A DNA stretch of 64,000 nt. It comes from a phage. Under the pieces are notes generated by a model. That model worked only from the letters and a program-made list of their open reading frames with translations. It was not told where the DNA came from and made no database searches. Of this stretch, positions 1 to 64,000 are shown one piece after another. The translations under genes were made by a program, and so were the position numbers. The stretch's first letter is position 1. Every line of letters starts with the position of its first letter. The stretch lies in the NCBI GenBank assembly GCA_025829515.1, contig GCA_025829515.1_4865.1, one strand, 5' to 3'.

Positions 1-25
1 CTATAAAGGCGCGCATCTGAACAAC

Positions 26-427
26 ATGGTGCTAACCCGCGGTGATGAAGTTATCGGTCTGTCTCGTTACGACACGCAAATCGAAAACATCTATCCGGTG
101 TTTGCAGTAGCGATGTTGCGTTTGTTCATGCAGGATAAAGCCGACCTTTGTGGTCAGCTTGCGGGTATGGCGGATCGTGTTGGTCATATTCTGCCGACGC
201 TGGTGAAACTGTACCCAGTTACGATTGACGTGGCGTTTACTACTGTAGACAACAACCACGGTTATATCGTGCTGACCAAAGACGGTAAAGTTATCGCTGG
301 TAATCTGACTGATAACGAAGTGCAGAAGCATATGGACAAATTTGCGTTCATGGTGAATCGCTTGGCGCACGTCAGTGTCAAACATTCTGAAACTTGGACG
401 ACGCTTGTCTCCAAACCTGAACTGTAA
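26..427 (+). CDS. hypothetical protein; frame is open upstream to the window edge, so may be 5'-partial
   Basis: 133-aa ORF ending immediately before a hairpin plus T-run terminator; no stop in frame between position 2 and the ATG. Confidence 0.5.
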   Translation: MVLTRGDEVIGLSRYDTQIENIYPVFAVAMLRLFMQDKADLCGQLAGMADRVGHILPTLVKLYPVTIDVAFTTVDNNHGYIVLTKDGKVIAGNLTDNEVQKHMDKFAFMVNRLAHVSVKHSETWTTLVSKPEL

Positions 428-430
428 TCA

Positions 431-466
431 TTAAGGGGTCTTCGGACCCCTTAATTTTTTGTCTTT
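431..466 (+). terminator. intrinsic terminator
   Basis: aaggggtc-ttcg-gacccctt hairpin followed by a T-run. Confidence 0.75.
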
Positions 467-516
467 TTACGCGTTATCCTCATGTTGTGACAGCATTACC
501 TTTTGAGGGCATTACA

Positions 517-1518
517 ATGAAAACTGTGGCTAAATTGTTCCGCAGCAGCATTCGCTCTGCCGAGTTCCAAAATAACGTCGGTACCGATACTGTACGAGCA
601 CGCCGCCTAAAAGAGTTTCTAAAGGACGAGACTTATTCTGTTTACGTGGTCCGGAATAAAGAAACCTGGGAGGGTTATTTAGTGGCCACCTATCGACACG
701 GTGACCCTACACTAACCTGTCACTATTTTGAGGAGTTTGTACCTGGGGCGTTCGATAAAGTTGGTTTGGCCCTTGTGCTCGACCATACCGGATTCGAATA
801 TATGTCGTGCCCAGCACCTACTGACGATGTTGAACAAAAACTGGTCGAAAAAGGGTTTGTTCTTTCAGATATCGTTTGGGCATGTCATTCTAAACTGTTT
901 GACAAAGTAATCACCGCATCAGAAATCAAGATTATTTCTGGTGATGCATACGCAGAACTTACCAAGGAAGATAAAGACGTTATCCTGAATTTGATTAGCG
1001 GTGCAATTTGCGAAGAGTTAGAGTACGATGTGCGCGGCTACTATACACACATTGGTCCGTTAGCAGAAACAGTAATAGCAAGAATTCAGCACGCTAATGT
1101 GGAGACTGCAATTTGGCGAGACGGTCATGATATCGTCGGTATTGCCCAGATGCGCTTGGTTACACCAGGCGTCGTTGAACTTTCTGGTTTAACCGTTGCA
1201 CCTACGCACCGTAAACGTGGCATTGGTCGCCGGCTAATGGGCGCGCTATTCGATTTCGCACAACGTCATTCCGACCAAGTCTATATTGAAACAGCTGCTG
1301 ATAATAATCCAGCAAATCACCTGTACGGCAACATCTTACGTTGCAAGCAGGTACTGCGTACACTAACGTTGAAACGCGATCCTGAACTTATTAGCTGGAA
1401 ACGGGTGAATGGGAACCGCGCCGATCGAGTGCTGAAAGAAGAACCTAGCATTCCGGTGGAGACTACAACCAGGCTGACTATCAGTGATATGTTTCAATCT
1501 GGCATGAGAGGATGTTAA
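517..1518 (+). CDS. GNAT-family acetyltransferase-like protein
   Basis: start moved to ATG at 517 (gagg SD upstream); C-terminal region has an acetyl-CoA-binding-type motif R-K-R-G-I-G-R-R-L (R/Q-x-x-G-x-G/A). Confidence 0.55.
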   Translation: MKTVAKLFRSSIRSAEFQNNVGTDTVRARRLKEFLKDETYSVYVVRNKETWEGYLVATYRHGDPTLTCHYFEEFVPGAFDKVGLALVLDHTGFEYMSCPAPTDDVEQKLVEKGFVLSDIVWACHSKLFDKVITASEIKIISGDAYAELTKEDKDVILNLISGAICEELEYDVRGYYTHIGPLAETVIARIQHANVETAIWRDGHDIVGIAQMRLVTPGVVELSGLTVAPTHRKRGIGRRLMGALFDFAQRHSDQVYIETAADNNPANHLYGNILRCKQVLRTLTLKRDPELISWKRVNGNRADRVLKEEPSIPVETTTRLTISDMFQSGMRGC

Positions 1519-1521
1519 CGG

Positions 1522-2340
1522 GTGATAAAACCAATTTTAAAATGGATGGGTGGTAAGAGTCGTGTACTGCCCGAGCTGCTACAGGTGTTTCCGGATGCTG
1601 AGTATTTCGTTGAACCTTTTGTGGGCGCAGGGTCAGTGTTTTTAAACACTAAATACCCGAACTATATTCTCGGCGACACGAACCCGGACTTAATCGAGTT
1701 ACTGACCATGGCGCGCGATCGTCCGGAAGCGCTGATTCTGGAAGCAAAGGCGCTCTTTGCAAATGGGACGGACCGCGGTCTCTACATGGAACGGCGCGAG
1801 GGATTTAACAGCGAAGCAACCACGGGGAAACCTAATCTCCAGCGCGCCGCGATGTTCCTGTATCTTACACGTCATGGTTACAATGGTTTGTGCAGATACA
1901 ATCAGTCGGGTGGGTTTAACGTGCCCTATGGTCAACACCCGAACGGTGTCTATTTCCCTGAAGAGGAAATTCTGGCGTGGGCAAAACGTTGTTCGGAAAC
2001 CAACGTCGAGCTGCTCTGCGCGGACTTCCGCGACATCCTAAATAAGTGCCCATCTAACGCTGTGATATACGCCGACCCGCCCTACATCCCACTTTCGGAT
2101 ACGGCTAAACATGCGCAGTATCACAGCAAAGAATTTTCACAAGCTGACCACCGCGAGTTAGCGAAACTTTTAAAACAACAAGCTGCCGATGGCAATAAGG
2201 TCGTTCTGTCAAACGCAGATACGTTACTCACACGTGACATCTACTACGGTTTTACCTGGCGTGAAGTTCAGGTGGGCCGATATATGTCCGCCGATGCGAA
2301 TAAACGTAAAGCGGTGACAGAGCTAATCGGCACCTTATAA
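1522..2340 (+). CDS. dam: DNA adenine methyltransferase, Dam family (GATC-type)
   Basis: GTG start; motifs VEPFVGAGSVFLNT (AdoMet binding), LYLTRHGYNGLCRYN and catalytic DPPY, near-collinear with E. coli Dam. Confidence 0.9.
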   Translation: MIKPILKWMGGKSRVLPELLQVFPDAEYFVEPFVGAGSVFLNTKYPNYILGDTNPDLIELLTMARDRPEALILEAKALFANGTDRGLYMERREGFNSEATTGKPNLQRAAMFLYLTRHGYNGLCRYNQSGGFNVPYGQHPNGVYFPEEEILAWAKRCSETNVELLCADFRDILNKCPSNAVIYADPPYIPLSDTAKHAQYHSKEFSQADHRELAKLLKQQAADGNKVVLSNADTLLTRDIYYGFTWREVQVGRYMSADANKRKAVTELIGTL

Positions 2341-2349
2341 GGTACCAAC

Positions 2350-3153
2350 ATGCAACTATTTAATCTATACGGTATGGACAAAAATGACCTGACCGTAGAG
2401 TTTAGTGGTCGATTGACCACCTTGGGGCAACTCCGTGAACGGATTCAAGATTTGCGACCCGTCGCAGACCAAGAAGACGATCATTGGTTAGTGTTGAGCA
2501 ATAGCGGTCGTGCGCAAATGTATTTTCGTGGATGTCGTTCAGGTATTGTTTACTACATCTACGAGTTGCACGTGCTTTCCGAGCCCCTGTTCCACGAGTG
2601 GAAGCGTTTAACGCGACTCCTGGAAGTGCAGATGCTTGATATCACCTGTTTTCCGCATGACACCGAACATGCGGCATTGTACCAACGTCTGGGGTTCGAA
2701 GCTGTAACGAAGCGTGTGGAGATTACTGTCAGTCCGAAATACGGTTTTACGTCAGACCCATCGGTTGTCCCGTTGGAGACATTGTCATTAGAACAAACCC
2801 AAGATGTTTGCTATCTAATGCGACCTACGCTAAAAGACGCAGGAACGCGTGAGATGTTGGGTGAATTAGCAAATGGTTTTGTCTCTGCGTTCGTGGGGCT
2901 GCACGGCCAGAAACCGTTTTCATTAATGCTTTATAAGGAGTTCCCGAAGAGCATCATTACTGAGCAATTCTGCTGCCAAACTTTTGACCCGGTTGCTTAC
3001 TCGGTAGAGTTTCTAAAACACTACCACGCCATTTTGCATTTGGCGGGACAGAAAGGTAAGAAGGTCAACATGGGCGTTGCGATAGAGCACGAGTTTCCTT
3101 CTATCGAAGGGTTAGAGTATCGTGTAATCACGCATCACTACACCCTTGCGTAA
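2350..3153 (+). CDS. hypothetical protein, possibly GNAT-like fold
   Basis: 267-aa ORF; ALYQRLGFEAV segment resembles a GNAT C-terminal motif; weak. Confidence 0.45.
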   Translation: MQLFNLYGMDKNDLTVEFSGRLTTLGQLRERIQDLRPVADQEDDHWLVLSNSGRAQMYFRGCRSGIVYYIYELHVLSEPLFHEWKRLTRLLEVQMLDITCFPHDTEHAALYQRLGFEAVTKRVEITVSPKYGFTSDPSVVPLETLSLEQTQDVCYLMRPTLKDAGTREMLGELANGFVSAFVGLHGQKPFSLMLYKEFPKSIITEQFCCQTFDPVAYSVEFLKHYHAILHLAGQKGKKVNMGVAIEHEFPSIEGLEYRVITHHYTLA

Positions 3154-3162
3154 GGAGAGAAT

Positions 3163-3975
3163 ATGCTGAGAGTTATCGAACGCACGGAGAGGATTCTGGA
3201 CCGAACGTGGTTGGAAGACCGTAAAGCGTTATCGTTGTTAAACGATATCGATCCTTCCACGTTACAAGATGAACGTCGTCTTTACTACCGAATCTTTGAA
3301 GTTTTCAGTCGGGACACAGTTGCGCCCGACGCGATCGTGCTCTGTCTGGACCACGGATACATGTTAGAAGTTATCAACATGGTTCGTGCTTTAGACGCCC
3401 AGTTAACCTCGCTTGCGGATGCTTTACTCCGCTCAGCGGGGTGTAACTACGCGATGCATTTTACTCGTTCGGAAGGGGACGAATATGCTCGCATGGGCTT
3501 TTGTTGCGAAACGATAAACTACCGCAAAATTAATACATCGGTGCCAAGTCACGATGAGGATTTCTGTGGGGATGTCAGTTCGCTGTTCGATAGTAAGAAA
3601 GCGTTCTTGGATTGGGTTAGAATGCTTTACGGTACAAGCTCTATCTACTCAACGCTCGTCATGGGCGGGAGGATGATGTCATGGCGGAGCAGCGATAGTT
3701 ACAAACTGACAGTGCTCTCACATCGTGGACAACGCTGGGTTATTGGTGGATGGTTTACCGCAGAAGGGGTGGTTACCCTAAGCCGTGAGGAGTTCGGACT
3801 GTTGATGCACTGTATCCAGTCTGAATTACCGGTGGGGGATGAATTAGTTTACACTTACCACCAATATACTGGGGGACCAGCCGCAATGTGGTTATTAGAA
3901 AACGGTTGGCTACCCGAAAGTTATGTGTACGGACGTGCCCTGAAAACTACTAATGGAGAAAATAATGCAAATTAA
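3163..3975 (+). CDS. hypothetical protein
   Basis: 270-aa ORF with aaggagag SD. Confidence 0.55.
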   Translation: MLRVIERTERILDRTWLEDRKALSLLNDIDPSTLQDERRLYYRIFEVFSRDTVAPDAIVLCLDHGYMLEVINMVRALDAQLTSLADALLRSAGCNYAMHFTRSEGDEYARMGFCCETINYRKINTSVPSHDEDFCGDVSSLFDSKKAFLDWVRMLYGTSSIYSTLVMGGRMMSWRSSDSYKLTVLSHRGQRWVIGGWFTAEGVVTLSREEFGLLMHCIQSELPVGDELVYTYHQYTGGPAAMWLLENGWLPESYVYGRALKTTNGENNAN

Positions 3976-4243
3976 TCGTACAGTGTCGAAGTCTAAAGAA
4001 GTCGTTTACAACGTTGAGGACGGCGACGTAATGCAGTTCCGTGCCGTTATTGACGAACAGCACGTACTCCAAGTTGTTTATTCGAAAGAAGAGATGACTC
4101 GTGCACATAGTCGCGTGTTGGAAAAGCTCGTCGCGAAAGCCAAACAACGCGACGGCATTAAATCCTACAACGTTATGTACGGTTATCAGTTACGTGAGGT
4201 GGAAGGGGAGCTGTTAATCACCCCTGTTCCGGTAACGGCGTAA
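3965..4243 (+). CDS. hypothetical protein
   Basis: start moved to ATG at 3965 (ggag SD 7 nt upstream); 92 aa. Confidence 0.45.
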   Translation: MQINRTVSKSKEVVYNVEDGDVMQFRAVIDEQHVLQVVYSKEEMTRAHSRVLEKLVAKAKQRDGIKSYNVMYGYQLREVEGELLITPVPVTA

Positions 4244-4283
4244 TTCGCCATTGTATGACCCTTAAACACCGTTGAGGTTAACT

Positions 4284-4766
4284 ATGGATATGATCGAATT
4301 AGGTCAGCTCCCTCAGCACGATTTCGATTTAGGCGTGCGCCATGAGGAAGGGGCCGACGCGAACACACTAATGGCCCGCTACTACGAGCTACTGACCGGT
4401 CAACCGTTGGACGATGAACACATCAACCGTTTTGAAAAACTGTTGGCACAACTCATCACCTCTAACGCAGAACGCATTGGCATGTTGAACGAAATGAACT
4501 TTGCCGATGTAGAGCCGTCTGACGCTCAGAAGATTCTTATCGATGGCCCTGTGCCAAGCGATGAAGTACAAGACCTTCTGGCAGGTATCCGTGCAGGCTT
4601 CGATGAAGCTGCTGAGAAATACGCGGAAGAGCTGGCAGATGTCGATTTGGCTGCGCCGGTTGACCCGAATCCATCTGCAGAGGAGACTGCAGCTGCGAAA
4701 TTGAAACTCGCACGCTTTATCTGTGCTGCTGTCTTGACAGACGACCGTGAAGAAAACCAACTGTAA
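4284..4766 (+). CDS. hypothetical acidic protein
   Basis: track start is TTG; ATG at 4284 has a gagg SD; followed by a terminator. Confidence 0.5.
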   Translation: MDMIELGQLPQHDFDLGVRHEEGADANTLMARYYELLTGQPLDDEHINRFEKLLAQLITSNAERIGMLNEMNFADVEPSDAQKILIDGPVPSDEVQDLLAGIRAGFDEAAEKYAEELADVDLAAPVDPNPSAEETAAAKLKLARFICAAVLTDDREENQL

Positions 4767-4810
4767 GGCCCGCCTCCTTGCCCACGGGTGAGGAGGTCCC
4801 TTTTTATTTA
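4767..4810 (+). terminator. intrinsic terminator
   Basis: cctcc...ggagg hairpin followed by tcccttttta ttt. Confidence 0.6.
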
Positions 4811-4862
4811 CATCAGTCCACTAACTTATGTGAAACAACCCACGTAATGAGGAATTAAGAGA

Positions 4863-5180
4863 ATGTGGTTAAGTGCTATTCATCGTGACCTGCCAAAACG
4901 TGAAGTGACTCTTTCTGTCGATGCGGAACCGATTACCGTTGGTGTCGCTAACTTCGACCGTATGGAAGAAGGGCAGTATGTCGTGGTGGACAACGATGAA
5001 AACGAATTCATGTTATTCCATCCCGAAGTTGATGCGTCTGAAATCCGCGAGGGTTCTATCTTGTTTTCTTGGCAAGACAAAGAAACTAAACAGTGGATGT
5101 GGTGCGTTGCTAACACAACCAATGAAAAAGGTACCGCGTATGCCCCAGGACAGCTTCATGTCGAACCTAAACCCCATTGA
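4863..5180 (+). CDS. hypothetical protein
   Basis: 105-aa ORF with gagg SD. Confidence 0.45.
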   Translation: MWLSAIHRDLPKREVTLSVDAEPITVGVANFDRMEEGQYVVVDNDENEFMLFHPEVDASEIREGSILFSWQDKETKQWMWCVANTTNEKGTAYAPGQLHVEPKPH

Positions 5181-5472
5181 GCCCACACTGACGCACCAGG
5201 AACTGCACGTCCGTTTTATTCGGGCGTTCACACCCCCGTTAGGTGGTGAGGTACACGATCGTTCCGTGGTTGCAGAAGTTAAAGGTATCGGCGAAGAACT
5301 AATGACACTGTCTAATATTGTGACGGGTGTTGAGTTCACGTTACCGTTAAACGTATTTCGGTTTATTCCGCGCGTAAACGAAACGCTGCTCATCGACCGT
5401 GTACATCATCGGATTATGGCGCAGGTACATCCTAGCCGTAAAGAGTATGTGCGCTTAGAGATGATGGTCTAA
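5140..5472 (+). CDS. hypothetical protein
   Basis: trimmed from the 183-aa track ORF to an internal ATG with aaaagg SD; overlaps the upstream gene by about 40 nt. Confidence 0.35.
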   Translation: MPQDSFMSNLNPIEPTLTHQELHVRFIRAFTPPLGGEVHDRSVVAEVKGIGEELMTLSNIVTGVEFTLPLNVFRFIPRVNETLLIDRVHHRIMAQVHPSRKEYVRLEMMV

Positions 5473-5480
5473 CGCACGAC

Positions 5481-5510
5481 TTTTCAGATAGATGTTATTT
5501 TACTGAACCT
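5481..5510 (+). promoter_or_regulatory. conserved intergenic motif copy 1 (TTTCAGATAGATGTTAT-n3-ACTGAACCT)
   Basis: near-identical copies at 13885-13914 and 17652-17682, each just upstream of a gene. Confidence 0.5.
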
Positions 5511-5534
5511 AACTGTAAAGAAAGGAAAAAGTAG

Positions 5535-5840
5535 ATGGCTAAACAATACACAATTGTTAAACGCGCAGGTACGACTCTGCTGTACGTGGAGAAAGGTTGT
5601 GAGAACACTGCAACCGCCAAGAAACTGAACCTGCAAGGGTTTCTGTATCAAGGTCTCCGCGCGGGTTTGACCATCACTTTCAAAGGCTTACCACAGGCGA
5701 AGAATCTGCGCGTCGTGCGTGCAGACGGTGTAGAGCGTGCCTTGGTAGCCGACACCCCGGTTGATACTATCCCTGCCACTAAGAAGGCAGCGAAAGCAAC
5801 CAAGAAAGTCGTCGATAAACGCAAACGCGCTGTCGCTTAA
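5535..5840 (+). CDS. small basic protein with Lys/Ala-rich C-terminal tail; possible nucleic-acid-binding protein
   Basis: 101 aa; aaagaaaggaaaaag SD; C-terminus ATKKAAKATKKVVDKRKRAVA; flanked by the conserved motif and a strong terminator. Confidence 0.6.
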   Translation: MAKQYTIVKRAGTTLLYVEKGCENTATAKKLNLQGFLYQGLRAGLTITFKGLPQAKNLRVVRADGVERALVADTPVDTIPATKKAAKATKKVVDKRKRAVA

Positions 5841-5842
5841 GT

Positions 5843-5888
5843 AGTCCCCTACCTAACTTCGGTTAGGTAGGGCTCTTTTTATTTTTAA
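5843..5888 (+). terminator. intrinsic terminator
   Basis: cccctacctaac-ttcg-gttaggtaggg perfect hairpin followed by ctctttttattttt. Confidence 0.85.
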
Positions 5889-5906
5889 CCCTCTGGGGGA
5901 TATACC

Positions 5907-6359
5907 ATGTTTCAATGTTCAGTCGTCAATGATGCGGAATTGGCCGTGTACAAGCAGCGCACAATCCGGGCGCTGGATGCTGAAAAACCAGTCGATGTTA
6001 AAACGCGTGCAATCATTAGGGCATTTAGCGAATGGCCGAATATCGCAACCGTTTGGGCATTCACGGGAGAAGTTCGCAAAGACGGAGACAAGCTTCGTAC
6101 ACGTAGACACCACAGCTTAACATTTGTGGCAACCGAGGCGGGTCTTAAAGACATTAATCATTTATTAGAAGGATGGCAGCCGCACGAATACGGGAAACGT
6201 TTTCAGTTAAACTTTACTTGGCTGCGTCAAGAAGGCAACGCGAATCTCTGTTATCCAAGCTGGACGTTTAGACTCAACTATCGACCTGACCCAGATGTGA
6301 TGGAAAGAGTGATGGAGCACTGGCTCGCACTCGCAATTTTTACAGAACACAACCATTAA
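5907..6359 (+). CDS. hypothetical protein
   Basis: 150-aa ORF with ggggga SD. Confidence 0.5.
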   Translation: MFQCSVVNDAELAVYKQRTIRALDAEKPVDVKTRAIIRAFSEWPNIATVWAFTGEVRKDGDKLRTRRHHSLTFVATEAGLKDINHLLEGWQPHEYGKRFQLNFTWLRQEGNANLCYPSWTFRLNYRPDPDVMERVMEHWLALAIFTEHNH

Positions 6360-6387
6360 ATGAAGACACCCTTAAGGAGAATTAAAG

Positions 6388-6858
6388 ATGCCAGTTTTAT
6401 ACGGTGGTGTGGATCTGAAAGTTTTGGATCGGTTTAAACTACGGGCATCCGAAGCGCTCGTAAACGGTTGGGTCGAGCGTGGGGTACGGGATGCGTGTGA
6501 AGTTATTTGCCGTTACCCCGGCGCGACGACAATGTGGTCATGTCATGGACACGGACCATATTCTAAAAAGAACTCGCCAGGGGAGTTCCATGTAGTGTTT
6601 GTTCTTGGTGTTGGCTTTGAGCACAAAGCGCATGAGCTAGTTGCTGAGTTAATGAAAGCGGATATTCCACCGTTGTGGGATTTATCCATGGCGAGACTCA
6701 TGTACCCTGATGATGATTTCGTTTATGACCTCAGCGAAATCACCCTGAAAAACACGTATAACGCGTGGAAGATAACGTATCGTTATCTGCACACCGAACA
6801 ATCCCTTCGTGAAATTCGTAAAGTATTCCACACAGTTTGCAAAAAGGTTTTTAACTAA
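6388..6858 (+). CDS. hypothetical protein
   Basis: 156-aa ORF with taaggaga SD. Confidence 0.55.
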   Translation: MPVLYGGVDLKVLDRFKLRASEALVNGWVERGVRDACEVICRYPGATTMWSCHGHGPYSKKNSPGEFHVVFVLGVGFEHKAHELVAELMKADIPPLWDLSMARLMYPDDDFVYDLSEITLKNTYNAWKITYRYLHTEQSLREIRKVFHTVCKKVFN

Positions 6859-7556
6859 TGGCTAAGCAAAAGAAACCCCGTAACAAAAAGTATAACCCGA
6901 AAGTTGCCACAGAACGTACGGCACACACCGTCGCTGAAAACGCTCTGAATCGTATCACGTTTATCGGCAGTTCGATTCGTCGCCTCGGGCCGTACGCGGG
7001 CCGTGGTTTTCACTTTACGGCAAGTCCTCGTATTCGTGCTATCGCCACAGATATGTTAGTCGGTGGGCTGTTCGACCAACCGCGACCATGGCATCTTTGG
7101 GTGATGCACCTCACTGAACTCGACACCGGTGAAATTGTAACAGAAACCGCAGTTGCCACACTCGACGATTATACTTTGGCGGACTTCTGTGAACACGCTG
7201 AGAAGTTAGTTAAATCGTTACGCCCTGAACAGGAAGAGGGGAAGTATTTCGGTTATGCATTTGTGGCCGCCCCGAACGAGCGGTACGACTTCAAAGCGGA
7301 AGAAGACCAACTCATTGAAAACTTCATGCATTCTGGACTACTTGATACGTCGTTACATCTGTCGGAAGAGCAACAGTTCGTTAGTCGTGCAGAAATGGCC
7401 AACCTGCTCGTTGGTTATACTCGGAAGTTTGACGTGACCGTTGAACATGTCAAAGAAGTACCAGAGATTGTGAGCAAGAAAGACGAGGTGGTGCTTCCGG
7501 TTGACGAGGTTGTCAGTAAAGTAGCGACTGCGATAGGGGCAACGGGGGATTACTGA
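6858..7556 (+). CDS. hypothetical protein
   Basis: 232-aa ORF; start overlaps the upstream stop (coupled). Confidence 0.5.
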   Translation: MAKQKKPRNKKYNPKVATERTAHTVAENALNRITFIGSSIRRLGPYAGRGFHFTASPRIRAIATDMLVGGLFDQPRPWHLWVMHLTELDTGEIVTETAVATLDDYTLADFCEHAEKLVKSLRPEQEEGKYFGYAFVAAPNERYDFKAEEDQLIENFMHSGLLDTSLHLSEEQQFVSRAEMANLLVGYTRKFDVTVEHVKEVPEIVSKKDEVVLPVDEVVSKVATAIGATGDY

Positions 7557-7765
7557 TGAATCTACGTTGGCCGATCGTGGCTGCTGTGTTGTTTTGTATT
7601 TATATCGCCATCAGCACCAGTACCCGCACTGCAGAACGTCGCGAGACCGCAACCAGTACGTTCAGAATGTGCATTGACCGCATAGACCCGAACAGCACCA
7701 CTTATCCTGACGCGGTGAATGCGTGCCGTAAAGCAGTTGCTGAGATATTGAAAGAGGAAAATTAA
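7556..7765 (+). CDS. small putative membrane protein
   Basis: 69 aa; hydrophobic N-terminal segment WPIVAAVLFCIYIAIST; start overlaps upstream stop. Confidence 0.4.
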   Translation: MNLRWPIVAAVLFCIYIAISTSTRTAERRETATSTFRMCIDRIDPNSTTYPDAVNACRKAVAEILKEEN

Positions 7766-7992
7766 TGGAAAACCTCACACCGATTGAGATAGTGTCGCCA
7801 TTCGACCGTTACGTATATGGACAAACGCAAGCAAAGAAAATGCTGGCGATTGCGCTACGTAATCGATATCGTGCCAACAAACTCAACGTAGTGGACCGTA
7901 TGTCGGTCCACAAACAGAACCTTTTAATAGAAGGTCCAACAGGCACGGGTAAAATGGCGCTGATGCGTGAAGAAAAACAGAAACAAAAGTGA
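7765..7992 (+). CDS. HslU (ClpY)-like AAA+ ATPase N-terminal fragment, 75 aa
   Basis: TPIEIVSPFDRYVYGQTQAKKMLAIALRNRYRANKL...NLLIEGPTGTGK is collinear with the E. coli HslU N-terminus through Walker A; own aagagga SD; ends in a Lys-rich tail. Confidence 0.7.
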   Translation: MENLTPIEIVSPFDRYVYGQTQAKKMLAIALRNRYRANKLNVVDRMSVHKQNLLIEGPTGTGKMALMREEKQKQK

Positions 7993-8000
7993 GGTAAAGG

Positions 8001-9008
8001 ATGGCGAAGCTCGTTTCGTTTTCAGCAGGGTTGGATTCCACCTGGATAATGTATCAGCTGCTATGCAAAGCACCGGCCAATGAAGCACGACATGTCCGTC
8101 CTGCGTATTTCTCCATGTGGAATGGAGGTAACGCGAACTTCATGGAAATTCTTTGTAGCGTGGCCATTGTTGAACGGTTGATGGATAGACACCATGCACA
8201 AACCGATCATGTTACATGGGCGGTGCTCGGGGAAGAGAACTTCCCGCCTGTCGTTAGCGCTGGATATGCTAACGGCTGGTCGCCTCTGGTTCAGCAGGGC
8301 AATGTTGTTAACGGTCTCGCTAAACTGATGTGTGGTATTACGCGCAAACAGCACCACGCCTATGCAGTTGTTGGTTGGAATAAGCTAGATGCGTTGGAGA
8401 ATAGTCTAGAGCTGGGAGATTGGACATTAGACGAGTACGCTCGCTTAAAGAACCTCTATAGCGAATTGATGTATTTCCAAGATCATGCCGGTCGCGTTCC
8501 ACCGCTTCTAACACCTGCGTGGGATAAAGAGAAACTGGAAATGTGGCAGGAGTTGCCGGAAGATATTCGTAGGTTGGTACAGGTCAGTAACTACAACAAC
8601 TACGAATTCGCGATAGACCGTGAGAATAACGTGCTCATCGTTTATGCCAATCCGTCAGCAAAGTCGCAGAATTATCGTAGTCTTGGTATTACACCGTCAG
8701 TGGGATGGGAGATTAAAATCAACGATGCTTACAGACGGGTATGGTGTTCTGCTCTTGGTAGTGCTATTTCTGCTATGGGTTTGGACGTGCCGGCTTTTGC
8801 TAACTTTAAGGACACGGAAAGAAACCACACGACCTTTACGGTAAGTGAAGATACTGACCGGTTATGTATCACATCGTTTACCGCGGAAGAGTGGTGCGAG
8901 TATGCGCCACATTTTAAAGCGCTTCAGGAGAAAGAAAAAGAGATAGCGAAAAATGCCAAAGCAAGTAAAGCTGTGGACGCTCCAACTGGCGAAGTGGCGG
9001 ATAGCTGA
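8001..9008 (+). CDS. PP-loop-like (adenine nucleotide alpha-hydrolase superfamily) protein, function unknown
   Basis: N-terminal VSFSAGLDST resembles the SGGxDS PP-loop ATP-pyrophosphatase motif; gaggtaaagg SD. Confidence 0.45.
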   Translation: MAKLVSFSAGLDSTWIMYQLLCKAPANEARHVRPAYFSMWNGGNANFMEILCSVAIVERLMDRHHAQTDHVTWAVLGEENFPPVVSAGYANGWSPLVQQGNVVNGLAKLMCGITRKQHHAYAVVGWNKLDALENSLELGDWTLDEYARLKNLYSELMYFQDHAGRVPPLLTPAWDKEKLEMWQELPEDIRRLVQVSNYNNYEFAIDRENNVLIVYANPSAKSQNYRSLGITPSVGWEIKINDAYRRVWCSALGSAISAMGLDVPAFANFKDTERNHTTFTVSEDTDRLCITSFTAEEWCEYAPHFKALQEKEKEIAKNAKASKAVDAPTGEVADS

Positions 9009-9336
9009 AAAACGGAATTTGCCAAAGCTGGATATAACGGTTAAGTCGGGGCTGAAATATTTGGCACCCGACTGGGACTTTCTGATGGACTACAAGAAGT
9101 CTGACAAAGGCCCCGACGCAGAAGCTGCGTATACCAAACGCTACCTGCAGAAACTTAGTCGGTTGTTTGATGAAGACACTGATAAGTTGATAGAGATTCT
9201 CCGCCAGGGCGAGGTCGTACTAATGTGCTATTGCCCACCGGGGAAATTCTGTCATCGCCACTTGCTAGTTTCTTACCTTATTGAAATCGGTGAGTGGTTC
9301 GGTTATGAAGTAATTTACATGGGCGAATTATCGTAA
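8953..9336 (+). CDS. hypothetical protein with CYC...CHR motif (DUF488-like?)
   Basis: 127-aa ORF; motif LMCYCPPGKFCHRHLL; family assignment is from memory and uncertain. Confidence 0.4.
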   Translation: MPKQVKLWTLQLAKWRIAEKRNLPKLDITVKSGLKYLAPDWDFLMDYKKSDKGPDAEAAYTKRYLQKLSRLFDEDTDKLIEILRQGEVVLMCYCPPGKFCHRHLLVSYLIEIGEWFGYEVIYMGELS

Positions 9337-9347
9337 GGAGAGTCCTC

Positions 9348-9743
9348 GTGAAATTGATTATGCCTAAAACAGTTCCTAATCAGGATATGGTTACGACTAC
9401 ACTGTTTTCTGAATCATTACGTAACTCTGTACGTCAGACCGCTTCACGTCTAGACGTAGCAGTTGAAGAACTCGACCCAGAAATCTTCATGAAGTATGCG
9501 TTTATTGCAGAAGGTTACGCGATCGCCCTGAGTTATGCGCGGTATGTCGATGACGTGACAGAAGCTAAACGTTATTTAGAAGGCTGTTGTCAAGTTTTCC
9601 GTGAAGAAATCACCGAGATGGAGATGGTTGACCGCGGCTTACCTGAATTTGTAAAGGTGGGTTACGATAAGCTGTTGCAATCCATCGCGGATGAAATCGG
9701 ACGTCGCGGGTTAACTGTAGTGCACAGCGCTACACTGCACTAA
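9348..9743 (+). CDS. hypothetical protein
   Basis: GTG start with taaggagag SD. Confidence 0.5.
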   Translation: MKLIMPKTVPNQDMVTTTLFSESLRNSVRQTASRLDVAVEELDPEIFMKYAFIAEGYAIALSYARYVDDVTEAKRYLEGCCQVFREEITEMEMVDRGLPEFVKVGYDKLLQSIADEIGRRGLTVVHSATLH

Positions 9744-9755
9744 CACCGTACGAGT

Positions 9756-9800
9756 AGGCTACCACACGATCATATGTGTGGTAGCTTATTTTTTTTGTTT
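9756..9800 (+). terminator. intrinsic terminator
   Basis: gctaccacac...gtgtggtagc hairpin followed by ttattttttttg. Confidence 0.75.
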
Positions 9801-9812
9801 CTGGAGGCGTTA

Positions 9813-10346
9813 ATGGCAGACCGCTATCAGCCCGACCTAACACTCTCGTCGAAAGCGCTTGTCGTGGCGTTGATTAATCACGATAACGGCTTGTCATTAT
9901 CGCCTGACGAGATTGTGATAAGCGGGGTAGGGCCTATCGACTTAGGTGTTGAAAGTGCCCGTACCACGCAAGCGTACATTGCAAAAGCACGTAAACCTAA
10001 CGGTAAGAAGATTACCGTCTATTACGACCGTCTAGCTGCTAATAAGATTATCGACCCGCAAGGACCGATACTGGTTACTGTAGCTCCCGGCGACACCTAT
10101 GCTGATTTAGCGACAGTTGTAAACCAGTTGTGCGGTTTAAACTTGTCACGTGAGGACATCTCGACAGGGGTTATTACACCAACAAACGAGCCGTTGATTG
10201 CACCGATGAGTGACGATTCGCCGGCTTGGACGGCTACCTTTACATTCACGGCGTTTAATGAAAAAGAAGCTGTGGCAAGTCTGGATGAAGAAACTGTTTT
10301 ATGCATCGGTGATGATGCAGTGTTAACCTACGGAGACGATGCATAA
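9813..10346 (+). CDS. distant member of the paralogous anchor-domain family (see 19063-39074)
   Basis: start moved to ATG at 9813 (ggagg SD, downstream of terminator); shares the ITVYYDRL and LCGLNLSREDI motifs with the array genes. Confidence 0.5.
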   Translation: MADRYQPDLTLSSKALVVALINHDNGLSLSPDEIVISGVGPIDLGVESARTTQAYIAKARKPNGKKITVYYDRLAANKIIDPQGPILVTVAPGDTYADLATVVNQLCGLNLSREDISTGVITPTNEPLIAPMSDDSPAWTATFTFTAFNEKEAVASLDEETVLCIGDDAVLTYGDDA

Positions 10347-10819
10347 TGGCAACTGTAGTCAAAAAGAAACGTTTGCATGAACTCGATTCTTACAACGGTG
10401 ATAAGTCGAGCGCAGTAGCGCTTATCAGCGTTGATGAAAAGGAGTACAAACTTCCTCTCAGTGAAATCGGCGGTGGTGGGGCAGATGCAAACCCTATCCA
10501 AAACTTATCCGGTGCTGACGGTGTCGTTGAAATAGATCCCAATATTGCGGACGACTTCATTATCCGTTTAGGTGACCCCACCACTGCGCTTTCTATCACA
10601 CCTATTACCGACCCGGTTCCGGGTACGCGATATGAGTTATTACTGACGCTACGTCAGGGTACCGGTGCAAACAAAATCACCTGGCCGGCTTCGGTTAAAT
10701 GGCCTAACGGTGCAGAACCTCCGTTATCGTACACGCTGGACGCCGAGGATGTGTTGTCTTTGTCATCTACGGATGGCGGCACAACCTGGAAAGGGGCCAT
10801 TTGCGGAACAGGATACTAA
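10346..10819 (+). CDS. hypothetical protein
   Basis: 157-aa ORF; start overlaps upstream stop (ATAATG). Confidence 0.5.
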   Translation: MATVVKKKRLHELDSYNGDKSSAVALISVDEKEYKLPLSEIGGGGADANPIQNLSGADGVVEIDPNIADDFIIRLGDPTTALSITPITDPVPGTRYELLLTLRQGTGANKITWPASVKWPNGAEPPLSYTLDAEDVLSLSSTDGGTTWKGAICGTGY

Positions 10820-10822
10820 GCC

Positions 10823-13800
10823 ATGCGCAAATTTAAAATCTCTGCTAAACGACATGCGCTGAACTACGCACTGTCGCTGGCTTACGGACATCAGGACTTT
10901 GTTCGTCGAAACACCGGCTTAACTAACGACGCCCACAATGACCATTATCTGATTAACCCAGAAGGGGTGCTATCTAATAACCGGCATTTCATTGCTGACT
11001 CCATGGCAGTGTATCAACCTAATGGTGACGCCACCACAGAAGGTCAATCGTTGCTGATTATTGGCTACTGTCACATGTACATTGCTACCAAAAACCAGAT
11101 GTGGTTAGATGCGGCGATTCGTGCATGGGAAGCGTACGCTACCTACTATTACGCAGGTCAGGCCATTCCCGATTCACCACAACGTTGGATTTGTAACTGG
11201 CTAGTTAACGGTAAAGAGCCAGTGCTGGCAGACTATCCGGTGCATCCGACCGAGCCAACCCACGGTGGTTATAAGTGTGTACCGGTAACGTTTACGAACG
11301 GGCGTTGCCAGATACCCCAAGGCGCACCATTCTTTGGTGAATATCTGAACAATTTCTTTTCTGCGCATCGTGGCCATCCTACTTGGGGTGCGGTTAATGC
11401 CGACGTACAGAAAATTAAGGAATCGGAAGACGGGTTAATTGACTGGTCTAAAGTCCCTGATTACTTAATCGTCAATCCAGAGAAACCTTACGATGTAAAA
11501 GCGTGGGTGGACTGGAACACGATGCTAAACGACCCAACCGGATATACACCAATGTGGGGCGGTTCTACCTCGAAAGGTCCGCGGTACGAACCTGACTGGT
11601 TTGTTGTGTGGACGGGTGAGAAGGTTCAAGACGGCGATGTCATCGAATCCGGTTTACCTGATGCCCAGAAAGGAACCGTACAATTAAAGGACACTAGTAT
11701 TAACGGTGTATATTTGATTAACTACGCTTCCCAGGTACCTGTAGAGCACGGCGGATATTTGTTTGACCGCAATGAGCCGTGGCACAACCGTCCGGTTCAT
11801 ACCCCGTTAAAAGGGTCTGTTAACCAGATGGGTAACGCGGCAGATGCGGAAGTGTGGTTTATTGATGCCTGTTATCTGCTCTGGCGTATCACGGGTGAAC
11901 CGCGCTATAAAGCCGCATTAGACTCTGTGTTCTATACAGCGCACGAGTACACGTATATCGATGCGAAGGACAAGTTTTTCCGTCGTTCTAAGCTAGCCGA
12001 AACGCCATTTACAGATGGTATCTCGTACGACTATAAATACCCCAGCACTGTTGAGGTCGCTTACAGTCGTGATGAAAATGGTGATATTGTGTTCCGTTCT
12101 GAGGAAGCTGTGCAGAACTTTATGGAACAGCAAGCCGTGCGTTTCAGGATAAACAGTCAATCGAAGTTACGTGTGACATATGGCGGTGTTTGCGACAACG
12201 GTGATGCACTGGCGTGTAAAGTGATGGTGGATATTAACCCCGTCAAAGCGGATACTGAAGAAGTAAACTGGTACGGCTGTACGCTTCCGGGATCAACATC
12301 GATGGAAGTAGAACAGCATGACATCGATTTAGGGCATCTGGCCAGAATGACCAATCCGGCCAACGGCGAAGATTACATCATTGCCGATGCGCGAGCATGT
12401 TCGGACTACGGTGGGTGTACGTGGCAGGAGAAGTTTGAGAACAACATTTACGATGGTCGTTCAGGCACAATCGTAGAAGCGTTATTCCCGAACGACGATG
12501 CGGGTTTCATTATCGGTTTCTGGTTAACCGATGCCGGCGTTGCACCCCCGCAGTCAATTGTCTATCGTGCCGATGCTGATTTCAACTTCCGTTTCGAAGA
12601 TACCGACAAGTGGCGTTGGTGGTGGATGTTGCCCGCGACTAACGGGGAATGGAAACAGGTTATTATTCGCCCTGAAGACGCAACACTCTCGGGCTATCAA
12701 CCTGACCACGATACTGATGTCGAAACAAAACCGGCTGCGCCAAACTACACAACTATCGATCAGGTAACCATACTGCCCGATTCGGCTGTGGAGAATGCGC
12801 ACTTTAGCTGGTATTGCGTAAACGATGTTCCGCCACTGTTTAATGCAGATGATGGTTGGACGTTAACGTTCCGTATTGTAATTCGGGGAGGTTCTGCATT
12901 TACGGGTAAAGTGGGCGATTGTACGATAAAAGATTACCGTCTTGACTCGCTCGCGTATTGTCCAGGTACGATACCGTTCTCGAACATTTATTCGGAAGGA
13001 ACGTATCAGCTAGGTGCATGGCACGGGATGCCGTATCCCGGCTATCAGTATCCGTTTATGTACACCATACACACCGATGATCGCTACAAAGACTGGCTCT
13101 TAAATCAGATTCGGTTTATGCACGATTCACAAACCAACTACCAAACGCAGATAGGTGAGTTAGGTCCAGGTTGTGCGGCGTATATTTGGAACCGTTGGGA
13201 TAACTACTCTTACGGCCCGGCAGATACGTGGACAACGTTCCATTGGGGCGATGGACATCCGTGGGCAGGTTATCAGCCGCGCGCGTATAACGCCGCTGCG
13301 CGTTGTTGGTACGAATTAGTTGTGCGTGGTAAAGAGGTTCCACCTGAGCTAGTAGTGTACGTTGAAAATTGGGCTAAGTGGCTCGTAGGGTTCTTAGACC
13401 GCTTTGACAACCACACCCCGAATGAATTCCCTACGGCACCAAATAAACCGGTATGGGTAGAGAATGATTTCACAGCACATATGTGTGCGCTCTGGATAGC
13501 AGGCAGTGCTTACGCAGCAATGGCCGGCTGTACAGTGGAAGGGTTGAGCCGTATTATGGATATGGGGATGAAGGAGATGGGTGATAACTTCACCGTCACC
13601 GACATTCCAGGAAAAGCCATTAACGGTGCCTGGTCTCCGTGGGCAAATCCTACCACGGATAACGGTCAGGCTTTTGGGTTTTATACTGGAGAAGCGATGC
13701 GCGCCATCGGATTGTATCTCCTCTATAAAGAACACGGCCCAGGGCATGATATTTATCGTGACTTGGCAATCCCCGACCACACAACAGCCTCGCTCGATAT

Positions 13801-13840
13801 AACGTTTACTATCCCAGACGATCCGCTCGAAACTAATTAA
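10823..13840 (+). CDS. large hypothetical protein (1005 aa), Trp/Tyr-rich; possibly structural or a carbohydrate-active enzyme
   Basis: long uninterrupted ORF followed by a terminator; no motif I can name. Confidence 0.6.
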   Translation: MRKFKISAKRHALNYALSLAYGHQDFVRRNTGLTNDAHNDHYLINPEGVLSNNRHFIADSMAVYQPNGDATTEGQSLLIIGYCHMYIATKNQMWLDAAIRAWEAYATYYYAGQAIPDSPQRWICNWLVNGKEPVLADYPVHPTEPTHGGYKCVPVTFTNGRCQIPQGAPFFGEYLNNFFSAHRGHPTWGAVNADVQKIKESEDGLIDWSKVPDYLIVNPEKPYDVKAWVDWNTMLNDPTGYTPMWGGSTSKGPRYEPDWFVVWTGEKVQDGDVIESGLPDAQKGTVQLKDTSINGVYLINYASQVPVEHGGYLFDRNEPWHNRPVHTPLKGSVNQMGNAADAEVWFIDACYLLWRITGEPRYKAALDSVFYTAHEYTYIDAKDKFFRRSKLAETPFTDGISYDYKYPSTVEVAYSRDENGDIVFRSEEAVQNFMEQQAVRFRINSQSKLRVTYGGVCDNGDALACKVMVDINPVKADTEEVNWYGCTLPGSTSMEVEQHDIDLGHLARMTNPANGEDYIIADARACSDYGGCTWQEKFENNIYDGRSGTIVEALFPNDDAGFIIGFWLTDAGVAPPQSIVYRADADFNFRFEDTDKWRWWWMLPATNGEWKQVIIRPEDATLSGYQPDHDTDVETKPAAPNYTTIDQVTILPDSAVENAHFSWYCVNDVPPLFNADDGWTLTFRIVIRGGSAFTGKVGDCTIKDYRLDSLAYCPGTIPFSNIYSEGTYQLGAWHGMPYPGYQYPFMYTIHTDDRYKDWLLNQIRFMHDSQTNYQTQIGELGPGCAAYIWNRWDNYSYGPADTWTTFHWGDGHPWAGYQPRAYNAAARCWYELVVRGKEVPPELVVYVENWAKWLVGFLDRFDNHTPNEFPTAPNKPVWVENDFTAHMCALWIAGSAYAAMAGCTVEGLSRIMDMGMKEMGDNFTVTDIPGKAINGAWSPWANPTTDNGQAFGFYTGEAMRAIGLYLLYKEHGPGHDIYRDLAIPDHTTASLDITFTIPDDPLETN

Positions 13841-13841
13841 G

Positions 13842-13885
13842 TGTATACCAGCTATCCTTCGGGGTGGCTGGTACGCTTTATTTTA
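13842..13885 (+). terminator. intrinsic terminator
   Basis: imperfect accagc...gctggt hairpin followed by gctttattttattt. Confidence 0.55.
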
Positions 13886-13914
13886 TTTCAGATAGATGTT
13901 ATCTCAGTGAACCT
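13885..13914 (+). promoter_or_regulatory. conserved intergenic motif copy 2 (TTTCAGATAGATGTTAT-n3-AGTGAACCT)
   Basis: 17/17 identity to copy 1 in the core; lies between a terminator and the next gene. Confidence 0.5.
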
Positions 13915-13967
13915 CTGAAATTTACGTTTCAATCAGAGCTTATGTCATGTATTAAGGAGCACTTAAA

Positions 13968-14300
13968 ATGTCTAAAGTCTATCACATTGCGGTATTGCGT
14001 CAGGCAACTGACCTTGAAAGCGACGGTGAACTTCGAATGCAGGAAGCCATTCTGAGCACTGTTAAAGAACTTAACCAAGCAAACAATTTCGATGCACGCT
14101 TCGAAGCGCTGCCTGTAAGCCGTGGTGCTTTCTACGGCAGTCAAATACTGGCAACCCAGTATGCGATGGCGTTAAGTGAATTGCGTAATAACCCTAGCCC
14201 AGAGACCGCAGCGAAGATGAACAAGCTGTCGTTATGGATGAATAACCTGGATGTCCCCGCAGCATCCACTGTAAGTGGTTTGGGGGTGGTTAATGGGTAG
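13968..14300 (+). CDS. hypothetical protein
   Basis: 110 aa; ttaaggagc SD. Confidence 0.55.
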   Translation: MSKVYHIAVLRQATDLESDGELRMQEAILSTVKELNQANNFDARFEALPVSRGAFYGSQILATQYAMALSELRNNPSPETAAKMNKLSLWMNNLDVPAASTVSGLGVVNG

Positions 14301-14628
14301 AGTAATCGGTGTTGCCAGACCAATGCGTCTCAATAGGACACCGATGATAAAACGTGATATCGGTGAAGCTGTAAAACAGTTGTCGAATATCGACGGTTAC
14401 ACCTTTAAAGTGATAACACTGTACGACTACCCAGAAGGTAAAGTTCCGCAAGAGGCGCTGGATATATTCGTTAATGTATTAGACGATTGCCTTAAGAGTC
14501 CAACGGACGTAAATCTTATCAAACTAAACACCATGTCCCTTGAACTGTACCGGCTGCGTAAAATGGGCATTCATGCTCGCATCGGTAAAGGTGACCAAAC
14601 GTTAGCCGAATACTGGGCTAAACAGTAA
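14293..14628 (+). CDS. hypothetical protein
   Basis: start moved to ATG at 14293 (ggggg SD). Confidence 0.45.
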   Translation: MGRVIGVARPMRLNRTPMIKRDIGEAVKQLSNIDGYTFKVITLYDYPEGKVPQEALDIFVNVLDDCLKSPTDVNLIKLNTMSLELYRLRKMGIHARIGKGDQTLAEYWAKQ

Positions 14629-14655
14629 GCTATTTTAAATCCTAAGGAGCATTAA

Positions 14656-15174
14656 GTGAATATTATCATGAACCTGTATACCAAACGGGAACGTAACGTT
14701 TTAGAATCGGGCGTTGCCCCGGAAGTATTGGCTGCGGGGGATATTAGTATCGACCCATTGAAAGTGAAAGTCGCGGAACTGTTCCCTCGTGATGAATGGG
14801 ACATCTGGTATTTCCGTTGTTCGTCGGTATTAAATGCAATCAAGCAACTGTCTGATTATCAGCCTGGTCCGTATATCGGTACTTGGCACTGGTACGTTCC
14901 ACGCACACCAAACTTCCTTTACCTGCACGACGATGATAAACGTACTCATATTCGCACTGTAGCGACGCCTGCGCGTTTGGAGCGTTATCTGGAGCTAATC
15001 CACGACCGGCCTCGTAACGAGCTGCAGAGCATCGTAGAGGTGCTCAGACAGGTACCTTTAGACGGTATACTGGAACTGGACATGAAAATCGCCGATCGTC
15101 CGAGACATTACTGGGAATTTTCCTGGGTAGACGCGAAGTACGAAAACCATAACGTTATCTATCTGAAACGTTAA
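14656..15174 (+). CDS. hypothetical protein
   Basis: GTG start with taaggagc SD; 172 aa. Confidence 0.5.
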   Translation: MNIIMNLYTKRERNVLESGVAPEVLAAGDISIDPLKVKVAELFPRDEWDIWYFRCSSVLNAIKQLSDYQPGPYIGTWHWYVPRTPNFLYLHDDDKRTHIRTVATPARLERYLELIHDRPRNELQSIVEVLRQVPLDGILELDMKIADRPRHYWEFSWVDAKYENHNVIYLKR

Positions 15175-15184
15175 GGGGGACAGG

Positions 15185-15505
15185 ATGTTGAACTGGTTAC
15201 TTGCGCTGATTAACAAGCGACAAAAACAACTGTACGAAGAAAACCGAGAATTAGCTGCCGCTAACCGTCGTGTACAGGCCGATAACTTGCAGTTAAGACA
15301 CGACCTCGCGAAACTGGACGTTAATGCGAGTAGGCTCTGCACGCACATAAGTCGCTGTCACGACATTATCGAACGTATTGGGCACTACCATCTTACGTCC
15401 CCTGCGCGTCGTGCCTATGACGCGGCCGTTCAGGGATTAAAAGATACCAGGAGTGCGTACGACGAGATGTTAGAAGAATTTAGTAAACGTGAGGATAAAA
15501 ACTAA
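15185..15505 (+). CDS. hypothetical coiled-coil protein
   Basis: 106 aa; aaggggga SD; heptad-like N-terminus. Confidence 0.5.
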   Translation: MLNWLLALINKRQKQLYEENRELAAANRRVQADNLQLRHDLAKLDVNASRLCTHISRCHDIIERIGHYHLTSPARRAYDAAVQGLKDTRSAYDEMLEEFSKREDKN

Positions 15506-15888
15506 TGGAAATGCCAATGAACACCGACTTAGCACTGGCAATCGAACACATGAAAAACCATCAGCTGACGTTACTGAATGCAAGCACAGACGGACAACGT
15601 CAAGGGTATGCACTCGTTGCAAAAGCAGCGTTAGAACTTAACAAAATCCTGCTCGCTAAACTCTACAGCCTGGAGAACAGCGTGCTTCACGCAACGCATC
15701 TGGGTGAGGCCAGCGAGCTGGTTACAGACGTGCGCCTATATGCATCGCGCGAAATGGAGCGCTTAGTCAACGAGTGGAACCTTCAGTGTAACAGTGAGCG
15801 TGCTGATAACGATCCACGTAAAGTTGCACTGACGCCAGGCGTGTATATCAAGGACGGTAGCATCAACGAATATACCGGATTTAACTGA
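15505..15888 (+). CDS. hypothetical protein
   Basis: 127 aa; start overlaps upstream stop. Confidence 0.5.
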   Translation: MEMPMNTDLALAIEHMKNHQLTLLNASTDGQRQGYALVAKAALELNKILLAKLYSLENSVLHATHLGEASELVTDVRLYASREMERLVNEWNLQCNSERADNDPRKVALTPGVYIKDGSINEYTGFN

Positions 15889-15911
15889 TCGGTAGATAAG
15901 GGTGATTGTGA

Positions 15912-16337
15912 ATGGTAACCATAGACGTAGCTATCTCTATCGAGCTTCAACGCATCGGTGTAGGTACACTAAAACTTCGTTATCGCGATTTACCGCATTA
16001 CAACAAGATGTTTGATGTTGGGGTGATAAAGTTTTATAACCGGTACGGGCCAAGAGAACTATGTCTATGGTTTGTTGAGTTAGCGATAACCTACGGCGAG
16101 TTCTATCATCCTAACATACCACATGTCAGACATGTGTCAAGAGGGCACCTGGAAACTTCCAGAGAGTTCTGTCAGCGATTGTATAGCGCGATGGAGGAGT
16201 CCGCACCCATCGACTATGACGTGCCACCTGAACTGTTATTAATCGACCACGAAGGAGAAGCTGGTGTCTATTTCATTACGGGGACTGACTATTCACGAGA
16301 TTCAGAAATATTTACTCGAGGGCGGGAAACTGACTGA
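15912..16337 (+). CDS. hypothetical protein
   Basis: 141 aa; aagggtga SD. Confidence 0.45.
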   Translation: MVTIDVAISIELQRIGVGTLKLRYRDLPHYNKMFDVGVIKFYNRYGPRELCLWFVELAITYGEFYHPNIPHVRHVSRGHLETSREFCQRLYSAMEESAPIDYDVPPELLLIDHEGEAGVYFITGTDYSRDSEIFTRGRETD

Positions 16338-16569
16338 CGACTATCAAACCGCAGATATGTTGCTACAGTCATTTGTACCGTTACGTGCTGAGTATTACGA
16401 AATCGCGTTCCTGGGCGATGAATATTGTGTCCGTACACAAGGTCGCGAGTACGAAGCAGTTCGCGTACCACGAACACTCGGCGGGGTGATGATACTTATC
16501 GCTAATATCGAAGCACTCAATGCGAAATGTGCGTTATACATCGCACATGGAGGTCGCAATGGATTTTAA
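16264..16569 (+). CDS. hypothetical protein
   Basis: GTG start with gaaggagaa SD; overlaps the upstream gene in another frame. Confidence 0.4.
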   Translation: MSISLRGLTIHEIQKYLLEGGKLTDDYQTADMLLQSFVPLRAEYYEIAFLGDEYCVRTQGREYEAVRVPRTLGGVMILIANIEALNAKCALYIAHGGRNGF

Positions 16570-16634
16570 GTGGGAACCGTTAACGTTAGCAGAAATTCGT
16601 AACAGAATCGATAGAGCTATTGCAAGGAGAAAAC

Positions 16635-17036
16635 ATGTTCGGCCTGTTTCAGGAGAAAAAACAGTTGCGTCGCCAATTAGAAATACTGGAATTGGAACTC
16701 AGCCTATCAAAGACTGAGTTGGAAATTTCGAAAGAAGCGTGGAAAAGAAATCTTGATGAATCTTTCGAAGAACGCCGTAAGCTTACACGACTACTTTCTG
16801 AGGAACAGTCTAAGAACCGGAAACTCGAAGATGAGCTACGGGATGCCCGACGAGATGCGGATCTGCGTGACAAGATGTTAGGACGGAACCTGGGTGCCCT
16901 AATCTATTTCATAGAGCAACGTTGGGAACCAAAAACACTCCTTGAGTTGCTCTATGAAAAACTCTCCTGTGTAGGTAAACGTTCTGCGGCCATCGAGTAT
17001 TTCCGTAGTCACGGTTTCGAGGTAAAAGATGAGTAA
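16635..17036 (+). CDS. hypothetical coiled-coil protein
   Basis: start moved to ATG at 16635 (caaggaga SD); charged heptad repeats. Confidence 0.5.
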   Translation: MFGLFQEKKQLRRQLEILELELSLSKTELEISKEAWKRNLDESFEERRKLTRLLSEEQSKNRKLEDELRDARRDADLRDKMLGRNLGALIYFIEQRWEPKTLLELLYEKLSCVGKRSAAIEYFRSHGFEVKDE

Positions 17037-17113
17037 ATTAGAGGTTGGCAGGCTGTTCGTTAATCCTTAAAAGCAACAGTTTCAAATTAGTTACGACCAT
17101 AAGGAGTATTAAA

Positions 17114-17554
17114 ATGTTAAAGCCACGCAAACAGAAAAGATTACAGTTTGTCAAAATAGTACATCCGGAGTCCCGTCGTGTTACAGGTGGACGTCTCTAC
17201 GTGGGTAAACACCGTAGTCGTCTTATCAGCTGGTCGGCAATGGCCAACGTAGCCACCCAACTCCAGGCAATGGTTGAAGACCGTTGTCAGTTAAAAGGTG
17301 ATTTCTTTCAAGAGAAGAAACCCTATCGTGATATCTTCCGTACACTAAAAGCGTGCTGGGTACTCAGCTGGGTGCCTGGCCGCGAACAACTTTATTTTCT
17401 GCGTAAGTTCCCACGCCCTATGCCGAAGGAAAACATTAGCGTTTTCTTAGACAAACTAAAACGCTTTAATGACATCGGCATTAACGCTAATAAAGAGCAA
17501 GTTTCTGCTACAGTAGCAGCCCGGAAACTCTTACGCGATTACGTGGCCGATTGA
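17114..17554 (+). CDS. hypothetical protein
   Basis: start moved to ATG at 17114 (taaggagt SD); followed by a strong terminator. Confidence 0.5.
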   Translation: MLKPRKQKRLQFVKIVHPESRRVTGGRLYVGKHRSRLISWSAMANVATQLQAMVEDRCQLKGDFFQEKKPYRDIFRTLKACWVLSWVPGREQLYFLRKFPRPMPKENISVFLDKLKRFNDIGINANKEQVSATVAARKLLRDYVAD

Positions 17555-17591
17555 CTTGAGAGGCACTTATCCCAAAAGAGGTCAATAAAGC

Positions 17592-17633
17592 AGCACCCTA
17601 CTCCTTCGGGAGTAGGGTTTCTTCTTTTTTTGT
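17592..17633 (+). terminator. intrinsic terminator
   Basis: caccctactcc-ttcg-ggagtagggtt hairpin followed by tcttcttttttt. Confidence 0.85.
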
Positions 17634-17651
17634 CTAGTCCGATTACAATTA

Positions 17652-17682
17652 TTTTCAGATATATATTACTTAGGTGAGAGTT
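17652..17682 (+). promoter_or_regulatory. conserved intergenic motif copy 3 (TTTTCAGATATATATTAC-n3-GGTGAGAG, diverged)
   Basis: same architecture as copies 1 and 2; downstream of a terminator, 48 nt upstream of the next start. Confidence 0.4.
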
Positions 17683-17729
17683 AACCATTAACTCTTATCT
17701 AATCGACCATTATCTTAAGGAGTTTTAAC

Positions 17730-18176
17730 ATGTACATTCTGAATAACGAACTTACTAAGTACGCTAGCAAAAACCCGATTATGATTTCTTTCCTAATCGT
17801 GATGGCGGCCAACAAACAAGACCCTAGCGAATTCACTACTGAGGACTTCGAAGAGATTATCGCTAACGCCAAAGAAGCCACGTTCCAGACCACAGAGCCT
17901 ACTCGCGACGAGTTCCCCCTAGGTGAAGCCGGCGATGTAATGTTTAACGACATGGTTGCTTCGTACTACATCAATAGACGTGGTATGGAAATCGAATACG
18001 ATGAACTTCCTACTAGCAGCTTTGCTGAAATGATTCGTGATTATCGTCGTCAAGTTGTCTCTGACGATATCGTAAAGAAATACATGGCACAAATCAGCCC
18101 ATTCAGTCTTGAATTCGAAAACCGCGCGGTTGCCTTAGCAACACATCGCCTGCGTTTAGAAAAAGAAGTACACTAA
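17730..18176 (+). CDS. hypothetical protein
   Basis: 148 aa; taaggagt SD. Confidence 0.55.
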   Translation: MYILNNELTKYASKNPIMISFLIVMAANKQDPSEFTTEDFEEIIANAKEATFQTTEPTRDEFPLGEAGDVMFNDMVASYYINRRGMEIEYDELPTSSFAEMIRDYRRQVVSDDIVKKYMAQISPFSLEFENRAVALATHRLRLEKEVH

Positions 18177-18237
18177 TAATAACCCGGCGGGCAAAGTCCC
18201 GCCAATCAACCTGCAATCTACAAAAAAGGAATATCCC

Positions 18238-18456
18238 ATGCGCAACCTCTTCTCCAAATCTGAAATCAAACCTGTTGTTGAAACCACCGCCAAACGTAAG
18301 CCTGACATGATTGACCTGCTGCTGAAAATGTCTGCAGCAGAAGCCAAAGCTTTCATGAAAACAATGAAAGACGGCGATAAAATGATTGACAATGTTGAAG
18401 TAACCTACGGTGTTAAAGACCGCCCAAAGAATAACGGCCTCGTGTGGGTCTGTTAA
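18238..18456 (+). CDS. hypothetical small protein
   Basis: 72 aa; aaaaagga SD. Confidence 0.5.
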   Translation: MRNLFSKSEIKPVVETTAKRKPDMIDLLLKMSAAEAKAFMKTMKDGDKMIDNVEVTYGVKDRPKNNGLVWVC

Positions 18457-18477
18457 TCGACGATTGAGGATAAAGTC

Positions 18478-18909
18478 GTGAACGTAATCAAAAAGCTGAA
18501 CGGCGATACTTTCCATGCTCTGATGCCGAAGGGTGCACGTATTCGGATAAACAACAAAAACAAACCCTATAAGACGGACTACACGTTCGACACCACTGAC
18601 CACGCATTCGGTATCTGCGACGAAGGGACGAACGATGTCAAATGGATTATCGTGGTATACGAAACGTCTAGTGGGTATAAGTTCTGGGATGCCTATGAAC
18701 TGCAGAAGGGCTATTGGTGGTATGTCAGTTGGGAAGCTTTCAATGACAAGGTATCTTATTCGTGGAACGACTTCCCGCACTTTTGCTGGGATAGTTGGTT
18801 TCATGATTGCGGGGATAAGATTTCTGATCTTGTCCAGGAACTCTACAAACACTACAAAGAACACAATGGAAACTTCGTCTATCCTGAATGGGAACTGCCG
18901 AAGTCGTGA
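18478..18909 (+). CDS. hypothetical protein
   Basis: GTG start with gagga SD; 143 aa; followed by terminator. Confidence 0.55.
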   Translation: MNVIKKLNGDTFHALMPKGARIRINNKNKPYKTDYTFDTTDHAFGICDEGTNDVKWIIVVYETSSGYKFWDAYELQKGYWWYVSWEAFNDKVSYSWNDFPHFCWDSWFHDCGDKISDLVQELYKHYKEHNGNFVYPEWELPKS

Positions 18910-18962
18910 AGAAAAGGGAGCTTCGGCTCCCCTTCTTTTTTGTTTCCTTTTCTTTTTTTGTT
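18910..18962 (+). terminator. intrinsic terminator
   Basis: gggagc-ttcg-gctccc hairpin followed by a long T-rich tract. Confidence 0.8.
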
Positions 18963-19062
18963 TGCTCTTGTTCGGATTCTGGTACGCACTACGCTTTTAA
19001 TATGCTGGCAGGGGGTCTAAAAATCTTACGACCTCAATAATCCCTTAACTCGAGTTAACGCG

Positions 19063-19860
19063 ATGTCTTTTACTTCAAAACAGAATCTGCTAAAACTCAT
19101 CAACGAAGAGAATAAGATAAGCCCACCGCTTACCTTTGACGATGTTGATATCGGACTGCCGGAGGTTGTGTCAGTAGACGGTCGTGATTCGGAGGTAGTC
19201 CTTACCTCGAAGATGCGCGGTGATGAAGGTACGCAAGTGATTGTGGACTACCATCGTCGCCCATTAGAGGACTACCTTACAGGCGATGTTGCCTTTGGAG
19301 ACGAGGACGTGCAAACCACGCACGACTTACTCGCGGCGATTAACGAGCGTTTTAATCTGTCTATCTTACCTGAGGATATCGAAGATAACCCCATTGATGG
19401 ACAGACGCACACAGTCGTTGCTGTTGAAACTTCCCACGAGTGGCGAAGTCAAGCGGTCATCGAGCTGAAACCTGCTACACCTCTGGCAGAAGTAGTAACC
19501 AATACAGAGTTGAGCGGTCTTCTGTACCCGGATCACCAGGACATCCAGTTGGGTCAGGCGTATATCTATTCGCGTGACATCGATTGTAGCCACATCTCTC
19601 GTTTCCTGAGCCTCTTAGCGGTCGGTATCGAGGTAGATGACACGGCGTTGGCAATCGAACTCAACAAATGTGTTCCTGAGATTTGGGTAGCTGAAGATAC
19701 CCCATCCCCGTATAACCTGCGTGGTGCCACTGTCGTATTCGACGGCGTACCTGCAGACTTGCCGGGAGCAAATACGGCGTTCGCGAATGTCGTGTCAGTG
19801 CAACTGACCGATAAATGTACGAACTTCCAGGGCAGCCTCAACCTACACTTTAACAACTAG
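19063..19860 (+). CDS. paralog-family protein, short type (anchor N-domain plus variable C-domain), member 1
   Basis: shares N-terminal block, internal motifs and C-terminal LHFNN with six downstream genes. Confidence 0.7.
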   Translation: MSFTSKQNLLKLINEENKISPPLTFDDVDIGLPEVVSVDGRDSEVVLTSKMRGDEGTQVIVDYHRRPLEDYLTGDVAFGDEDVQTTHDLLAAINERFNLSILPEDIEDNPIDGQTHTVVAVETSHEWRSQAVIELKPATPLAEVVTNTELSGLLYPDHQDIQLGQAYIYSRDIDCSHISRFLSLLAVGIEVDDTALAIELNKCVPEIWVAEDTPSPYNLRGATVVFDGVPADLPGANTAFANVVSVQLTDKCTNFQGSLNLHFNN

Positions 19861-19870
19861 GAGGGTATAG

Positions 19871-20713
19871 GTGTCTATTTACGATAAGCCCTCGAAAGAG
19901 ATGTTGTTAGATGCTATTAACCGACAGAACGGATTAACGGCCAATCCACTCACATGGGAGCAGGTTGCAACTGGCTTCCCTGAGTCTGTCCAAACGCCTG
20001 GCGCTGACCGGAATACGCGTGTGCTCTTATACGGGTTGAACGGCAAGGGCTACAAAGGCAACGTTACGCTCGAATACGACCGTATCGAAATGGAAATTCT
20101 GTTCAGGAACGTAATACCGGTAGTCGTTGCCGACCCGGTAAATAAACTCTCTGAGTTGTTGCCGTTTCTGAATGCGAAATACGGCTTGTCTTTAGTTGCC
20201 GATGATATCGTTGACCAGTCAGTAAAAGATTTGGGAGAAAGCTGGTTAATCGATGTGACTATTAAGCCCGGTTGCTTGGCCTGGCAAGGTGGTTTCCGTT
20301 TACGCTTTGCGAAGTTCTTCCCGAACTTGGCGGATGTGGTGACGGATGTTGACCTCAGCGCAATAATCGCACCGTTCGTGGTTGCTAGTAAACCACAGGC
20401 CGAGTATGTGGCGTATGGTTACGATTGGACTGAACTGCAAAAACAGTTCACCACCGATTGGGTTTACAACCGTGCAATCACTGCAGCGGATGTTGAGTTG
20501 TTGAATGAAGTGGTGCCATTAAAGTTTGCATATGTGACGGGGGCGAATGCGCAACCTGAACAAATTGCACTCCAAGGTGCACGATTTATGGGGATAACTT
20601 CAGTCACACCGAACGATAGTTACAACCCCGATTATCAGCGTGTGGCGATTATCAAGCTAGCTGCGGACAGCAACTACGCCGGTAATCTCATCCTTCATTA
20701 TCTCCCGATATAA
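19871..20713 (+). CDS. paralog-family protein, short type, member 2
   Basis: GTG start with aggaggg SD; GADRNT motif, YGLSLVADDI, C-terminal LHYLPI. Confidence 0.7.
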   Translation: MSIYDKPSKEMLLDAINRQNGLTANPLTWEQVATGFPESVQTPGADRNTRVLLYGLNGKGYKGNVTLEYDRIEMEILFRNVIPVVVADPVNKLSELLPFLNAKYGLSLVADDIVDQSVKDLGESWLIDVTIKPGCLAWQGGFRLRFAKFFPNLADVVTDVDLSAIIAPFVVASKPQAEYVAYGYDWTELQKQFTTDWVYNRAITAADVELLNEVVPLKFAYVTGANAQPEQIALQGARFMGITSVTPNDSYNPDYQRVAIIKLAADSNYAGNLILHYLPI

Positions 20714-20723
20714 GGATTTTGAC

Positions 20724-21569
20724 ATGCCACTTTTAGCCACAGCTGAAAAGATTATTATCGCGGAAGTTAACGTCGAAAACAATCTCGATTTAAAAGTCGA
20801 GGATGTTGTTTTTGGTGTCCCTGCGATTCCAACGTCTGACGAAGACTTGGCAAAAGCTAACGGTCACAACGCGATGGTGCGCATTCAGGCATTGGCCACG
20901 GCTAATGCTATCGGTGCCACTACCGTGTATTACGATCGTGTTGACTTCGCAGACATGTTTACCGATCCGGACGGGATTCAACCTTTACGTGTTCCTGCGC
21001 GTCTCGATGCTGTTTACCAGATGCATGACGTGGTCGGGTTAATTAACCAGTATTACGGTCTCAGCCTTAAACCTGCAGATGTGGTGAATACCGAAATCGA
21101 CAGGAAGACATGGCGTGTGGATCTGGTTGCCACGCCCACTTCTTTAGGTTGGATAGGGCAACAACAGGTACAGCTGTTACCAGGCGATGCCTTGCTTCCT
21201 GCAAACTTCGAACCGTTAACAGTGACACCTTACGAGTACCCGTATTTCAACATCAAGGTCGGTCAAGGTGCAGTTTATTCGTATCCCTGGCGCTTTGATA
21301 ATTTCGCGGAGGAATTTCAACGACTAGGTGCTGCGATAACCACAGAACGTCTGGCACAGATTCTCAAAACGGTCACCGGGGATAACTGGACAACGTACCG
21401 TAACCCTATCGACTTTAACCTTCGTGAAGCCGTCGTCGTCTATAACGGGCGTAACAAAGCGGAATTACCAACCAACCCAGCAGTCGACAACGTGCTGATT
21501 GTGGAGCTGTCGTTGTACTGTCTGAATTTTGGCGGGCGTTTGTATTTGCATTACAACGACCCTGATTAA
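20724..21569 (+). CDS. paralog-family protein, short type, member 3
   Basis: YYDRVDF, YYGLSLKPADV, C-terminal LHYNDPD. Confidence 0.7.
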   Translation: MPLLATAEKIIIAEVNVENNLDLKVEDVVFGVPAIPTSDEDLAKANGHNAMVRIQALATANAIGATTVYYDRVDFADMFTDPDGIQPLRVPARLDAVYQMHDVVGLINQYYGLSLKPADVVNTEIDRKTWRVDLVATPTSLGWIGQQQVQLLPGDALLPANFEPLTVTPYEYPYFNIKVGQGAVYSYPWRFDNFAEEFQRLGAAITTERLAQILKTVTGDNWTTYRNPIDFNLREAVVVYNGRNKAELPTNPAVDNVLIVELSLYCLNFGGRLYLHYNDPD

Positions 21570-21590
21570 TCCTGAGTAAAGGAAGTAAGA

Positions 21591-22502
21591 ATGAAACCTT
21601 TAAACAAAACGTCCGATCAGCTGGTTCTGGATTTTATTAATGAGAAAAACCCAGACGCAGAACTGGAACTTTCTAAAATAACGCTCGGCACACCGACCCC
21701 TATTGTCGATGAAGGTGCCGATCGCAATACCAGCATGACCCTGACTGCGAAAAAGAACTCCGGGTACATCGGTACTCAGGACGTGACTTATAATCGCCTG
21801 GAAGGCGGTGCGCTGTTCCGTAATGTAACCGCATACCTCGACGTTAAACTGCCGAAAACCACCACCGACCTGCTGACGACCCTGAACACCCAATACGGAT
21901 TGAAGCTGACCGAAGACGATATCGTTCCGGCGGCTATTCCGGAAAATACCAACCCGCCGCTGACTAACCCGAACGATCCGGACCCAGCACCGGTTGACCA
22001 TGTCATTACCTTCAAAGAAGACTGCTACGCTTATCTGGGCAGCATCCCGGTTAAAATCGGTGCTAAGCCTCAGGTTGGTGAACGTCTGAGTCTGGTGGTA
22101 ACACAAACCAAGCTCGACGGCCTGGTTTACCCAGATGGTCCAAGCGAAGCGAAGGGTCAGGGCTACATCTACTCTTACGGTGTAGACTGCACAGCAATCG
22201 CAGCATTCCTGAAAGTACAGACGAAAGGTGTTATCGCTGGCGACTCTGCATTCCCGGTTGAGCTGAATAAAGTTGTGCCGGAACTGTGGGTTGCATCTGA
22301 TGAGCCTGCGGATTATAACCTGAAAGGTGCTAACGTGTTGTACGTTGGTTCTACTACTGACGATGGCACTGCTTCAGGCGACGATCCTAAGAAACCGGTT
22401 GAAGGTGCAAACACTGCTTACAACCAGGTTCTGCTGCTGCAGCTGGATGACACTCTGTGCACCAACTTCCAGGGCGTCATGTACCTGCACTTTAATGCCT
22501 AA
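21591..22502 (+). CDS. paralog-family protein, short type, member 4
   Basis: close paralog of member 1 (GQGYIYSYGVDC, ELNKVVPELWVASDEP, TNFQGVMYLHFNA). Confidence 0.7.
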   Translation: MKPLNKTSDQLVLDFINEKNPDAELELSKITLGTPTPIVDEGADRNTSMTLTAKKNSGYIGTQDVTYNRLEGGALFRNVTAYLDVKLPKTTTDLLTTLNTQYGLKLTEDDIVPAAIPENTNPPLTNPNDPDPAPVDHVITFKEDCYAYLGSIPVKIGAKPQVGERLSLVVTQTKLDGLVYPDGPSEAKGQGYIYSYGVDCTAIAAFLKVQTKGVIAGDSAFPVELNKVVPELWVASDEPADYNLKGANVLYVGSTTDDGTASGDDPKKPVEGANTAYNQVLLLQLDDTLCTNFQGVMYLHFNA

Positions 22503-22509
22503 TTAGGCC

Positions 22510-22556
22510 TCGCTGGGAGGAGGAAATCCTCCTCCTGGCTACTCCTTTCTTTTTTG
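22510..22556 (+). terminator. intrinsic terminator
   Basis: gggaggagg-aaat-cctcctcc hairpin followed by T-run. Confidence 0.7.
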
Positions 22557-22571
22557 GCCGAGGAGGCTATT

Positions 22572-23411
22572 ATGGCTTTATATAGTCTGTCTCAGCGACA
22601 ATATCTGTACGATGCGATTAATGCCGAAAACCCGGATGCTGTTCTACCGATGGGTTTAGACAATGCTATCATCGGTACGCCGAAAGCAATCACACCGACA
22701 GCAAGCGGTGCCAATACTGAGATTATCATTCGTGGTCGTCAAGGTCGTGGCTATATCGGTCCTCAGACGTTCCGTTATAAGCGCTTGTCGCTGAACGACT
22801 TATTTAAGAACATGACACCTCAGGTAACTGCACCGAATGCCTACGGTTGGTTGAACGTGGAGTCGAAACGTACTGCGTTTGCGCAGAACCTGAACGGTCG
22901 TTATGGATTAAACCTGGTTGCAGACGATATCCCAGAACAATACGTTTATCTGAACGTAAACAACACGATGCGCATTAACGCTAGCTGTATCCAATACACT
23001 GGCAGCATCACCTTTATGTCTATCCGGGGTAAGAATAGTCTCGAAGACCTCGTGGTAAACGACATCTTGTTGGCTTTGAACCACCCTGCAGCAGCAAGCA
23101 CTGGTAAGAAATACATGGGCTTCTTGACGTACGGGGAAGACTTTACCGATGAAGTGCAGGTTATGGCCTCGTTTAAGAACGGGCGAATGGATGTAGGAAG
23201 TAACTTTGATTTGGGTTACACGTCCAATCTGATGGCCACATTGGTCGCACGTGGGGTACCGTCGTTTGATCCGACGAACTGCACAATTACCCGCTACAAA
23301 ACGAGTGAGTTGGCGACCGCCAATAAAGCGTACGATAACGTATTGCTGATTACCGGCATTCAGAACGACCCGAAAGTAATCGGCGAGTGTATGTTGCACT
23401 ACAACAACTAG
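22572..23411 (+). CDS. paralog-family protein, short type, member 5
   Basis: start moved to ATG at 22572 (gaggagg SD); C-terminal LHYNN. Confidence 0.7.
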   Translation: MALYSLSQRQYLYDAINAENPDAVLPMGLDNAIIGTPKAITPTASGANTEIIIRGRQGRGYIGPQTFRYKRLSLNDLFKNMTPQVTAPNAYGWLNVESKRTAFAQNLNGRYGLNLVADDIPEQYVYLNVNNTMRINASCIQYTGSITFMSIRGKNSLEDLVVNDILLALNHPAAASTGKKYMGFLTYGEDFTDEVQVMASFKNGRMDVGSNFDLGYTSNLMATLVARGVPSFDPTNCTITRYKTSELATANKAYDNVLLITGIQNDPKVIGECMLHYNN

Positions 23412-23421
23412 GAATTAGCGA

Positions 23422-24309
23422 ATGGCTATTTATCAACCTTCTAAAGACGTCCTGTTGGCAGCAGTGAACGCACAGAACTCGCTTGCTGTTAAGATGACTG
23501 ACATCATCTGGTCCTCGCCAAAGGACATCCGTGGTACGGAGAAGGAAACGCTGACTAACCGTAACACGCAAATTAAAATTACGGCAGATGGGGTAACGGG
23601 CTCTACCTGGTCGGGTAAGAAAAATGTCTTCTACAACCGCATGAAAGTCGAAGACTTGTTAGTGCTGATTGGTGACACGTTGGCGATCGGCCCATCCAAC
23701 GAAACCTTGTATGCGGCCATTCCTGGACTGAACCAACGTTACGGTTTTGTTCTGGAAGAAGCTGACCTGCAGGACGCAGATATCGAATGGAACGGTGATA
23801 AGACCGAAGGTACTGTGCGCGTTGTTGCACATCCGGAGTCTATCGGCTGGGTTGGACAGGCGACATTTAAAGTCGTGAAAGGCGATGAGTCGTTAGTCTC
23901 TGCGGTCACTACTAACGTCCTGACCGGTCTGAAATACCCGAACGGTCAGATGGGTTCCGAAACCGTTACTGCGGTCATTGCAGAGGTTTATTCCTACCCG
24001 TACAACTTCACCAAATACCGTGATGAGTTGCTGGCATACGTGCCGGGTATTCTGTCCGGGCAGCCGTTAACGGATATGGTTAACCTGCTGAAAGATATCA
24101 CGGGTACTGCATGGGTAGCGACCACCTCCGCTTCCTACGGTTTGGCGGGCGCGGAGGTTATCAGCGTTGGTCTGAATGACCCTGTTGCAATGCCGACAAA
24201 CGCGAAGTACAAGTATGCGCTGGTGTTGAAACTGCCTGTTACCTGTACCACCATCGTCGGAACGTTGTATCTCCAGTTCAACGATCTGGACGATCCAAGC
24301 GAGGTATAA
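23422..24309 (+). CDS. paralog-family protein, short type, member 6
   Basis: TNRNT, YGFVLEEADL, C-terminal LYLQFNDLDDPSEV. Confidence 0.7.
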   Translation: MAIYQPSKDVLLAAVNAQNSLAVKMTDIIWSSPKDIRGTEKETLTNRNTQIKITADGVTGSTWSGKKNVFYNRMKVEDLLVLIGDTLAIGPSNETLYAAIPGLNQRYGFVLEEADLQDADIEWNGDKTEGTVRVVAHPESIGWVGQATFKVVKGDESLVSAVTTNVLTGLKYPNGQMGSETVTAVIAEVYSYPYNFTKYRDELLAYVPGILSGQPLTDMVNLLKDITGTAWVATTSASYGLAGAEVISVGLNDPVAMPTNAKYKYALVLKLPVTCTTIVGTLYLQFNDLDDPSEV

Positions 24310-24312
24310 TTG

Positions 24313-25140
24313 ATGATCAACTATGCTAAGCCGTCAAACGAGTTGGTCTTTGACCTCATTAACCGGGATAACCCAAACCTACCTATTAAAGCGTCGCCGG
24401 CAAACTGCTACGTGGAGAAAGTGACACAGGTTCCCGTTAATGCAGCTTCCAACAACCGCAATACGTCGGCACGCTTGCGCGGTATTCAGGGTTCTGGATT
24501 TCGAGACGCAATCACCGTTTACTACGACCGTGTGAACTTAGCGCGGTTATTGCCGTGGGGGCCTTCCGTCCAGGCGCAGTTCGTCACGTTTGACGCACCC
24601 AACCTCCACTCAGCCTTTTCGGTGCTCTTGGATACCTACGGAGTAAACTTCTCCGCAATCGATATCCAAAACTACTCACTGTTTGGTGCCAATACCCCAA
24701 ATTACACCAATACACAGACCATTGCAGCGCTATCGACATCTCCGGCTTATATCGGTTCTGCGACGTTGCGTTATAACCGTGGTTTACCGGTACTAGACAC
24801 TTCGGTGAAATCGGATGTCTTGAATGCGATTCAAGAGCCTATTTCACCGTCTCTCGGTAAGAAGTGTATTGATTTGTTGACGTACGGTATTGACTTTACC
24901 GCGTATAAAAACCTACTGACAGTAGATGCTTCTGGCCTACCGCAGTGGGCTGGTTTGCGTAAGGTGTTGGATGACCTGGGTATTCCGAACTACGCGGGGC
25001 CACTGAACAGCAACACCGTTCAGGATGTGCCGACTTCCACCGCTCAGTTCGCTAACAAATCGTACGACCGCGTGGTTATCCAAACGGGTATCGATGAGGA
25101 AGGCGTGAAAGGCGTGGCGTACTACCACTATAACAGCTAA
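24313..25140 (+). CDS. paralog-family protein, short type, member 7
   Basis: start moved to ATG at 24313; NNRNT, ITVYYDRVNL, C-terminal YYHYNS. Confidence 0.7.
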   Translation: MINYAKPSNELVFDLINRDNPNLPIKASPANCYVEKVTQVPVNAASNNRNTSARLRGIQGSGFRDAITVYYDRVNLARLLPWGPSVQAQFVTFDAPNLHSAFSVLLDTYGVNFSAIDIQNYSLFGANTPNYTNTQTIAALSTSPAYIGSATLRYNRGLPVLDTSVKSDVLNAIQEPISPSLGKKCIDLLTYGIDFTAYKNLLTVDASGLPQWAGLRKVLDDLGIPNYAGPLNSNTVQDVPTSTAQFANKSYDRVVIQTGIDEEGVKGVAYYHYNS

Positions 25141-25143
25141 GTG

Positions 25144-25171
25144 TAGGGGCTCTTCGGAGCCCCATCTTTTG
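25144..25171 (+). terminator. intrinsic terminator
   Basis: ggggctc-ttcg-gagcccc hairpin followed by atctttt. Confidence 0.7.
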
Positions 25172-25187
25172 GCGATGCGGAGTCCCT

Positions 25188-26600
25188 ATGCTATTTTACT
25201 CGAAGGAGTCGGCACTGCTTGTATACGACCAAGTCAATCGGGATAACCCTGATTTAGTTATTAAGCTGACGCCGGCTATCGCTGCTTTAACCAGTGGCCC
25301 AACCTCAGTTACGTTAAACCAACGTAACACCAAAGCTGTTTTCACCGGGTATCCAGGGACAGGTGTACAAGGTAATGTTACCGTGTACTACGACCGGATT
25401 AACCTGGCCACCTTATTTAATTTTGTGCCGACTGTGGCTATCAAAGACACAGTCTTAACGGTACGAGACGCGTTACCTGCAATAAACGACGCATTAGGAC
25501 TTACATTAGTTGCTTCTGATTTGCAGTCACCTGACGCAAGTTTACCTAAACCGAGCGTTTCGCCGCAGACGTTGAAATTAAATATCTCAGGCAATTGCCC
25601 TGCGTTTACAGGCAGCTTAACGATACGTTATACCGTCCCGAGTGGTGCAATTTACCCCGATTCTGGACCTGGCCCTAAAACGTTGCTGCAAGGTAACACT
25701 ATCGCGGGTTATTTCGGAACAACCAGAACTGCAGAGTTGTTTACACACTCTCAACTTCTTAATGCCACTATATCGGCCGGTGCGTTACCACCGGTACATT
25801 CTGGTGCCGAAGGTTGGTACAAGTTCTTTTACCAGGGTAGGGTTATTTACCTCCCGATCAGTCCTGTCGCTGGCTCCATCTCCTGGAATACGTTATATAC
25901 AAACGGACTCGTTTACGGAACAGACGATAACGGTAAATACCCTGCAGCGACGCCCGTTAACCAGGGACGCATCATTAGCTTTACAGGCGCAGACAACAAA
26001 AGGTTTTACTTCCGTGTTCGTCTACCTAGTGCCGGGAAAGACCCATACGTCAGCGGCACCCCAACTGCCGCTGAGTTAGCAGGTAGTGAGTTTGAGATGT
26101 TCAACTTTCTGTATAATGGAACGTGGGACAAACCGATTAACAGTTACTGGACGCTGTTCTGTTTATTGAAAGATACACTGAAGACCAACGTCGCCCATCA
26201 TCGCATGGCGACGTTGTCTGGAGCAAGTTGGACAAACTTAGAAAAATCATCGAGTGCGGGCAACTACTACTGGTTCCCGGTGCTGGAGTTGGTGGATAAG
26301 TCCACAGTTACCTTGGGTTTAGAAGATATCCACGGTACGGCAGATTACAGTCTCCAACCGTGCAGCGTGTCCGCAGAAAACACATTTAGTCTCAAGCCGT
26401 TAGTGCTCGGTAATCCGGATACTACCGATTTCGAACCGGTAGTTGTTACTTCAGAAAACAGTTTCGCACTGCATCCGCCTGCTTTAATGCTGCCGAAGAC
26501 AGTCGACTTCCAACCTATTGCGGCTACCGCTGAAATGTATACGCCCCCTGACAAGACAACGTTAACGTCTCTTAACGGTGAACTGGACGGCTTTAAGTAG
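25188..26600 (+). CDS. paralog-family protein, long type (anchor N-domain, GPGP core domain, linker, C-terminal NGELDGF tag), module 1
   Basis: NQRNT, VTVYYDRINL, DSGPGPKTLL...GYFG...ELF, YWFPVLELVD, ends SLNGELDGFK. Confidence 0.7.
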   Translation: MLFYSKESALLVYDQVNRDNPDLVIKLTPAIAALTSGPTSVTLNQRNTKAVFTGYPGTGVQGNVTVYYDRINLATLFNFVPTVAIKDTVLTVRDALPAINDALGLTLVASDLQSPDASLPKPSVSPQTLKLNISGNCPAFTGSLTIRYTVPSGAIYPDSGPGPKTLLQGNTIAGYFGTTRTAELFTHSQLLNATISAGALPPVHSGAEGWYKFFYQGRVIYLPISPVAGSISWNTLYTNGLVYGTDDNGKYPAATPVNQGRIISFTGADNKRFYFRVRLPSAGKDPYVSGTPTAAELAGSEFEMFNFLYNGTWDKPINSYWTLFCLLKDTLKTNVAHHRMATLSGASWTNLEKSSSAGNYYWFPVLELVDKSTVTLGLEDIHGTADYSLQPCSVSAENTFSLKPLVLGNPDTTDFEPVVVTSENSFALHPPALMLPKTVDFQPIAATAEMYTPPDKTTLTSLNGELDGFK

Positions 26601-26611
26601 AGGTATCATCT

Positions 26612-27610
26612 ATGTCTTTTACTTTGCGTTGGAAAAATCCAAACGTAATCTCTACGGTAGTAAAAATCTACCGTGATGTTAAAGATATCACACCAAGCGC
26701 TTTGCCTGAACCGATTGCAACGCTCTCAAACGGCGAGACAGAATGGCGTGATACCACCGCCACACCAGGCGCAACCTATTATTACCTTCTGACGGTAACC
26801 GCCAACGGTAAAACAGTGGCATCGTCTAGCCAGAAATATACCATTGAACTGAAGCGGGGAATCGGTCCAATGACTATTCTAAACGGTGACGACCGTTTAG
26901 GGTTTATGGGTGCGGTTCCTTACGACGAACAGTGGCTTCCGTCGCAAATGCCACCTGCATTTTTGGCGATGTTCCCTAACCTACTAACCGATCGTGTGGC
27001 GTTGTATAAATTTACCCGAAACGGGAAGATCTATTACATGCTATCTAGCACGTCGCAGTTCCCGAATACGCCTGTGGACTGGGCTTCCCTCTATCAAGCT
27101 GGTTTAGTCTACGGTACAGGCGATGCTGGCCCAGAGAACGGCCATGGAACGCTACCGGCCACTCCACAAGACGCTAAGATAGTCCACAGAGGGGATACGT
27201 ACATTATGCGTCTTCCTCGCGGCCTGACGACGTCTAGCGAGTCTCCTGCGTATCCTTTCGTGGCTGACTACAATGGGAAAACCCACGATGAAATCGCTTC
27301 TCTAACCAACCCGTGCGAGTATAACGATTTACTTTACACGATGGTTAACGAGGTGCCGAAGAAACAACGTTGGGCTAACTGGGCAACAATCGGTTATACT
27401 TATCTGGGACAGGGTACTTTGGGAACCTTGGCACAGTATTTCGGCGGTGGTGTTCTCTGTATGGAACACGACACCGCGGAAGACCGTGTGCTCCATCGTG
27501 GTATTTTTAACAATGCCGGTGGAACACCCGTATCCACGATTCAGCGTATAAACTATTTATCACCCACCACGAAAGGGCGCTACTACCCTATCTTTGAACT
27601 GGTCGAGTAA
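26612..27610 (+). CDS. module 1 B-type protein (fibronectin-III-like N-domain plus core domain)
   Basis: N-terminus RWKNP...IYRD...TYYYLLTVTANG (FN3-like pattern, inferred); core ends YYPIFELVE. Confidence 0.7.
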   Translation: MSFTLRWKNPNVISTVVKIYRDVKDITPSALPEPIATLSNGETEWRDTTATPGATYYYLLTVTANGKTVASSSQKYTIELKRGIGPMTILNGDDRLGFMGAVPYDEQWLPSQMPPAFLAMFPNLLTDRVALYKFTRNGKIYYMLSSTSQFPNTPVDWASLYQAGLVYGTGDAGPENGHGTLPATPQDAKIVHRGDTYIMRLPRGLTTSSESPAYPFVADYNGKTHDEIASLTNPCEYNDLLYTMVNEVPKKQRWANWATIGYTYLGQGTLGTLAQYFGGGVLCMEHDTAEDRVLHRGIFNNAGGTPVSTIQRINYLSPTTKGRYYPIFELVE

Positions 27611-27619
27611 GGGGCAGTC

Positions 27620-28543
27620 ATGACTATACGGTTAAGCTGGCCGTCCCAAGCCAGCAAAGGTCTTACCGCGATTGAAATCTACCGCAAGGAAGGATGGAAC
27701 GCAACAATCGACGTTTACAACCCAGGCACACCCCACGCCACCTTATCCGGTAGCGCGGTAGAGTTCGTAGATAATATCGATACCCTGACGAAGAATACAA
27801 CTTATCGTTACTGGGTAGCTGCTGTGAAAGATAATGAACGACTTATCGGCAATCCGATTACGCAAGGGTTCTATCCGGACACTGGACCGGGGCCACAAAC
27901 TATTTTGCGTGGCGATTGGGCGTCAGGCTATTTCGGTACGGTATCTAATACCGAGTTCTTTAATACTGCCGAGTTAAAACTCATGTTAACCGCGCAGCAG
28001 GGAAACATGTTTACTTACGACCCTCAGGAATGGCACAAGTTTATTTTCCGTGGGCGAATTGTCTTCTTCCCAGCGACGATGCATTCGAAAAGCAACTCGG
28101 TACAAATGGCGTATCAGTACGGCATGATGTACGGGACCGATGATGTCGGAAGTATTGTTCCGCAGGGAGCCACGGCGACTAAACAAGATTGTAAGGTCAC
28201 GAAGGATGGTCGTACGTACCGTATCCGATTACCTTACGCAGTCCCGTACGACGCGGCACTCTCAGGACAGGATTACAACAACGGTGAATGGCGAAACACA
28301 ATGGGCCGTTTGTATCCTGTCGGTGCACAGTACGCAGCCCTCGGTCTTGGTGCGATTGACTCACTTGAAAGACAAGGCGCGACTGCGCAGCCGAATGAGT
28401 CAGGTGCCGCTGTATTAGCTCCTTTGTGGAGCAACAACATATTCGCTTATGCGTATGGCACCGTGCCTATGGGGATTAGTAACACCGCAGGTGTCGGGAA
28501 CTCGGCCACGATATTCTTTGCTTTTGAATTAGTCTTACCGTAA
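27620..28543 (+). CDS. module 1 C-type protein (FN3-like N-domain plus GPGP core domain)
   Basis: IEIYRK...TTYRYWVAAV, DTGPGPQTILRGDWASGYFG, ends FAFELVLP. Confidence 0.7.
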   Translation: MTIRLSWPSQASKGLTAIEIYRKEGWNATIDVYNPGTPHATLSGSAVEFVDNIDTLTKNTTYRYWVAAVKDNERLIGNPITQGFYPDTGPGPQTILRGDWASGYFGTVSNTEFFNTAELKLMLTAQQGNMFTYDPQEWHKFIFRGRIVFFPATMHSKSNSVQMAYQYGMMYGTDDVGSIVPQGATATKQDCKVTKDGRTYRIRLPYAVPYDAALSGQDYNNGEWRNTMGRLYPVGAQYAALGLGAIDSLERQGATAQPNESGAAVLAPLWSNNIFAYAYGTVPMGISNTAGVGNSATIFFAFELVLP

Positions 28544-28556
28544 TGGAGTAAATACC

Positions 28557-29975
28557 ATGGGGTTGTATACAGAACCTTCAATGGAACTGCTCTGCCAACA
28601 AATTGTGCGTGACAATCCCGGTTTAGCAGGAAAAATCACCCCTGACTCCATTGGGGTCAGGGGTGTTCCTGTTGCGAAAAACGTTAACGGACGAAACACT
28701 CAGATTACGTTGGTAGGAAAACCCGGTAAAGGATTTGCTGGGGAAATAACGGTATATTACGACCGGTTGAATCTGGCCAGTCTATTTAAGTCTGGCCCGA
28801 ATATGGTGAGTATTCCACGTAGCGCACAAACCCATGCGGAAGCGTTACCGGCGTTCAATGAATTGAACGGGTTGAACTTAACCGCGAGTGACATCACCAG
28901 TCCAAACGTTGCATTAATGAAATACGCTACGCCGGAAACTGTAACTCTGACGGCGCACGCTAACTCCTTGTGTTATACCGGGTCATGCAAGATGACCTAT
29001 GTTTACGAACCGATTGCGATGTATCCGAAGTCGGGTCCTGGGCCAAAAGGATTAATGGCCGGTAATGAGTTATACGGATTCTTTGGGCTGGTAAGCGCGG
29101 AAGAGTTATTCACATCTGATGAAATGGTGTATGCCCTCTATAACGGCACCAACTGGCCTAACCGCTACGCTATCAAGTGGCTCAAATTCTTTCTGAATGG
29201 GGCGGTAGTGTTTGTTCCGACCCGTGCGATTTGCAACGTTACCTGGGCAGACCTGTACAACAAGGGTGCAATATTTGATTCCGGAGACGCAGGACCTCGC
29301 CCGAAGTCGACTTACACACCTGTCGATGTTGAACAGTTGAAATACATGGTAAAACGGGATGATGAAGGAACGCATTATTTCAGAATGTCTATCCCGTATT
29401 ACACCGAGAACGCCGCCGCGCCTGATTGGAGTAAACCGCCGTCAATCACCTCTATCCTGTCACTGACCAGCAAATTGGGGTCGGTGAACGTATATGGGGA
29501 GTGGGGAACTCTTAGCACGACTGATGCTAACTTCCTGGATTACGTGTGGTTACGACATCAGTTCGGTGCCGACCAAGCGTATTACCAGTCTATCAGTGGG
29601 AGCTATCGTTCATACACCTACATCTACACCTCTTCTGGCTTTTGGCCAATCCTGGAGATGTTTGATGTTGCCAATGAACCTGTGCCGTTGATTGACGAAG
29701 GTGCAGAGCTAACATGGGCACCGTCCGTGGTTACTCTGACGGACATCGACCAAAATGAATCGCTTCGTGTGGTGCCTATTACGGAAACCTCCGCTGCAGC
29801 GAATCCACGTCCTCTGCTTGCCGCGACGGACAATGATGAACGTGCATATTCCGTCGCGGTAACAGGCATGGCTAGCGTTAAGATTAGACCGATTATTCTC
29901 ACGACTGACCAAATCGCCCAACCTTCAAAAATTACTCTGGGCGATACTAACGGTGAGTTGGATGGATTCCAATAA
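28557..29975 (+). CDS. paralog-family protein, long type with NGELDGF tag, module 2
   Basis: ITVYYDRLNLASLF, KSGPGPKGLMAGNELYGFFG, ends TNGELDGFQ. Confidence 0.7.
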   Translation: MGLYTEPSMELLCQQIVRDNPGLAGKITPDSIGVRGVPVAKNVNGRNTQITLVGKPGKGFAGEITVYYDRLNLASLFKSGPNMVSIPRSAQTHAEALPAFNELNGLNLTASDITSPNVALMKYATPETVTLTAHANSLCYTGSCKMTYVYEPIAMYPKSGPGPKGLMAGNELYGFFGLVSAEELFTSDEMVYALYNGTNWPNRYAIKWLKFFLNGAVVFVPTRAICNVTWADLYNKGAIFDSGDAGPRPKSTYTPVDVEQLKYMVKRDDEGTHYFRMSIPYYTENAAAPDWSKPPSITSILSLTSKLGSVNVYGEWGTLSTTDANFLDYVWLRHQFGADQAYYQSISGSYRSYTYIYTSSGFWPILEMFDVANEPVPLIDEGAELTWAPSVVTLTDIDQNESLRVVPITETSAAANPRPLLAATDNDERAYSVAVTGMASVKIRPIILTTDQIAQPSKITLGDTNGELDGFQ

Positions 29976-29987
29976 GAGGTAACGACA

Positions 29988-30974
29988 ATGGCTTTTACAA
30001 TTCGTTGGACGAACAATAACCCTGGGGCTTCGACCGTGAAGCTGTACCGCGACACCAAACCTCTGGTGCGTACGGCATTACCTGAACCTCTGGCAACGTT
30101 CACTGACGGGGAAACTGAGTATACTGACCGAACGGCGATACTGGGGACAACGTATTACTACATGACCACCGTGACAGTGGGAAGCCGGACACTGTTCAGT
30201 CCGCAGAAATCAATTCTGATTCAGAACCGTCGCGGTATCGGCATCGTGGCTCCACAGTACGGTGATGACCGCTTTGCGTATTACGGGTATGTGGCGTACG
30301 GTGAATTACCTAGCGCGGGTGATTATCCGCCAGGGTTTGTGGCCCTTTCTGGATACGACCCAACTGTTAAGCCGGGCTTGATGAAGTTCCAGCTAGACGG
30401 TAAAATTCTGTATCTGTTTAGTGGTCTTCGTGTGAACGGCAACACGCTGTATAGCCGTGATGCGATTTATAACGCGGGTTTGCTGTACGGTGTGGCGGGA
30501 CCTGGTCCGGAAGGCGGTCATGGCGATTTACCTGACGTTGACCAGGCTGGGGAGTTTACGTGGTTGGGTGACCGCTATCGGATGCGCCTGCTGCGCGGTT
30601 TAACACTCGACAGTGAAAGCCCGGTCATGACACTCGATGCACAGTGGAACGGTAAACTCCATGACGCGTCACCGTATACTGCCGATAGCGAATACAACCG
30701 ACTCATCTATGGGATAAGTAGCTGGTTCCCAGAAAAGAAAAAAGTGATGTCCCTGATAAAGTGGTCGAACTCCAGCATATTCGGAAGTGGATCGCTGGTG
30801 GCAGGCCGTGGGGCGCATTGTCAGGAGTTTGACCCAGACCGTAAGTTGGGGCTGACGCGCGGATGGGCGGCGGCGGATTCCACTGATACCGTGGATAACC
30901 TCCAGCGTATACAACATGTCCCTGGTGCGACCGGCGGTATTTGGATTCCAGTAATCGAGCTTATCGAGGATTAA
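29988..30974 (+). CDS. module 2 B-type protein
   Basis: paralog of 26612-27610; ends IWIPVIELIED. Confidence 0.7.
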   Translation: MAFTIRWTNNNPGASTVKLYRDTKPLVRTALPEPLATFTDGETEYTDRTAILGTTYYYMTTVTVGSRTLFSPQKSILIQNRRGIGIVAPQYGDDRFAYYGYVAYGELPSAGDYPPGFVALSGYDPTVKPGLMKFQLDGKILYLFSGLRVNGNTLYSRDAIYNAGLLYGVAGPGPEGGHGDLPDVDQAGEFTWLGDRYRMRLLRGLTLDSESPVMTLDAQWNGKLHDASPYTADSEYNRLIYGISSWFPEKKKVMSLIKWSNSSIFGSGSLVAGRGAHCQEFDPDRKLGLTRGWAAADSTDTVDNLQRIQHVPGATGGIWIPVIELIED

Positions 30975-30976
30975 TC

Positions 30977-31876
30977 ATGCCTATTACATTAAACTTTGCA
31001 CAACGGAAGCCACAGGCGCTCGATAACATTGAAATCTATCGCAAGACGCCGGGCAACGCCACCATTGATGTTAATGCACCGGGAACGCCTCTGGCAACCC
31101 TTCCGGGTGACGCTACATCGTACGAAGACAACGCTGTGGAAAACAACACCACTTACCGTTATTGGATTGCTGCGGTTAAAGACGGTGAGCGTGTCTTCAA
31201 CACCCCTACCGCCCAAGGGTTCTTTTTAGACACCGGGCCTGGCCCCCAGAAACTGTTATACGGCGACTGGCACGCTGGATACTTTGGAACAGTAACGCCA
31301 GCAGAGTTATTCACTAACGCGGAACTGAACAGCCTCGTGGTGAATATGTTCAGTTCCGCCGTTGGTGCCTGGCATAAGTTCATTTACAAAAACCGTATTC
31401 TGTTTATGTCCGATAACTCGATAATATACGCTAGCCCGCAGTTCATTTATAACCAGGGGCTGATGTACGGCCAGGATGGCAACGGATATGTGCCGAGCTG
31501 GGCTAGTGCACGTAACCAACGCCGCACGGTGACGAAAAACGGTTACGAATACGTGGTGCGCTTGCCGTATTTGTTCGACTACAAATACTGGACGTCTTTC
31601 GTTGGAGGCGGTAACACCGAGTTGTATCTCGACGGTGAGTGGTTTAACACCTTCGCGCGCCTGTACAACTACAGTGGGCAGTTTCCGCGCTTTGACGACC
31701 TTCCGGTCGGTTCAATCGATTCGGTTACTGCCCAACAATCTGCATTCTTTGCGGCTATGAATAACTCGTTCAGTCAGTGGTACAACCGTCCACCTTACCC
31801 AGAGTCGCCGACATGGAGTAACTACGGTACCACTACAGTGCGTTCTATTGCGGTACTTGAACTCGTTCTGCCTTAA
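30977..31876 (+). CDS. module 2 C-type protein
   Basis: start moved to ATG at 30977 (gagga SD); paralog of 27620-28543; ends AVLELVLP. Confidence 0.7.
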   Translation: MPITLNFAQRKPQALDNIEIYRKTPGNATIDVNAPGTPLATLPGDATSYEDNAVENNTTYRYWIAAVKDGERVFNTPTAQGFFLDTGPGPQKLLYGDWHAGYFGTVTPAELFTNAELNSLVVNMFSSAVGAWHKFIYKNRILFMSDNSIIYASPQFIYNQGLMYGQDGNGYVPSWASARNQRRTVTKNGYEYVVRLPYLFDYKYWTSFVGGGNTELYLDGEWFNTFARLYNYSGQFPRFDDLPVGSIDSVTAQQSAFFAAMNNSFSQWYNRPPYPESPTWSNYGTTTVRSIAVLELVLP

Positions 31877-31887
31877 CAGGAGACTTC

Positions 31888-33330
31888 ATGGGATTGTATA
31901 GCGCACCCGAACTGGAATTACTCTGCCAACAAGTCGTAAGGGATAACCCTGAACTCGCAGGAAGAATCAGCGCTGATTCGATTGGGGTGAGGGGTGTTCC
32001 TGCCGAGACCACTAAGAATGGTCGTAACACGGTAATTACGTTGGTAGGTAAACCCGGTAAAGGTTTCTCTGGGGAGTGCACGGTTTATTACGACCGTTTA
32101 ACATTATCAGATCTATTTAAAATAGCTCCGCGCGTCTACGTACCACAAACGGCCAAGACCGTGCGGGATCTTCTCCCAGCTCTACGTGATTTATACGGTG
32201 TTTGGTTATCTGATAGCAGTGTACAGTCGGTAGACGCGCCTATCAAATCGCTGGCAACGCCAACACGTATTAATTTAACCGCGTATAATAGCGTATGCTA
32301 TCGCGGCTATATCCCGGTCGATTATTTGAATGAAGCCGTAGGGTACTATCCAGATTCTGGGCCAGGCAATAAATATTTGTTGGCAGGGGACAGCACAAAC
32401 GGATACTTCGGTCACGTTTCTCAGCAAGAGTTATTTACCTTTGCTGAACTAAACAACCTAATTCGTCCTGATGTTTCCCCAACGAAAATGACTTTCGAGT
32501 GGTTGAAATTTTTCAAGGACGGTAAGATTGTTTATCTACCGACTACCGGAACGTTAACAGCAACCTGGACGGCCCTTTATCAAGCGGGTGCCATTTTCGG
32601 TACAGGTGACGCTGGTCCGTATCCAGACGGTATCGAACCTGTTGACCAGGCTTTGATTGTCACGAAAACTGAGAATAACAAGACGCATTATTACCGTGTC
32701 TCCGTTCCGGTTAGCCCTGATTTATCAAAGGCCACGCCGTTGTGGCTTATTTCACAACTCGGTGACGGTTCTACGGGTGGCGACTGGGCAAATGACACCA
32801 CGTTAACCAGAACCACCGTCTTCTTCACGCAACAACTGTTAACCGGGGGTAACCCTGTTAAAGTACAACGTTGCAATATGCGCGGTGGCTCAGTTGAATG
32901 GGTAACCCTTGCAGATACCACTTACTGGTGGCCTGTTTTAGAGGAAATCAATAAGGACGACATCGTCTTACCTTTAGCTGATGTGGAAGGGGATGTTGTG
33001 TGGCGCGTTAGGGTTATTCCTAATGTACCATCACCACAACCTGATAGCATTCGCCCTCTTGCAGTCGAGGTTGCGACAACAGATGCGCCGAGACCTCTAG
33101 CAACAACTGCGGAACAGGTGGAAGAACCTATCAGCCCGATTGTGGTGGGTGAACCAAACGTCGATACTGCGCTGCCGTTATCGACAGTGTCGAAGAGCGT
33201 AGGTACAGTTAGGCCGATGGTTGTACTTGAACCACACGTCGACGCACCGCGTCCACTACCGCCTACTCAGGCAGAACCTCCACTTAAAACAGATTTAGCA
33301 ACCGCGAACGGTGAGTTGAACGGCTTCTAA
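31888..33330 (+). CDS. paralog-family protein, long type with NGELNGF tag, module 3
   Basis: CTVYYDRLTLSDLF, DSGPGNKYLLAGDSTNGYFG, Pro-rich DAPRPL repeats, ends ATANGELNGF. Confidence 0.7.
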   Translation: MGLYSAPELELLCQQVVRDNPELAGRISADSIGVRGVPAETTKNGRNTVITLVGKPGKGFSGECTVYYDRLTLSDLFKIAPRVYVPQTAKTVRDLLPALRDLYGVWLSDSSVQSVDAPIKSLATPTRINLTAYNSVCYRGYIPVDYLNEAVGYYPDSGPGNKYLLAGDSTNGYFGHVSQQELFTFAELNNLIRPDVSPTKMTFEWLKFFKDGKIVYLPTTGTLTATWTALYQAGAIFGTGDAGPYPDGIEPVDQALIVTKTENNKTHYYRVSVPVSPDLSKATPLWLISQLGDGSTGGDWANDTTLTRTTVFFTQQLLTGGNPVKVQRCNMRGGSVEWVTLADTTYWWPVLEEINKDDIVLPLADVEGDVVWRVRVIPNVPSPQPDSIRPLAVEVATTDAPRPLATTAEQVEEPISPIVVGEPNVDTALPLSTVSKSVGTVRPMVVLEPHVDAPRPLPPTQAEPPLKTDLATANGELNGF

Positions 33331-33340
33331 GGAGTAACAG

Positions 33341-34339
33341 ATGGCTTTCACACTACGCTGGAAAAATGAAAATCCGGCAGGTTCAATTGTTAACATTTAT
33401 CGGGGCACGGCTAAAATAAATACAGCCGCATTACCAGCCCCTATTGCAACTTTAAGTAATGGCGAAACGGAATGGACGGACGAAACCGTTATTCTTAACA
33501 CCCGTTACTGGTATCTTTTAACAGTAACTGTTAACGGTCGTACCGTAGGTAGTCCACAAAAATCCATTGTCATTAAAAACCGTCGTGGTGTGGGTGGCGT
33601 CGACCAGATTAACTATTCCGATACTGACGACTTGGCGTTTCTGGGGCAGTTGCCGTTCGAAGAACAGATGACCTATGACGCGTTGCCTGCAGGCTTTCGT
33701 GCATTAACAGGGATATCGGGCACGGGCACGCTAATCATGAACAAGTTTTATCGTCATGGTAAAGTTTACTACATGATGAACAGCGGCGGACGATTTAACT
33801 CTACACTTTACTCGTGGAATGACATTTATAACGCGGGGCTTGTGTACGGTGTTGATGGATTTGGTCCTGATAACGGACGTGGGGATTTGGCAGGTGTTGA
33901 CCAGAGTGGGTTGTTTGAATGGCAAGGCGACACCTATCGGATGCGATTGCTGCGCGGTTTAACCGACGGGGACGAACCGACAGTAATGACATTGGATGAA
34001 TCGTTGCGAAACGCAGACCATGATGACTTGGAATATGGTCGCTGCGAATATAACGATTTTGTTTATCCGTTCGGAGAATGTATCCCTAACAAACAAATGC
34101 TCCCTAACTGGACTAATATTAGTCCAGCGTCCATTTATGGGAGCGGTAGCGCTTACCAAGGCAAAGGTTTCTTGTGCCAAGAACGTGATCCTGAATCGGG
34201 ATTAGTTCTGGTTCGCGGGTCTGCGCCTATCGATTCAAGCATAACCAATACGTCGAAACGTAACCTCTCCCAAGTTACGTTAGTTGATAGTGCTGAGAAG
34301 GTCGGTTTGTACGCATTCGTTATCGAGTTAGTGGAGTAA
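33341..34339 (+). CDS. module 3 B-type protein
   Basis: paralog of 26612-27610 and 29988-30974; ends YAFVIELVE. Confidence 0.7.
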   Translation: MAFTLRWKNENPAGSIVNIYRGTAKINTAALPAPIATLSNGETEWTDETVILNTRYWYLLTVTVNGRTVGSPQKSIVIKNRRGVGGVDQINYSDTDDLAFLGQLPFEEQMTYDALPAGFRALTGISGTGTLIMNKFYRHGKVYYMMNSGGRFNSTLYSWNDIYNAGLVYGVDGFGPDNGRGDLAGVDQSGLFEWQGDTYRMRLLRGLTDGDEPTVMTLDESLRNADHDDLEYGRCEYNDFVYPFGECIPNKQMLPNWTNISPASIYGSGSAYQGKGFLCQERDPESGLVLVRGSAPIDSSITNTSKRNLSQVTLVDSAEKVGLYAFVIELVE

Positions 34340-34342
34340 AAC

Positions 34343-35245
34343 ATGTCGATTATCTTAAACTGGAAACAACAGTCAGGTCAGACTTTAGATTCCATTGAAA
34401 TCTATCGTTACGACAACCCTAGACAAAGTGTTAACCCAGTAGCACCGGGGGAACCCATTGTAACACTACCAGGTAACACAACGACGTACGAGGACAAGAC
34501 CACCGAAGCGTATAAAACGTATCAATATCGCATCGTGGCGGTAAAGGGCACTGAAAAGGTTATGGGGCTGCCGATTGTACAGGGCGACTTTCCAATGACA
34601 GGGCCCGGCCCACAGGAACTTATTCGTGGCGATTGGCATCGTGGCTACTTTGGCACACTGACAAACAAAGAATTTATTCTTAACCATGCCGAGCTGAATG
34701 GTTTAATTGGCTTTAATGCCTGGAACCAAGCTCCAACATTGTTCCATAAATTCGTTTTCAAAGGACGCATTCTGTTCATTCCTGACACGGTGACCCGTTT
34801 AGGGACGTCGTGGGAAGAACAATACCGGCAAGGTCTGGCCTGGGGAACAGATGACTACGGTTTCCCGCCAGGGGGCGTCACTACCACTAACCAGCGTCGG
34901 ACATTTAATAAAGACGGTTACGAGTATGTGGTACGCTTGCCTCGACTCGGAGACTACAGTTATGGGCACAGCACCTACCTAAGCAGCGGTGGTTATTTTC
35001 AAGACGGCGAGTGGCACAACACGTTCGCAAGCTTGTTCCGGTACGCGGGCGTCGTAAGACGTTTTGGCGACTTACCGATGCGCTCCGGCGGTAGTCCAAC
35101 CGATTCAAGCGCAACATTGTTTGCCAACGGTCGTGACATCTACAACGCCTGGTACTATCGCAGCAACTCACCAGACTCACCATCGTATACCTATTCGACC
35201 GATAGCGCGTCGGTAGTCCACGTTATCGAATTGGTTCTTAGCTAA
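34343..35245 (+). CDS. module 3 C-type protein
   Basis: paralog of 27620-28543; MTGPGPQELIRGDWHRGYFG; ends HVIELVLS. Confidence 0.7.
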   Translation: MSIILNWKQQSGQTLDSIEIYRYDNPRQSVNPVAPGEPIVTLPGNTTTYEDKTTEAYKTYQYRIVAVKGTEKVMGLPIVQGDFPMTGPGPQELIRGDWHRGYFGTLTNKEFILNHAELNGLIGFNAWNQAPTLFHKFVFKGRILFIPDTVTRLGTSWEEQYRQGLAWGTDDYGFPPGGVTTTNQRRTFNKDGYEYVVRLPRLGDYSYGHSTYLSSGGYFQDGEWHNTFASLFRYAGVVRRFGDLPMRSGGSPTDSSATLFANGRDIYNAWYYRSNSPDSPSYTYSTDSASVVHVIELVLS

Positions 35246-35256
35246 CAGGAGCTAAT

Positions 35257-35553
35257 ATGGGGTTTTACTCATCCACTGCACTTGAGCTGTTGTGTCGGCT
35301 CATTCAGCGGGATAATCCCCAACACGCAGGTCGAATCAGCGCAGATTCAATTGGGGAGTGTACGATCTATTACGATAAGTCGTTAAGCAGTAACACAGTG
35401 GCCGATGTTACCACCGCATCCAACTCGTTCGCTAATAAAGCGTACGGCCGCGCGGTTATCCAAACTGACGTCGAAGCAGCTGGAGTTAAAGGGATAGCGT
35501 ACTTCACCATAACAGCTAAAAATAGGCCCCGAAGGGCCTATTTTCTTTTTTAG
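35257..35553 (+). pseudogene. chimeric, frameshifted remnant of the paralog family
   Basis: first ~33 codons match long-type N-termini, then jumps to a short-type C-terminus; a 1-nt difference relative to the YYHYNS-stop ending removes the stop and the frame runs into the terminator hairpin. Confidence 0.6.
35521..35553 (+). terminator. intrinsic terminator
   Basis: aataggcccc-gaag-gggcctatt hairpin followed by ttcttttttt. Confidence 0.8.
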
Positions 35554-35562
35554 GACGTTGCA

Positions 35563-36882
35563 ATGATCAACTATAACAAACCTGTCATGCAGCTGGTTTG
35601 GGATCAGATTAATCGTGATAACCCGCAGCTCAAGAAACCACTCAACGCAACCAACGTGGCGTTATTACAAGGTCCTTTAACCAATGCCTTGCGCGATGGC
35701 CGCAACAGCCGTATAGTGGTAAACGGATTACAGGGTGGCGGTTACAGCGGTAAGATGGACATCTACTACGACCGCTTAAACCTTTCGCAGTATTTTAAAG
35801 GCGTCAGCGTACCGGTTAAAGTACCTTATCGGGCGACGTCCTACCGCGACATCATCGACCGGATTTCCGCAGCTTGTGGGCTGGTGCTTACTGCTGACGA
35901 TTTAACGTATCCTGACAGCCAGTTTGCAATGATCACTGTGGCAACGGGCGATCGGACGGTGGCGATTAAATCGGATAACCCCGCATTCACGGGTCACATT
36001 CCTATTAGCTTTATTCGTGAAGAGCCCAGCTTTGCCGACTTGTACCACACCACCGAAACCGGAGCTTGGGAACCCATGGATGTTTACAGCACGGTCTATC
36101 GACTCGACTGGAGCATGTACACCCAACAGATAATCAATATTCCAATGGGTACCCCGCTGCGACTAAACAGTAACTCGTACATGACCCAGTTCATCGCGGC
36201 GCTGTCGGCATGGTCGGGCATCCCGTTCACTATCGGTAATGCTGCTACCGATAACCCGTATGACCTCTATGGGTATGTCGCTACACGCAATAACAACCCA
36301 GGCTTAGACCCTGATATGCGTGGGGAGTACAATTACTGCGTGAAGTTGACGCCACCTGAGGATATGGGTAATCTCCGTCGTCCGTTCTTCTTGCACTTTG
36401 GTCCGAAAAATAACGTGGCCTATTTGGCGCAGGAAAAGGACGTCGAACGTTATGCGCGTTACATGAGGTTCCGGGAAACCAGCTCAAATTCGATGAGCGT
36501 CACGTTGTATCAAAACGAGTACGTGTTGACTCGGGCAGAATCGCCTGAAACTGCGGATGATTTAACGGGTTCCCCGTATGGCACTCGATACTGTACCGGG
36601 AGTATTCGACGGCTGATGCAACACGCGTTTCCGACCGAAGAGATGTTCCAAGAAAGTATTGCTAACCGACGTCGGGTACTGTACCACACTGCTTACACCA
36701 CCACGACATCAGCTATTACTTACCAGGGACTATACCGTAACGGATACCAATCCAAACAAATGACGAGCCTCTACTCGAATTACTGTAACTATTTCATCTA
36801 TTACGACCCAAGCAAAGGCGGCTATATGGTCTACAGTCCATATAGCAAAACCGCCCCGGTCCCTTGGTATCCAGCGCTATAG
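35563..36882 (+). CDS. paralog-family protein with a distinct C-terminal domain
   Basis: N-terminus MINYNKP...INRDNP...DIYYDRLNLS is family-like; C-terminus YYD..G.M...PY.K.AP.PW shared with the next gene. Confidence 0.65.
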   Translation: MINYNKPVMQLVWDQINRDNPQLKKPLNATNVALLQGPLTNALRDGRNSRIVVNGLQGGGYSGKMDIYYDRLNLSQYFKGVSVPVKVPYRATSYRDIIDRISAACGLVLTADDLTYPDSQFAMITVATGDRTVAIKSDNPAFTGHIPISFIREEPSFADLYHTTETGAWEPMDVYSTVYRLDWSMYTQQIINIPMGTPLRLNSNSYMTQFIAALSAWSGIPFTIGNAATDNPYDLYGYVATRNNNPGLDPDMRGEYNYCVKLTPPEDMGNLRRPFFLHFGPKNNVAYLAQEKDVERYARYMRFRETSSNSMSVTLYQNEYVLTRAESPETADDLTGSPYGTRYCTGSIRRLMQHAFPTEEMFQESIANRRRVLYHTAYTTTTSAITYQGLYRNGYQSKQMTSLYSNYCNYFIYYDPSKGGYMVYSPYSKTAPVPWYPAL

Positions 36883-36896
36883 ACTAAGGTGTCACC

Positions 36897-39074
36897 ATGT
36901 CCTACACTCCTGATTTAGTGGCGACCGTGATTCGGTCGCTCAACCGTAAAAACGCGGTCGCCAAAGCAGTAGACCCCGCTAACGTACGCCTGGTGTCCGT
37001 GGCGCATCGTGACGAAAAAACCCTAGACGTCACACTGACAGGGGGTCCGGGGTATTCAAGTTACGGTCAAATTACGGCCCAAGTCACGAAGCAAAATATT
37101 GCTGATTATTTCGCCAAGGTTAAGTTGGATGCCATTCCCACTTGTGCGTCCATCCACGAACTGTTGCCGCATTTAGACACTCTACTAGGGATTACCTTTT
37201 TAACTGACGACTTTGAAGACCTGCCTATCACTTGGACAAACAATGCTGCGTGTATCACGTTCCAGGCGAAACAGACAAGTCTTATCTGGTACGGCAGCCA
37301 AACGCTAGATGTGATAAACGGTGACGTGGATATCAACACCGTCTACACTGTTACCAACATCATTCTCACGCTAAAGGCTGCGAATAAACAGCAGTGGATT
37401 AACTTCTACTCTAATGCAACCAAACGGATCGTGGATCTTGATAAAGTCGATGTCAGCTCCCCGATGTCCCCGGAGGATATAGGCCAAACCTCTGCGTATA
37501 ACAGCGTCGTAGCTTTGACCGCTAGACCGGGGAGCGGGATGTTTGGAACGAAGTATGTGTTCTTTTCACGTAACAAACTCGAGACATATGCAGGCAAAAC
37601 CACATACGTCCCGGATGATTTCACCGGTAGCCTGCACGATGCTCTGGCCATCGAGACACTCGGCATTCGGAGTGTTTTTGATGTAAACGAAATTGCTCCT
37701 GTAGAGAACCTGGCAGGCGAGTGGCCGAGACAAGTGCAATTGGCACCCGTAGAGGGTTCGTACAAAGTCATGGGCAGTGCCACGTTGAATGTGGCACGCT
37801 ATCAAGATAACGAGCAAACCCTTAACCTGAACTACACAACTACGTCGCAACTTTCGGACAGCTACTGGGCCACAACGTTGACCAACCATGCGGCGTGCGG
37901 GCGTTTGTTTGTTAACGTGACCGTAGATGCGGGGGCTTTCGTTTATCGCGACAGCAACCTGAAACCGACGTTCGTTATCGACGAATTGCCGCAAATTGGC
38001 GAGGTGGTTTGGAACTTCGTTAACCGGGGAACCATTCTTGGTCGTGGTGGTTCGGGTATGGTCTACTCTATGCCTGCGAACACATCAGCGGACGGAGCTG
38101 ACGCAATCCACATTACCGATGCCTTCCGCGGCAAAGTCACCATCGAAAACTACGGCACCATCGCCGGAGGTGGGGGCGGGGGCGACTACTATGCGTTTAG
38201 CACCACCAAGATCGGTGGAGCTGGTGGTGCGCCACTCGGGACAGGCGCGGTGGTGCCCAGCGGCACCAATAACCGTAACGGCTTAGCTGGGTCCCGTGAC
38301 AAAGGCGGTGCTACTCAGTTAGTCGTCGCACAATTTACCGGCTACCAGAGTCGCTACTATGGCGGTCCGGGTGGGGATTGGGGCCAGCCGGGACGATATA
38401 CAGCGTTCGAGCAATGGAACACCCCGGCTACCGGCTCGCCGATCTATGTCTACGGTCGTGAAGACGGGATGTCATGGACTCGCCCTGGGATGGCAGGCGA
38501 AGCCGTCGGTGGGAATAAAAGTATCGTCAACTGGGTATCCGTCGGAACGGTGAAACCGAATGTCACCAACGAGTACCAAGAGTTCCTCGACTACCTCGCA
38601 GATTTAGATGCCAACCGATTGGCCAGTGCGGATGGGATAGATAAAGTCACCGACCCAACCAAGCCTGTAGTTGTGGAGTTCTTAGGTACGATTATTTCAG
38701 GTACGCTGTTCCAAAAGCAAAACATACCCGGCGGTTTGGTGGGAACACCATACGGCGATGCTGTAGCCAACTTACCAGCCACCACATTGTTTGGTATCAT
38801 GGCACACTGTGTATCGGAGTTTGATATTGTGCACGACACTTGGCGTTACAACCGCGCGGTGATGTTCACGCTAAAACCCGCACCTACCGGGGCGATTAGC
38901 CTCGCTGTGGAACGCAACCGGGTGAAATCGGCTACCAGTAGTGCACCGGTGGAGAAGTTCTACGTCGATCGCTTCGTGTATTACGATGCGTATCTCGGTA
39001 AAATGATGGAATGTAATCCGTATACCAAATCTGCCCCTAAACCGTGGGTGCGGCCAACGATACCGTTATCGTAA
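36897..39074 (+). CDS. paralog-family protein with Gly-rich region (725 aa); candidate receptor-binding protein
   Basis: Gly-rich tract IAGGGGGGDYYAFSTTKIGGAGGAPLGTG; C-terminal domain shared with 35563-36882; stop is followed in frame by FNEELDGFKA-stop. Confidence 0.65.
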   Translation: MSYTPDLVATVIRSLNRKNAVAKAVDPANVRLVSVAHRDEKTLDVTLTGGPGYSSYGQITAQVTKQNIADYFAKVKLDAIPTCASIHELLPHLDTLLGITFLTDDFEDLPITWTNNAACITFQAKQTSLIWYGSQTLDVINGDVDINTVYTVTNIILTLKAANKQQWINFYSNATKRIVDLDKVDVSSPMSPEDIGQTSAYNSVVALTARPGSGMFGTKYVFFSRNKLETYAGKTTYVPDDFTGSLHDALAIETLGIRSVFDVNEIAPVENLAGEWPRQVQLAPVEGSYKVMGSATLNVARYQDNEQTLNLNYTTTSQLSDSYWATTLTNHAACGRLFVNVTVDAGAFVYRDSNLKPTFVIDELPQIGEVVWNFVNRGTILGRGGSGMVYSMPANTSADGADAIHITDAFRGKVTIENYGTIAGGGGGGDYYAFSTTKIGGAGGAPLGTGAVVPSGTNNRNGLAGSRDKGGATQLVVAQFTGYQSRYYGGPGGDWGQPGRYTAFEQWNTPATGSPIYVYGREDGMSWTRPGMAGEAVGGNKSIVNWVSVGTVKPNVTNEYQEFLDYLADLDANRLASADGIDKVTDPTKPVVVEFLGTIISGTLFQKQNIPGGLVGTPYGDAVANLPATTLFGIMAHCVSEFDIVHDTWRYNRAVMFTLKPAPTGAISLAVERNRVKSATSSAPVEKFYVDRFVYYDAYLGKMMECNPYTKSAPKPWVRPTIPLS

Positions 39075-39114
39075 TTTAACGAGGAACTTGACGGGTTTAA
39101 AGCCTGAAGATAAT

Positions 39115-39152
39115 CCATGCCCTCTTCCCCACGGGGAAGAGGCTTTCTTTTT
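39115..39152 (+). terminator. intrinsic terminator
   Basis: cctcttcccc-acgg-ggaagagg hairpin followed by ctttcttttt. Confidence 0.75.
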
Positions 39153-39179
39153 ATGACCCTATCAACTCAGGAGGTTATC

Positions 39180-39770
39180 GTGGTCGATCGTTGGAGTAAA
39201 GAGGGCATTATTCGTGCCAAAGTAAACATCGAAGCCGGTTACGTTAATAACCCGAAAGATTTGGGCAAAGCAACGAACCGCGGTGTCACCGAACTCACTG
39301 CGCGCGAATATGGCTATAAAGGGGATATGCGTGACCTGAGCTTAGAAATCGCGTTAGACATTTACAACAAGCTCTGGTGGCAGCGGATGCGTTTAGACCA
39401 GATTATGAAAATGAATGTCCTGCTAGCTGACCGAATGTTTGATTTCGGCATTAACGCAGGACGCGGTAACTGTATCAAGTCCCTGCAACGTATTCTGAAC
39501 GTATTAAACCGTCAGGGTAAACTATACGATGATATCGATGCCGATGGTGGTATCGGGCCACGTACGTTAACAGCGTTAGAAGGCTTCATCAAAGCCCGTG
39601 GGGAAGAGGGCCTGAATCGACTGATGTTCGCTTTAACCTGTCATCAGGTTGCGTACTACACGGAAATCAGTGAAGGGCGTGAGGATAACGAAGAGTTTAC
39701 TTACGGCTGGTATGGCCGCGTCTATCAGGAAATGCCAGACTACGTGGCTAAGTTGGGGATGTGCAAATGA
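39180..39770 (+). CDS. endolysin, glycoside hydrolase family 108-like with PG_binding_3-like C-terminus
   Basis: EAGYVNNPKDLGKATNRGVTELTAREYGYKGDMRDL and DGGIGPRTLTALEGF, NEEFTYGWYGRV match the GH108-type phage lysin pattern; start placed at GTG after AGGAGG (in-frame ATG at 39153 lacks an SD). Confidence 0.8.
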   Translation: MVDRWSKEGIIRAKVNIEAGYVNNPKDLGKATNRGVTELTAREYGYKGDMRDLSLEIALDIYNKLWWQRMRLDQIMKMNVLLADRMFDFGINAGRGNCIKSLQRILNVLNRQGKLYDDIDADGGIGPRTLTALEGFIKARGEEGLNRLMFALTCHQVAYYTEISEGREDNEEFTYGWYGRVYQEMPDYVAKLGMCK

Positions 39771-39868
39771 AACAGAATTGGTTTGCTGCCTTAATGAAAG
39801 CTATCTGGCGCGCCCTTGTTTTTGCCGCAAGGAGAAAACGTAATGACCCACCGTCCAACTCCGCCTAA
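39767..39868 (+). CDS. small hydrophobic ORF (33 aa); candidate lysis-cassette membrane protein
   Basis: ATGA overlap with endolysin stop; WFAALMKAIWRALVFAA then basic tail; below the ORF-track size cutoff. Confidence 0.3.
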   Translation: MKQNWFAALMKAIWRALVFAARRKRNDPPSNSA

Positions 39869-39995
39869 GTTCCCCGAAGTACAAACCGTTCCGGAAACGT
39901 ATTACGATTCTGGGTTCTTCAAACTATTACGCGCGATCTTCTGTCGGAGGGTAAAGCCATGCAATACGACAACGACGACTGGCCGAAAGGCTTAA
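39843..39995 (+). CDS. small ORF (50 aa)
   Basis: ATG preceded by aaggagaaaacg SD. Confidence 0.25.
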   Translation: MTHRPTPPKFPEVQTVPETYYDSGFFKLLRAIFCRRVKPCNTTTTTGRKA

Positions 39996-40051
39996 TGCCC
40001 ATTTTACTGGGATTAATGGTCCTCACGATGCTCGTGCGTTATATGACGTGA
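39959..40051 (+). CDS. small single-TM ORF (30 aa); candidate holin or spanin-like component
   Basis: ggagg SD; PILLGLMVLTMLV transmembrane-like segment. Confidence 0.3.
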   Translation: MQYDNDDWPKGLMPILLGLMVLTMLVRYMT

Positions 40052-40058
40052 GGTCAGT

Positions 40059-40700
40059 ATGGAAGCACTTAAGTATAAGTTGTTAGAGAAGCCGTGGTTT
40101 ATCCTCACGGATGATTTCCATTTCGAGTTTACGTTGCGCAGCCTCTATCGTGAACACGCCGGAATGGATGCGATGGTAGCATTAGCAGGTCTGCATCCGG
40201 ATACCCCGTTATGGGTAACGGTACCGAAAGGATTTGTGACGGACCTGGCAAGCATTCCAGAAGCGTTACGTCCTATCCTGCATCCGGATGGGCCTTGGGC
40301 TGCTGCCGCTTGTGTGCATGATTTGTTTTACCAGAAACGTTCATCGGTAGGCTTTTACCCTGACACTGTCGAAGGTAATCTATCTCGTGCATGTGACAAA
40401 ACATTCGCTGACCTGATGTTCTTACGTATCATGGAGGCATTAGGCGTTGACACCTTTATTCGTAAGTCCTTCTACCATGCCGTTCACGAGTTTGGTTGGC
40501 CGTCCTATGTAGACGATAACTCTAAGGTGGTTTATAGCCGGCCGGTAGAAAAGACGTTGTCCTATAATCGCAACTACCTGTTCTTTAGAACGTCGCGTAC
40601 GTTAGCGATTCCTGAACACGAACGTGTTGACATTACTAATGGGCAACCGGTAAACGTGCAGTATTTGAATATCAAACGTGCGTTCCTGACTACCCCTTAA
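40059..40700 (+). CDS. DUF1353-like protein
   Basis: KGFVTDLASIP resembles the DUF1353 F-x-T-D-G-A-S-I-P signature. Confidence 0.5.
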   Translation: MEALKYKLLEKPWFILTDDFHFEFTLRSLYREHAGMDAMVALAGLHPDTPLWVTVPKGFVTDLASIPEALRPILHPDGPWAAAACVHDLFYQKRSSVGFYPDTVEGNLSRACDKTFADLMFLRIMEALGVDTFIRKSFYHAVHEFGWPSYVDDNSKVVYSRPVEKTLSYNRNYLFFRTSRTLAIPEHERVDITNGQPVNVQYLNIKRAFLTTP

Positions 40701-40709
40701 GGAGAGAAA

Positions 40710-41225
40710 ATGTTTCATCCGAATCCTGCCAACTTCGCGTTAAAAGAGTTGATGCCGCAGGAGTACATCGCGAAATACGGTGAAGGTGCTATTCGTTTCC
40801 TTAATCCGTTACTGCTAATCTCGCTCCAACAGATTCGTAATCGTTTTGGGCGGATGGTGATTTTAACCAGTTCCCAGCAACAGCGTAGTCTGCGTACCCT
40901 GCAGTTCTTTATTAATCAAGAGAAACCAAAGGGTGGAGATTGGCAAACTCGTGCAAACAAACTGTACGCCGAATCAGGCAGTATGCATAAATTCGGTAAT
41001 GCGTTTGATGCAACAATGCTTGATACTCCGTTGCAGAAAGTACACGACTATATTGCCGCGAACCCTAACGAGTTTCCGTTTATTCACTTTATCGAGTGCG
41101 ATATTACCTGGCTGCATGTTGACGTACGCAACCAGCCTGATATCACCTTCTGGTCACCGACACGTGGTACCGTTAAAGTGGTTAAGCAACAACCCATCGA
41201 TTGGAGCAAGCTAGTTAAAATCTAA
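40710..41225 (+). CDS. peptidase M15 (VanY/L-Ala-D-Glu peptidase)-like protein
   Basis: SMHKFGNAFD fits the SxHxxGxAxD zinc-binding motif of M15 peptidoglycan peptidases. Confidence 0.45.
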   Translation: MFHPNPANFALKELMPQEYIAKYGEGAIRFLNPLLLISLQQIRNRFGRMVILTSSQQQRSLRTLQFFINQEKPKGGDWQTRANKLYAESGSMHKFGNAFDATMLDTPLQKVHDYIAANPNEFPFIHFIECDITWLHVDVRNQPDITFWSPTRGTVKVVKQQPIDWSKLVKI

Positions 41226-41304
41226 GCCACTTTAATCAAAAGTAATATCATTTATCATTTGATACGTTTAATGCGCTTAGAGAGCGTTACAGAGCGTTTT
41301 AGAG

Positions 41305-41362
41305 GGTAAATAAAGCCCTTACCCACTCCCCTTACGGGAGTGGGTAAGCATTATTTATTTTC
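41305..41362. terminator. bidirectional intrinsic terminator between convergent genes
   Basis: cttacccactcc...ggagtgggtaag hairpin flanked by an A-tract on one side and a T-tract on the other. Confidence 0.7.
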
Positions 41363-41842
41363 TTCTAACGGAACAATCGTAATCGGAGTAGGAACTTCAC
41401 CGATAAACCCGCTGCTGCAGCGAAAGAATGTCATCCCTTTACCTTCGCCGGTATACGGGTTCACATCCGAAAAAGAGTAAGTGGGGCTATCGTTTACGGT
41501 TTTATTAATACGGTAATAACGCTCACCTGTGGTGGTGTTAACATTCCCGTCGATTTTGCCAATTGTATCTTTAAACATCATCGGTGACTCTAGTTTGCCA
41601 CCGTCCCACGTTGCTACCCAGTTTGCACCCACATCCATTACTGTTACTGACCGCGGCATCATCTGTAGATTGTCCAGAACCGGACGGTAGTCTATAAACT
41701 TCTCCTGCGTCCCTGTGCATGTATAAATCACCAAGTCGTGATTCTTTACTGGTGTGGCGCTAAATTGTCCTATGTTGCTTGGCGACTGAACACAACCGGC
41801 CAACAGGTTTATAATCGCGAGTACGATAAATAGACGTTTCAT
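41351..41842 (-). CDS. lipoprotein (signal peptide plus lipobox LLAGC)
   Basis: MKRLFIVLAIINLLAGC; lone minus-strand gene between two bidirectional terminators. Confidence 0.7.
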   Translation of the reverse strand: MKRLFIVLAIINLLAGCVQSPSNIGQFSATPVKNHDLVIYTCTGTQEKFIDYRPVLDNLQMMPRSVTVMDVGANWVATWDGGKLESPMMFKDTIGKIDGNVNTTTGERYYRINKTVNDSPTYSFSDVNPYTGEGKGMTFFRCSSGFIGEVPTPITIVPLEENK

Positions 41843-41966
41843 AGAGTACCTTTCAGTGGTAAAAAAATTTCTCGTTTAACAGCCAACTTTACTGTCATAT
41901 TAAGCCCACTATGTTGTTTTTAGAACGATTTAGTATGCACCACAAACCTACTATAAGGAAACAACC

Positions 41967-42494
41967 ATGGCAGTCATCTCTGCAAAAGACCAACTCGTCG
42001 CGCTGTTTAATGCTGCAAACAGCGGACTGTCTAGTCCGTTAACTTCTGCTGACGTTACATTCGGCGCTGTTGCTGACTATTCACCAGCAGATTCTGGAGA
42101 CACCCGCAACTCCAAACTCACCATCACTGCCACCGCGGAATCCGCTAACTTTACTGGCGAGAAAGAGCTGCATTATACCCGCCTCGATTCATTGAACATC
42201 ATCGGTGCGAAAGCAGTTACCGCTGACCAGGCAGAATGGGATACCGATGAAGAAGTGCTTGCTTTTGTCAACGCAGATCTAATTGCCGCCGGTAAAACGG
42301 AAGATGCGTTTGCATTGTCTGAACTCACCATTTCACGCGAGGACGGCGACAGTGGTGAGAAAATCATCACTGTTATGGTGAAAGAAGGCCACATTAAATA
42401 CCAGCCTGCCAGCCTTGCAGTTTATACTGTAACGCAGCCAATCGTTAAAACTGACCTGAGCACCACCAACGGTGAACTGGACGGATTCGTTTAA
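41967..42494 (+). CDS. short paralog-family member carrying the C-terminal NGELDGF tag
   Basis: DTRNSKLTITA, HYTRLDSLNIIG, ends LSTTNGELDGFV. Confidence 0.65.
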   Translation: MAVISAKDQLVALFNAANSGLSSPLTSADVTFGAVADYSPADSGDTRNSKLTITATAESANFTGEKELHYTRLDSLNIIGAKAVTADQAEWDTDEEVLAFVNADLIAAGKTEDAFALSELTISREDGDSGEKIITVMVKEGHIKYQPASLAVYTVTQPIVKTDLSTTNGELDGFV

Positions 42495-42518
42495 CAAAAC
42501 AACTTAGTAGTTTCTAAG

Positions 42519-42574
42519 AAATAAATAAAAGGTACCTACCTCCCTTCGGGGAGGTAGGGCCTTTATTTTCTTTG
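42519..42574. terminator. bidirectional intrinsic terminator
   Basis: cctacctccc-ttcg-gggaggtagg hairpin with A-run upstream and T-run downstream. Confidence 0.8.
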
Positions 42575-42575
42575 C

Positions 42576-43247
42576 TTACATGCCGAGTGACTCGGACAAT
42601 GTTTTTAATCCAGTGTAATCGCGCTTTTCAGCTAACTCACGGATTTGGCGTTTGTTATCTGCCATTGCTGAGTGCAACACCTGGTCACGTGCAACAATAG
42701 CGGCCAGCAACGCTTTACATTGGGCTACTGTAAACGGACTGTGCTTAGTATTCAGCGTATCGAGCCAGTATTCTGGTGCGGTATCTGCCTGAATGTATTG
42801 ACCGAGGATGGTACGCGACGATTCATCGGCTTGAAAGTGGCTACCTTCAAACTCGATATAACCATGGCGCTCATCTTCGTAGCGGTGGTCGAGTTCCAAC
42901 AGCATCTTCTGCACGTCTTCGTAAATGTAACGCGCGGTAGATTTCAGATTCCCGCGAATTTCGTCGAGGTCAATCTCCAGCACATTAGCAATAAACTCTT
43001 TCGTGCGTTTCAATGTGAAGTTAGCTTCAATCTCCGACATCTCATACAGCTTCATGCGTGCCAGGGCTTCTTTATCAGACATCCCTTCGATGAGATGGTA
43101 ATGGAGTAATGCACAAAATCCGGTACGGCCCTGATCCTGCGCACCGATTCGTTCCATGAAATTACCGTGACGATCAATCGGCAAATCACGCTGGAAATAA
43201 CGGGCGCGGATCTCTTCGTTCGTTAAGCTTTTGTCAGTAACAGACAT
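42576..43247 (-). CDS. hypothetical protein; last gene of the Cys-peptide/radical-SAM operon
   Basis: 223 aa; GAGGAGG SD; start overlaps upstream stop by 25 nt. Confidence 0.55.
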   Translation of the reverse strand: MSVTDKSLTNEEIRARYFQRDLPIDRHGNFMERIGAQDQGRTGFCALLHYHLIEGMSDKEALARMKLYEMSEIEANFTLKRTKEFIANVLEIDLDEIRGNLKSTARYIYEDVQKMLLELDHRYEDERHGYIEFEGSHFQADESSRTILGQYIQADTAPEYWLDTLNTKHSPFTVAQCKALLAAIVARDQVLHSAMADNKRQIRELAEKRDYTGLKTLSESLGM

Positions 43248-43789
43248 TCGTCCTCCTCAATCAGGCCAAGTTCTAACAACAAACCGAAGTCCAGCATCTG
43301 GAAGTCCTGATCGAGGTTACCGGCCCACAACAGAGAAATGTTGTGTTGCTCTTCTTCTTCCAACTGCGGGAGCAGGTGTTCTTCGAAGATTTGACGCTCT
43401 GTGTAATAAGCGTCAACCGGGTTATTGGAGCGTAAGTTACGAATACGCATCCGCGGGAAAGACAAGCCCAAAGCCACTAAACTTTCAGGACTGGCTTCAT
43501 CAATAGAGTGACGTAGCAGTTCGATTTTGTGGCGTGGGTATGCAAGCAGTCGCTTCTCAAAGCCAGGGTTGCGCTTTTCGATTTCCGCGACAGACTCGTG
43601 TCCTTTCTCAACGCAGTAGACCGGGATCATCACGTTCAGCCCGTATTTAATCAACAGGCTTTGGATTTCATCAGTGAAGTCTTCCCCTGCCACAATTGCG
43701 TGCACATTGTACAGCTTGCTTTTGCGCAGGAAGCGATCGACCAAGTGCAGTTTACGCTTCGTAAAATTGTGAATCAGTATTGACTTCAT
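43223..43789 (-). CDS. hypothetical protein
   Basis: start trimmed to ATG at 43789 (GGAG SD); overlaps the upstream radical SAM gene by 38 nt. Confidence 0.5.
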   Translation of the reverse strand: MKSILIHNFTKRKLHLVDRFLRKSKLYNVHAIVAGEDFTDEIQSLLIKYGLNVMIPVYCVEKGHESVAEIEKRNPGFEKRLLAYPRHKIELLRHSIDEASPESLVALGLSFPRMRIRNLRSNNPVDAYYTERQIFEEHLLPQLEEEEQHNISLLWAGNLDQDFQMLDFGLLLELGLIEEDECLLLTKA

Positions 43790-45080
43790 TCTGGGCTCCG
43801 TTTTGTAATTTTTCTGCTTCGGCACGTTGGCGTACACAACGTGAACAATAGCACATGGATTTATCATGCAAATCTGATGCGCGAGTCGTACCAGTTTTCT
43901 GATACCAATATTCCGCCGCCATCAGCTTCGCAGTAGTCCAACCACACTGACGACGCTCGGCGTGATACGCTTTACGGTCTTCCAGTGTACCTTCACCGTT
44001 TTCGTACGATGCTGCTGCGCAGCTACCGCAGCTGTGTTTCATCGGACACCCTAAACAGGTTTCTGGGTAGTTGGTGTACTGCGTTTGAATCTCTTCTAAC
44101 AGCTTACCGCCGTCCAGGCTCACAAACTCACGACCAACCAGTTCCGCTACAGCAGAGCGGGAAGTTACCGTGGACATGAAACGGTTACAACCGTAAATCT
44201 TGCGATCAAAGCCGAGACAGGTCATGTGCGTCAACGTACCGCAGTACGGTTTCAGGCGTTCTGGGTCGAGACGAACAGAGTCGTCATGTAAGAGTTTGTC
44301 ACGCCAATCCGGGTCCCAAGTTGCCATAAAGTTCAGGCCATCCGGGATGATGTGTGTAATCGTGTTACGCGGGTTGGTGTGCAGACCCTTCTCAATCCAG
44401 TAGTCCATCACGTCCATCATCTGGTTCGCGATATCCAACGCCATATGGCGCGGCAGGATATCTTCGTACGTTACGTTACCAGAGATGGTACCACCGCCGG
44501 ACATGTCAATTAACGATTTCATGCTGGCGGCATAGTGCGGCAATGTATCGATCGTAAACGTCGCCTTTACGCCCAGCTCAGCGATGCCAACACTCTTCAG
44601 ATAATTGTAACCGCGTACCGCAGCTTCGTACGACCCTTCACGCGTCGTGGTAAAGATACGATATTTGTCATGGACTTCAGGTAAACCATCGATGGAGACC
44701 CCAATAGACAGTTTGTCTTTCCAGCGCTCGATAATTTCTTTGTTCAGCGGACGGTCCAGAAGCGTACCGTTCGTGGAGATACTGAACATATACGGGCGAT
44801 TGTGTTCTGCGCATAACTTCTCTGCGGTTTCAAAGGCCGCCAAAAGAAGTTTAGGCTGCATGAACGGCTCACCACCGATGATATCGATGATGACTTCAAC
44901 GTTCGGGATATCTTTATCACGCTCGAAACAAGCGTGGATAAAATCAATCACGTCTGCTACTTTGTTGTTACGCGGATATTTACGCTCGTAGCAGTATTCG
45001 CAGTCCAGGTTACATGACAGGTTAGTCACAACCTGATACGTGCGTGGTGTGTACTGGATTTGCTGTTCGCTATTACTCAT
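43752..45080 (-). CDS. radical SAM enzyme with SPASM/twitch-type Cys-rich C-terminal domain
   Basis: CNLDCEYC (CX3CX2C), IIGGEPFM, TNGTLL, C-terminal cysteines CGTLTHMTC...CNRF...CLGCPMKHSCGSCAA; ATG overlaps upstream stop. Confidence 0.8.
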   Translation of the reverse strand: MSNSEQQIQYTPRTYQVVTNLSCNLDCEYCYERKYPRNNKVADVIDFIHACFERDKDIPNVEVIIDIIGGEPFMQPKLLLAAFETAEKLCAEHNRPYMFSISTNGTLLDRPLNKEIIERWKDKLSIGVSIDGLPEVHDKYRIFTTTREGSYEAAVRGYNYLKSVGIAELGVKATFTIDTLPHYAASMKSLIDMSGGGTISGNVTYEDILPRHMALDIANQMMDVMDYWIEKGLHTNPRNTITHIIPDGLNFMATWDPDWRDKLLHDDSVRLDPERLKPYCGTLTHMTCLGFDRKIYGCNRFMSTVTSRSAVAELVGREFVSLDGGKLLEEIQTQYTNYPETCLGCPMKHSCGSCAAASYENGEGTLEDRKAYHAERRQCGWTTAKLMAAEYWYQKTGTTRASDLHDKSMCYCSRCVRQRAEAEKLQNGAQNEVNTDSQFYEA

Positions 45081-45987
45081 TGTTCGCCGCCCGTTTACGC
45101 TTAGCAGAAATTACACGGTTGATGTAGTTATACGCATCAACGCCGATAGAACGCGCCAGGCGATTACAGCCGACTTCCAATATCTCTGGGGCGTTCTGAA
45201 TTTGCTCCTGCGTACCGTCGGCGTTAAGCCACAGCACTTCACTGCACGTGTTGCACTCGGTATCGAACATTTTACTGATCGCAAGCCCACATTCAGAATC
45301 GTTCTGCATGTTAAGGCGTTCGATATTGTCGAGTATTTTCCAATACCCGTACATGAAGTTCATGACGTGGTCTGGCGATAACGGTTTCGGCATCATCGCA
45401 TCAAACAACAACGACACACCACCTGGACGGTAATGATAGATTGCTCGGTGCAGCTCGATGAAATCTTCGTACCAGCGTTTATCACCTAACTGGTCACGCG
45501 TCATCACACCCCAGGTGTAATAGTTGTCCAGCTCGTACAGCACTTCCAGCGCTTCGTGATTACCACCGTTTACAAAGTTCATAAACGGACGTTCCGACTT
45601 CTTGTAGCCGTCAATGGACACAAAGATAAGGTCGAACTGTTTCAGCAACGGCAGATGTGACTTACGCATCTTTAAACCGTTGGTGTACATGTGATGACGG
45701 AGGTTCGGATGAGACTCCTTCAACTCGTTCACGAAGTCTTCAATCTTACGCTGCGCTAACAGCGGCTCACCGCCCGTCCAATGAATCTCACCGATATCCG
45801 GATTCTTCTCTAAAATAGAGAGAATCTCTTCACGTTGAAACTCACGAGAAGTATCTTCTCTATCCATGTAATAAGCCCCTCCACAGAAGCTACAGTCTAA
45901 GTTACACTTAGAAGTTGCGACAACCGACAGAATTGACGGTTTGTCGTACAGTTCAGACGAGATCCTGGATTCTACTTGATCTGTCAT
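45073..45987 (-). CDS. radical SAM enzyme
   Basis: CNLDCSFCGG (CX3CX2C), IHWTGGEPLL; start trimmed to ATG at 45987 (GGAG SD). Confidence 0.75.
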   Translation of the reverse strand: MTDQVESRISSELYDKPSILSVVATSKCNLDCSFCGGAYYMDREDTSREFQREEILSILEKNPDIGEIHWTGGEPLLAQRKIEDFVNELKESHPNLRHHMYTNGLKMRKSHLPLLKQFDLIFVSIDGYKKSERPFMNFVNGGNHEALEVLYELDNYYTWGVMTRDQLGDKRWYEDFIELHRAIYHYRPGGVSLLFDAMMPKPLSPDHVMNFMYGYWKILDNIERLNMQNDSECGLAISKMFDTECNTCSEVLWLNADGTQEQIQNAPEILEVGCNRLARSIGVDAYNYINRVISAKRKRAANNE

Positions 45988-46009
45988 TGCAGGTTGCTCC
46001 AGTATATTT

Positions 46010-46897
46010 TTAAATATAATCAATGGCGAATAAAGGATCTTCGTCTACATTAGCGCCGGGCACCAGTAACATCGGGTCGTGATAGGCAGCTAAAATTTTG
46101 TTCAGGTCGGCGTGTCTTTCGTTCAGGCGTTTCAAATCGGCCAACGTTACCGAACGACCACGAATCTCAGAAACAGCTTCTGCTTCTTCTTTCGTTAAAT
46201 CCACCTTCGTTAAGAGGAAACTTACCAGCTTACTCAAATCCGCTTCCGTCGCCGGATAATCCCCATATCGGGTTTGAACCAGATGTTGCATCCACGGTTT
46301 ACGAATACGTTTGGTGATTTCAAAATCGTCAGTCAACGCATACCAGACAGAACGCTTTTTATCCCACACGAACTTATAGCTATACGCCATCATGTCCGCT
46401 AAACGGGTGATGCCAAGTTCTTTATACCCCTCGATATCGATGTATGGTTCGGTGTCGAAATACGTTTCCGTATCGGCAGGTACCAGTACAAAGTAGTAAG
46501 GGAACGAGCCCAGATAGTCCGGACTCCACCAACGGCGCGCCATCGGTTTTGCTTCAAGTTCGTCAAACGGTGTAAACATCAGTTCTAAATCGACGCTGTT
46601 GTTCAAAATCCCTTCACTGAAGAAATACTTACCGTCGACTAACACGCCACGAGAGTTACCATCGCCGTTAAAGATAACGATGGCCTCTGCAACCATATCA
46701 CGGATCTTAAACGTATTTTCTACGGTGTAGTTCTTCTTGTCGGTCAAGAAGCGACCACGAACCTTTGGCCACTCACCAGGAATCTGTGCAATCAGTCTGA
46801 CTTTGTCAGCAAGGTGCGCACGCACTGAATCTGGGGAAGATAGATGCAGCGGGTGGTTGAATGTGGTTTTATACGCAAGATGCAAATCGTTTTTCAT
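46010..46897 (-). CDS. hypothetical protein (295 aa) between the peptides and the radical SAM genes
   Basis: GGAG SD; no recognisable motif. Confidence 0.55.
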   Translation of the reverse strand: MKNDLHLAYKTTFNHPLHLSSPDSVRAHLADKVRLIAQIPGEWPKVRGRFLTDKKNYTVENTFKIRDMVAEAIVIFNGDGNSRGVLVDGKYFFSEGILNNSVDLELMFTPFDELEAKPMARRWWSPDYLGSFPYYFVLVPADTETYFDTEPYIDIEGYKELGITRLADMMAYSYKFVWDKKRSVWYALTDDFEITKRIRKPWMQHLVQTRYGDYPATEADLSKLVSFLLTKVDLTKEEAEAVSEIRGRSVTLADLKRLNERHADLNKILAAYHDPMLLVPGANVDEDPLFAIDYI

Positions 46898-46919
46898 TTA
46901 ATACTCCGAACGTTTTCTG

Positions 46920-47126
46920 TTATCGATTCCCCGCTCCACGGCTACAGCTTCCGCTGCAGGACCAGCTACACCCACCATTACAGTTATAGTGAGAAAGCGG
47001 TAAGCCAGCCAGGTTATTTGTGGTCGACACGGTGCCCTGGTTAGCGATATAGTTGTTTGCCTGTGCGGTTGTAATGTAACCTTCTGCCGTAACGAGACGG
47101 TTTCGAATAGTCTTGAGACTGATCAC
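46920..47126 (-). CDS. Cys-rich peptide 3 (68 aa): shared leader plus one C-X3-C cluster
   Basis: GTG start after GGAGG; leader MISLKTIRNRL...NN.AG; core CNGGCSWSCSGSCS. Confidence 0.6.
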   Translation of the reverse strand: MISLKTIRNRLVTAEGYITTAQANNYIANQGTVSTTNNLAGLPLSHYNCNGGCSWSCSGSCSRGAGNR

Positions 47127-47141
47127 ATAAGCCTCCGTCAG

Positions 47142-47546
47142 TTAGGAGTTAGGACCTGAACAACCACCAGAGCACGCACCTGAGCAGTTTGCGGAGCAGG
47201 ATTTACCACAACCCCCAGAACAGCTGCCTGTGCACGTGCCGCTACAACCACCAGAGCACGAAGAGCTACAGCCCGTGCAGCTGCTGCTACAGCCTGATAC
47301 ACAGTTTGCCGAGCAAGTCGACCCACAACCACCTGTCGCGGACCCTGTGCAGCCGCCAGAGCAACTTGAGCAGCTAAAAGAGCATGTCCCACCACAGTCA
47401 TAGTGCGAACGGCCTTGACCTGCGAACAAGTCGGCGTTATTCGTAGCTTTATTGCGAATGTAGTTTTGCACATTCGTGGTGTTCTTTAAAGCGTTTGCAT
47501 CGATCGTGTTTAATCGGTTATTCAGTTCTTTTAATCCAATTGCCAT
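47142..47546 (-). CDS. Cys-rich peptide 2 (134 aa): leader plus about 80-aa (C-X3)n Cys/Ser/Gly core
   Basis: AAGGGGGA SD; leader MAIGLKELNNRL...NNADLFAGQGRSHYDCGGTCS; core of CSGG/CSSS/CTGS repeats. Confidence 0.65.
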   Translation of the reverse strand: MAIGLKELNNRLNTIDANALKNTTNVQNYIRNKATNNADLFAGQGRSHYDCGGTCSFSCSSCSGGCTGSATGGCGSTCSANCVSGCSSSCTGCSSSCSGGCSGTCTGSCSGGCGKSCSANCSGACSGGCSGPNS

Positions 47547-47556
47547 TTAATCCCCC

Positions 47557-47949
47557 TTAGCGACCTGAACAGCCGCCGGAGCAGGCCCCGGAACAACTGG
47601 AAGAACATGAGCCACCGCAACCACCAGTGCAGTTACCGGTACAGCTACTACTGCAACCACCAGAACAACCAGAGCAACCAGAACAGTTACCGCCACACGT
47701 CGAAGAACAGCTACCGATGCAAGAAGCAGAACAGCTTCCTGAACAGCTCGAACAACCGTGAGAACAGCCATTCGAACACGTCCAAGAACATGTCCCGCCG
47801 CAATCTAGCTGTGCTTTCGTCCAACCCCCAAATCGGTCTGCCGCATTATGGGCTTTAGAGGCCACTTGCGCGTCGATGCGGGGGCCTGTCGCCATGTTAG
47901 CTTCGACTATCTGGACGCGGTTTCTGACGTCTTTAATAGATATCGCCAT
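47557..47949 (-). CDS. Cys-rich peptide 1 (130 aa): leader plus (C-X3)n core with 21 Cys
   Basis: AAGGAA SD; leader MAISIKDVRNRV...HNAADRFGGWTKAQLDCGGTCS; core CSWTCSNGCSHGCSSCSGSCSASC... Confidence 0.65.
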   Translation of the reverse strand: MAISIKDVRNRVQIVEANMATGPRIDAQVASKAHNAADRFGGWTKAQLDCGGTCSWTCSNGCSHGCSSCSGSCSASCIGSCSSTCGGNCSGCSGCSGGCSSSCTGNCTGGCGGSCSSSCSGACSGGCSGR

Positions 47950-47969
47950 TACGCTTCCTTAAAAAGTAG

Positions 47970-48005
47970 AACGAGCGGACTATGTCCATAAACATAGTCC
48001 GGCTC
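47970..48005 (-). promoter_or_regulatory. intercistronic stem-loop between the fibre-like gene and the first Cys-rich peptide gene
   Basis: about 12-bp near-perfect stem GAGCCGGACTATG...CATAGTCCGCTC followed by a short T-rich stretch, then SD and ATG. Confidence 0.5.
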
Positions 48006-48014
48006 GTAAACAAA

Positions 48015-49217
48015 TTACTTAGTACCCGCTTCAGCTTGAACATCGTCGCGCGTGGTGAGGTTGTTGTTGACGTGAACAGCAGCCTGCACAACACCTCCAT
48101 ACTGTTTATGGAGGTAATTCGGGTGTGGGTTATCCGCAGCCGCATGGTTCGCCAGATTCTGGTTTGCCTGCGAAATTGCGTTGGTGTTGTTTATAACCTG
48201 AGTTTTAAGACTGTTGATTTGTCCTTGCAGGTTATCAATTTGCTGTTGGAAGTCCTTGCCCTGATTCTCAAGATCCGTGACGCGCTGATTTGTTTCATTC
48301 AGTGCAGACTGCAGATCGTTAACCATCTTCTGTAATTGCAACACCAGAGAATTAAGGTTAGCTAATGCTAACGACATTTTCTGGTAATTTTGAGCAACCA
48401 CATTAAGCTGGTCGTTCCACGCGGCTAACGAAGCCACAATTGCATCGATGCGTTTCCCCAACGCCGTGTCTGCTGCTCTTAAGTCGCCGATATCGTTGAT
48501 AGTGGCGTCAATGGCAGTCTGTACACTTTGAATCAGGGCACGAATCTCCGTCTCCGTCAGGCCATTAACCTGATGAATGTCGAGATTGTGTACGTTACCT
48601 TCGGCGTTGATGTGTGTATTTAAGGCGTCGAGGAAGTCGTTTCTCAGACCGTCCAGAATACCTTTAATTTCTTCCAGCTGTACTGCAGAGCCGGAGTTAA
48701 TCGCATCTTTAATCCCCGCGAGTACGGTAATGATATACTCAAAACCGTAGATATCGCCAAGGTCTTTATACGTCGGGGCGGACGGGAACGTATCGGGTAC
48801 GTTTCGAAGATCCTTGAAGTCCACCACACGGTCTTCAATTTTCAACGACGCAATCGCTTGTCGGATACCTTCGACGTTCGCGGACTGAAAACCACCAACG
48901 ACTTGCGCAGAGACTTCGATATCAGTAGGAATGGCCGAGTTAGTTACCACCACACCCATGACCACTTCGCGGTTCTTGGTCATTTTCTGATATGCAGTAT
49001 GTGCAAAAATCAGTTCGTAGTCTGTGCCGCGTTTGTACGGGTAGACACCTGGTTTATTCGCAGCTGCCAAGCGGAAGGTATCCGCGTAGAAAGCTCCGTC
49101 AGGAAAAGCAAAAGCCCGGTTAACTTTACCAGAACCTAACGTAATACGCCGTGTAACGGCGTTCGACGTTAATGTCCCGGTAAGGTCGAGCGGGTACTGA
49201 TGAATGATTTCGGCCAT
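48015..49217 (-). CDS. tail-fibre-associated coiled-coil protein
   Basis: start trimmed to ATG at 49217 (AGGAG SD); N-terminal domain shared with the three large fibre proteins; long heptad-rich C-terminal half. Confidence 0.6.
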   Translation of the reverse strand: MAEIIHQYPLDLTGTLTSNAVTRRITLGSGKVNRAFAFPDGAFYADTFRLAAANKPGVYPYKRGTDYELIFAHTAYQKMTKNREVVMGVVVTNSAIPTDIEVSAQVVGGFQSANVEGIRQAIASLKIEDRVVDFKDLRNVPDTFPSAPTYKDLGDIYGFEYIITVLAGIKDAINSGSAVQLEEIKGILDGLRNDFLDALNTHINAEGNVHNLDIHQVNGLTETEIRALIQSVQTAIDATINDIGDLRAADTALGKRIDAIVASLAAWNDQLNVVAQNYQKMSLALANLNSLVLQLQKMVNDLQSALNETNQRVTDLENQGKDFQQQIDNLQGQINSLKTQVINNTNAISQANQNLANHAAADNPHPNYLHKQYGGVVQAAVHVNNNLTTRDDVQAEAGTK

Positions 49218-49264
49218 TGCCAAACTCCTTTGATTGGGGCTTCCTTGCCCCATAGCGCTATCTG

Positions 49265-52200
49265 TTAGGTACGGAACATAAGATTGACCTGGATAATATC
49301 AGGCTGTTGACGTCCTCTCTCGTTCACCCAATCGTGCGCAATCGTTAACGTAAGATCATCGCCATCCCACGCCACGATCGGTGGTGGGAATAAACCCTGA
49401 GCGCCCGTGGTAACAACCGGGATTGCACCCGTCACATTCGTAAACGTGTAGCTACGACTGTTCAGAACAACTGGTGTGCCGTTGGTCTCTCCCGGCTGTG
49501 GTAAGATTTGAATCTTACTATCCGAAAGATCGGTGGTGATTGGTAGACCCCCAGCGTCCGTGAAAAGCCAAGAGCAAATATGCTGGTTAGCTGTTTCGAG
49601 CGCTGAAGAACTTACCGCCGCGACAAATGTAAAGGTGCACGGCACGCCTGCTGGCAGAGAGTGCTGTTTGTGGTGCACGGTATGTGGTGACGGCAATAAC
49701 ACTTCTGGATTTTCATCAATGTTAACATCCGTACCTTCCGCCTCGACGTTGTAGAAAAAGCCATCCACCGCCTCCCATGGGGCAACGTGAACATTAAAGG
49801 TCGTTTCTACTCCCGGTGTACCTGGGACGACGAATTTACTTTGCACCACCACCATCAAGTTCGTTGAGGTCGGTGAGAAAGCGGGCGTTGGAATACCTAC
49901 CCACTCCATGCCCAACGATGTCGCTTCACTGTTCTCATCGGCCGTTACCGTCGCAATTGTTGTAGGATGTTTCCAAAACGCCCCCGACTTGTTTGCCTGA
50001 GTAAACGCCGGCAAAGTTTTCAAGCCTTCGAAACGTTTGGACACCATCGCTTTACCGCGACGCTGTGCGTCAGATACGGTATAAAGCAACTGACTATCCA
50101 GATAGCCTTTCGTAGCATCGATCGACAAAGGACCCATCGCTTCTTTACGCAATGGTGCCAGTCTGCCCGTTGCTGCATCCCTTCCCACCTCCACATCATG
50201 CTTATTCTCAACCGCCGCATGTTCCAACAGTTGTTTCACCGCCCCTAATCGCTTAGCATGTTCGACGTTAGTCTCGACGACTCGCGACGAGCCCGTTTTA
50301 ACATACCCGATATAGAGTTCCGTTTCAGTGTCTGGATGTTGAATCACGTCCATTACGTACTTCGGTGTACCATTTTCTACCTTGGCGTGCAGGTAGAATG
50401 TCCGGTTCTGATGGTTTGTTGGAAATGCTGCGCTGAGGTCAATATACCACGTAGGCAGTTTATAAGTGCTCGAGCCGAAACGCAGGTTAACTTCCTCAGT
50501 CACATATACCAGCCAACCTTCGGCTGTTTCCACACCAGCAATGACAACCGATTCAGTCGGGCCACTAAAATTAGGAGCCGCGACAAAATCACTCGACGAC
50601 ATTGCGATACCACCACAATAGACGTAGTCGAGAGATGAGTTGTGTAGCATCACCTGATCACGATGAGCCAGATAAGCTGGGCTGACTGGGGTGTGGGATG
50701 GTGCCATACGTCCAATGCCGTGTGGAGCAGAAGAACGCGTCCAGGTACCGTTAGACAGCGTAAGACCAACACCGTAGTTAAGCGCACCCAAGTCGCCAAT
50801 TTGGCGCAAGGTTAACGTGTGTGGAAGATACAACCCGAACTGAGTACCATCTACTGACACCAGTGTAGGTTGTCCCGGCCGGCGTGTTTTTCCTCCCGTT
50901 ATCTCGCCCAACGTAGCATAACTCAAGCCATAGTCGAGGTTGTTATAGAAGTCAAACAGTGCCAATATCGCTGCGGGGAATGTTACCTGCCCGTTGCTGA
51001 TCGTTGGTTTCAGTGTAAAGTAGTAGATATCCAACACATTAACATTGTTCACAGTACGCATACATGCTACTTGTGCTAACGTGAGCGGTGTGGCCGTACC
51101 AATGCCGATGAACCAAATGGAGAACAGTGCCTTTCCGGCGTTATTTGCGGCAAGGATAAATTCCGAAGCATAACCATTCGCAGCGCCAGCCGGTGCACCG
51201 TCGATGATCATCTGCTTCATCTTATCCCATTCGGCTTGTGACAGCGTCAACCGATCGGCATGAATCGTGAAAGTGCCAGAAACGTTGTGGTAAGGGAATG
51301 TTTCTGGTCCTGTGCAATACCAGCCGTTTAACTCTGTACCAGGCGACGCCGGTGTAACAATGTGGCACATCTGCGACAGATTCTCGTACGTGGTAGAATC
51401 TACTACACGACGATTGTTAGTTGGGCCATACCCCGCCTTACCTGAGTAAGTGGTGTTCGGATCAAACTCAACTTCAATTGCCAAACGGGTACGCGGCTGT
51501 GACAACCAGATAAGTCTGGAATTCGCTCCCAGAGTCAGCGGATACGCCATACCTAGCTCGTAGATAGAACCACGACCTTGGTTTAACATTACCGCACTAA
51601 AACTTCTGGCAGTGAAGTTGTAGTCGCACGACAGGTACTCGTACCAACTCACACCGTCGTCTAACGTTGTAATCGTGACATAAGGCATTAGGTCGCGATC
51701 GTTTGCATGTCCTTGCGAAACGATATACTTGTCTTGCGATGTTGCAAAGGTTCGGTTATTAGCTTGACCTTCGCCCCACTTCCGGCTCGGAATCCCAATC
51801 TCAGCGCCACCGTTATAACGAACCGTGGTAAGATCGGCCACGATAGGGAATCGATCGGCACCTTCCAGCGTTACCGTCATTGAACCGCAATCAACAACAA
51901 AGCTTGACACCCATTGTTTAAAGTTAATAGTTTGCCCTGTAGTAGAAGCAAACCAGACTGTTGGCGTTAAACCAACACGAAAGTTCAGCCCATCCACAGC
52001 AATCGCGTGATTACATTCCGGACCATGGACGAAATTTCGCGCACTATTCCACTTCGCCGATGCGTCTGCGTAGATTTGTGTTACTGGCGCTACCAACACA
52101 TCTGTATCAGAACGTTTCTGACCCTGACGCAAGTAGATATTATCTCCCGACGTTAACATCCCACCTGTTAACACATCCGCCACAAACGTGTTGCTACCAC

Positions 52201-54448
52201 CCAGATTAAGTTCGTTGAGTGCGATGCTACGCATACTCACGAAATAGTCACCGGAGGTAAGCACAGTACGGAGCAGATAAACCCGCTCGTTGCAAACGAT
52301 CAAATCGTTTGTTGATGGATCAGCAACCCATGGAGCGGTTGTAATCACACCGGCCGCGTTACCATTTCGGTAATCGCCCAACTGAACTTTAACAACACGA
52401 TGATGTTTTGCATGGTCAATGGTTCCGTCAAAGATGACCAGGTAGTACGCACCGTCACTGCCTAAGCAGATCATTGCATCTGTACCGGTAATCACAATAG
52501 CAACCAGATTCACCCCAGGATACGCCGACATTCCAGCGGGGTGATAACGTACGGACGTCTGCTGCATATTTTCCAGCGTATTGCTTGGCGACACATCAGC
52601 ATAGGCGTAATAGATAGCCCAGTCACCTGGTGGATTCCCGTTAGAACCGTTACGGAGCGAGTAAACCTTACCAGACTCGTAACGCGCCAAACCTTTCTGC
52701 CAGGTTTGGTTTTTGGTATACCCTTCGTAGTTCCCCTGGACAGGTATAGGCAAGAAGTTATTGTTGCCGTACGATGATCCGCCGACAGTCCATGCGGGCA
52801 ACAGCGTAGCAATCTTGTCATTCAGTGTGTCAATCTTTTGTTCAAGCAAGAAGCCCTGACGCGAAGTGACCATCTTATCCGAGGTAGTGTCGATTGCATC
52901 CCACAGTTTAGCCAAACCTGTAACAGACGTGGATGCGTACGGCACGTTATCGAGATCTGCAATGGTGTGGGTGTGCGTTGTAAGCGCTTTGCCTGATAGC
53001 ACGGTGCGCAACGCATTAGTAACCGGTTTCTCCAGCGGCCCGGTATTGTTCATCTTCTCAATACCGAAATCTGCCGCGGTTAAGGTCAGATGCATCTGCC
53101 CGTTTGAATCTAATACAAACCCTTTACCATTGACTGTATACGTGTCGTCCACATATCCGTCGAGTTTGTTCTTCAAGTCAGTAACAGCTTTTTGGGAAAT
53201 CGCTGTGGACGCCGCAGCGGACGCCGAAAGGTTAGTAATCGCAAACAAACCCTGCACAGTTGTGGTTGCTGCAGGCAGCTCCGCATTCATGTAAACTTTG
53301 TTTGTTTCTTTACCAGAGCCGTAAATCTTCAACGTGTCGCTGGACTTGAAGTAGGCGTTTGCTGGAAGTATCTTCACCGAGGTCAAGTACATCTTAACCA
53401 TATCCGGTGTAACGAGATACACGCTGTTATACACAGGTGCAAGCACACCTGCATCATAAGCGCCCCACTTGTCACCTGCTTTACCCGAGTGAACCCAAAG
53501 CGTGTTCAGACCAGCACTGAACTCCGTAGCGATACCCGGTTCGTTGTTATCCTGGTCAGCTTTTAATACCAGCGGTTTTGTCGAGGTGATAATGAACTTC
53601 TCACCCTTCATGCTGATAACGTGACCAGACGTTGTTTGGAACGTAATCGCGTCGTTATTCAGAACACGCATACGGCCCAGTAAATCGCCCAGGGTATTAT
53701 CCAGAAGCATGTCAACGTGTTTCTGTTGGATGCCACTGGTAGACATTAACGTCACTAACTCTGCCAGTGTACGTCCAAACGCTTTAGTCGCATCCACGGC
53801 CTTACCGAGCACAGGGAGTGCGCCAATGTCACCGCAGGTGTAACCATGTGCATTTTTAATCAGGTGGTGTTGATACATTTCGTCATCAAACACCTGTTTA
53901 CCGTTCTGATAAATCAAATCGGTAACTTCGGCAAATGCCTCATCCAGTTCGTGGGCGCGCTCTAAAATGCCCAGACGGATATCTTCCAACGCCTTTACGA
54001 TTTCATCGCGAAGAATCGCTTCTTCGAGATCTTTTGGCGGGTCGATTGGCGAGATAATCGGTGGATATTTCATCAGCTCAGACCAATCGCAGTTGCGCGG
54101 GTCTTTCATATCCGTCTTAACCAGATACTTGCCGATTTCAGAAGCAGGGATGCGATACTGTCGACCAACCGACAACAACTCGTATTCTACCTCTGTGGCG
54201 TTCAGCAGCATTATGCTGCCGTATATTGCATCGTTCTCAGCCTCGGCTAATTCCTGGAAGTAATGTCCTAAGAAATAATCAAGACCTTCTATTAACTTGC
54301 GTTTGGTTCCGGTTGTTTTATCGGTAACGGTTAACGTTAACCCGATGCGATAGAACGGTGCTTCGACGGGAATGACCGTCGAATAACGGTTCGGGTAAGT
54401 AGCGGTACTGAGGGTACCGTTAAACTGCGCCGCATCTTCTCTCGGCAT
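49265..54448 (-). CDS. tail fibre protein (about 1727 aa)
   Basis: start trimmed to ATG at 54448 (AGGAG SD); T4-like fibre shaft repeats such as TTVQGLFAITNL...AISQKAVTDL. Confidence 0.7.
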   Translation of the reverse strand: MPREDAAQFNGTLSTATYPNRYSTVIPVEAPFYRIGLTLTVTDKTTGTKRKLIEGLDYFLGHYFQELAEAENDAIYGSIMLLNATEVEYELLSVGRQYRIPASEIGKYLVKTDMKDPRNCDWSELMKYPPIISPIDPPKDLEEAILRDEIVKALEDIRLGILERAHELDEAFAEVTDLIYQNGKQVFDDEMYQHHLIKNAHGYTCGDIGALPVLGKAVDATKAFGRTLAELVTLMSTSGIQQKHVDMLLDNTLGDLLGRMRVLNNDAITFQTTSGHVISMKGEKFIITSTKPLVLKADQDNNEPGIATEFSAGLNTLWVHSGKAGDKWGAYDAGVLAPVYNSVYLVTPDMVKMYLTSVKILPANAYFKSSDTLKIYGSGKETNKVYMNAELPAATTTVQGLFAITNLSASAAASTAISQKAVTDLKNKLDGYVDDTYTVNGKGFVLDSNGQMHLTLTAADFGIEKMNNTGPLEKPVTNALRTVLSGKALTTHTHTIADLDNVPYASTSVTGLAKLWDAIDTTSDKMVTSRQGFLLEQKIDTLNDKIATLLPAWTVGGSSYGNNNFLPIPVQGNYEGYTKNQTWQKGLARYESGKVYSLRNGSNGNPPGDWAIYYAYADVSPSNTLENMQQTSVRYHPAGMSAYPGVNLVAIVITGTDAMICLGSDGAYYLVIFDGTIDHAKHHRVVKVQLGDYRNGNAAGVITTAPWVADPSTNDLIVCNERVYLLRTVLTSGDYFVSMRSIALNELNLGGSNTFVADVLTGGMLTSGDNIYLRQGQKRSDTDVLVAPVTQIYADASAKWNSARNFVHGPECNHAIAVDGLNFRVGLTPTVWFASTTGQTINFKQWVSSFVVDCGSMTVTLEGADRFPIVADLTTVRYNGGAEIGIPSRKWGEGQANNRTFATSQDKYIVSQGHANDRDLMPYVTITTLDDGVSWYEYLSCDYNFTARSFSAVMLNQGRGSIYELGMAYPLTLGANSRLIWLSQPRTRLAIEVEFDPNTTYSGKAGYGPTNNRRVVDSTTYENLSQMCHIVTPASPGTELNGWYCTGPETFPYHNVSGTFTIHADRLTLSQAEWDKMKQMIIDGAPAGAANGYASEFILAANNAGKALFSIWFIGIGTATPLTLAQVACMRTVNNVNVLDIYYFTLKPTISNGQVTFPAAILALFDFYNNLDYGLSYATLGEITGGKTRRPGQPTLVSVDGTQFGLYLPHTLTLRQIGDLGALNYGVGLTLSNGTWTRSSAPHGIGRMAPSHTPVSPAYLAHRDQVMLHNSSLDYVYCGGIAMSSSDFVAAPNFSGPTESVVIAGVETAEGWLVYVTEEVNLRFGSSTYKLPTWYIDLSAAFPTNHQNRTFYLHAKVENGTPKYVMDVIQHPDTETELYIGYVKTGSSRVVETNVEHAKRLGAVKQLLEHAAVENKHDVEVGRDAATGRLAPLRKEAMGPLSIDATKGYLDSQLLYTVSDAQRRGKAMVSKRFEGLKTLPAFTQANKSGAFWKHPTTIATVTADENSEATSLGMEWVGIPTPAFSPTSTNLMVVVQSKFVVPGTPGVETTFNVHVAPWEAVDGFFYNVEAEGTDVNIDENPEVLLPSPHTVHHKQHSLPAGVPCTFTFVAAVSSSALETANQHICSWLFTDAGGLPITTDLSDSKIQILPQPGETNGTPVVLNSRSYTFTNVTGAIPVVTTGAQGLFPPPIVAWDGDDLTLTIAHDWVNERGRQQPDIIQVNLMFRT

Positions 54449-54493
54449 TGCAAACACTCCTAATCTGTAATAAAACGGAGACCGCCCTCCCAA

Positions 54494-54543
54494 TAACGGA
54501 AGGGCGGTTTACCTACGGACTACCCGCCCGTAGGCAGTCCGTC
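54494..54543 (-). promoter_or_regulatory. structured intergenic region between fibre genes
   Basis: two adjacent GC-rich hairpins (ccgccctcc...ggaagggcgg; cctacgg...ccgtagg). Confidence 0.4.
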
Positions 54544-57500
54544 CTAAGAGGCCCACTCACCCGAGTTGTTGCCTTCGTTTCTACGTTCAGTATCCAACGT
54601 TTGTAAAATCCAATCCCATGTCCTGGTGGGGATGTGGAATGGATTACGCTTCTCAATGAGAATCGTCTCGCCACCCGTGCGAAGTTCCACCGGTGTCGTT
54701 TCAGTAATCACGAACATCGGATTACCACTACTGCCCACGCCATTAATAGTGAACTTCGCTTGCAGCGGCGGCACAGAACCTTCCGGAGGCACGAACACGA
54801 TGTGAATTGGCTGCATCGGTTTCGTGCGGGCAAGTGTCCCAGATATCTGAACAGCTGTTGTCGATGCACTGAAAGGTATAACATTACCCGGAATTTTCTC
54901 ACTACCCACGATGATATATCCAGGGTAGTTAGAGAGCATTGTCCCATTTACCGACACAAAACGCTCATTTTGAGTTGGGCGATAAGCCCGCATAAAGCCG
55001 TACTTCCATTCACCACCGTTAGACGTATAGTCTGCAGGAGCCGACTCAAGTAGCGGAGCACCACGTTTCTGCAGCCCTTTGTAAAACGGCGCTGGGAGTT
55101 TACCGTTCGGTGCAAGTTCCGGATAACCCTCACTTGCAGCAGACATCGTGATGTATTCCGTAACCGGGTTATCGACGTTATCTCCAAAGTTCGCGAACGC
55201 GACGGTTGATATCGACATCTCCTCATGCCCAGAAGACTGGCTGTCCGGAGAACGCTCAATATACGACTCAAATAGCGAGCGTAGATAATGGAAACGATTT
55301 AAATCTACTTCTGTTGTGGAAGGGTCCATCAAACCGTGGTTGATAGTGACACCTTCACCAGTTTCGAGGCCAGTAACACTAATCGATAAAGCGCCGCCTT
55401 TAAAATAATCAATCGCGTCAAACGGAATGTCGTATTCTATCTCACGAACAGTCGCCGAAGCCTGCCCACCTATCTTACTAATCGACGATATTCGCAGTAT
55501 CTGCGTATCAACAATATAGCGATAACGAATAAGCCAGCGCGAACCAATGGCTGCGAACTCGCTAGCGATTGAAACCGGGAGATAGTCTAAACAGTCAGGC
55601 GACTGAACATCCACGCTCTTGATTACACGAGGAGCATCAACCAGCGTATTAGTAACGCTGGATTGTGTGCTGGCAATTCTTCCGGTTGGTTTATCGTACG
55701 GCGCGGCAATAAAGCCACAATTTAAACTGGTCTTGGAGTTACTCCACCGCAGGACTCTGGTTTTACCTTTCTCATCAGCAGAAGGGGCCATGAAGTTTAA
55801 TGAAACTTCGACGTCCGAGGTTTTTGGGACTTCAGGATAATCAGTGTCGATTACCACCGAACCCTCGAATGTCGCCATTCCGTTTTCTTTCGGGTTGCTT
55901 GGTGTAAACCAGCAATACGGGGACGCGTTTTCAGTAGAAACAACCGCCGCAAGAAGAATCCTGAGCGAGGTGGCACTTACGAATTTATAATCAAATAACC
56001 CACGGTCTAAACGAACGAGGTTATCCCCAGAAACAGACGGGTTAGTTGGATACGCGTACAGCCATTGTTTAGGTAACGGATCAACCTTATTCAACGGCAG
56101 CATTTTCGGGTTATCCGTCAATGACCAGTCGGTGTTACTCACCCCGTGTGCCAGACGTGTTTCGAAGTGCCGTTTAAGTTCGGACGCCATGCCAAAATCA
56201 AACGTCGTTTCAAACTCGTAAGTCGTGCCTGCAACCAATCCCGCGTCAGGGACATCGATGTGTCCGATATAGCCGCGTTCCAAGTTAATACCTTCCGTGT
56301 CCACAATAGGTTCGGCGCGCGAATATAACGCATCGGTTATCATGTTCACATAGAGGTAATGCCTTAAACCGTTCGGCGTCTTAACAAACTCCTGCAGGCG
56401 GGCAACTTTAGTGTTTTTATCCGAGGCCCCAACCGCAAAGTCACCGTCGTAAACTGTGAAACGAATTGCGGCTGCTTTAGCGCTATCGTTACACTCGGCA
56501 CGGAATGCTAAGCAATGTTGCTTCCACCCCTTCTTGACAGTCGCCTCCAGATACCCCGCTTCTGTAATACCCGCACCGATAATTTCACCGTCCAGATAAA
56601 CAGAAACAGCACCACCGCCACGAACCCAAATCCGCAGCTTACCAGAGTCGCAACGAACCCATGTTTTCGCCAAGAGGTTAACGACCGACAAATCACCCAT
56701 TCCGGTTGTCGTTAAACCAATCTGCGCACCGTAGTTCGTTTCCGGGACGGCAACCTCAAACCCACTAAAATCAATACCGGCACCGGTATTGATTACCGCG
56801 TTCTGCCACGTTCTTTCCATACGGTTATCTGGAGAGAACCACTGGAACATCGGCGTGGTTTGCAGGTCTATCGAACCAGATACCGTCCCCTCTTTACGTG
56901 CACCATTTAACAGATAGAAATAATTCAAATCCGTTACGGCGAGTGTGGTACGTGTAGATCCCACAGTCCAAGTCTTGCCGCGCACCGCGGCAAAATCGGT
57001 CACGGAGTCCTCTTTCGCGTTTGCTAGCGCAGCTGCAACTACGTCTAAACGTTTTGACAAATCGTTCAGAACGTTTGGGGTAACGCCGCGATTATCCGAC
57101 AAGCCATTTAGGTTGGTAGAATATCGAGCGATACCGGGCACTGTTTGAGAAGCCGTTGGGATCTGTAAATCGGCGAAGTTGTGATGGTGGCCTTTATCAC
57201 TAAGACCAGTAACTGCTTCTGCCAACGCATCAGAAAGTGGTTTATCGACGTCAGCTGTGTTATCAGCCAAGTCCAGACCCAAATCCTTTTTCGTTAGCGT
57301 TCGGCTACCAGTGTCCATCGGCTGGTTATTCAGCAGCGTTGTCTTCCTGACGTACGAAGACAGATCACCCTCGTACGGTAAGAGCGAAGCTGGGGTGGCT
57401 GCTTGTCCCTTGACTACATCGCTCGGCTTATCAGTCAGCGTCACAACGCCGGGTTCAGAGGTCGTCGCGGGTTTGGCTGTGACCTTCCCGGTGACGGGAT

Positions 57501-58674
57501 CGGCTTTTGACCCTTTACCCGTGAAAGTAATGCCGTTCACCCCGCTAATGTACAGTTTGTTGTCATCCGGGTCAACGGTACCACCGCCGGTACCAGGGTC
57601 TTGTTGATAGCCCATGAGAGCAGTTGTGGTCAGTAACGTCGTACCATTAAGCGTCAGCTTATCCATCCCCAAGGCACTGCCAGTCGACTCAATACGTAAT
57701 GTATTGATGCCTGCTTTCCACTCCATAAACCGGACGGTTCCAGTAGTGTCGGCATACCCACACGCCAACACAACAGAGCCATTAGATTTAAGAGTGAATG
57801 CCTCAGCAGAGAACACAATTTCGGATTCACCAGCAGGAGAACGGAACAGGGCACGAGTACCGGATATCGTCGCATTAAACACCCCTCTGGATTCTTTCGA
57901 TACCCATTTAGAAATGTACTTGTCGATATCCGATTGTTGCAGACCCAGTGCACGGACCTCGCTGGTTAACTGACGCAACGTCTTTCCATACGCCAGGAAA
58001 GTATCTGGCGTTTTCAGGTTGACAGGATGCGCACCGGCCTGCGCCGCGGTAGTCCCATGAGGGTTAGTCGACGCAATGTGTCCGGGGTAGTTAAATGTGG
58101 CGATTTCAGTTCCTAAGCCCAAAACCGCATCTTTCAGCTCAGTAAGCTTTTCACGAATCTGCTCGTTGGCCGCCCCGGCATCTAACTCCACATCATGCAC
58201 TGCAGAGGCAACATACTTTTTATTCAGCATGTCTGACCAAGCTACCGCTGCAGGGGTGGCTGGGTACAGGGAAGGTCGATTACCTAAAAGCAGCCAATCT
58301 GCAGCCGTTGGATTGTTGAGTGCCTTAATTAGCTCATCCAACATCTCAATCAAACCACTGTAAAACGTACCCCCGAGCATCTGGCCTTCAAAGACCACCG
58401 CACCACGCAGTTTAGGGTTAATAAGATGCACCCCGCAAAACACCGGGGTCGTCACCGAGTCGTCCAACGGTGTTAAAGCATACTCCAGCTCATAGTCCGT
58501 CCCGCGGGTAAGCGGTATGGACGAGCCGGCGAGCCTTACCACCAATCCTTCGAAAAACGGGCGATGATCTAGCATCACCACCCGATCGTTAGGATTGTCG
58601 GAGTCGATGATACGTTCCTCGATGAAGTGACACTCGGGATTCACACCCCGAGGATCGTAAGGATACGTTTTCAT
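54544..58674 (-). CDS. tail fibre protein (1376 aa)
   Basis: AAGGAG SD; shaft repeats QTVPGIARYST, GVTPNVLNDL, ATPASLLPYEG resemble the T4 gp34/gp12 repeat. Confidence 0.75.
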   Translation of the reverse strand: MKTYPYDPRGVNPECHFIEERIIDSDNPNDRVVMLDHRPFFEGLVVRLAGSSIPLTRGTDYELEYALTPLDDSVTTPVFCGVHLINPKLRGAVVFEGQMLGGTFYSGLIEMLDELIKALNNPTAADWLLLGNRPSLYPATPAAVAWSDMLNKKYVASAVHDVELDAGAANEQIREKLTELKDAVLGLGTEIATFNYPGHIASTNPHGTTAAQAGAHPVNLKTPDTFLAYGKTLRQLTSEVRALGLQQSDIDKYISKWVSKESRGVFNATISGTRALFRSPAGESEIVFSAEAFTLKSNGSVVLACGYADTTGTVRFMEWKAGINTLRIESTGSALGMDKLTLNGTTLLTTTALMGYQQDPGTGGGTVDPDDNKLYISGVNGITFTGKGSKADPVTGKVTAKPATTSEPGVVTLTDKPSDVVKGQAATPASLLPYEGDLSSYVRKTTLLNNQPMDTGSRTLTKKDLGLDLADNTADVDKPLSDALAEAVTGLSDKGHHHNFADLQIPTASQTVPGIARYSTNLNGLSDNRGVTPNVLNDLSKRLDVVAAALANAKEDSVTDFAAVRGKTWTVGSTRTTLAVTDLNYFYLLNGARKEGTVSGSIDLQTTPMFQWFSPDNRMERTWQNAVINTGAGIDFSGFEVAVPETNYGAQIGLTTTGMGDLSVVNLLAKTWVRCDSGKLRIWVRGGGAVSVYLDGEIIGAGITEAGYLEATVKKGWKQHCLAFRAECNDSAKAAAIRFTVYDGDFAVGASDKNTKVARLQEFVKTPNGLRHYLYVNMITDALYSRAEPIVDTEGINLERGYIGHIDVPDAGLVAGTTYEFETTFDFGMASELKRHFETRLAHGVSNTDWSLTDNPKMLPLNKVDPLPKQWLYAYPTNPSVSGDNLVRLDRGLFDYKFVSATSLRILLAAVVSTENASPYCWFTPSNPKENGMATFEGSVVIDTDYPEVPKTSDVEVSLNFMAPSADEKGKTRVLRWSNSKTSLNCGFIAAPYDKPTGRIASTQSSVTNTLVDAPRVIKSVDVQSPDCLDYLPVSIASEFAAIGSRWLIRYRYIVDTQILRISSISKIGGQASATVREIEYDIPFDAIDYFKGGALSISVTGLETGEGVTINHGLMDPSTTEVDLNRFHYLRSLFESYIERSPDSQSSGHEEMSISTVAFANFGDNVDNPVTEYITMSAASEGYPELAPNGKLPAPFYKGLQKRGAPLLESAPADYTSNGGEWKYGFMRAYRPTQNERFVSVNGTMLSNYPGYIIVGSEKIPGNVIPFSASTTAVQISGTLARTKPMQPIHIVFVPPEGSVPPLQAKFTINGVGSSGNPMFVITETTPVELRTGGETILIEKRNPFHIPTRTWDWILQTLDTERRNEGNNSGEWAS

Positions 58675-58686
58675 TCAAAAATCTCC

Positions 58687-61600
58687 TTAATCACGAATAA
58701 TAAGTGTTCGAGCTGACGTGTTTTTCGGATTGAACGTCATCATCTTGGATGGGTGTGCCGCCAGTGGAATTTTACCTGCATCCACTGGTCGGAACGAACT
58801 GTATGAATAGTTGCACATCGCGCTGTTCATCTCATTAATCGTTGAACCTGCATCCACCACGCCAGTAAAGAATCTTGCGCGGTTTAAGCCGGAATAGTTA
58901 ATCGCATAGTCAAGGAACGTGGCGTAATAACGATTCTTTGTCGGCATCGTGTTCAGGTTAGCGTAAGTCAAACGCGCTTCTGTGTCGGAACTAAACAAAC
59001 CACCCACGCCGTGATAAATCGGCGTACTCGGATCGGTAATCAGTTTCGTCAAGTCGATATAGTCAGGACGGAGACGGGTAGACAAATCCTCAGTCCACGA
59101 CTCGCCGGTCGACTGCAAGGTGTATTTCAGCGTCTTTGTTGTCGCGGTTAGCGTCAGCTCAAAGTTGATCGTTTTAGAATCGATGTTAATCGTTCCCACG
59201 AACGAAATACCGTCCGCTGTTCGCGCGTGGCTGAAACGCACCGATGGATTAAGTGCCGTCCAGTCATGGCCGGAACCAGTAACGCCGTTCAAGCCAATAA
59301 CAACCTGTGCAGCACGTCCGTAGTTAACCGCGATTCCCGCATACGTGCTCACGCCGCCTGGAGTGGTAATACGCCCTGCGGTGCGTGCGACGAGTACAGA
59401 AATACGGTGCATGAACGTGGCCGAGTGATGGCAACACCCAATTACCGTTTCTAGCACACTGTCCGCTGTTGCGGTTAAAGGTGTCCACGTTGCGGTAATG
59501 CCGTTATTCTGGAACATCGGGAATGTGTTGTGGACAAAACGATAGTCGGTTACAGATAAACTGGTTGTTTTAAACGTCCATTTATCAGCAGCCGGATCGT
59601 AGTCCGCTTTCAACATAGGCGTATAGCTGCTAGCCTGCGCGTAACGCCAATCGGCATCTATACGTTTTGTACCTGGTGCACCCGTGGACCACACAGGCCC
59701 GCCCGTACCGTAAGTAAATCCGAAATCAGCTTGCGTCATACCCCGACGAATATGGGCGTTATCATCCTCGATATGCTCGCCTAATTCACGGAACTCACCT
59801 AAACGCGTCACGTTGCGGATTTCTACAAAAACCACACCGGTTTCACTGGTGATGATGGAACCTATTTTGGTCATCGTCTCAGTTTCTGCCGTGTTTGGAT
59901 TTTCGTAGATAATGTACTTGCCGTCATCGCCCGCCGCGTCAACATACACGCCAAACTCAGCATCTTCGTGCGTCGCTGGGAATAGCTCCGCCAAGTTAAA
60001 TGTGGAGAGAGGTACTTTGTACTCGCGACCAACGAAATAATCGTTCGCTTTAATAGTAACCATCCAGTCGGTGTAAGTGATGCCGTTTTCAATGGTATCC
60101 GTGCCGGGTAAACCGTAACGAATAATGTTGATTGAAGCACCAGAGTCGACTGTCTTCGCAACCTTCTCTATCTCTGTGATAGCGTCCGCCTGTCGGATGA
60201 CCTCACCGCCGTCTAATGCCAGCGTGGCATCGTCAACCGCGGTGCCGAACTGTACTAAACCGAACTCCGTCGTTGTTGCACGCTTAATCCCGAGCGCAGC
60301 AGGAGCGTGTGTGTGACCGACGACTGCATACTTGTCCAGCTCAGCTCGTTGGAGCGGGGAAATCGGCAATTGCACGTCTGGGATGTTCTGTACGTTCGAT
60401 AAGCCGAAGTTAGTTTTATCGATGTAAATAGAACTCGTCAGTGGCATGTCGTTGATGTACGATTTAACGGCAACCAACTTGCCCGTAAACTGCTGATCCA
60501 ATTTCTTGATGAGTGCCGGCGTTGCGGCCAAGTCCTCACGATCACCGAATTCAGTAGCCAACAAACGGACAGCCATCAGGCCAAGGTCGTCGGACTCCGG
60601 TGGAACAAAAGTACAAATGAACGGAACAGACTGAATACCGTTGCCGTTAATGGTTACAGTAGCTGTGGATGTTCCGTAAAACAGTCCATCACCACCTGAC
60701 TCGTTACCCGGCAGGTACGGTCCGACCGTAGTAGGGTCCAATAGTTTCTTACCGTTGAACTCCAATCCACGGGAATCCGGATAAAGGATGAGTTGGTTAG
60801 CCCCACCTTGCCATGTAATCGGGTTATTCCCGGCGTTAACGGTTTGCGAATCGCGGCCAATAAAACGGATAACCCTCGGGTCAACCGTGAATTGTGCACC
60901 CACGCCTTCAGACTCATCGGTACCCACTGCTGACGTTATCGAAGTCAGGCCAGGCTTCATACCGAAAGTGCCGTTGATAGACTGTGCAGCCGCCGGTAAA
61001 CGTAAAAGCTTATTCGCCAGCGTTGACAGTTTCGGCAACAGATTGTTAACGTAATCTGTCAGCTGCGGTTGCGTTTTTCCGTATACCAGTGTCGCGTCCG
61101 AAGCAATACCGTTATTCTCCAAAGCACGGATTGCGCCCCACGAATCGCGATGTGGGTTATCCTTGCGCGGCACGTGCGTATGTGCTGGTGCATCACGGTA
61201 CAGCTTATCGACAATCTGGTGATATTTTACCAGCAGCTGGTACACGTCGTTGTTAACGTCAGGTGCCGGTGCGCCTGGTAATGAACGAATCTGGACGTAA
61301 TCGTTCTCACCTGCCCACCAGTTTAGGTTGACGCCCGATTTAAACTTCAACCATTTTGCGACATCAGTTTTCTGATACCCTGGTGCAAATTCGCTCGGTG
61401 GGTTGTCAACGTTAAAGCTGTAGTTAACGGTTTGCTTGCTTGTTTTAACGGTAATGTCGTAAACGCCGTTACCTTCGCGTCTGACCACGCTAAGCTCAAT
61501 ATCACCCGCCAACTCGGTATCGGTCAGGCCAGTCGTCAACGTATAGCTGTAATTAGACGAACCAGAACCAATCGCCGTCGTTAAGGTAAGATAAATCGCG

Positions 61601-62400
61601 CGTTGCTTCAACTGAAGACGCAGGATACTTGTCCCACCGTTTGCGTAACAGAGCATCCAATCGATCAACTCGCCTGGGTTCAACGTTGTTTCCGGTGGAA
61701 TGCTCGGTAAACGGTATTTTGCCGCTAACGAATACGCACCGAACGTCGTGTTCTGGTAAGATAACGAATAACGACGACGCGACGCGTTATACGTGTAGCC
61801 GCCAGTACCGTCGTACGTCGCATACTGCTCGGATGTGATAAGCGTGACACCGGCGCGATATTGAAGGTCTAACGTGTTACGAGCAATCGGGTCAACGCGA
61901 CTGATCGCTTCACCGAGCTTAGCACCAACCGCAACAATGGCTTCCATCAACTCGGATTCGCCACGCCAGTTTTCCCAGTCGAACTTAATATCGACCGGTG
62001 GGAAATATAAATCCCCAATGACGTTATCCCATTGGCAGTCTACGGGATAGCGATCTTTATTCGCTTCTCGTTCTGCGGCGATCATTTCTGCAGTGGCTTC
62101 ACCGATGCCAATTGCGTGGTAATCGAGTGTAAAGCCACTCTGATATTTCGGGTTGGTAATCCACACACCGCCGTGACAAACATGGCCAGTGCGTGCCATG
62201 CCCGTAACGTATGCATGGGTGATGACGTAATCATCACCTAATGTTAATTTCTTGCCGCCACTCTTGACCACCAGGGATGTGGTATAAAAGGGGGCGTGTG
62301 CGGGGAACAGCATCCGGTACTTAGTACCGATCGGCGTTACCGCTTCACCGGTCTGCATATTCCCCGGTTCTTGATAGTGCGGGTCAGGGACGACAGCCAT
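58687..62400 (-). CDS. large virion structural protein, tail fibre or baseplate-associated (1237 aa)
   Basis: AAAGGAG SD; first gene of the minus-strand block; shares the N-terminal APFY...G.DY motif with the other fibre proteins. Confidence 0.65.
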   Translation of the reverse strand: MAVVPDPHYQEPGNMQTGEAVTPIGTKYRMLFPAHAPFYTTSLVVKSGGKKLTLGDDYVITHAYVTGMARTGHVCHGGVWITNPKYQSGFTLDYHAIGIGEATAEMIAAEREANKDRYPVDCQWDNVIGDLYFPPVDIKFDWENWRGESELMEAIVAVGAKLGEAISRVDPIARNTLDLQYRAGVTLITSEQYATYDGTGGYTYNASRRRYSLSYQNTTFGAYSLAAKYRLPSIPPETTLNPGELIDWMLCYANGGTSILRLQLKQRAIYLTLTTAIGSGSSNYSYTLTTGLTDTELAGDIELSVVRREGNGVYDITVKTSKQTVNYSFNVDNPPSEFAPGYQKTDVAKWLKFKSGVNLNWWAGENDYVQIRSLPGAPAPDVNNDVYQLLVKYHQIVDKLYRDAPAHTHVPRKDNPHRDSWGAIRALENNGIASDATLVYGKTQPQLTDYVNNLLPKLSTLANKLLRLPAAAQSINGTFGMKPGLTSITSAVGTDESEGVGAQFTVDPRVIRFIGRDSQTVNAGNNPITWQGGANQLILYPDSRGLEFNGKKLLDPTTVGPYLPGNESGGDGLFYGTSTATVTINGNGIQSVPFICTFVPPESDDLGLMAVRLLATEFGDREDLAATPALIKKLDQQFTGKLVAVKSYINDMPLTSSIYIDKTNFGLSNVQNIPDVQLPISPLQRAELDKYAVVGHTHAPAALGIKRATTTEFGLVQFGTAVDDATLALDGGEVIRQADAITEIEKVAKTVDSGASINIIRYGLPGTDTIENGITYTDWMVTIKANDYFVGREYKVPLSTFNLAELFPATHEDAEFGVYVDAAGDDGKYIIYENPNTAETETMTKIGSIITSETGVVFVEIRNVTRLGEFRELGEHIEDDNAHIRRGMTQADFGFTYGTGGPVWSTGAPGTKRIDADWRYAQASSYTPMLKADYDPAADKWTFKTTSLSVTDYRFVHNTFPMFQNNGITATWTPLTATADSVLETVIGCCHHSATFMHRISVLVARTAGRITTPGGVSTYAGIAVNYGRAAQVVIGLNGVTGSGHDWTALNPSVRFSHARTADGISFVGTINIDSKTINFELTLTATTKTLKYTLQSTGESWTEDLSTRLRPDYIDLTKLITDPSTPIYHGVGGLFSSDTEARLTYANLNTMPTKNRYYATFLDYAINYSGLNRARFFTGVVDAGSTINEMNSAMCNYSYSSFRPVDAGKIPLAAHPSKMMTFNPKNTSARTLIIRD

Positions 62401-62467
62401 TTTACACTCCTTTTCTCTGAGGGCGTCGAGTTCATACTATGACCCGAATCCTTAGAGGAAACAGCCA

Positions 62468-63730
62468 GTGACTACTGCTTATCAAGTGCGGGCCGACAGC
62501 GCTTTTGGCTTCTCTCGAGACACCCGAACTTGGGGAACCATCGATGTCACGCAGCCCTTAAATACCCTTTGTGCTAACTACCACTTTTTCGAAGTAGGAC
62601 TAGAAGCACTAGGTGCTGAATATACCTTCTATAGCCAGTATCACCTGGCTGATTTACAAAACCGTACGGACACGTTGCAAGATTGGTTAAACACCAAGTC
62701 AGGAATCGCGATTCCAACGCTTGGGAAGGGCCTACCGAAGCTCGAATTCGTTGAGGCACATTACCAGTCTATTAATGCAGATGTGCCCGTAGAAACGCAC
62801 CTGTGCCCTCCTGGGTACCACTACACCCAGGACTTCAATCCTGATGATGCACACGACGTTGTTGTAGTCTGCGACGATGAGTGGAAAGAGAAATACCGTA
62901 CTGGAGTGCTGTACAACATCAACGGCCAGTGGGTACCTCACCAATCTGACCCAGTGGGCGTTCGCTTAACCGGCGCTGGTAATATCGTGCGGCGTGCCAA
63001 TACGCCAGACATTGGCTGTCTGGTGATGGCAAATATCGGTAAAGTAAAGACCTACCCCATATCCGGTTTAACGATGAACAAACTCGATACTACGCGAGAT
63101 TACTATTCTTCGTTAATGCTGACCTTACCCGATTCCATTACAGGGAAAACCGTTGGGTTCGTCATCGGAGGTATTCTGCATTGGTTGCCGCCGCAGGGCT
63201 ATTTCAGCGACCGTGCGATTATGCTGAGTCTGCCAAACCTTAGCGTGGCGAAGATTGTATTGGAAACCCGTCGCTATTACGATTGGGACGCCATCGGTGT
63301 AGGTGATTTAAGTACGCCTACGTCCGTTCAACGTATTCGTAACTCAGAAACGTTAAAAGCGTTGCTGACGCACGAATCCTCGTTTATCTTTACGATAGAC
63401 AACCCGTATCTCGAAAAAGAGATTCACGGAATAAGCCACAACGCTATCTGGGGCCGGTTCTATTTAAAAGACCCGACTGACCCAGATGGGAAGAAGACGC
63501 TAGGTCCTATCTTTAACCGTATTGGTAAATGTGTAGGGTACTGGCCGACCTGGGAAGAAGGGGAGTGGGTCTTTAATACCACATTCTTCGACCGGGAAAA
63601 CTTTTTGTTGGGGAACGCGCGTTGGTATAACCAGAATTTGGTAAACGACGCGCAGGCAATCGTCGGGCCTTTCGGGGCTTGGGGTAAGCCGTTTGTTGAA
63701 ATGCATCGCTACAAAGCAAGAAAAAAATAA
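62468..63730 (+). CDS. hypothetical protein (420 aa)
   Basis: GTG start; divergent from the fibre block; followed by terminator. Confidence 0.55.
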   Translation: MTTAYQVRADSAFGFSRDTRTWGTIDVTQPLNTLCANYHFFEVGLEALGAEYTFYSQYHLADLQNRTDTLQDWLNTKSGIAIPTLGKGLPKLEFVEAHYQSINADVPVETHLCPPGYHYTQDFNPDDAHDVVVVCDDEWKEKYRTGVLYNINGQWVPHQSDPVGVRLTGAGNIVRRANTPDIGCLVMANIGKVKTYPISGLTMNKLDTTRDYYSSLMLTLPDSITGKTVGFVIGGILHWLPPQGYFSDRAIMLSLPNLSVAKIVLETRRYYDWDAIGVGDLSTPTSVQRIRNSETLKALLTHESSFIFTIDNPYLEKEIHGISHNAIWGRFYLKDPTDPDGKKTLGPIFNRIGKCVGYWPTWEEGEWVFNTTFFDRENFLLGNARWYNQNLVNDAQAIVGPFGAWGKPFVEMHRYKARKK

Positions 63731-63780
63731 AAGGTAAACCCTACTCCCATTGGGAGTAGGGTACCTATATCTTTTTTGCC
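63731..63780. terminator. bidirectional intrinsic terminator
   Basis: ccctactccc-attg-ggagtaggg hairpin with T-runs on both strands. Confidence 0.8.
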
Positions 63781-63790
63781 CGCAGGCCGA

Positions 63791-64000
63791 TTACGCGTTT
63801 ACGTAATAGATGGCGTTGCCGAACATTTTGTTGTTGCCGCCACAAGCGGTAACTTTGAATGCTACGCCGCCTTCAGCTTCAGCTTTTTTAGCCAGCGCTT
63901 CGGTAACTTCGGTAACGGTGCTCAGTCCAGAAACCTGAACAGTGCCTGCTTCTACCAGACCAGAAACGTCGCTGCCTGCGGTGATTTCACGAATGCTCAT
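63791..64000 (-). CDS. DUF1471 (YdgH/BhsA/YjfY)-like small protein, probably 5'-partial at window edge
   Basis: GTVQVSGLSTVTEVTEALAKKAEAEGGVAFKVTA...GNAIYY matches the DUF1471 pattern; no signal peptide in window. Confidence 0.45.
   Translation of the reverse strand: MSIREITAGSDVSGLVEAGTVQVSGLSTVTEVTEALAKKAEAEGGVAFKVTACGGNNKMFGNAIYYVNA

What the first reader, a model, noticed from the sequence alone, without database searches (positions are those of the whole stretch)
5481..17682. Conserved 30-bp intergenic motif present three times, each between a terminator and the next gene
Seen in sequence: TTTCAGATAGATGTTAT-TTT-ACTGAACCT at 5481-5510, TTTCAGATAGATGTTAT-CTC-AGTGAACCT at 13885-13914, and a diverged TTTTCAGATATATATTAC-TTA-GGTGAGAG at 17652-17682. 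Each lies 25-55 nt upstream of a start codon. It does not match sigma-70 spacing or the T4 late promoter TATAAATA. Inference: a phage-specific promoter or transcription-factor site.
Basis: seen in the sequence. Interest (0 to 1): 0.5.

Follow-up and report, generated by a model that had tools for sequence, protein, structure and literature searches.

The report
Jumbo-phage early promoter motif
The three repeats are real copies of the early-gene promoter that phiKZ-like giant phages are thought to use with the RNA polymerase they carry in the virion; this kind of signal is already known, so the finding is sound but ordinary.

Summary
The motif is at the stated coordinates (5482-5498, 13886-13902, 17653-17669, + strand) and is far beyond chance. 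The window comes from an SPN3US-like Salmonella jumbo phage (Seoulvirus, 96-98% identical). In the complete SPN3US genome the same motif occurs 24 times. All 24 copies point the same way as the next gene and 22 are intergenic. Copies sit in front of genes for the non-virion RNA polymerase, and none lies in the late structural block. All three window copies are kept at the orthologous intergenic positions in Salmonella phage SPAsTU and Erwinia phage Asesino, with an invariant core and diverged flanks. The sequence matches 23-24 of 26 positions of the published early-promoter consensus of phages N1M2/OBP. It contains the phiKZ core (TATATTAC-like) and has the layout of the AR9 early promoter (AT-rich box, 6 nt, G at +1). 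Best reading: early promoters recognised by the virion-packaged multisubunit RNA polymerase, with starts predicted at G5505, G13909 and G17676. They head three terminator-bounded early units. "Each after a terminator" holds for two of three copies. By-products: a covarying stem-loop starting exactly at +1 in about a third of such promoters, and a second 5'-UTR box, AATCGACyAT. Novelty is low.

The parts
5482..5505 (+). Early promoter copy 1 (positions -23 to +1): TTTCAGATAGATGTTAT, then 6 nt, then the predicted start G5505
   Evidence: The 18-nt core is invariant at the orthologous site in SPN3US, SPAsTU and Erwinia phage Asesino while the flanks diverge. The start site is inferred from the AR9 layout.
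5535..5840 (+). Single gene of predicted early unit 1 (101 aa, Lys-rich C-terminus, unknown function)
   Evidence: ORF. PHROG of unknown function and no Pfam hit. Orthologs in SPAsTU and Asesino.
5847..5872 (+). Intrinsic terminator (11-bp stem, TTCG loop, T-run) that closes early unit 1
13846..13873 (+). Intrinsic terminator ending the upstream non-early block (after the 1005-aa tail-protein gene)
   Evidence: The stems differ in SPAsTU and Asesino but the TTCG loop and the pairing are kept.
13886..13909 (+). Early promoter copy 2 (-23 to +1); predicted start G13909
   Evidence: Orthologous copies in SPAsTU (L007 block start 6277) and Asesino (L008 block start 9263).
13968..17554 (+). Predicted early unit 2: about nine small + strand genes, none with a functional or virion-structural annotation in SPN3US
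   Evidence: ORFs; SPN3US annotation; first gene is in a PHROG of unknown function.
17595..17618 (+). Intrinsic terminator that closes unit 2, 35 nt before promoter copy 3
   Evidence: The stem is invariant in four genomes.
17653..17676 (+). Early promoter copy 3 (-23 to +1), TATATTAC-type core; predicted start G17676
   Evidence: Conserved in SPAsTU (L007 block start 12264) and Asesino (L008 block start 14724).
17676..17696 (+). 9-bp stem-loop beginning at the predicted first transcribed base of unit 3
   Evidence: Compensatory A>G / T>C change in SPAsTU. Same feature in about a third of related promoters.
17701..17710 (+). 5'-UTR box AATCGACCAT, 29 nt before the start codon
   Evidence: conserved.
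17730..18909 (+). Predicted early unit 3: three small genes (148, 72 and 143 aa)
   Evidence: ORFs; annotation.
18916..18931 (+). Terminator that closes unit 3, before the array of virion structural genes starting at 19063

Best explanation
The three repeats are early promoters of an SPN3US-like, phiKZ-related jumbo phage. By analogy with phiKZ and AR9, the multisubunit RNA polymerase that is packaged in the virion and injected with the DNA recognises them. The proposed recognition elements are an AT-rich block at about -17 to -7 (ATAGATRTTAY), a T-tract at -23 to -21, and a conserved GTG 6 nt downstream. Transcription is predicted to start at the second G of that GTG: G5505, G13909 and G17676, each +/-2 nt. 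The three promoters head three early transcription units bounded by intrinsic terminators: 5505-5872 (one gene), 13909-17618 (about nine small genes) and 17676-18931 (three genes). These units are interleaved on the same strand with motif-less, presumably middle or late, structural genes. Shown here: the motif, its genome-wide distribution, its conservation, its match to published consensus sequences, and its placement before non-virion polymerase genes. Inferred: which enzyme recognises it, the exact start sites, and the early timing.
For: (1) Identity of the phage. The window is 96-98% identical to Salmonella phage SPN3US and its relatives.
(2) Genome-wide distribution. SPN3US has 24 copies. 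All 24 are on the + strand and co-directional with the next gene. 22 of 24 are intergenic in a genome that is 93.6% coding. The predicted start lies 26-135 nt before the start codon in 22 of 24. None lies between 114 and 161.9 kb, the virion-structural block.
(3) Placement before non-virion polymerase genes. Copies sit just upstream of the SPN3US genes at 29014 (phiKZ gp71 in PDB 7OGP, E=2e-29), at 15768-19299 (second gene = phiKZ gp55, E=5e-39) and at 23886 (phiKZ gp68, the sigma-like subunit, BLASTP 2e-13). According to the literature these genes must be transcribed by the injected enzyme.
(4) Match to published motifs. The window copies match 23, 24 and 23 of 26 positions of the N1M2 predicted early promoter TTTCARRYAKATATTATYWAAGTGWA. 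That consensus is tabulated next to the OBP, 201phi2-1 and phiKZ (TATATTAC) motifs. The AR9 early consensus AAATATATATTAT-(6N)-G(+1), mapped by dRNA-seq, has the same layout.
(5) Transfer to phiKZ. The SPN3US-derived matrix, scanned over 50 kb of phiKZ, gives its top hits upstream of PHIKZ058.1, PHIKZ054 and PHIKZ068. PHIKZ054 is reported to carry the early motif with a primary start site.
(6) Conservation. All three window sites, plus a fourth paralogous site before the HTH gene, are present at orthologous intergenic positions in SPAsTU (about 65% identity in the copy-2 region) and in Erwinia phage Asesino, a different genus. The core is invariant and the flanks have diverged.
(7) Spread. The degenerate motif recurs several times per contig in many 200-246 kb viral contigs.
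(8) Independent support for the start site. In 115 non-redundant instances, stems of at least 6 bp begin exactly at the predicted +1 in 32%, against 1-3% at most other positions outside the motif.
Against: No 5'-end or time-course data for this phage group could be found or read, so timing, enzyme and start sites rest on analogy. The papers read for phiKZ and AR9 (2017 paper and 2020 review) say no virion polymerase had been purified, so direct recognition is unproven even in the reference phages. Copies 1 and 2 score lower than copy 3 (about 30 vs 44 bits). They carry G at -11 and lack the upstream A-tract of the consensus, so they may be weaker or timed differently. Copy 1 follows a stop codon by 9 nt with no terminator, so read-through transcripts also cross it. 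The core contains an imperfect dyad (AGATA-N5-TATCT), so a dimeric DNA-binding protein is not excluded.
Confidence: 0.85

Rival explanations
1. The motif is mainly an operator for a phage DNA-binding protein, for example the HTH protein encoded downstream of a paralogous copy in SPN3US. The protein would bind the dyad AGATA-N5-TATCT and switch the neighbouring genes, while the promoter proper lies elsewhere.
For: The reverse strand of several SPN3US copies also scores 13-31 bits, because the core is partly palindromic. Stems anchored at -19 occur in 14% of instances. An HTH gene (SPN3US 94310) lies directly downstream of one copy, both in SPN3US and in Asesino.
Against: The conserved flanks are strongly asymmetric: TTTC upstream and GTGA downstream. 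All 24 copies face the downstream gene. The dyad is only 5 bp and is degenerate in copies 1 and 3. The same motif is the experimentally mapped early-promoter consensus in phiKZ and AR9.
Confidence: 0.06
2. The motif is a promoter for the non-virion phage polymerase (middle or late class), not for the virion enzyme.
For: Timing has not been measured in this phage group. Copies 1 and 2 lie within a region that also holds annotated tail and virion genes.
Against: Copies precede the non-virion polymerase genes themselves. The published phiKZ middle motif (weak AT-rich element near -24, or TACT at -22) and late motif (TATG at +1) are different. The motif is absent from the structural block. Terminators at 5847-5872 and 17595-17618 separate the motif-headed units from the structural genes.
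Confidence: 0.05
3. The motif is a strong host sigma-70 early promoter, as in T4. ATRTTAT would serve as the -10 hexamer.
For: If the start is the predicted G, TRTTAT occupies -12 to -7 and matches TATAAT at 5 of 6 positions in the A-variants (read directly from the sequence).
Against: There is no -35 hexamer at 16-18 nt and no TG at -15/-14. The sigma-70 scan finds nothing on the + strand at any copy. Copies 1 and 2 have G at -11, the base most critical for sigma-70, and that G is conserved in four genomes for copy 1. phiKZ development is rifampicin-resistant.
Confidence: 0.03
4. The repeats are recombination or mobile 'cassette' sequences (like the T4-type promoter-early-stem-loop elements), or leftovers of duplication, kept for no regulatory reason.
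For: Copies of the TATATTAC subtype share about 80 nt of promoter, hairpin and UTR box. One third of copies sit next to a terminator stem-loop.
Against: The three indels that distinguish the window from SPN3US (window 7807-7961, 17037-17097, 35340-35470) do not border any motif copy. Orthologous copies are conserved across genera with diverged flanks, which is a footprint of selection on the core.
Confidence: 0.01

Closest known systems
phiKZ early promoters (AT-rich consensus containing TATATTAC; 28-32 sites mapped by primer extension and dRNA-seq; attributed to the virion RNA polymerase)
   Same: Same core: copy 3 contains TATATTAC itself. Same T-rich element upstream of -19, same co-orientation with early operons, and same placement before the gp68 homolog. 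The SPN3US-derived matrix recovers sites before PHIKZ054, 058.1 and 068.
   Different: In this clade the block upstream of the core is CAGATAG/T rather than GAGATyT. Copies 1 and 2 have G at -11. No start sites have been mapped here.
Predicted early promoters of Pseudomonas phage OBP and Klebsiella phage N1M2 (TBYAWWWWWTTTCARRYAKATATTATYWAAGTGWA, 31 sites in N1M2)
   Same: 23-24 of 26 positions are identical in the window copies. The conserved GTG downstream and the A/T-rich tract upstream in the family consensus are also shared.
   Different: These are different phage genera. Those motifs are also only bioinformatic predictions. Window copies 1 and 2 lack the upstream A/T tract.
Bacillus phage AR9 early promoters, AAATATATATTAT-(6N)-G(+1)
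   Same: Same architecture: an AT-rich box ending in TTAT, 6 nt, then a G start. In AR9 this is validated by dRNA-seq and insensitive to chloramphenicol.
   Different: AR9 has uracil-containing DNA and is a distant relative outside the Chimalliviridae. It lacks the TTTCAG and GTGA flanks.
Bacterial sigma-70 -10 element (TATAAT at -12 to -7)
   Same: Position and AT-rich composition of TRTTAT, which suggests a comparable role in strand opening (inference).
   Different: No -35 or TG element, G at -11 in two copies, and no sigma homolog known for the virion enzyme.
T4-type promoter-early stem-loop cassettes and the N4 virion-polymerase hairpin promoters (both recalled from background knowledge, not read here)
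   Same: Phage early promoters associated with stem-loops.
   Different: Here the stem-loop is downstream of the start, in the RNA, or is an upstream terminator. Indel boundaries do not coincide with the motif. The N4 enzyme is a single-subunit polymerase that reads a DNA hairpin upstream of the start.

Membership tests
Early promoters of RNAP-encoding (phiKZ-like) jumbo phages | Highly conserved AT-rich element of about 10 nt, of the TATATTAC / ATATTAT type | tested here: met
   23-24 of 26 positions match the N1M2/OBP consensus (read). Copy 3 contains TATATTAC. The matrix transfers to phiKZ.
Early promoters of RNAP-encoding (phiKZ-like) jumbo phages | Many copies per genome, upstream of and co-oriented with operons of mostly unknown-function genes, and absent from late structural blocks | tested here: met
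   24 copies in SPN3US; 24/24 co-oriented; 22/24 intergenic; none between 114 and 161.9 kb. No first downstream gene is annotated as virion, head or tail.
Early promoters of RNAP-encoding (phiKZ-like) jumbo phages | Precede the genes of the non-virion RNA polymerase | tested here: met
   SPN3US copies lie before homologs of phiKZ gp55, gp68 and gp71. These genes lie outside the 64-kb window.
Early promoters of RNAP-encoding (phiKZ-like) jumbo phages | The genome encodes both a virion and a non-virion set of beta/beta'-like subunits | tested here: met
   Seven 'RNA polymerase beta subunit' genes are annotated in SPN3US. Two were checked against the phiKZ nvRNAP structure. For the window's own phage this is inferred from 96-98% identity.
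Early promoters of RNAP-encoding (phiKZ-like) jumbo phages | The AT-rich element is centred near -10 of an experimentally mapped start site | not testable with these tools
   No transcript data are available. Indirect support: with the AR9 spacing the box spans -17 to -7, and covarying hairpins begin exactly at the predicted +1.
Early promoters of RNAP-encoding (phiKZ-like) jumbo phages | Transcription immediately after infection, independent of host RNAP and of new protein synthesis | not testable with these tools
   Shown for phiKZ and AR9 only.
Sigma-70 promoters | -35 and -10 hexamers with a 16-18 nt spacer (or TGn extended -10), and A at -11 | tested here: not met
   No + strand hit at any copy. 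Copies 1 and 2 have G at -11.
phiKZ middle / late promoters | Weak AT-rich or TACT element near -22 to -24 (middle), or TATG overlapping +1 (late) | tested here: not met
   The motif has neither TATG at the predicted start nor that architecture (against the descriptions).
T4 late promoter | TATAAATA at -10 | tested here: not met
   Absent from all three copies.
Palindromic operator of a dimeric regulator | Two-fold symmetric site, with no orientation preference built into the site itself | tested here: inconclusive
   There is a 5-bp imperfect dyad, AGATA-N5-TATCT, and reverse-strand scores reach 13-31 bits. But the flanks are asymmetric and the orientation is strict.
Known RNA families (Rfam) | Match to a covariance model | tested here: not met
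   Only three chance-level hits (E 0.18-0.63), none at the motif copies.

The most novel reading that the evidence does not exclude
The promoter may be one half of a composite early-expression cassette. In about a third of copies across this phage group, including copy 3 here, the transcript begins with a covarying stem-loop placed exactly at +1. In a subset, a conserved box (AATCGACyAT) sits just before the ribosome-binding site. These RNA elements could form a post-transcriptional layer specific to early mRNAs. Possible roles are protection from 5'-end-dependent decay, or recognition by a phage factor for translation control or for handling of RNAs made inside the early infection vesicle. 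I found no description of this in the papers I could search.
Probability: 0.3. Interest if true: 0.5.

Novelty: already known. Interest (0 to 1): 0.2.

Why it matters
The motif marks the genes that an SPN3US-like phage switches on first, with the enzyme it brings along. In the window it assigns about 13 small genes of unknown function to the early, host-takeover class and separates them from neighbouring structural genes on the same strand. That helps annotation and the choice of candidates for anti-host or anti-defence functions. It also provides promoter parts that should be independent of host RNA polymerase. It does not change what is known about how these phages are transcribed. The only possibly new point is the stem-loop phased to +1, which both supports the start-site call and suggests selection on the 5' ends of early mRNAs.

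Tried and rejected
1. Sigma-70 or T4-late reading: rejected (G at -11).
2. Known RNA family: none found.
3. Mobile-cassette or recombination idea: the three indels between the window and SPN3US do not border motif copies.
4. Function of the first downstream genes: only PHROGs of unknown function, and no Pfam hit.
5. Test of whether SPN3US 15768-17621, which is syntenic with the phiKZ nuclear-shell gene gp54, is its homolog: no PDB hit and BLASTP not significant. The claim was dropped. A PDB search with SPN3US 22738-23742 also found nothing.
6. Key primary papers could not be read: Lavysh 2016 on the AR9 genome, Ceyssens 2014, Cornelissen 2012, Weintraub 2019.
7. Supplementary tables with phiKZ start sites are not held.
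8. Literature searches with motif strings or 'Erwinia jumbo promoter' gave nothing specific to this clade.
9. Overall folding energy of the first 36 nt of SPN3US early transcripts is no lower than that of random genomic 36-mers. Only shuffle z-scores and the positional analysis reveal the hairpin.
10. Window copies 1 and 2 have no convincing 5' hairpin.


Full report
OBSERVATION. TTTCAGATAGATGTTAT occurs exactly at 5482-5498 and 13886-13902, and TTTCAGATATATATTAC (3 mismatches) at 17653-17669. All are on the + strand and nothing else in the 64 kb matches. The chance expectation is 0.15 matches, and none of 100 shuffles reached three. The repeat finder returns the same three 29-nt copies as its first family. 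The start codons follow the motif by 25, 54 and 48 nt. The terminator scan finds strong + strand terminators just upstream of copy 2 (13846-13873) and copy 3 (17595-17618). It finds none upstream of copy 1, which begins 9 nt after the stop codon at 5470-5472. So "each between a terminator and the next gene" holds for two of three copies. No sigma-70-like site on the + strand coincides with any copy, and no Rfam family matches.

WHAT THE WINDOW IS. The region is 96-98% identical to Salmonella phage SPN3US and about 30 close relatives (genus Seoulvirus), and more distantly related to Erwinia jumbo phages. These are phiKZ-related jumbo phages that encode two multisubunit RNA polymerases. I fetched the whole SPN3US genome with its annotation. 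Window positions 1-64000 correspond to SPN3US 95.3-160.3 kb, with three small indels.

GENOME-WIDE PICTURE. A mismatch search and then an iterated weight matrix find 24 distinct copies in SPN3US. The minus-strand hits are only the mirror images of plus-strand copies, because the core AGATA-N5-TATCT is a weak dyad. The consensus is aAaa..TTTCAGATAGATATTATCTaaGTGAg. All 24 copies face the next gene. 22 of 24 are intergenic although 93.6% of the genome is coding. With the start placed as described below, the 5' UTRs are 26-135 nt in 22 of 24. A matrix built without the three orthologous copies still scores the window sites at 30.2, 30.7 and 43.7 bits, against 8.0 for the next best window position. 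Random genomes reach at most 16.9. By my count, none of the 22 first downstream genes is annotated as a virion, head or tail protein, whereas about 19% of all genes are. No copy lies in the 114-161.9 kb structural block.

LINK TO THE POLYMERASES. SPN3US copies lie 26 nt before the gene at 29014, which matches phiKZ gp71 of the non-virion polymerase structure 7OGP (E=2e-29). Two copies lie before the pair of genes at 15768-19299, whose second member matches phiKZ gp55 (E=5e-39). One copy lies before the gene at 23886, a homolog of phiKZ gp68, the sigma-like fifth subunit (BLASTP 2e-13). According to the literature, the non-virion polymerase genes of phiKZ and AR9 are early genes. Early transcription there is independent of host polymerase and of protein synthesis, and is therefore assigned to the injected virion enzyme.

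MATCH TO PUBLISHED MOTIFS. A review states that in every polymerase-encoding jumbo phage a conserved AT-rich motif of about 10 nt, centred near -10, can be found upstream of presumed early operons. It adds that wherever transcripts were profiled the motif proved to be the early-promoter consensus. Table 2 of Lewis et al. 2020 lists the motifs:
- N1M2: TBYAWWWWWTTTCARRYAKATATTATYWAAGTGWA (31 sites)
- OBP: BSHAWWWWWTTTYARRYAKATATTATYWWADTG
- 201phi2-1: ...TTTRARR_BTATATTACDWHDGTG
- phiKZ: TATATTAC
Read against the N1M2 consensus, the window copies match at 23, 24 and 23 of 26 positions. The AR9 early consensus, mapped by dRNA-seq, is AAATATATATTAT-(6N)-G(+1). The window copies have the same layout (…GTTAT/ATTAC, 6 nt, G), which places the predicted starts at G5505, G13909 and G17676 and the AT-rich box at -17 to -7. 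As a direct cross-check I scanned 50 kb of phiKZ with the SPN3US-derived core matrix. The best hits are AAAAAAATTTGAGATTTATATTACTAAATTG before PHIKZ054, a similar site before PHIKZ068, and one before PHIKZ058.1. PHIKZ054 is reported to carry the early motif with a primary start site. So the motif sits before orthologous genes (gp68 and its homolog) in the two phages.

CONSERVATION. In Salmonella phage SPAsTU (about 65% identity in the copy-2 region) and in Erwinia phage Asesino (genus Erskinevirus), all three window copies are found at the orthologous intergenic positions. Alignments show the core invariant and the flanks diverged. For copy 1, 18 consecutive invariant columns TTTCAGATAGATGTTATT lie within otherwise dissimilar Asesino sequence. 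For copy 2, TAGATAGAT.TTATCT..GTGAA is invariant. For copy 3, the terminator stem, the whole promoter and part of the UTR are invariant. The terminator before copy 2 has different stems in the three lineages but keeps pairing and its TTCG loop. A fourth paralogous site, before the HTH gene, is also conserved in Asesino. A degenerate form of the motif recurs several times per contig in many 200-246 kb IMG/VR contigs. Several of these contigs have the lengths I recall for Cronobacter phage CR5 and some Erwinia jumbo phages; that identification is from memory, not from a tool.

ARCHITECTURE IN THE WINDOW. Promoters and terminators together delimit three units.
- Unit 1 (5505-5872): one conserved 101-aa gene.
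- Unit 2 (13909-17618): about nine small genes.
- Unit 3 (17676-18931): three small genes.
None of these genes has a functional or structural annotation in SPN3US. The motif-less stretches between them hold the genes annotated as virion or tail proteins (5907-13840, and 19063 onward).

HOW IT MOST LIKELY WORKS. The virion polymerase would bind the T-tract and the AT-rich box and start at the G six nucleotides downstream. This is inferred from the analogy above. The box resembles a bacterial -10 hexamer in position and composition, which suggests a role in strand opening. But copies 1 and 2 carry G at -11, the base most critical for sigma-70, and for copy 1 that G is conserved in four genomes. 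There is also no -35 or TG element. Both points argue against use by the host enzyme. Copies 1 and 2 also lack the upstream A-tract and score lower, so they may be weaker promoters.

BY-PRODUCTS. First, many copies are followed at once by an inverted repeat. In SPN3US, 10 of 24 copies have shuffle z-scores below -1.5 for the first 36 nt (Wilcoxon p=0.006), although the absolute energies are unremarkable. In 115 non-redundant instances collected from related contigs, a stem of at least 6 bp starts exactly at the predicted +1 in 32%. The figure is 1-3% at most positions outside the motif region, with a separate 14% peak at -19 that reflects the core dyad. Counting anchors from -2 to +3, 42 of 115 instances have such a stem, against 2-9 at control offsets and 11 (maximum 17) in shuffles, and there are 33 different arm sequences. 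In the window only copy 3 has it (9 bp, 17676-17696), and it shows a compensatory change in SPAsTU. This supports the start-site call. Given the established effect of 5'-terminal stem-loops on mRNA stability in E. coli (background knowledge), it also suggests protection of early mRNAs.

Second, a box AATCGACyAT occurs 11 times on the + strand of SPN3US and never on the minus strand, where about 0.5 per strand would be expected by chance (my estimate). Most copies lie 23-31 nt before a start codon, some of them without any promoter copy nearby. In related loci, 13 of 18 occurrences are followed by a ribosome-binding site and a start codon. The window instances are at 17701 and 18455. The box therefore seems tied to translation starts.

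RIVALS. An operator for a dimeric regulator is not excluded as an additional function (weak dyad; an HTH gene lies downstream of one copy), but the asymmetry and strict orientation favour a promoter. A non-virion-polymerase promoter is unlikely because copies precede that enzyme's own genes and differ from the published phiKZ middle and late motifs. A host sigma-70 promoter and a recombination cassette are each contradicted by specific tests.

VERDICT. The thing is a known kind of element, with a consensus essentially identical to published ones for related phages. I could not read the 2016 paper that is said to give the motif for every such phage, and I found no transcript mapping for the SPN3US group. 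Interest is low. The +1-phased stem-loop and the UTR box are the only possibly new details.

Noticed in passing
window 17676-17696; SPN3US L002-L006; related loci L012-L131: A covarying stem-loop begins exactly at the predicted first transcribed base in about a third of these promoters: 32% at +1 against 1-3% at most positions outside the motif, with 33 distinct stem sequences. Window copy 3 has a 9-bp example with a compensatory change in SPAsTU. Copies 1 and 2 do not have one.
   Followed up: yes
window 17701-17710 and 18455-18464; SPN3US 65455, 94280, 112244, 114030, 167592, 223318, 224197 and others: A second conserved box, (C/T)TAATCGACyAT, lies 23-31 nt before start codons, just upstream of the ribosome-binding site. 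It occurs only on the coding strand (11 vs 0 in SPN3US). Some copies have no promoter copy nearby, so it seems tied to translation starts.
   Followed up: partly
window 5486-5504, 13890-13908; SPN3US copies generally: The promoter core carries an imperfect dyad, AGATA-N5-TATCT. One paralogous copy in SPN3US (94235), and its Asesino ortholog, sit directly before a gene annotated as an HTH DNA-binding protein. This raises the possibility of autoregulation or early shut-off at these sites.
   Followed up: partly
window 4772-4797, 5847-5872, 13846-13873, 17595-17618, 18916-18931: Four of these five + strand terminators have a TTCG tetraloop (4772-4797 has CACG). The stem before copy 2 differs between genera while the loop and pairing are kept. 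In SPN3US, 8 of 24 promoter copies have such a terminator within 75 nt upstream.
   Followed up: partly
window 5535-5840: A monocistronic unit (promoter, one gene, terminator) encodes a 101-aa protein with a Lys/Arg-rich C-terminal tail. It is conserved in SPAsTU and Erwinia phage Asesino, has no Pfam hit, and belongs to a PHROG of unknown function.
   Followed up: partly
window 7807-7961, 17037-17097, 35340-35470: Three indels relative to SPN3US. At the first, SPN3US has 833 nt (two annotated genes, one labelled head maturation protease) where the window has 154 nt. At the second, SPN3US has an extra 110-aa gene (113083-113415). At the third, the window has about 130 nt extra. None borders a promoter copy.
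   Followed up: no
window 19063-35000 (e.g. 28556-28789, 31887-32099): A long array of same-strand genes of about 265-300 aa, annotated as virion structural proteins in SPN3US. Segments cross-match at about 74% to neighbouring paralogs, which indicates a tandemly duplicated structural gene family.
   Followed up: no
SPN3US L002:15768-17621 (outside the window): This 617-aa gene sits where the phiKZ nuclear-shell gene gp54 sits: after a minus-strand head gene and before the gp55 homolog. It is also preceded by early-promoter copies. Yet it shows no significant similarity to gp54 by BLASTP or to any PDB chain by phmmer.
   Followed up: partly

Follow-up and report, generated by a model that had tools for sequence, protein, structure and literature searches.

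The analysed stretch of DNA, hereafter the window, is 64,000 nucleotides long and comes from a Seoulvirus (an SPN3US-like jumbo phage). The region under study is 94–99% identical to Seoulvirus DNA, and the nearest relative is Salmonella phage SPLA1a (98.7% identity over 2.1 kb and 98.3% over 25 kb). Two conserved genes, encoding proteins of 69 and 335 aa, bound an interval whose length differs among near-identical phages. The following features were located at this interval in the window:

7556–7765, + strand: conserved 69-aa gene (phrog_28359) bordering the variable locus on its left, from the PHROG profile and synteny
7753–7758, + strand: Shine-Dalgarno (SD) sequence AGAGGA of the ancestral HslU-like ATPase gene, within the 3' end of the 69-aa gene, read from the sequence
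7765–7992, + strand: 75-codon chimeric ORF, coordinates including the stop codon, ATG start, 75 aa, very probably a deletion remnant
7765–7967, + strand: segment from codons 1–68 of the 586-aa ATPase gene, from alignment to SPLA3
7933–7956, + strand: degenerate Walker A motif GPTGTGKM, with ATG at codon 64 where the full-length alleles have ACG (Thr)
7960–7967, + strand: junction with an 8-bp microhomology, TTGATGCG at both parental sites in SPLA3 and CTGATGCG in the window, with 2428 bp missing
7968–7992, + strand: last seven codons (EEKQKQK) and stop codon of the ancestral 110-aa signal-peptide gene, from alignment and tblastn
8001–9008, + strand: conserved 335-aa gene (phrog_8825) on the right of the variable locus, downstream of it in all alleles examined

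The last 56 nt of the 335-aa gene are shared, in another frame, with a DUF488-N3a family gene (8953–9336, + strand; Pfam E 7e-12).

The product of the 75-codon ORF (translation of 7765–7992) is MENLTPIEIVSPFDRYVYGQTQAKKMLAIALRNRYRANKLNVVDRMSVHKQNLLIEGPTGTGKMALMREEKQKQK. This sequence was found exactly as the first-pass annotation, made from the letters alone, had quoted it for a short gene with its own SD, and an SD motif, AGAGGA, is present at 7753–7758. The gap between AGAGGA and the ATG is 6 nt; the ATG shares bases with the stop codon of the preceding 69-aa gene (TAATG), and the stop codon of the ORF is overlapped by the SD of the 335-aa gene (GAGG, 7991–7994). Residues 1–68 aligned with residues 1–68 of E. 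coli HslU with no gap and 33 of 68 identical positions (48.5%; phmmer, E 7e-14), in agreement with the collinearity reported for the HslU N-terminus. In established HslU structures, residues 1–68 contribute no more than the N-terminal helices, strand beta-1, and the P-loop; the remaining alpha/beta core and the inter-subunit surfaces lie outside this stretch. With bacterial HslU (ClpY, the ATPase subunit of HslUV; TIGR00390, PDB 1G4A), the ORF shares IGQ..AK..AIALRNR and GPTGxGK. It covers positions 1–65 of 441 in the NCBIfam hslU profile TIGR00390 (E 1.7e-15), with a score of 56.9 bits against a family cut-off of 362.45 bits, which places it below the threshold for a functional HslU. The AAA-type matches from a Pfam scan of the ORF were all below their gathering scores. 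In the phage family phrog_4339 (profile of 552 positions), the ORF matched positions 2–70 with an E-value of 1e-29.

The ORF contains no Walker B, sensor 1, arginine finger, sensor 2, GYVG pore loop, or C-terminal small domain. The rest of the ATPase was also absent elsewhere in the 64-kb window, where a full-length relative used as the tblastn query matched 7765–7983 only; the earlier remark that nothing downstream continues the ATPase thus held. A single-sequence AlphaFold model of the 75-aa protein, which is weak evidence, consisted of one long helix with no compact fold (pTM 0.34). Rfam, promoter, and terminator scans of 6.5–9.5 kb gave chance-level matches only, such as an Rfam match to GlmZ on the minus strand with 18.6 bits against a gathering score of 60.

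Three close relatives (SPLA3, 1252, and MET_P1_082_240), whose DNA flanking the locus is 94–99% identical to the window, encode an intact 586-aa HslU-like AAA+ ATPase from the same start codon as the remnant, and the sequence upstream of the remnant SD is the one preceding the full-length gene in SPLA3 and 1252. The ORF is therefore short, but it is not the stand-alone gene first described, as its start codon and SD belong to a longer ancestral gene. The ATPase opens with MENLTP(V/I)EIVALFDRYVYGQTQAKK...GPTGTGKTALMRVLKTKFGLPVLELDMTAFTESGYVGREV and has a long insert at the I-domain position, followed by Walker B (VVFLDEFDK), the arginine finger (LQGRFPLR), and sensor 2 (GARRL). It matched phrog_4339 from end to end (E 1e-148) and E. 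coli HslU in two blocks (residues 1–109 and 402–568; E 2.8e-48). Its identity to Salmonella HslU was ~40% over ~48% of its length (the conserved halves), and its larger I-domain insert, roughly residues 110–400, is unrelated to that of HslU. The N-terminus of the remnant equals that of the full-length protein except for A11S, L12P, and T64M, plus a V7I polymorphism. In the full-length proteins, homology to HslU runs past the point at which the remnant departs from them (GKTALMRVLKTKFGLPVLELDMTAFTESGYVGREV, aligned with E. coli HslU).

Compared with the phrog_4339 ATPases (SPLA3 WNT47929.1, MET_P1_082_240 'hslU' WFG41614.1, and Huxley gp130), the remnant has the same start codon, SD, and locus, but it keeps 12% of the protein and carries Met in place of Thr in Walker A. 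Judged by homology and orthologous position, the 75-aa ORF is a fragment or pseudogene of phrog_4339. Full-length homologues were also found in outgroups, with 72% amino acid identity in SPAsTU/STsAS and pEa_SNUABM_29 and ~50% in many Erwinia jumbo phages. The ATPase of Huxley (Machinavirus) occupies the same syntenic position, those of other Erwinia jumbo phages lie at a similar genome coordinate, and in both outgroup loci examined (SPAsTU and Huxley), the ATPase has a homologue of the 335-aa gene downstream. Because the outgroups at 50–72% identity all have the full-length gene, the long form is, on this comparison, the ancestral state.

The gene order at the intact loci is the ATPase, a 160-aa gene, and a 110-aa gene, with the 160-aa gene absent from 1252. 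The 160-aa gene belongs to phrog_7478, annotated as 'head maturation protease' (E 2e-41); the match of this protein to Pfam Peptidase_S80 reached only E 0.038, and a PDB sequence search with it returned no match. The 110-aa gene belongs to phrog_10627, and its product has a signal-peptide-like N-terminus and a C-terminus ending in LMREEKQKQK. The intact modules span 3377–6032 in SPLA3 (L004), 3501–5915 in Huxley (L012), and 3501–6259 in SPAsTU (L013); a phrog_7478 protein of ~150–160 aa follows the unfoldase in intact alleles, and the 110-aa protein is next in SPLA3 and SPAsTU. No HslV-like gene was noticed beside the HslU-like unfoldase in the intact alleles. These genes could make up a module of an unfoldase and a protease-like protein. 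The 160-aa gene occurs as two alleles with ~76% identical DNA, compared with 90–94% in the flanks (L009, L010, L011, and L016 against L004 5157–5703), which points to a probable replacement via recombination at the locus.

The breakpoints were mapped to the base by aligning the window to the SPLA3 locus (L004). The left arm (window 7501–7967) aligned with 3113–3579 at 96.6% identity and the right arm (window 7961–8200) with 6001–6240 at 99.2%, and the two alignments overlap on TGATGCG. Both copies of TTGATGCG lie at LMR codons, one at ATPase codons 66–68 and one shortly before the 110-aa gene ends. The window has a net loss of 2428 bp between these two 8-bp direct repeats, and ATPase codons 1–68 now continue, without a change of frame, into the final seven codons and stop codon of the 110-aa gene; the ORF accordingly ends seven codons past the breakpoint. 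The translation of the SPLA3 110-aa gene ends in AKLMREEKQKQK before its stop codon (in a longer excerpt, ...LNAKLMREEKQKQK), and tblastn with residues 101–110 of this protein matched 7960–7989 at 100%. The Lys-rich tail of the ORF (...LMREEKQKQK) was thus present as reported, because the deletion fused ATPase codons 1–68 to the end of the 110-aa gene, and it is not part of an ATPase. The ORF stops abruptly at the P-loop because the breakpoint lies there, and it has an SD and an HslU-collinear N-terminus because both belong to the ancestral ATPase gene.

The same junction was found in SPLA1a, JN03, Lh1B, and EC001, and the 75-aa length in these deposited alleles is the same as in the window. 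It occurs on at least two upstream haplotypes, as the remnant of Lh1B resembles the SPLA3 ATPase and that of EC001 resembles the 1252 ATPase (window 7765–7968 compared with L004, L003, L002, and L007). This distribution would reflect either recurrence at the same 8-bp repeat or spread by recombination.

The Walker A motif, described earlier as intact, proved to be degenerate: GPTGTGKM has Met where the consensus GxxxxGK[ST] requires Thr or Ser after Lys. Neither T59 nor T64 varies among the full-length phage proteins compared, and E. coli HslU has Thr at both positions; changes at these residues occur only in remnant alleles (T64M in the window, T59R in SPLA1a and JN03, and T64A in another allele). 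The EC001 remnant retains GPTGTGKT.

Four deletion alleles were distinguished at the locus:

D1, 2428 bp, junction TTGATGCG: loss of ATPase codons 69–586, the 160-aa gene, and most of the 110-aa gene; in the window, SPLA1a, JN03, Lh1B, and EC001
D2, 1750 bp, junction GCGCTRTT: loss of ATPase codons ~13 to 586; in SPN3US, metagenome contig L015, and, judging by match size, the SPFM series
D3, 472 bp, junction AACCC(C/T)A: loss of the 160-aa gene; in 1252 (ATPase intact) and Proteus phage 7 (also with D2)
D4, 341 bp, junction ATGA at two start codons: loss of the 110-aa gene; in SPLA5c, SEGD1, SaP7, and contig L016 (all also with D2)

D2, D3, and D4 each have a short microhomology at the junction. 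The commonest Seoulvirus allele is D2, in which only ~12 ATPase codons are kept. A metagenome scan returned two contigs, both with deletion alleles other than that of the window (L015 and L016), and an IMG/VR scan anchored on the 335-aa neighbour returned SPN3US itself only. The same 472-bp deletion and junction are present in 1252 (L003), where the ATPase is intact, and in Proteus phage 7 (L008), which carries D2; the deletions have thus been reassorted among lineages. From the patterns of D1–D4, all three genes are individually dispensable in Seoulvirus. Together, the alleles represent four independent microhomology-mediated deletions among phages that are ~95% identical and mark the interval as a hotspot of gene loss.

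The exact protein of the window is deposited as MCV8334779.1, from an E. coli assembly. The D1 ORF is also deposited for vB_EcoM_EC001 (QKN85958.1), Lh1B (UGO35845.1), and SPLA1a (WNT47547.1), and it is present without annotation in JN03; in EC001 and Lh1B, it is labelled 'putative heat shock protein'. When the remnants of SPLA1a, JN03, and EC001 were aligned with the window protein, all three had the same length of 75 aa and 95–97% identity. The remnant falls into two protein clusters, which contain 17 remnant-type variants (~118 contigs) and a single piece of a full-length protein. The most widespread allele is T59R (62 contigs). Other variants carry L4H, Q22P, D44Y, M46T, MS46-47HT, or S11T/P12S; among those with a changed reading frame, several are 77 aa long with altered tails (EEKTETKVR and EEKQKQKVR), and one (P0011) diverges past residue 61.

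Contigs of ~240 kb with this Seoulvirus allele sit inside more than 100 isolate assemblies of Salmonella enterica and E. coli. The longest contig of the 62-contig variant is 241,823 bp; its serovars include Braenderup and Virchow, and other variants came from Typhimurium and Enteritidis. This suggests that clinical or food isolates are often accompanied by the jumbo phage, whether in a carrier state or through contamination.

The frame of the remnant is open in nearly all of the ~118 contigs, which counts against a dead remnant. The pairwise pN/pS of the remnant among four phages was 0.16, compared with 0.04–0.19 for the neighbouring genes; it did not separate the remnant from its neighbours and gave no statistical demonstration of relaxed constraint. 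The value is confounded, as the intact alleles share much of the synonymous variation, which therefore predates or bypasses the deletion. Changes specific to the remnant were ~4 non-synonymous and ~4 synonymous, counts too small to weigh either way.

We conclude that the 75-aa ORF is almost certainly the deletion scar of a full-length phage HslU-like ATPase gene, i.e., an ordinary gene remnant. The ancestor carried the 586-aa HslU-like AAA+ unfoldase gene, the ~160-aa gene, and the 110-aa gene between the 69-aa and 335-aa genes, and illegitimate recombination or replication slippage between the two copies of TTGATGCG removed 2428 bp. The resulting chimera kept the ancestral SD and start codon, together with the ancestral stop codon just upstream of the SD of the 335-aa gene. 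As this layout is kept, the remnant is probably still translated. It cannot be an ATPase, as Walker B, the sensors, the arginine finger, the pore loop, the I domain, and the small domain are missing and the P-loop is damaged. Most likely, the peptide has no function of its own, and it may persist by neutrality, being short and harmless and leaving the translation layout of the operon and the expression of the downstream gene undisturbed.

Related phages thus carry both versions of the gene, intact in SPLA3, 1252, and MET_P1_082_240 and truncated in SPLA1a, JN03, Lh1B, and EC001. The first-pass annotation had named a full-length gene in decay at this locus in relatives as an observation that would speak against its proposal of a small dominant-negative subunit poisoning the host HslUV protease, and such decay is essentially what was found.

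A functional 75-aa peptide that binds or co-assembles with host HslU, or with a co-infecting relative's HslU-like ATPase, and thereby acts as a dominant-negative anti-proteolysis factor, is highly unlikely. Its native SD and start codon, in frame to a stop, make translation probable, and the allele is widespread with a mostly open frame (~118 contigs and 17 protein variants); the pN/pS of 0.16 does not look neutral, but it is confounded by the polymorphism inherited from intact alleles. The identity of 48.5% to E. coli HslU residues 1–68 would fit a mimic, but the full-length parent is as close to the host protein (33/68 for both), and thus there has been no drift towards mimicry. Judged from established HslU structures, the fragment lacks the small domain, every hexamer-interface element, and all but one of the five beta strands in the AAA+ core, and the single-sequence AlphaFold model (one long helix, pTM 0.34) is not an HslU-like fold. 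The remnants vary at T59 and T64, two positions fixed in all functional homologues, and several variants have a different tail. Most Seoulviruses carry D2 with ~12 codons kept; the HslU-like fragment is therefore not needed. No result supported a dominant-negative role of the remnant.

It is likewise very improbable that a widespread Seoulvirus sublineage has kept the chimeric peptide, expressed with the ancestral translation signals, because it interferes with an HslU-type hexamer, either that of host HslUV or that of the full-length ATPase of a competing co-infecting relative. If this were true, a deletion would have given rise to a protease or unfoldase poison. T4 PinA and lambda CIII are phage inhibitors of host ATP-dependent proteases (Lon and FtsH, respectively). 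These small phage proteins that block a host AAA+ protease are of the functional class proposed earlier for the ORF; however, they are dedicated conserved genes, whereas the remnant is a truncated homologue of its proposed target.

The first-pass annotation had offered a pseudogene remnant of a captured hslU as its other explanation. The remnant part was borne out by the intact 586-aa gene at the same start codon and by the mapped breakpoints, but the capture part was not. Recent capture of host hslU, as a fragment or as a whole gene that then decayed, has next to no probability. The best PDB and NCBIfam matches of the ORF are bacterial HslU, and the alignment starts at Met1 of both proteins; however, the 68 aa reach no more than 48.5% identity to E. 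coli HslU, and the full-length protein matches Salmonella HslU at ~40% identity across ~48% of its length and has a larger I-domain insert of unrelated sequence. The ATPase belongs to its own phage family, phrog_4339, which is syntenic in Huxley and reaches ~50% identity in Erwinia jumbo phages; thus, the gene is old in the phage lineage. Recent capture was rejected on these grounds; relative to bacterial HslU, the remnant is truncated at the P-loop and is not derived from the host gene. The reverse direction, with the 75-aa ORF as the original state and a cassette inserted into it to yield the long genes, was likewise rejected as having almost no chance of being correct: both ends of the short ORF are common to all alleles, but the cassette would have to extend the HslU homology seamlessly across the junction and supply all remaining AAA+ motifs, the outgroups at 50–72% identity are all of the long form, and the tail comes from the 3' end of a distinct gene that is conserved in its own right (phrog_10627).

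With the deletion scar as the preferred reading, the ORF of the window is an already deposited truncation allele of a dispensable accessory gene. RAY gp116 is a more distant relative (31.5% identity over ~48% of the query). In the chimallivirus RAY, this HslUV-family gene is accessory rather than core, and its product localises to the phage nucleus (PMC10299810). For annotation, the ORF should be labelled as a truncated phage HslU-like ATPase remnant, and not as a 'heat shock protein' or 'HslVU ATPase subunit'. For jumbo-phage biology, the locus is mildly useful in showing that Seoulvirus can do without the HslU-like unfoldase and its two downstream partners, all of them accessory genes, and natural presence/absence pairs such as SPLA3 and SPLA1a are ready material for studying the function of the phage unfoldase.

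Follow-up and report, generated by a model that had tools for sequence, protein, structure and literature searches.

The gene and its neighbourhood

The open reading frame at positions 8001..9008 of the window (by which we mean the whole 64,000-nucleotide stretch of DNA that was analysed) lies on the plus strand, starts with ATG and is preceded by a GAGG-type ribosome-binding site. Its protein begins MAKLVSFSAGLDSTW. The phage that carries it is an SPN3US-like giant Salmonella phage, and the SPN3US genome is 95% identical. The orthologue in that genome is SPN3US_0119 (RefSeq ACQ60_gp147), which is annotated as hypothetical. The protein matched phrog_8825 with an E-value of 1.1e-136 (residues 1-335 on profile positions 1-343 of 348), where the function is given as unknown. 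Our search of the literature for SPN3US gp119, for a PP-loop in jumbo phages and for Chimalliviridae with QueC found nothing relevant. The features of the locus are collected in Table 1.

Table 1. Features of the PP-loop gene and of the genes around it (positions in the window).
Feature	Position	Strand	Basis
HslU/ClpX-like AAA+ remnant, 75 aa, immediately upstream	7765..7992	+	NCBIfam hslU 1.7e-15 on residues 4-68 only; phrog_4339 positions 2-70 of 552
QueC-like PP-loop protein gene	8001..9008	+	ORF, 335 aa; SPN3US_0119 / ACQ60_gp147 orthologue; phrog_8825
Conserved core (predicted catalytic), residues 1 to about 240	8001..8720	+	column counts on 46 sequences; profile matches of relatives stop at about residue 240
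PP-loop motif S8-A-G-L-D-S-T14, variant of SGGxDS(T)	8022..8042	+	sequence, alignment, model
Lineage-specific C-terminal extension, residues about 241-335, long helix 295-325	8721..9005	+	alignments, model, higher non-synonymous divergence than in the core
DUF488-N3a protein, 127 aa, overlapping downstream gene	8953..9336	+	Pfam PF22751 7e-12, PF04343 3e-6
Last gene of the unit, 131-aa protein (phrog_17719)	9348..9743	+	ORF; no Pfam or NCBIfam family
Strong terminator-like hairpin, 17-bp stem then T run, closing the unit ahead of the tail genes	9752..9791	+	sequence

The gene is under strong purifying selection, with dN/dS of about 0.1 (0.095 for the window against SPN3US; 0.11 for SPN3US against SPAsTU). 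Residues 1 to about 240 are under tighter constraint than the C-terminal tail, and in the family alignment the C-terminal extension is conserved only within the branch of Seoulvirus and the Erwinia phages.

An HslU fragment had been reported next to the gene in the first-pass annotation, and this neighbour is real. It shares 82% identity with the N-terminal 68 residues of the 586-aa HslU-like protein of phage SPAsTU and then stops, while the HslU-like gene is full-length in relatives. On the other side, the overlap with the DUF488-N3a gene is 56 nt long and contains no synonymous changes relative to SPN3US or SPAsTU. A fusion of the two genes by frameshift was dropped as a candidate, as no family member, including those of 438-470 aa, has a DUF488 domain.

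The family is small and, among the contexts examined, was found only in phiKZ-like (nucleus-forming) jumbo phages, namely Seoulvirus, Erwinia phages, EL, Miami and Aeromonas phages. A narrow-alignment search of a viral contig collection gave only 4 loci. When the neighbourhoods of 17 loci were clustered, we observed synteny only (an S80-like protease paralogue, the HslU-like ATPase and thymidylate kinase), and no pathway partner such as a glutaminase or a sulfur donor was recognisable nearby. Thymidylate kinase directly adjoins the PP-loop gene in EL-like phages and lies about 4 kb away in locus L011 and about 10 kb away in SPN3US. This proximity may reflect nothing more than a gene order that these phages share.

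The DUF488-N3a gene adjoins the PP-loop gene or lies within 3 kb of it in eight further lineages (nine in total). Around the PP-loop gene of EL-like phages, Miami, SA002, AhC3_1, L010 and L014 no such gene was found, and the similar-sized downstream ORFs in lineages without a linked DUF488 gene are not DUF488. The protein has invariant C92, C94 and C100-H101-R102, and it is presumably linked to the rhodanese-phosphatase superfamily. Its model (pLDDT 96) gave nothing significant against the PDB and no rhodanese or phosphatase match (best E 7.6e-3, TM below 0.4). A weak match of the DUF488-N3a protein of the window (E 0.008) was to DUF4326, a family which has been tied to that superfamily (PMC9503650). 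The DUF488-N3a protein might be a functional partner of the PP-loop protein; we put this forward as a hypothesis only, because the gene is not found near the PP-loop gene in several lineages and its model has no significant PDB match.

Assignment to the PP-loop class

The first-pass annotation had drawn attention to residues 5-14 of the protein, V-S-F-S-A-G-L-D-S-T, as resembling a PP-loop. By itself the motif is statistically not compelling and not beyond chance in the window. When the window is translated in six frames, two occurrences of the relaxed pattern S[GA]GxDS are seen where about 0.2 would be expected, and the second copy, at 55031 (+), is antisense to a long minus-strand ORF at 54544..58674. 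We judge the motif to be real because of its position in the model, its conservation in the family, and the profile and fold matches to PP-loop enzymes.

In the AlphaFold2 model of the protein (pLDDT 84, pTM 0.86) the SAGLDST loop lies where strand 1 (residues 2-6) gives way to helix 1 (residues 11-23). Conservation was assessed on 46 family representatives at 15-35% identity. All 46 carry [ST]-x-G-x-[DE]-S-T, with the consensus SGGLDST (AFSGGLDSTY). Position 8 is S or T throughout and position 12 is D in 30 members and E in 16, while the second position of the loop varies (G in 32, A in 8, S in 3, C in 2, T in 1) and is A in the window protein. In alignments the loop falls on SGGQDST in E. 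coli QueC and, among PDB chains, on the PP-loops of Cap9, QueC and TilS.

Conservation is not limited to the loop. G10, S13, Q98, G125, P172, K178 and K221 are invariant in the 46 sequences, and the window protein has all of them. Column counts gave a core signature of E49 (E in 43 of 46), Q98-Q99, G125-W126-x-K-x-D130-x-x-E133, Y146, P172-x-W174-x-x-x-K178-x-E-M-W and K221-x-x-x-Y225-x-x-x-G229-I. There is no invariant cysteine in the family.

A search against HMMs of PP-loop families had been suggested in the first-pass annotation, with the lack of any PP-loop profile hit as the ground for giving up the idea. The outcome was divided. The protein alone had no Pfam, NCBIfam or PADLOC match, its QueC score being under the Pfam threshold, and phmmer against the PDB returned chance matches alone, with E above 0.04 (H7, mannonate dehydratase). 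At the level of the family the search was positive: Pfam QueC (PF06508) was matched by 15 of the 46 members (best 2.4e-6), ATP_bind_3, a PP-loop family, by 10 and the PADLOC QueC model by 6 (1e-4). As the protein alone lacks a Pfam or NCBIfam match, a rule based on it would wrongly discard the idea. The relationship is visible only through profiles built from the family and through the predicted structure, since the single protein matches no curated model.

Against the PDB, the family profile matched Cap9 best (9nto_B, 3.7e-5), then QueC (1.6e-3), and also TilS and LarE. Using hhalign, we aligned the family profile with E. coli QueC at a probability of 95% over 161 columns, which is the whole catalytic domain. 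The alignment with TilS covered 21 columns (probability 92-94%) and that with ThiI 51 columns; probabilities were low for MnmA, GuaA, NadE, TtcA and ArgG, and GuaA aligned at the loop alone. In a Foldseek search all 12 PDB matches with E ≤ 0.001 were PP-loop enzymes (YcfA, GMP synthase, LarE). These matches were modest (E 4e-4 to 1e-3, about 160-210 columns, TM 0.35 by query and 0.5 by target). In the viral structure library, matches outside the family included jumbo-phage proteins labelled "7-cyano-7-deazaguanine synthase" (RSF1, Noxifer). In its second round, the word-indexed protein search with a broad profile added few relatives, none of them named. Therefore, as judged by family profiles and predicted fold, the protein is a real but very diverged member of the PP-loop ATP pyrophosphatase class with QueC as its closest family, and the resemblance noticed at its N-terminus is borne out.

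The QueC signature and the proposed chemistry of the family

QueC adenylates 7-carboxy-7-deazaguanine (CDG). Its fold and N-terminal PP-loop (PF06508; E. coli b0444; PDB 3bl5, 2pg3) are common to the phage protein, where E49 stands for E42 of QueC, N101 for the N of VPxRN and K178 for K165 in 'PL...K.E.W'. A QueC signature has been published, together with the essential residues Y35, R99, Y131 and Y189 (PMC13329287), and four of its five elements are missing from the window protein. YxQxHxxE (35-42) is aligned with S-M-W-N-G-G-N-A...E49, in which the final E alone is kept; the position of Y35 is M here and variable in the family. VPxRN is aligned with V97-Q-Q-G100-N101, so that the essential R99 becomes G100, and the family has Q98-Q99 instead. 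YPDC (131-134) is aligned with G139-D-W-T. The cysteine pattern of the zinc site, C(x)8CxxCxxC, is absent from the protein, and the hhalign alignment ends before that region; in contrast to the cysteine cluster of QueC, the phage protein has a beta-hairpin and a helix with K221, Y225 and G229. It also differs from QueC in about 100 additional C-terminal residues and in having no queD, queE or folE neighbours.

The content of the genome points the same way as the first-pass annotation, which had recognised no 7-deazaguanine pathway and had read two radical SAM genes of the window as peptide-directed. By annotation, the full RefSeq record of SPN3US contains no folE, queD, queE or tgt/dpdA. The radical SAM proteins scored best on CXXX-repeat, PapB and HxsB/HxsC peptide-maturase models and reached 40 bits on the QueE model against a cut-off of 260.

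We consider it probable that the gene encodes a functional PP-loop ATP pyrophosphatase, of a jumbo-phage family that branched from the QueC lineage, which likely adenylates a nucleobase-like substrate other than CDG. The S-A-G-L-D-S-T loop would hold the beta and gamma phosphates of ATP. AMP would then be transferred onto a carbonyl or carboxylate oxygen of the substrate with release of pyrophosphate, and a nitrogen nucleophile, most likely ammonia or an amine, would displace AMP. Our analysis shows the fold, the homology, the conserved ATP-binding loop and K178, the purifying selection, the lost QueC motifs and the missing deazaguanine pathway; that the protein is catalytically active, that it works by adenylation, and what kind of substrate and nucleophile it uses are what we infer. 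CDG would not be the substrate, since the substrate motifs and zinc site of QueC are replaced by another conserved set that includes two tryptophans. A free nucleobase or a nucleotide-like small molecule, made or salvaged during infection, seems most likely, because every one of the nearest relatives has a heteroaromatic ring as its target and because thymidylate kinase recurs in the vicinity.

Several other explanations were weighed against the adenylating enzyme. A true QueC, a preQ0 synthase supplying 7-deazaguanine for modification of phage DNA or tRNA, would agree with QueC being the closest family by profile and with records that name some relatives 'queuosine biosynthesis protein' or '7-cyano-7-deazaguanine synthase'. 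Both the motif-by-motif test, in which YxQxHxxE, VPxRN, YPDC and the zinc motif failed to appear, and the genome content, with none of the pathway genes annotated in SPN3US and radical SAM genes that are not QueE-like, led us to reject the canonical enzyme; it is already close to refuted and its chance is slight in the extreme. In practice, the label '7-cyano-7-deazaguanine synthase' on jumbo-phage relatives is not to be trusted. A PP-loop enzyme of the TilS/MnmA/TtcA type, modifying phage or host tRNA or other RNA, could be imagined from the ATP_bind_3 matches (a TilS-type family, 10 of 46), the hhalign probability of 92-94% for TilS and the tRNA genes present in SPN3US. The likeness to TilS, however, spans just 21-41 columns at the loop, Pfam scans found no THUMP, PUA, TilS or MnmA C-terminal tRNA-binding domain, the family shares no conserved C-terminal part, and there are no Fe-S or catalytic cysteines, so we hold this to be very unlikely. 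If instead the PP-loop protein adenylated a base carbonyl, as ThiI, MnmA and YcfA do, and the DUF488-N3a protein delivered sulfur, the pair would form a thiolation enzyme. Thioamide formation on GTP is the reaction of YcfA, the best structural match; the DUF488-N3a gene overlaps the PP-loop gene or directly adjoins it in Seoulvirus, Machinavirus and L011, and three more lineages have it at a distance of up to 3 kb; and the invariant cysteines of its product would suit such a role. Its confident model nevertheless resembles no rhodanese, phosphatase or other PDB entry significantly, the gene is not found nearby in the six groups named above, the PP-loop family itself has no invariant cysteine, and the SPN3US annotation lists neither a cysteine desulfurase nor a C-S lyase; we regard thiolation as improbable.

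A similarly low probability is given to a protein-nucleobase ligase of the Cap9/QatC type, in which ATP would drive the coupling of a carboxylated base, or of some other acid, to a protein of phage or host, either at its N-terminus or on a side chain; such a modification might interfere with host immunity. The QueC fold has become a protein ligase twice (PMC13329287), among PDB sequences the family profile scores best with Cap9, and the PADLOC QueC model is matched by 6 of the 46 members, but not by the window protein. A zinc site is retained in both of these ligases, and in Cap9 so is the catalytic signature of QueC, whereas the phage family has neither, and no CD-NTase, QatA, QatB or QatD neighbours were seen in the 17 loci. 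The protein could also be a pseudo-enzyme, whose PP-loop fold binds ATP or another nucleotide, or has a purely structural part to play, as a regulator, scaffold or decoy that performs no adenylation. All four essential residues of QueC (PMC13329287) are replaced, the second loop position varies, E stands for D in 16 of 46 members and no partner enzymes are recognisable, which would fit this explanation. However, the phosphate-contacting G10, S13 and S/T8 are kept at under 20% identity, the polar pocket residues E49, Q98, D130, K178 and K221 are conserved as well, and dN/dS is about 0.1. This pattern of loop and pocket conservation is typical of an active site, and we find a pseudo-enzyme unlikely.

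A bolder form of the adenylating-enzyme reading can be proposed, to which we give a small, though not negligible, chance. The protein may be an invention of jumbo phages: an adenylating enzyme descended from QueC, with its pocket rebuilt and lined with tryptophan and its zinc site gone, which would carry out PP-loop chemistry not yet described. In nucleus-forming infection it might, for example, amidate, aminate or thiolate a nucleotide, a base in DNA or a signalling nucleotide. It might act with the cysteine-rich DUF488-N3a protein of the overlapping gene and serve DNA protection or counter-defence. The family pocket resembles no characterised one, and its substrate could reveal a new modification of nucleotides or nucleic acids or a metabolic step specific to giant phages. 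A function would follow for a gene that dozens of phage genomes list as 'hypothetical' or, wrongly, as 'queuosine biosynthesis'.

Apart from these alternatives, some observations count against our main explanation: the loop reads SAG and not SGG, glutamate replaces aspartate in about a third of the family (16 of 46), and the substrate has been assigned by inference only.

Comparison with known PP-loop enzymes

The best structural match of the model was YcfA of the 6-thioguanine pathway of Erwinia amylovora (9kqd, 9kq7, 9kq6; E 3.8e-4, TM by target 0.50, about 200 columns). YcfA is likewise a stand-alone PP-loop enzyme, and it adenylates a purine nucleotide, GTP, to which L-cysteine is then added (PMC12494993). 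Identity to the phage protein is 10-15%, and YcfA, at about 220 aa, is without the C-terminal extension. YcfA is partnered by YcfC, a PLP-dependent C-S lyase without a counterpart in the phage, and we found no evidence of sulfur chemistry around the phage gene.

The GMP synthetase ATP-pyrophosphatase domain and LarE are also structural neighbours. The two form clusters 6 and 3, respectively, of the PF06508 superfamily, and their chemistry has been described, GMP synthase converting XMP to GMP and LarE acting on pyridinium dicarboxylate mononucleotide (PMC13329287). Like the phage family, they kept SGGxDS and lost the zinc site and the QueC substrate motifs. They differ from it in that the GMP synthetase motifs (QGTxxPDxIES, KDEVR and others) and the LarE cysteine(s) are absent from the phage protein, and there is no glutaminase partner on the phage side.

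Cap9 and QatC, the protein deazaguanylation ligases of type IV CBASS and QatABCD, likewise derive from QueC and no longer serve preQ0 synthesis. Both belong to host defence, where their partners are a CD-NTase or QatABD, whereas the phage family is encoded by phages and has no such neighbours. Both retain the zinc site, and Cap9 also the QueC catalytic motifs (PMC13329287), in contrast to the phage family, which is without the zinc motif.

In summary, PP-loop enzymes of the QueC branch are versatile, as they serve in the formation of preQ0 and of thioguanine nucleotides, in sulfur insertion into a cofactor and in the conjugation of nucleobases to proteins in anti-phage defence, and the jumbo-phage family probably represents a further branch of this lineage.

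Assignment to the PP-loop enzymes

The region around the PP-loop gene shares 99% identity with Salmonella phage SPLA1a and 95% with SPN3US. Both belong to Seoulvirus and are phiKZ-like jumbo phages of 240 kb. The SPN3US orthologue of the gene carried the label 'hypothetical protein' in all records examined. The first-pass annotation had proposed a PP-loop protein, and its reading frame and N-terminal string V-S-F-S-A-G-L-D-S-T were exactly as given there. When the window was translated in all six frames, the relaxed pattern S[GA]GxDS occurred twice (approximately 0.2 expected by chance), and the motif is weak evidence by itself. The protein alone matched only one family, phrog_8825 (function unknown), with no match to Pfam, NCBIfam or PADLOC models and no meaningful match in the PDB.

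Its family is very small: a set of 5.8 billion proteins contained 17 clusters, and one of 1.84 billion contained 46 representatives. The HMM search against PP-loop families proposed earlier, negative for the protein itself, succeeded with single relatives: 15 of the 46 matched Pfam QueC (best 2.4e-6) and 10 matched ATP_bind_3, a PP-loop family. In the alignment of all 46 (15-35% identity) the loop read [ST]-x-G-[LVI]-[DE]-S-T, with G10 and S13 (window protein numbering) invariant; the consensus, AFSGGLDSTY, is a textbook PP-loop. The family profile matched Cap9, QueC, TilS, nitrile synthetase and LarE in the PDB. When eight E. coli PP-loop enzymes were compared by hhalign, QueC aligned over 161 columns, its entire catalytic domain, with 95% probability; the alignments of TilS and ThiI spanned 21 and 51 columns, and MnmA, GuaA, NadE, TtcA and ArgG gave low probabilities.

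In an AlphaFold2 model built with 12 homologues (pLDDT 84, pTM 0.86), strand 1 precedes the motif and helix 1 follows it. All 12 PDB matches of this model at E <= 0.001 were PP-loop enzymes, namely GMP synthase, LarE and the Erwinia amylovora protein YcfA; E-values were about 4e-4, and TM-scores by target reached 0.5. In a viral structure library its own family came first, followed by jumbo-phage proteins named 7-cyano-7-deazaguanine synthase. The window protein is thus a PP-loop enzyme, despite having no curated-model match of its own.

Selection, neighbours and occurrence

Purifying selection acts on the gene (dN/dS = 0.095 against SPN3US; 0.11 for SPN3US against SPAsTU), with stronger constraint in the first 200 codons than in the remainder. 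DUF488-N3a starts 56 nt before its stop codon (overlap 8953..9008, + strand). No synonymous changes were observed in this overlap against SPN3US or SPAsTU, while the remainder of the gene was saturated. This pattern fits real dual coding and, probably, translational coupling of the two genes.

Features around the PP-loop gene and the radical SAM genes
Feature	Position	Strand	Remarks
GNAT protein and DNA methyltransferase	487..2340	+	adjacent genes
Tandem paralogues	5907..6359, 6388..6858	+	150 and 156 aa; both full-length phrog_7413 matches
HslU/ClpX-like AAA+ remnant	7765..7992	+	75 aa; upstream of PP-loop gene
PP-loop gene	8001..9008	+	335 aa; orthologue of SPN3US_0119 (RefSeq ACQ60_gp147)
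DUF488-N3a gene	8953..9336	+	127 aa; Pfam 7e-12
Last gene of unit		+	after DUF488-N3a; 131 aa, function unknown
Terminator-like hairpin	9752..9791	+	17-bp stem and T run; ends unit before tail genes
Two adjacent radical SAM genes	43752..46023	-	35 kb from PP-loop gene

The HslU fragment noted earlier proved to be the stump of a gene whose complete form (572-586 aa) is present in SPAsTU, Erwinia phages and one metagenomic relative. Its product showed 82% identity to the SPAsTU protein (586 aa) over the first 68 residues, where the match breaks off, and had a Walker A of GPTGTGKM, not GKT. Genes of approximately 150 and 110 aa, which separate the HslU-like and PP-loop genes in SPN3US and SPAsTU, were missing from the window. 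Proteins of approximately 145-160 aa, also absent here, adjoin the HslU-like gene in relatives (loci L028:2210-2656, L023:5039-5512, L001:6357-6842). Their database labels are 'head maturation protease' or 'virion structural protein', and BLASTP grouped them with the Peptidase_S80 prohead proteases (282-287 aa) found in EL-like phages. Such a protease-like paralogue may work as a pair with the adjoining unfoldase-like ATPase. A separate gene of SPN3US, at 1186..1677, is annotated 'peptidase HslV family'.

The phrog_7413-type pair was likewise present in two copies in relatives L004 and L009. The GNAT protein (343 aa) has a C-terminal acetyltransferase domain and an N-terminal part of approximately 190 aa without assignment; directly 3' of its gene lies that of a D12-class N6-adenine DNA methyltransferase. 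The same two genes were upstream of the PP-loop gene in L004 and L011. Thymidylate kinase is the immediate neighbour of the PP-loop gene in EL-like phages and lies approximately 4 kb away in L011; in SPN3US it belongs to the same gene block, approximately 10 kb upstream. Since gene order is well kept in these phages, none of the links between the PP-loop gene and its neighbours, DUF488-N3a included, proves a shared pathway. A mechanical ORF call (9774..10346) begins inside the hairpin; the SPN3US annotation starts that gene approximately 40 nt further downstream.

Mapping by tblastn and contig look-ups found the family in Seoulvirus, Erwinia jumbo phages (Machinavirus, Wellington, Kwan, Asesino, phiEaH2 and others), Pseudomonas phage EL and relatives (EL gp200), Klebsiella phage Miami (gp102, 'rossmann fold-containing protein'), Aeromonas phages AhC3_1 and AerS_266 (the latter copy named 'queuosine biosynthesis protein'), Salmonella phage SA002 together with Erwinia phages pEa_SNUABM_37/48, and metagenomic contigs with phiKZ-type markers (Peptidase_S80, phiKZ_gp29PR). 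The same searches found no cellular members, and no clear member was found by sequence in Phikzvirus proper. In deposits of phages SPFM1, 6, 7, 8, 9, 12, 14 and 20 (GenBank LR535901, LR535904-LR535907, LR535911, LR535912, LR535917) the match to the region was broken into numerous short segments (as many as 29-30, at 98% identity), and the PP-loop and DUF488 proteins were oddly fragmented. The pattern resembles frameshift-rich sequence, not biology.

Comparison with QueC

Residue correspondence was taken from the hhalign register and column counts across the 46 sequences. Shared with QueC were the loop, the final E of YxQxHxxE (E49), the N of VPxRN (N101) and a lysine (K178). QueC residues Y35, R99, Y131 and Y189 are essential (PMC13329287); the window protein has M in place of Y35, G in place of R99 and GDWT in place of YPDC. 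The family alignment contained no cysteine cluster and no invariant cysteine. In place of the QueC motifs we observed an invariant or near-invariant signature (Q98-Q99, G125-W126-x-K-x-D130-x-x-E133, Y146, P172-x-W174-x-x-x-K178-x-E-M-W, K221-x-x-E-Y225-x-x-x-G229-I), complete in the window protein except for E224. The full SPN3US RefSeq record listed no folE, queD, queE, tgt or dpdA.

The radical SAM proteins scored best on peptide-maturase models, the first with SPASM-type likeness (CXXX-repeat 3e-36, PapB 1e-32, HxsB 6e-21) and the second more weakly (among others HxsC, 6e-12). No match reached a curated cut-off, and the QueE model gave only 40 bits against a cut-off of 260. They may be a phage-encoded peptide-modifying pair. 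Two earlier remarks, that no other 7-deazaguanine genes are recognisable in the window and that the radical SAM genes look peptide-directed rather than QueE-like, therefore hold.

Possible activity

These results show a PP-loop fold that descends from the QueC lineage and is conserved and under selection; its phosphate-binding loop is intact and its pocket has been rebuilt. The loop would bind ATP; AMP would pass to a substrate oxygen, carbonyl or carboxylate, as PPi is released, and would then be displaced by a nitrogen nucleophile or, less likely, a sulfur one. Characterised relatives all act on heteroaromatic substrates: CDG (QueC), GTP (YcfA), XMP (GMP synthase) and pyridinium dicarboxylate (LarE). 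Two conserved tryptophans and several polar residues line the rebuilt pocket. Since the relatives activate such rings and the pocket holds two tryptophans, our best guess is a nucleobase- or nucleotide-like small molecule. We hold the overall picture of a QueC-derived adenylating enzyme with moderate confidence, and any one particular substrate with much less.

The least unlikely alternative is a protein that keeps this loop to bind a nucleotide without catalysis. A protein ligase of the Cap9/QatC type, suggested by the Cap9 match, comes after it. Less probable still is a thiolation system with DUF488. An adenylating PP-loop enzyme paired with a cysteine protein recalls ThiI, and YcfA, the top structural match, forms a thioamide on GTP (PMC12494993); for these reasons we modelled DUF488-N3a. 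The model is of very high confidence (pLDDT 96), and the protein has invariant C92, C94 and C100-H101-R102; it gave nothing significant in the PDB (best E 7.6e-3, TM < 0.4) and no rhodanese or phosphatase match. In Seoulvirus, Machinavirus and L011 its gene adjoins or overlaps that of the PP-loop protein, and in L004, L009 and AerS_266 the two are no more than 3 kb apart; near the PP-loop gene it was not found in EL-like phages, Miami, SA002, AhC3_1 or relatives L010 and L014. The partnership is so far an unsupported hypothesis. A tRNA-modifying enzyme ranks lower, and a true QueC, with its essential residues replaced, ranks last.

The first-pass proposal is supported, and the gene belongs to an uncharacterised QueC-like branch, so far seen only in jumbo phages. 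The family is noteworthy as it is conserved and under selection; its sequence gives no sign as yet of any specific surprising function. It is a variation within the QueC-like PP-loop enzymes, not a new kind of system.

Follow-up and report, generated by a model that had tools for sequence, protein, structure and literature searches.

A DUF7941 ("paralog family B") gene array of an SPN3US-type jumbo phage encodes virion proteins that probably build host-recognition filaments

The array of genes at positions 19063–39074 of the window (the whole 64,000-nucleotide stretch of phage DNA analyzed here) is the DUF7941, or SPN3US "paralog family B", cluster of an SPN3US-type chimallivirus, and its genes encode unprocessed virion proteins. 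The identification follows from the ~98% nucleotide identity of the window to Seoulvirus genomes (SPN3US-like jumbo phages), the gene-for-gene order, the scores against the Pfam profile PF25613 (DUF7941), and the naming of the family in the literature. The array is colinear with SPN3US gp138–gp155, at 93.8–99.5% amino acid identity to the SPN3US proteins (99.2% to gp138 for the product of 19063..19860). It is thus already known, having been published since 2016 and having a Pfam entry, and the view taken in the original prediction, that no described family with this motif set was known, does not hold. Taking all of the evidence below into account, we give a probability of roughly 0.6 to the reading that these DUF7941 virion proteins form external filaments that display binding modules, with the anchor likely at the head or neck.

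The array comprises 19 tightly packed ORFs on one strand, with gaps of 2–69 nt and, as first described, good ribosome-binding sites (an SD-like motif precedes 18 of the 19). Seven short genes are followed by three triplets, each of a long, a B and a C gene, then by a chimeric fragment, gp154 and gp155. The observation of few terminators is roughly right, with three intergenic + strand hairpin-plus-T sites (18916, 25146, 35519) bracketing three blocks. For three genes the likelier starts are 22572, 24313 and 30977, following the SPN3US annotation. A search of the array for sigma-70 promoters gave 17 matches compared with 22 in shuffled sequence, which is uninformative, as the phage uses its own RNA polymerases. 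The features are as follows.

18916..18931, + strand: hairpin with T-run, terminator-like, intergenic, directly before the first array gene
19063..19860, + strand: gp138 orthologue, short-type DUF7941 (N-domain, linker, C-domain); PF25613 230 bits, full length
19871..20713, + strand: gp139, short-type DUF7941; PF25613 238 bits, alignment of short genes
20724..21569, + strand: gp140, short-type DUF7941; PF25613 270 bits
21591..22502, + strand: gp141, short-type DUF7941; PF25613 286 bits
22572..23411, + strand: gp142, short-type DUF7941; PF25613 268 bits; ORF opens at TTG 22554, annotated ATG 22572
23422..24309, + strand: gp143, short-type DUF7941; PF25613 276 bits
24313..25140, + strand: gp144, short-type DUF7941; PF25613 293 bits
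25146..25163, + strand: hairpin with T-run between short-gene block and triplet block
25188..26600, + strand: gp145, long type; DUF7941 N-domain 1–150, C-type-lectin-like middle ~155–375, disordered repetitive tail ending NGELDGF
26612..27610, + strand: gp146, B type; FN3 and lectin-like middle domain, without DUF7941
27620..28543, + strand: gp147, C type; FN3-like N-terminus and lectin-like middle with GPGP..YFG motif; phrog_1062
28557..29975, + strand: gp148, long type; PF25613 over residues 1–150
29988..30974, + strand: gp149, B type; middle-domain HMM
30977..31876, + strand: gp150, C type; ORF opens at TTG 30941, annotated ATG 30977
31888..33330, + strand: gp151, long type; PF25613
33341..34339, + strand: gp152, B type; middle-domain HMM
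34343..35245, + strand: gp153, C type; middle-domain HMM
35257..35553, + strand: chimeric gene fragment; long-type N-terminus (~33 aa) joined to a short-type C-terminus (~64 aa)
35519..35544, + strand: hairpin with T-run between triplet block and gp154/gp155
35563..36882, + strand: gp154, full DUF7941 and ~130-aa C-terminal domain common with gp155
36897..39074, + strand: gp155, DUF7941 N-domain, gp38-adhesin-like domain 373–553, C-terminal domain common with gp154
9813..10346, + strand: gp122, dispersed, DUF7941 N-domain only, adjoining tail genes gp123/gp124; PF25613 66 bits
41967..42494, + strand: gp160, dispersed, N-domain and linker ending NGELDGFV; PF25613 43 bits

The seven short genes at 19063–25140 (~265–303 aa) align over their full length and all end in LHY/FN, as had been noticed from the letters. 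An HMM built from their first 150 residues was used to search the 751 six-frame ORFs of the window, and it recovered the three long genes (E 2e-25 to 2e-18), the pair at 35563–36882 (E 1e-22) and 36897–39074 (E 5e-14), and the dispersed ORFs at 9744–10343 (gp122, E 7e-14) and 41934–42491 (gp160, E 9e-9), with no further ORF at E<10. PF25613, with a gathering threshold of 27 bits, scores above threshold (43–293 bits) in 14 ORFs, namely the seven short and three long genes, gp154, gp155 (82 bits), gp122 and gp160. The shared N-terminal block, and each of the intact members outside the short genes to which it had been ascribed, are therefore supported by significant profile matches (HMM E 2e-25 to 9e-9). 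The N-domain is globular and has the fold of phiKZ gp127 (PDB 9XQD), which the short-gene profile matches at E=5e-24. By tblastn, 124 of 50,697 phage records matched the N-domain, and among the matches listed (60 records) all genomes were of ~197–322 kb, from Erwinia, Salmonella, Serratia and Klebsiella phages, Goslar and similar phages; DUF7941 is accordingly found restricted to chimallivirus-type jumbo phages, the window itself being from a Seoulvirus. A conserved linker motif (..VVTxTxLxGLxYP) or C-terminal ..NGELDGF is kept between Goslar and the window.

The proposal of at least 19 paralogs with a common N-domain stands only in part, as the N-block is present in 12 intact array genes and one fragment, but not in the other six of the 19 genes (26612, 27620, 29988, 30977, 33341, 34343), none of which has a PF25613 match. 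These six, the B and C genes, constitute two other subfamilies with an FN3 domain (a seven-strand beta sandwich superposable on FN3 modules) followed by a putative C-type-lectin-like middle domain, and are tied to the array only through the corresponding middle domain of the three long genes (HMM E 2e-26 to 8e-17; hhalign 99.8%). The annotation of B/C genes as glycosyl hydrolases in Proteus phage 7 was rejected, as no catalytic domain was found in them. The 35257 fragment had been described as a pseudogene headed by the same block; it does begin with the N-block, but holds only ~33 aa of it, ahead of a short-type C-terminus. By BLAST it is related to the 28557 gene (E 4e-10) and to the C-terminus of the 24310 ORF (50% identity), it matches PF25613 at profile positions 228–272 with 24 bits, below the cut-off, and its ORF runs into the hairpin.

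The module set of the family consists of a ~150-aa DUF7941 N-domain, the linker motif and an optional DUF7941 C-domain, the alternatives to the latter being a C-type-lectin-like, an FN3 or a gp38-adhesin-like glycine-rich domain, such that the variable parts do include binding-type folds, as predicted. We considered whether the DUF7941 C-domain is a reduced lectin-like domain, given a common G-x-x-Y-P-D start, and rejected this at an hhalign probability of 0.2%. In gp154, PF25613 and phrog_1037 match residues 1–287 and phrog_6409 matches 308–436, and the C-terminal domain has a BLAST match to the C-terminus of gp155. Besides its N-domain, gp155 has a partial second DUF7941 copy and a match to the GP38 profile PF05268 (66 bits, E=6e-18, cut-off 25) over positions 61–214 of 218, while the direct match to S16 gp38 (6f45_D) is weak (E=0.0018). 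Profile positions 1–60, the N-terminal gp37-binding module of gp38, are unmatched in gp155, which has the DUF7941 N-domain there instead. Because this attachment module is absent, gp155 is a bearer of a gp38-like domain and not a gp38 orthologue.

Rapid variation, another of the initial suggestions, is not what the isolates indicate. Across SPN3US, Proteus phage 7, EC001 and SPLA5c, the array proteins are 93–100% identical gene by gene, which is the same as, and not below, the flanking genes, in isolates that came from Salmonella, E. coli and Proteus. DGR-like variation of the lectin fold was also rejected, since the direct repeats are only 60–79% identical paralog segments and there is no template/variable pair among them. 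Variation between isolates instead takes the form of copy-number change by triplet loss, with three triplets here vs two in EC001 and SPLA5c, and in E. coli phage EC001 one edge of the deleted triplet falls at the 5′ end of gp151. Compared to SPN3US, the window has a gp148 tail that is 26 aa shorter (a 78-bp indel at ~29805) and a longer chimeric fragment at 35257, of which 130 bp are absent from SPN3US.

That these are virion proteins, as originally proposed, is established by published mass spectrometry of SPN3US particles doubly purified on CsCl (step and buoyant density), in which gp138–gp155 and gp160 were all detected; the protease-processed head proteins of SPN3US include no array member. 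Abundances follow a pattern of few abundant members and many rare ones, with gp141 the most abundant long-form member (2239 PSM in WT virions), gp160 very abundant (1750 PSM) and gp143 of mid-abundance (1038 PSM). Within triplets the spectral counts (20/20/27, 59/75/29, 29/61/35) are only roughly equimolar, agreeing within ~2.6-fold, and with a portal control overestimated ~5-fold they prove nothing about triplet stoichiometry. For location, the normalized head/WT ratio is 0.89–1.67 for 18 array proteins and gp160, which is indistinguishable from that of the major capsid protein (1.39), whereas true tail proteins of SPN3US have ratios of at most 0.07, except for the tentatively tail-assigned SPN3US gp38 (0.63). 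The tail or fiber location of the original prediction is thus contradicted for SPN3US by the mass spectrometry of tailless heads (head/WT 0.9–1.7).

Our reading is that the array proteins are probably assembled into sticky filaments for host recognition. Each subunit would dock, through its linker (and C-domain), on the N-domain of the following one, such that the abundant plain subunits gp141, gp143 and gp160 could polymerize head-to-tail into long, flexible external filaments, into which rarer members would insert, or which they would cap. The binding modules displayed in this way would be those of gp155 (gp38-like) and of the three lectin-like long/B/C sets, and the filaments may let the phage make a first, multivalent contact with the flagellum or host surface. 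The B and C proteins, which are without DUF7941, are probably carried by the long protein of the same triplet via the common lectin-like domain. The polymerization step is proposed by analogy, from one preprint on a 25%-identical Goslar homologue: Goslar gp22 forms filaments in vitro (negative stain), and in AF3 models the linker docks head-to-tail on the N-domain (Basu et al. 2026 preprint). By this analogy, and from the homology to phiKZ gp127, the N-domain is probably a docking or polymerization module, in agreement with the role first suggested for it. The initial picture of virion proteins that dock through a shared domain and vary in their binding modules therefore largely fits current work, except for the rapid variation and tail location.

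Since the assembly stays with tailless heads in SPN3US, it is likely anchored to the head or neck, and not only to the baseplate, although no external density for array proteins has been reported on SPN3US, Goslar or phiKZ capsids. The main competing explanation, which we consider unlikely, is a host-recognition fiber cloud on the baseplate only, as proposed for Goslar, with filaments anchored at six peripheral baseplate lobes and a head signal that is a copurification artifact of sticky filaments. In the phiKZ baseplate model the gp127 N-domain does lie at the outer periphery, where gp127 occupies the tip of the gp139 band (phiKZ atlas 2026, PDB 9XQD), and the Goslar genes gp31/33/34 flank gp32, a homologue of phiKZ gp139. 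In SPN3US, gp122 (detected in WT virions only) and gp237 behave as tail-side proteins, and this flagellum-dependent phage has been seen cross-linked to flagella by its tails (baseplates and fibers), not its heads. Nevertheless, in addition to the capsid-like ratios, head retention is repeated in the independent tailless mutant 64_112(am27), and the DNA-full heads of a third mutant, am59, have a head protein composition comparable to tailed particles (family B is not listed separately there). Free protein filaments should, moreover, not band with DNA-filled heads.

That the proteins are instead internal, being packaged in the capsid and either injected or helping to organize DNA, is improbable in our judgment. 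The tentative label "Head ejection?" was given to family B in SPN3US proteome papers, the proteins are in the head fraction with some members abundant, and SPN3US heads hold a large mass of internal proteins; however, FN3, C-type-lectin-like and gp38-adhesin-like domains typically serve in extracellular binding or display, one homologue forms filaments, and another lies at the exterior of the phiKZ baseplate. Ordered decoration or cementing of the capsid (Hoc- or Soc-like) at defined positions of the T=27 shell is very improbable: the head fraction, the six members with FN3 domains as in Hoc-type decorators, and a Hoc-like central knob on SPN3US hexamers at 30 Å resolution are in line with it, but high-resolution Goslar maps assign the hexon center to the capsid protein's own C-terminal barrel, so that we rejected a Hoc-like role there, the only decorators in those maps are gp77 and gp146, which are not DUF7941 proteins, most members' copy numbers are far below 260 or 1,615, and nineteen different decorators would have no obvious set of sites.

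A stricter form of the filament reading, which we put forward only tentatively and regard as rather doubtful, would have the head or neck, and not the baseplate, as the attachment site of heteropolymeric DUF7941 filaments, whose three different lectin-like long/B/C modules and gp38-like adhesin would make up a head-borne adhesion cloud catching flagella or cell surfaces. If true, both the "head ejection" label and the "baseplate fiber cloud" model would need revision, and the range of bound targets would depend on triplet copy number (three here, as against two in EC001 and SPLA5c).

Among known systems, the head filaments or fibers of the flagellotropic phages phiCbK and 7-7-1 offer a functional parallel, as SPN3US is also flagellum-dependent and a flexible head-associated filament would work similarly; however, the systems are not homologous, SPN3US heads have so far shown no filament, and the flagellum contacts observed are via baseplate and fibers. 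The likeness of the lectin-like domain to C-type-lectin-fold receptor binders such as Mtd (Bordetella phage), the DGR variable proteins TvpA/TaqVP, the fiber tip Bdellovibrio Bd2740 and Legionella Lcl would be one of fold class only, and compared to Mtd/DGR-type C-type-lectin binders the array is without sequence similarity, DGR or evidence of trimerization. With T-even/S16 gp38 (PF05268, PDB 6F45), gp155 shares the glycine-rich receptor-recognition part (373–553, with GGGGG/GGAGG motifs), but has an extra C-terminal domain and no long tail fiber partner.

Pfam, profile and fold matches place Goslar gp22/gp23 and phiKZ gp126/gp127 in the same DUF7941 family. The array resembles the Goslar "fiber cloud" in having two very abundant plain subunits, rarer binding-domain fusions and the same linker; the best window match of Goslar gp22 is gp141 (E=6e-12), and Goslar gp23 (N-domain and linker, ~2140 copies) is similar to gp160 in its domain layout and ..DGFV ending. 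The systems differ in DUF7941 member count (10 in Goslar, ~3 in phiKZ, ~13–15 in this window plus six associated genes without DUF7941), in fused modules (CBM, GH and LRR in Goslar vs lectin-like, FN3 and gp38-like here) and in location, which SPN3US proteomics puts with heads and the Goslar and phiKZ work at the baseplate.

The closest system is SPN3US paralog family B itself (Thomas et al. 2016 J Virol; Ali et al. 2017 Front Microbiol; Scheuch et al. 2023 Viruses), with the same genes in the same order at 93–100% amino acid identity. Those papers list gp138–gp154 and gp160, with gp122 as a candidate and without gp155, and describe a paralog family that may be the largest of any phage, as one PSI-BLAST-defined group of function unknown whose members are virion proteins in tailless heads; the split into DUF7941-bearing and FN3/lectin-like genes is made here. 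Two unconnected bodies of work thus concern one family, the SPN3US head studies and the 2026 work on Goslar/phiKZ baseplate filaments, of which the Goslar preprint (Basu et al. 2026) does not cite the SPN3US proteomics. SPN3US, with its amber mutants and clean head preparations, is the phage with which to settle where these very abundant chimallivirus proteins are anchored and what they do, and the domain dissection provides the handles: the triplets with FN3 and lectin-like domains, gp155 with its gp38-like domain, and the conserved linker/C-terminal docking motif.

In a megablast search against GenBank phages, 99% of the stretch 19000-39200 of the window matched Seoulvirus genomes at 97-99% identity; SPN3US, Proteus phage 7 and Salmonella phages 1252 and SPFM are among them. 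The gene order corresponds one for one to that of SPN3US, whose locus tags identify the following orthologues:

19063-39074, + strand, gp138-gp155 (the array)
9813-10346, + strand, gp122
10823-13840, + strand, gp124, tail-associated
41967-42494, gp160

Some SPFM Salmonella phage records (e.g., SPFM1, 5-9, 12, 14, 15 and 20) give broken-up, low-coverage matches to array genes, which look less like biology than like assemblies with frameshifts or many errors.

The original prediction knew of no described family with these motifs, yet the family was already known and named: it is SPN3US paralog family B, for which Ali et al. 2017 list 20 members (gp83, gp138-154, gp160 and gp237) with gp122 as a candidate, and Pfam PF25613 (DUF7941), which a 2026 Goslar preprint, where SPN3US goes unmentioned, describes as chimallivirus-specific, with 10 members in the related jumbo phage Goslar. 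PF25613 (276 positions) covers the full length of each short gene (230-293 bits), is limited to positions 1-153 in the three long genes (25188, 28557 and 31888; gp145, gp148 and gp151) and 1-170 in gp154, and, in gp155, gp122 and gp160, matches the N-terminal portion of the protein.

The array observation itself is real, with corrections. All 19 ORFs lie on the + strand with gaps of 2-69 nt, 18 of them are preceded by an SD-like motif, and all-against-all BLASTP joins them in a dense network; the tight same-strand arrangement with good SDs stands. An HMM of the N-block, the N-terminal part claimed to be common to the array genes, was trained solely on residues 1-150 of the seven short genes and searched against the window's full set of 751 six-frame ORFs (minimum length, 40 aa). 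It recovered the three long genes (E = 2e-25, 4e-24 and 2e-18), gp154 (1e-22), gp155 (5e-14, plus part of a second copy), and the dispersed gp122 (7e-14) and gp160 (9e-9), with no further match at E < 10 among these ORFs. Aligned profile to profile, the short and the long N-domains gave 99.9% probability (E = 1.5e-32), compared to 0.2-0.6% for negative controls. Profile support for the N-block is thus highly significant in the genes that carry it, but it does not extend to all 19, being absent from six (26612, 27620, 29988, 30977, 33341 and 34343) that fall into two subfamilies, B and C. The LHY/FN ending of the short genes is present in the alignment, and also in gp127 of the jumbo phage phiKZ.

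The array runs from seven short genes through three tandem triplets (long, B, C) to a fragment, gp154 and gp155, and its blocks (short genes; triplets and fragment; gp154/gp155) are flanked by three sites:

18916, + strand, hairpin plus T
25146, + strand, hairpin plus T
35519, + strand, hairpin plus T

The fragment, the ORF at 35257, is a chimera: residues 1-33 are similar to the N-terminus of the long type, the final ~64 to the C-terminus of 24313-25140, and its 3' end overlaps the 35519 hairpin.

An HMM of the B and C genes hit the long genes only, in the middle part of all three (E = 2e-26 to 8e-17; hhalign 99.8%). The family in fact consists of two sets, one of DUF7941 proteins and one of FN3 plus lectin-like proteins, linked only via the domain in the long genes. 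In the AF2 model of 25188-26600 (34-sequence alignment), residues 1-375 are confident and 378-470 disordered. Both domains, N- and lectin-like, occur almost solely in jumbo chimallivirus-type genomes. The "glycosyl hydrolase" label of the B/C genes in Proteus phage 7 is unsupported, as they hold no catalytic domain, and probably reflects the FN3 module.

The glycine-rich region of gp155 matches PF05268 (T-even gp38 tail-fibre adhesin; 66 bits, E = 6e-18) and, weakly, S16 gp38, although the fibre-attachment part of T-even gp38 is missing. We note that gp155 (36897-39074, residues ~556-719) and gp154 (35563-36882, residues ~308-436) share, at 28% identity, a C-terminal domain of ~130-160 aa, which belongs to the function-unknown family phrog_6409, is found in none of the other array genes, and occurs in other phages as a stand-alone ~170-aa protein family.

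Comparison with related genomes does not bear out the suggested rapid variation: indels and deletions aside, the array proteins share 93-100% identity among phages whose isolation hosts are Salmonella, E. coli and Proteus, and what varies between isolates is copy number, not sequence. In the E. coli phage EC001, 31906-35494 is missing, and the junctions fall where the 5' end of gene 31888 resembles that of the 35257 fragment; SPLA5c lacks 30493-33853, with junctions within two B genes that leave a split hybrid gene. In each of the two, recombination between paralogous stretches has removed one long/B/C triplet. Lh1B and SPLA3 likewise have two triplets, against three in SPN3US and Proteus phage 7. 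In both SPN3US and Proteus phage 7, 130 bp of the 35257 fragment are absent and the gp148 tail is 78 bp longer (498 vs 472 aa in the window). This 78-bp (26-aa) indel lies at ~29805-29812, in the 3' part of 28557-29975, within the disordered, internally repetitive C-terminal tail.

In the best-supported reading, these are external modular proteins that would polymerise through N-domain/linker contacts, with filaments built from abundant plain subunits and binding modules displayed by rarer ones. SPN3US infection depends on the flagellum. Ranking the readings on head-fraction, baseplate, flagellum and capsid-map evidence, we put the external-filament model as a whole at a probability of roughly 0.6; the filaments of this phage would then be anchored on its head or neck. 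Ali et al. 2017 found gp141 and gp160 highly abundant, and spectral counts give ~535 copies of gp160, ~390 of gp141, ~180 of gp143 and 20-85 of the others, values to be taken as rough, since the portal control comes out ~five-fold too high. Scheuch et al. 2023 compared wild-type virions with tailless 255(am107) heads, each after two CsCl gradients, and obtained normalised head/wild-type ratios of 0.89-1.67 for gp138-gp155 and gp160 (capsid protein, 1.39) and of at most 0.07 for true tail proteins, except gp38 (0.63), whose tail assignment is tentative; gp237 was tail-like, and gp122 appeared in the wild type only. No family member undergoes prohead protease processing. The predicted docking domain with variable surface modules broadly matches current thinking, whereas the tailless-head proteomics of this phage contradict a tail location.

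Anchoring at the baseplate only, with head association a co-purification artefact, would agree with the phiKZ structural atlas, where gp127 is docked at the gp139 band end in each of the six star lobes, and with the Goslar preprint, whose proposed "fibre cloud" would have its anchor at the peripheral baseplate. Furthermore, the tails of SPN3US, not its heads, were seen cross-linked to flagella. We nevertheless consider this unlikely, as the whole set stays with the heads of two tailless mutants, and head composition is comparable in a third. Less likely still are internal or ejection proteins, in keeping with the tentative label "Head ejection?" of Ali et al. 2017, since FN3, lectin-like and gp38-like modules are display or adhesion folds that would be odd inside a capsid. 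Ordered capsid decoration is the most improbable, given that DUF7941 density is absent from the Goslar capsids at high resolution, although averaging would erase that of flexible filaments.

The baseplate-side DUF7941 member may be gp122, as it lies directly upstream of tail genes and is seen only in tailed particles. It is followed directly by gp123 (10346-10819, + strand) and gp124, both tail proteins by SPN3US mass spectrometry. The gp124 orthologue (1005 aa) is variously annotated as "tail-associated protein", "tail protein" or "glycosyl hydrolase", and had no Pfam hit. The first three genes below (gp156-158) lie directly 3' of the array and are at or below the virion threshold in SPN3US mass spectrometry.

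39117-39770, + strand, endolysin or peptidoglycan-domain protein (relatives' annotation)
40059-40700, + strand, "tail assembly chaperone" (relatives' annotation)
40710-41225, + strand, second endolysin (relatives' annotation)
43752-45080 and the next gene, - strand, two radical SAM superfamily genes (SPN3US gp163/gp164), downstream of gp160 on the opposite strand

The interest of the system lies in head and baseplate evidence so far unconnected and in the domain dissection, which, with SPN3US genetics at hand, makes the anchor question testable. Directly behind the N-domain, the window's linkers carry a conserved motif, ..VVTxTxLxGLxYP, whose conservation would fit a docking peptide. Goslar gp22, gp31, gp33 and gp34 have ..L/V-x-G-L/N-x-Y/F at this position, and in the preprint AF3 predicts head-to-tail docking, in which linker and C-domain bind the N-domain of the following subunit; purified gp22 forms filaments in negative stain and other members are fused to carbohydrate-binding, hydrolase and LRR domains. 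A related ..NGELDGF stands at the C-terminal end of gp160 and the three long proteins, comparable to the ..ADGFV... end of Goslar gp23. By architecture and abundance (~580 copies of gp22 and ~2140 of gp23 in the preprint), Goslar gp22 corresponds to gp141, and Goslar gp23 to gp160.
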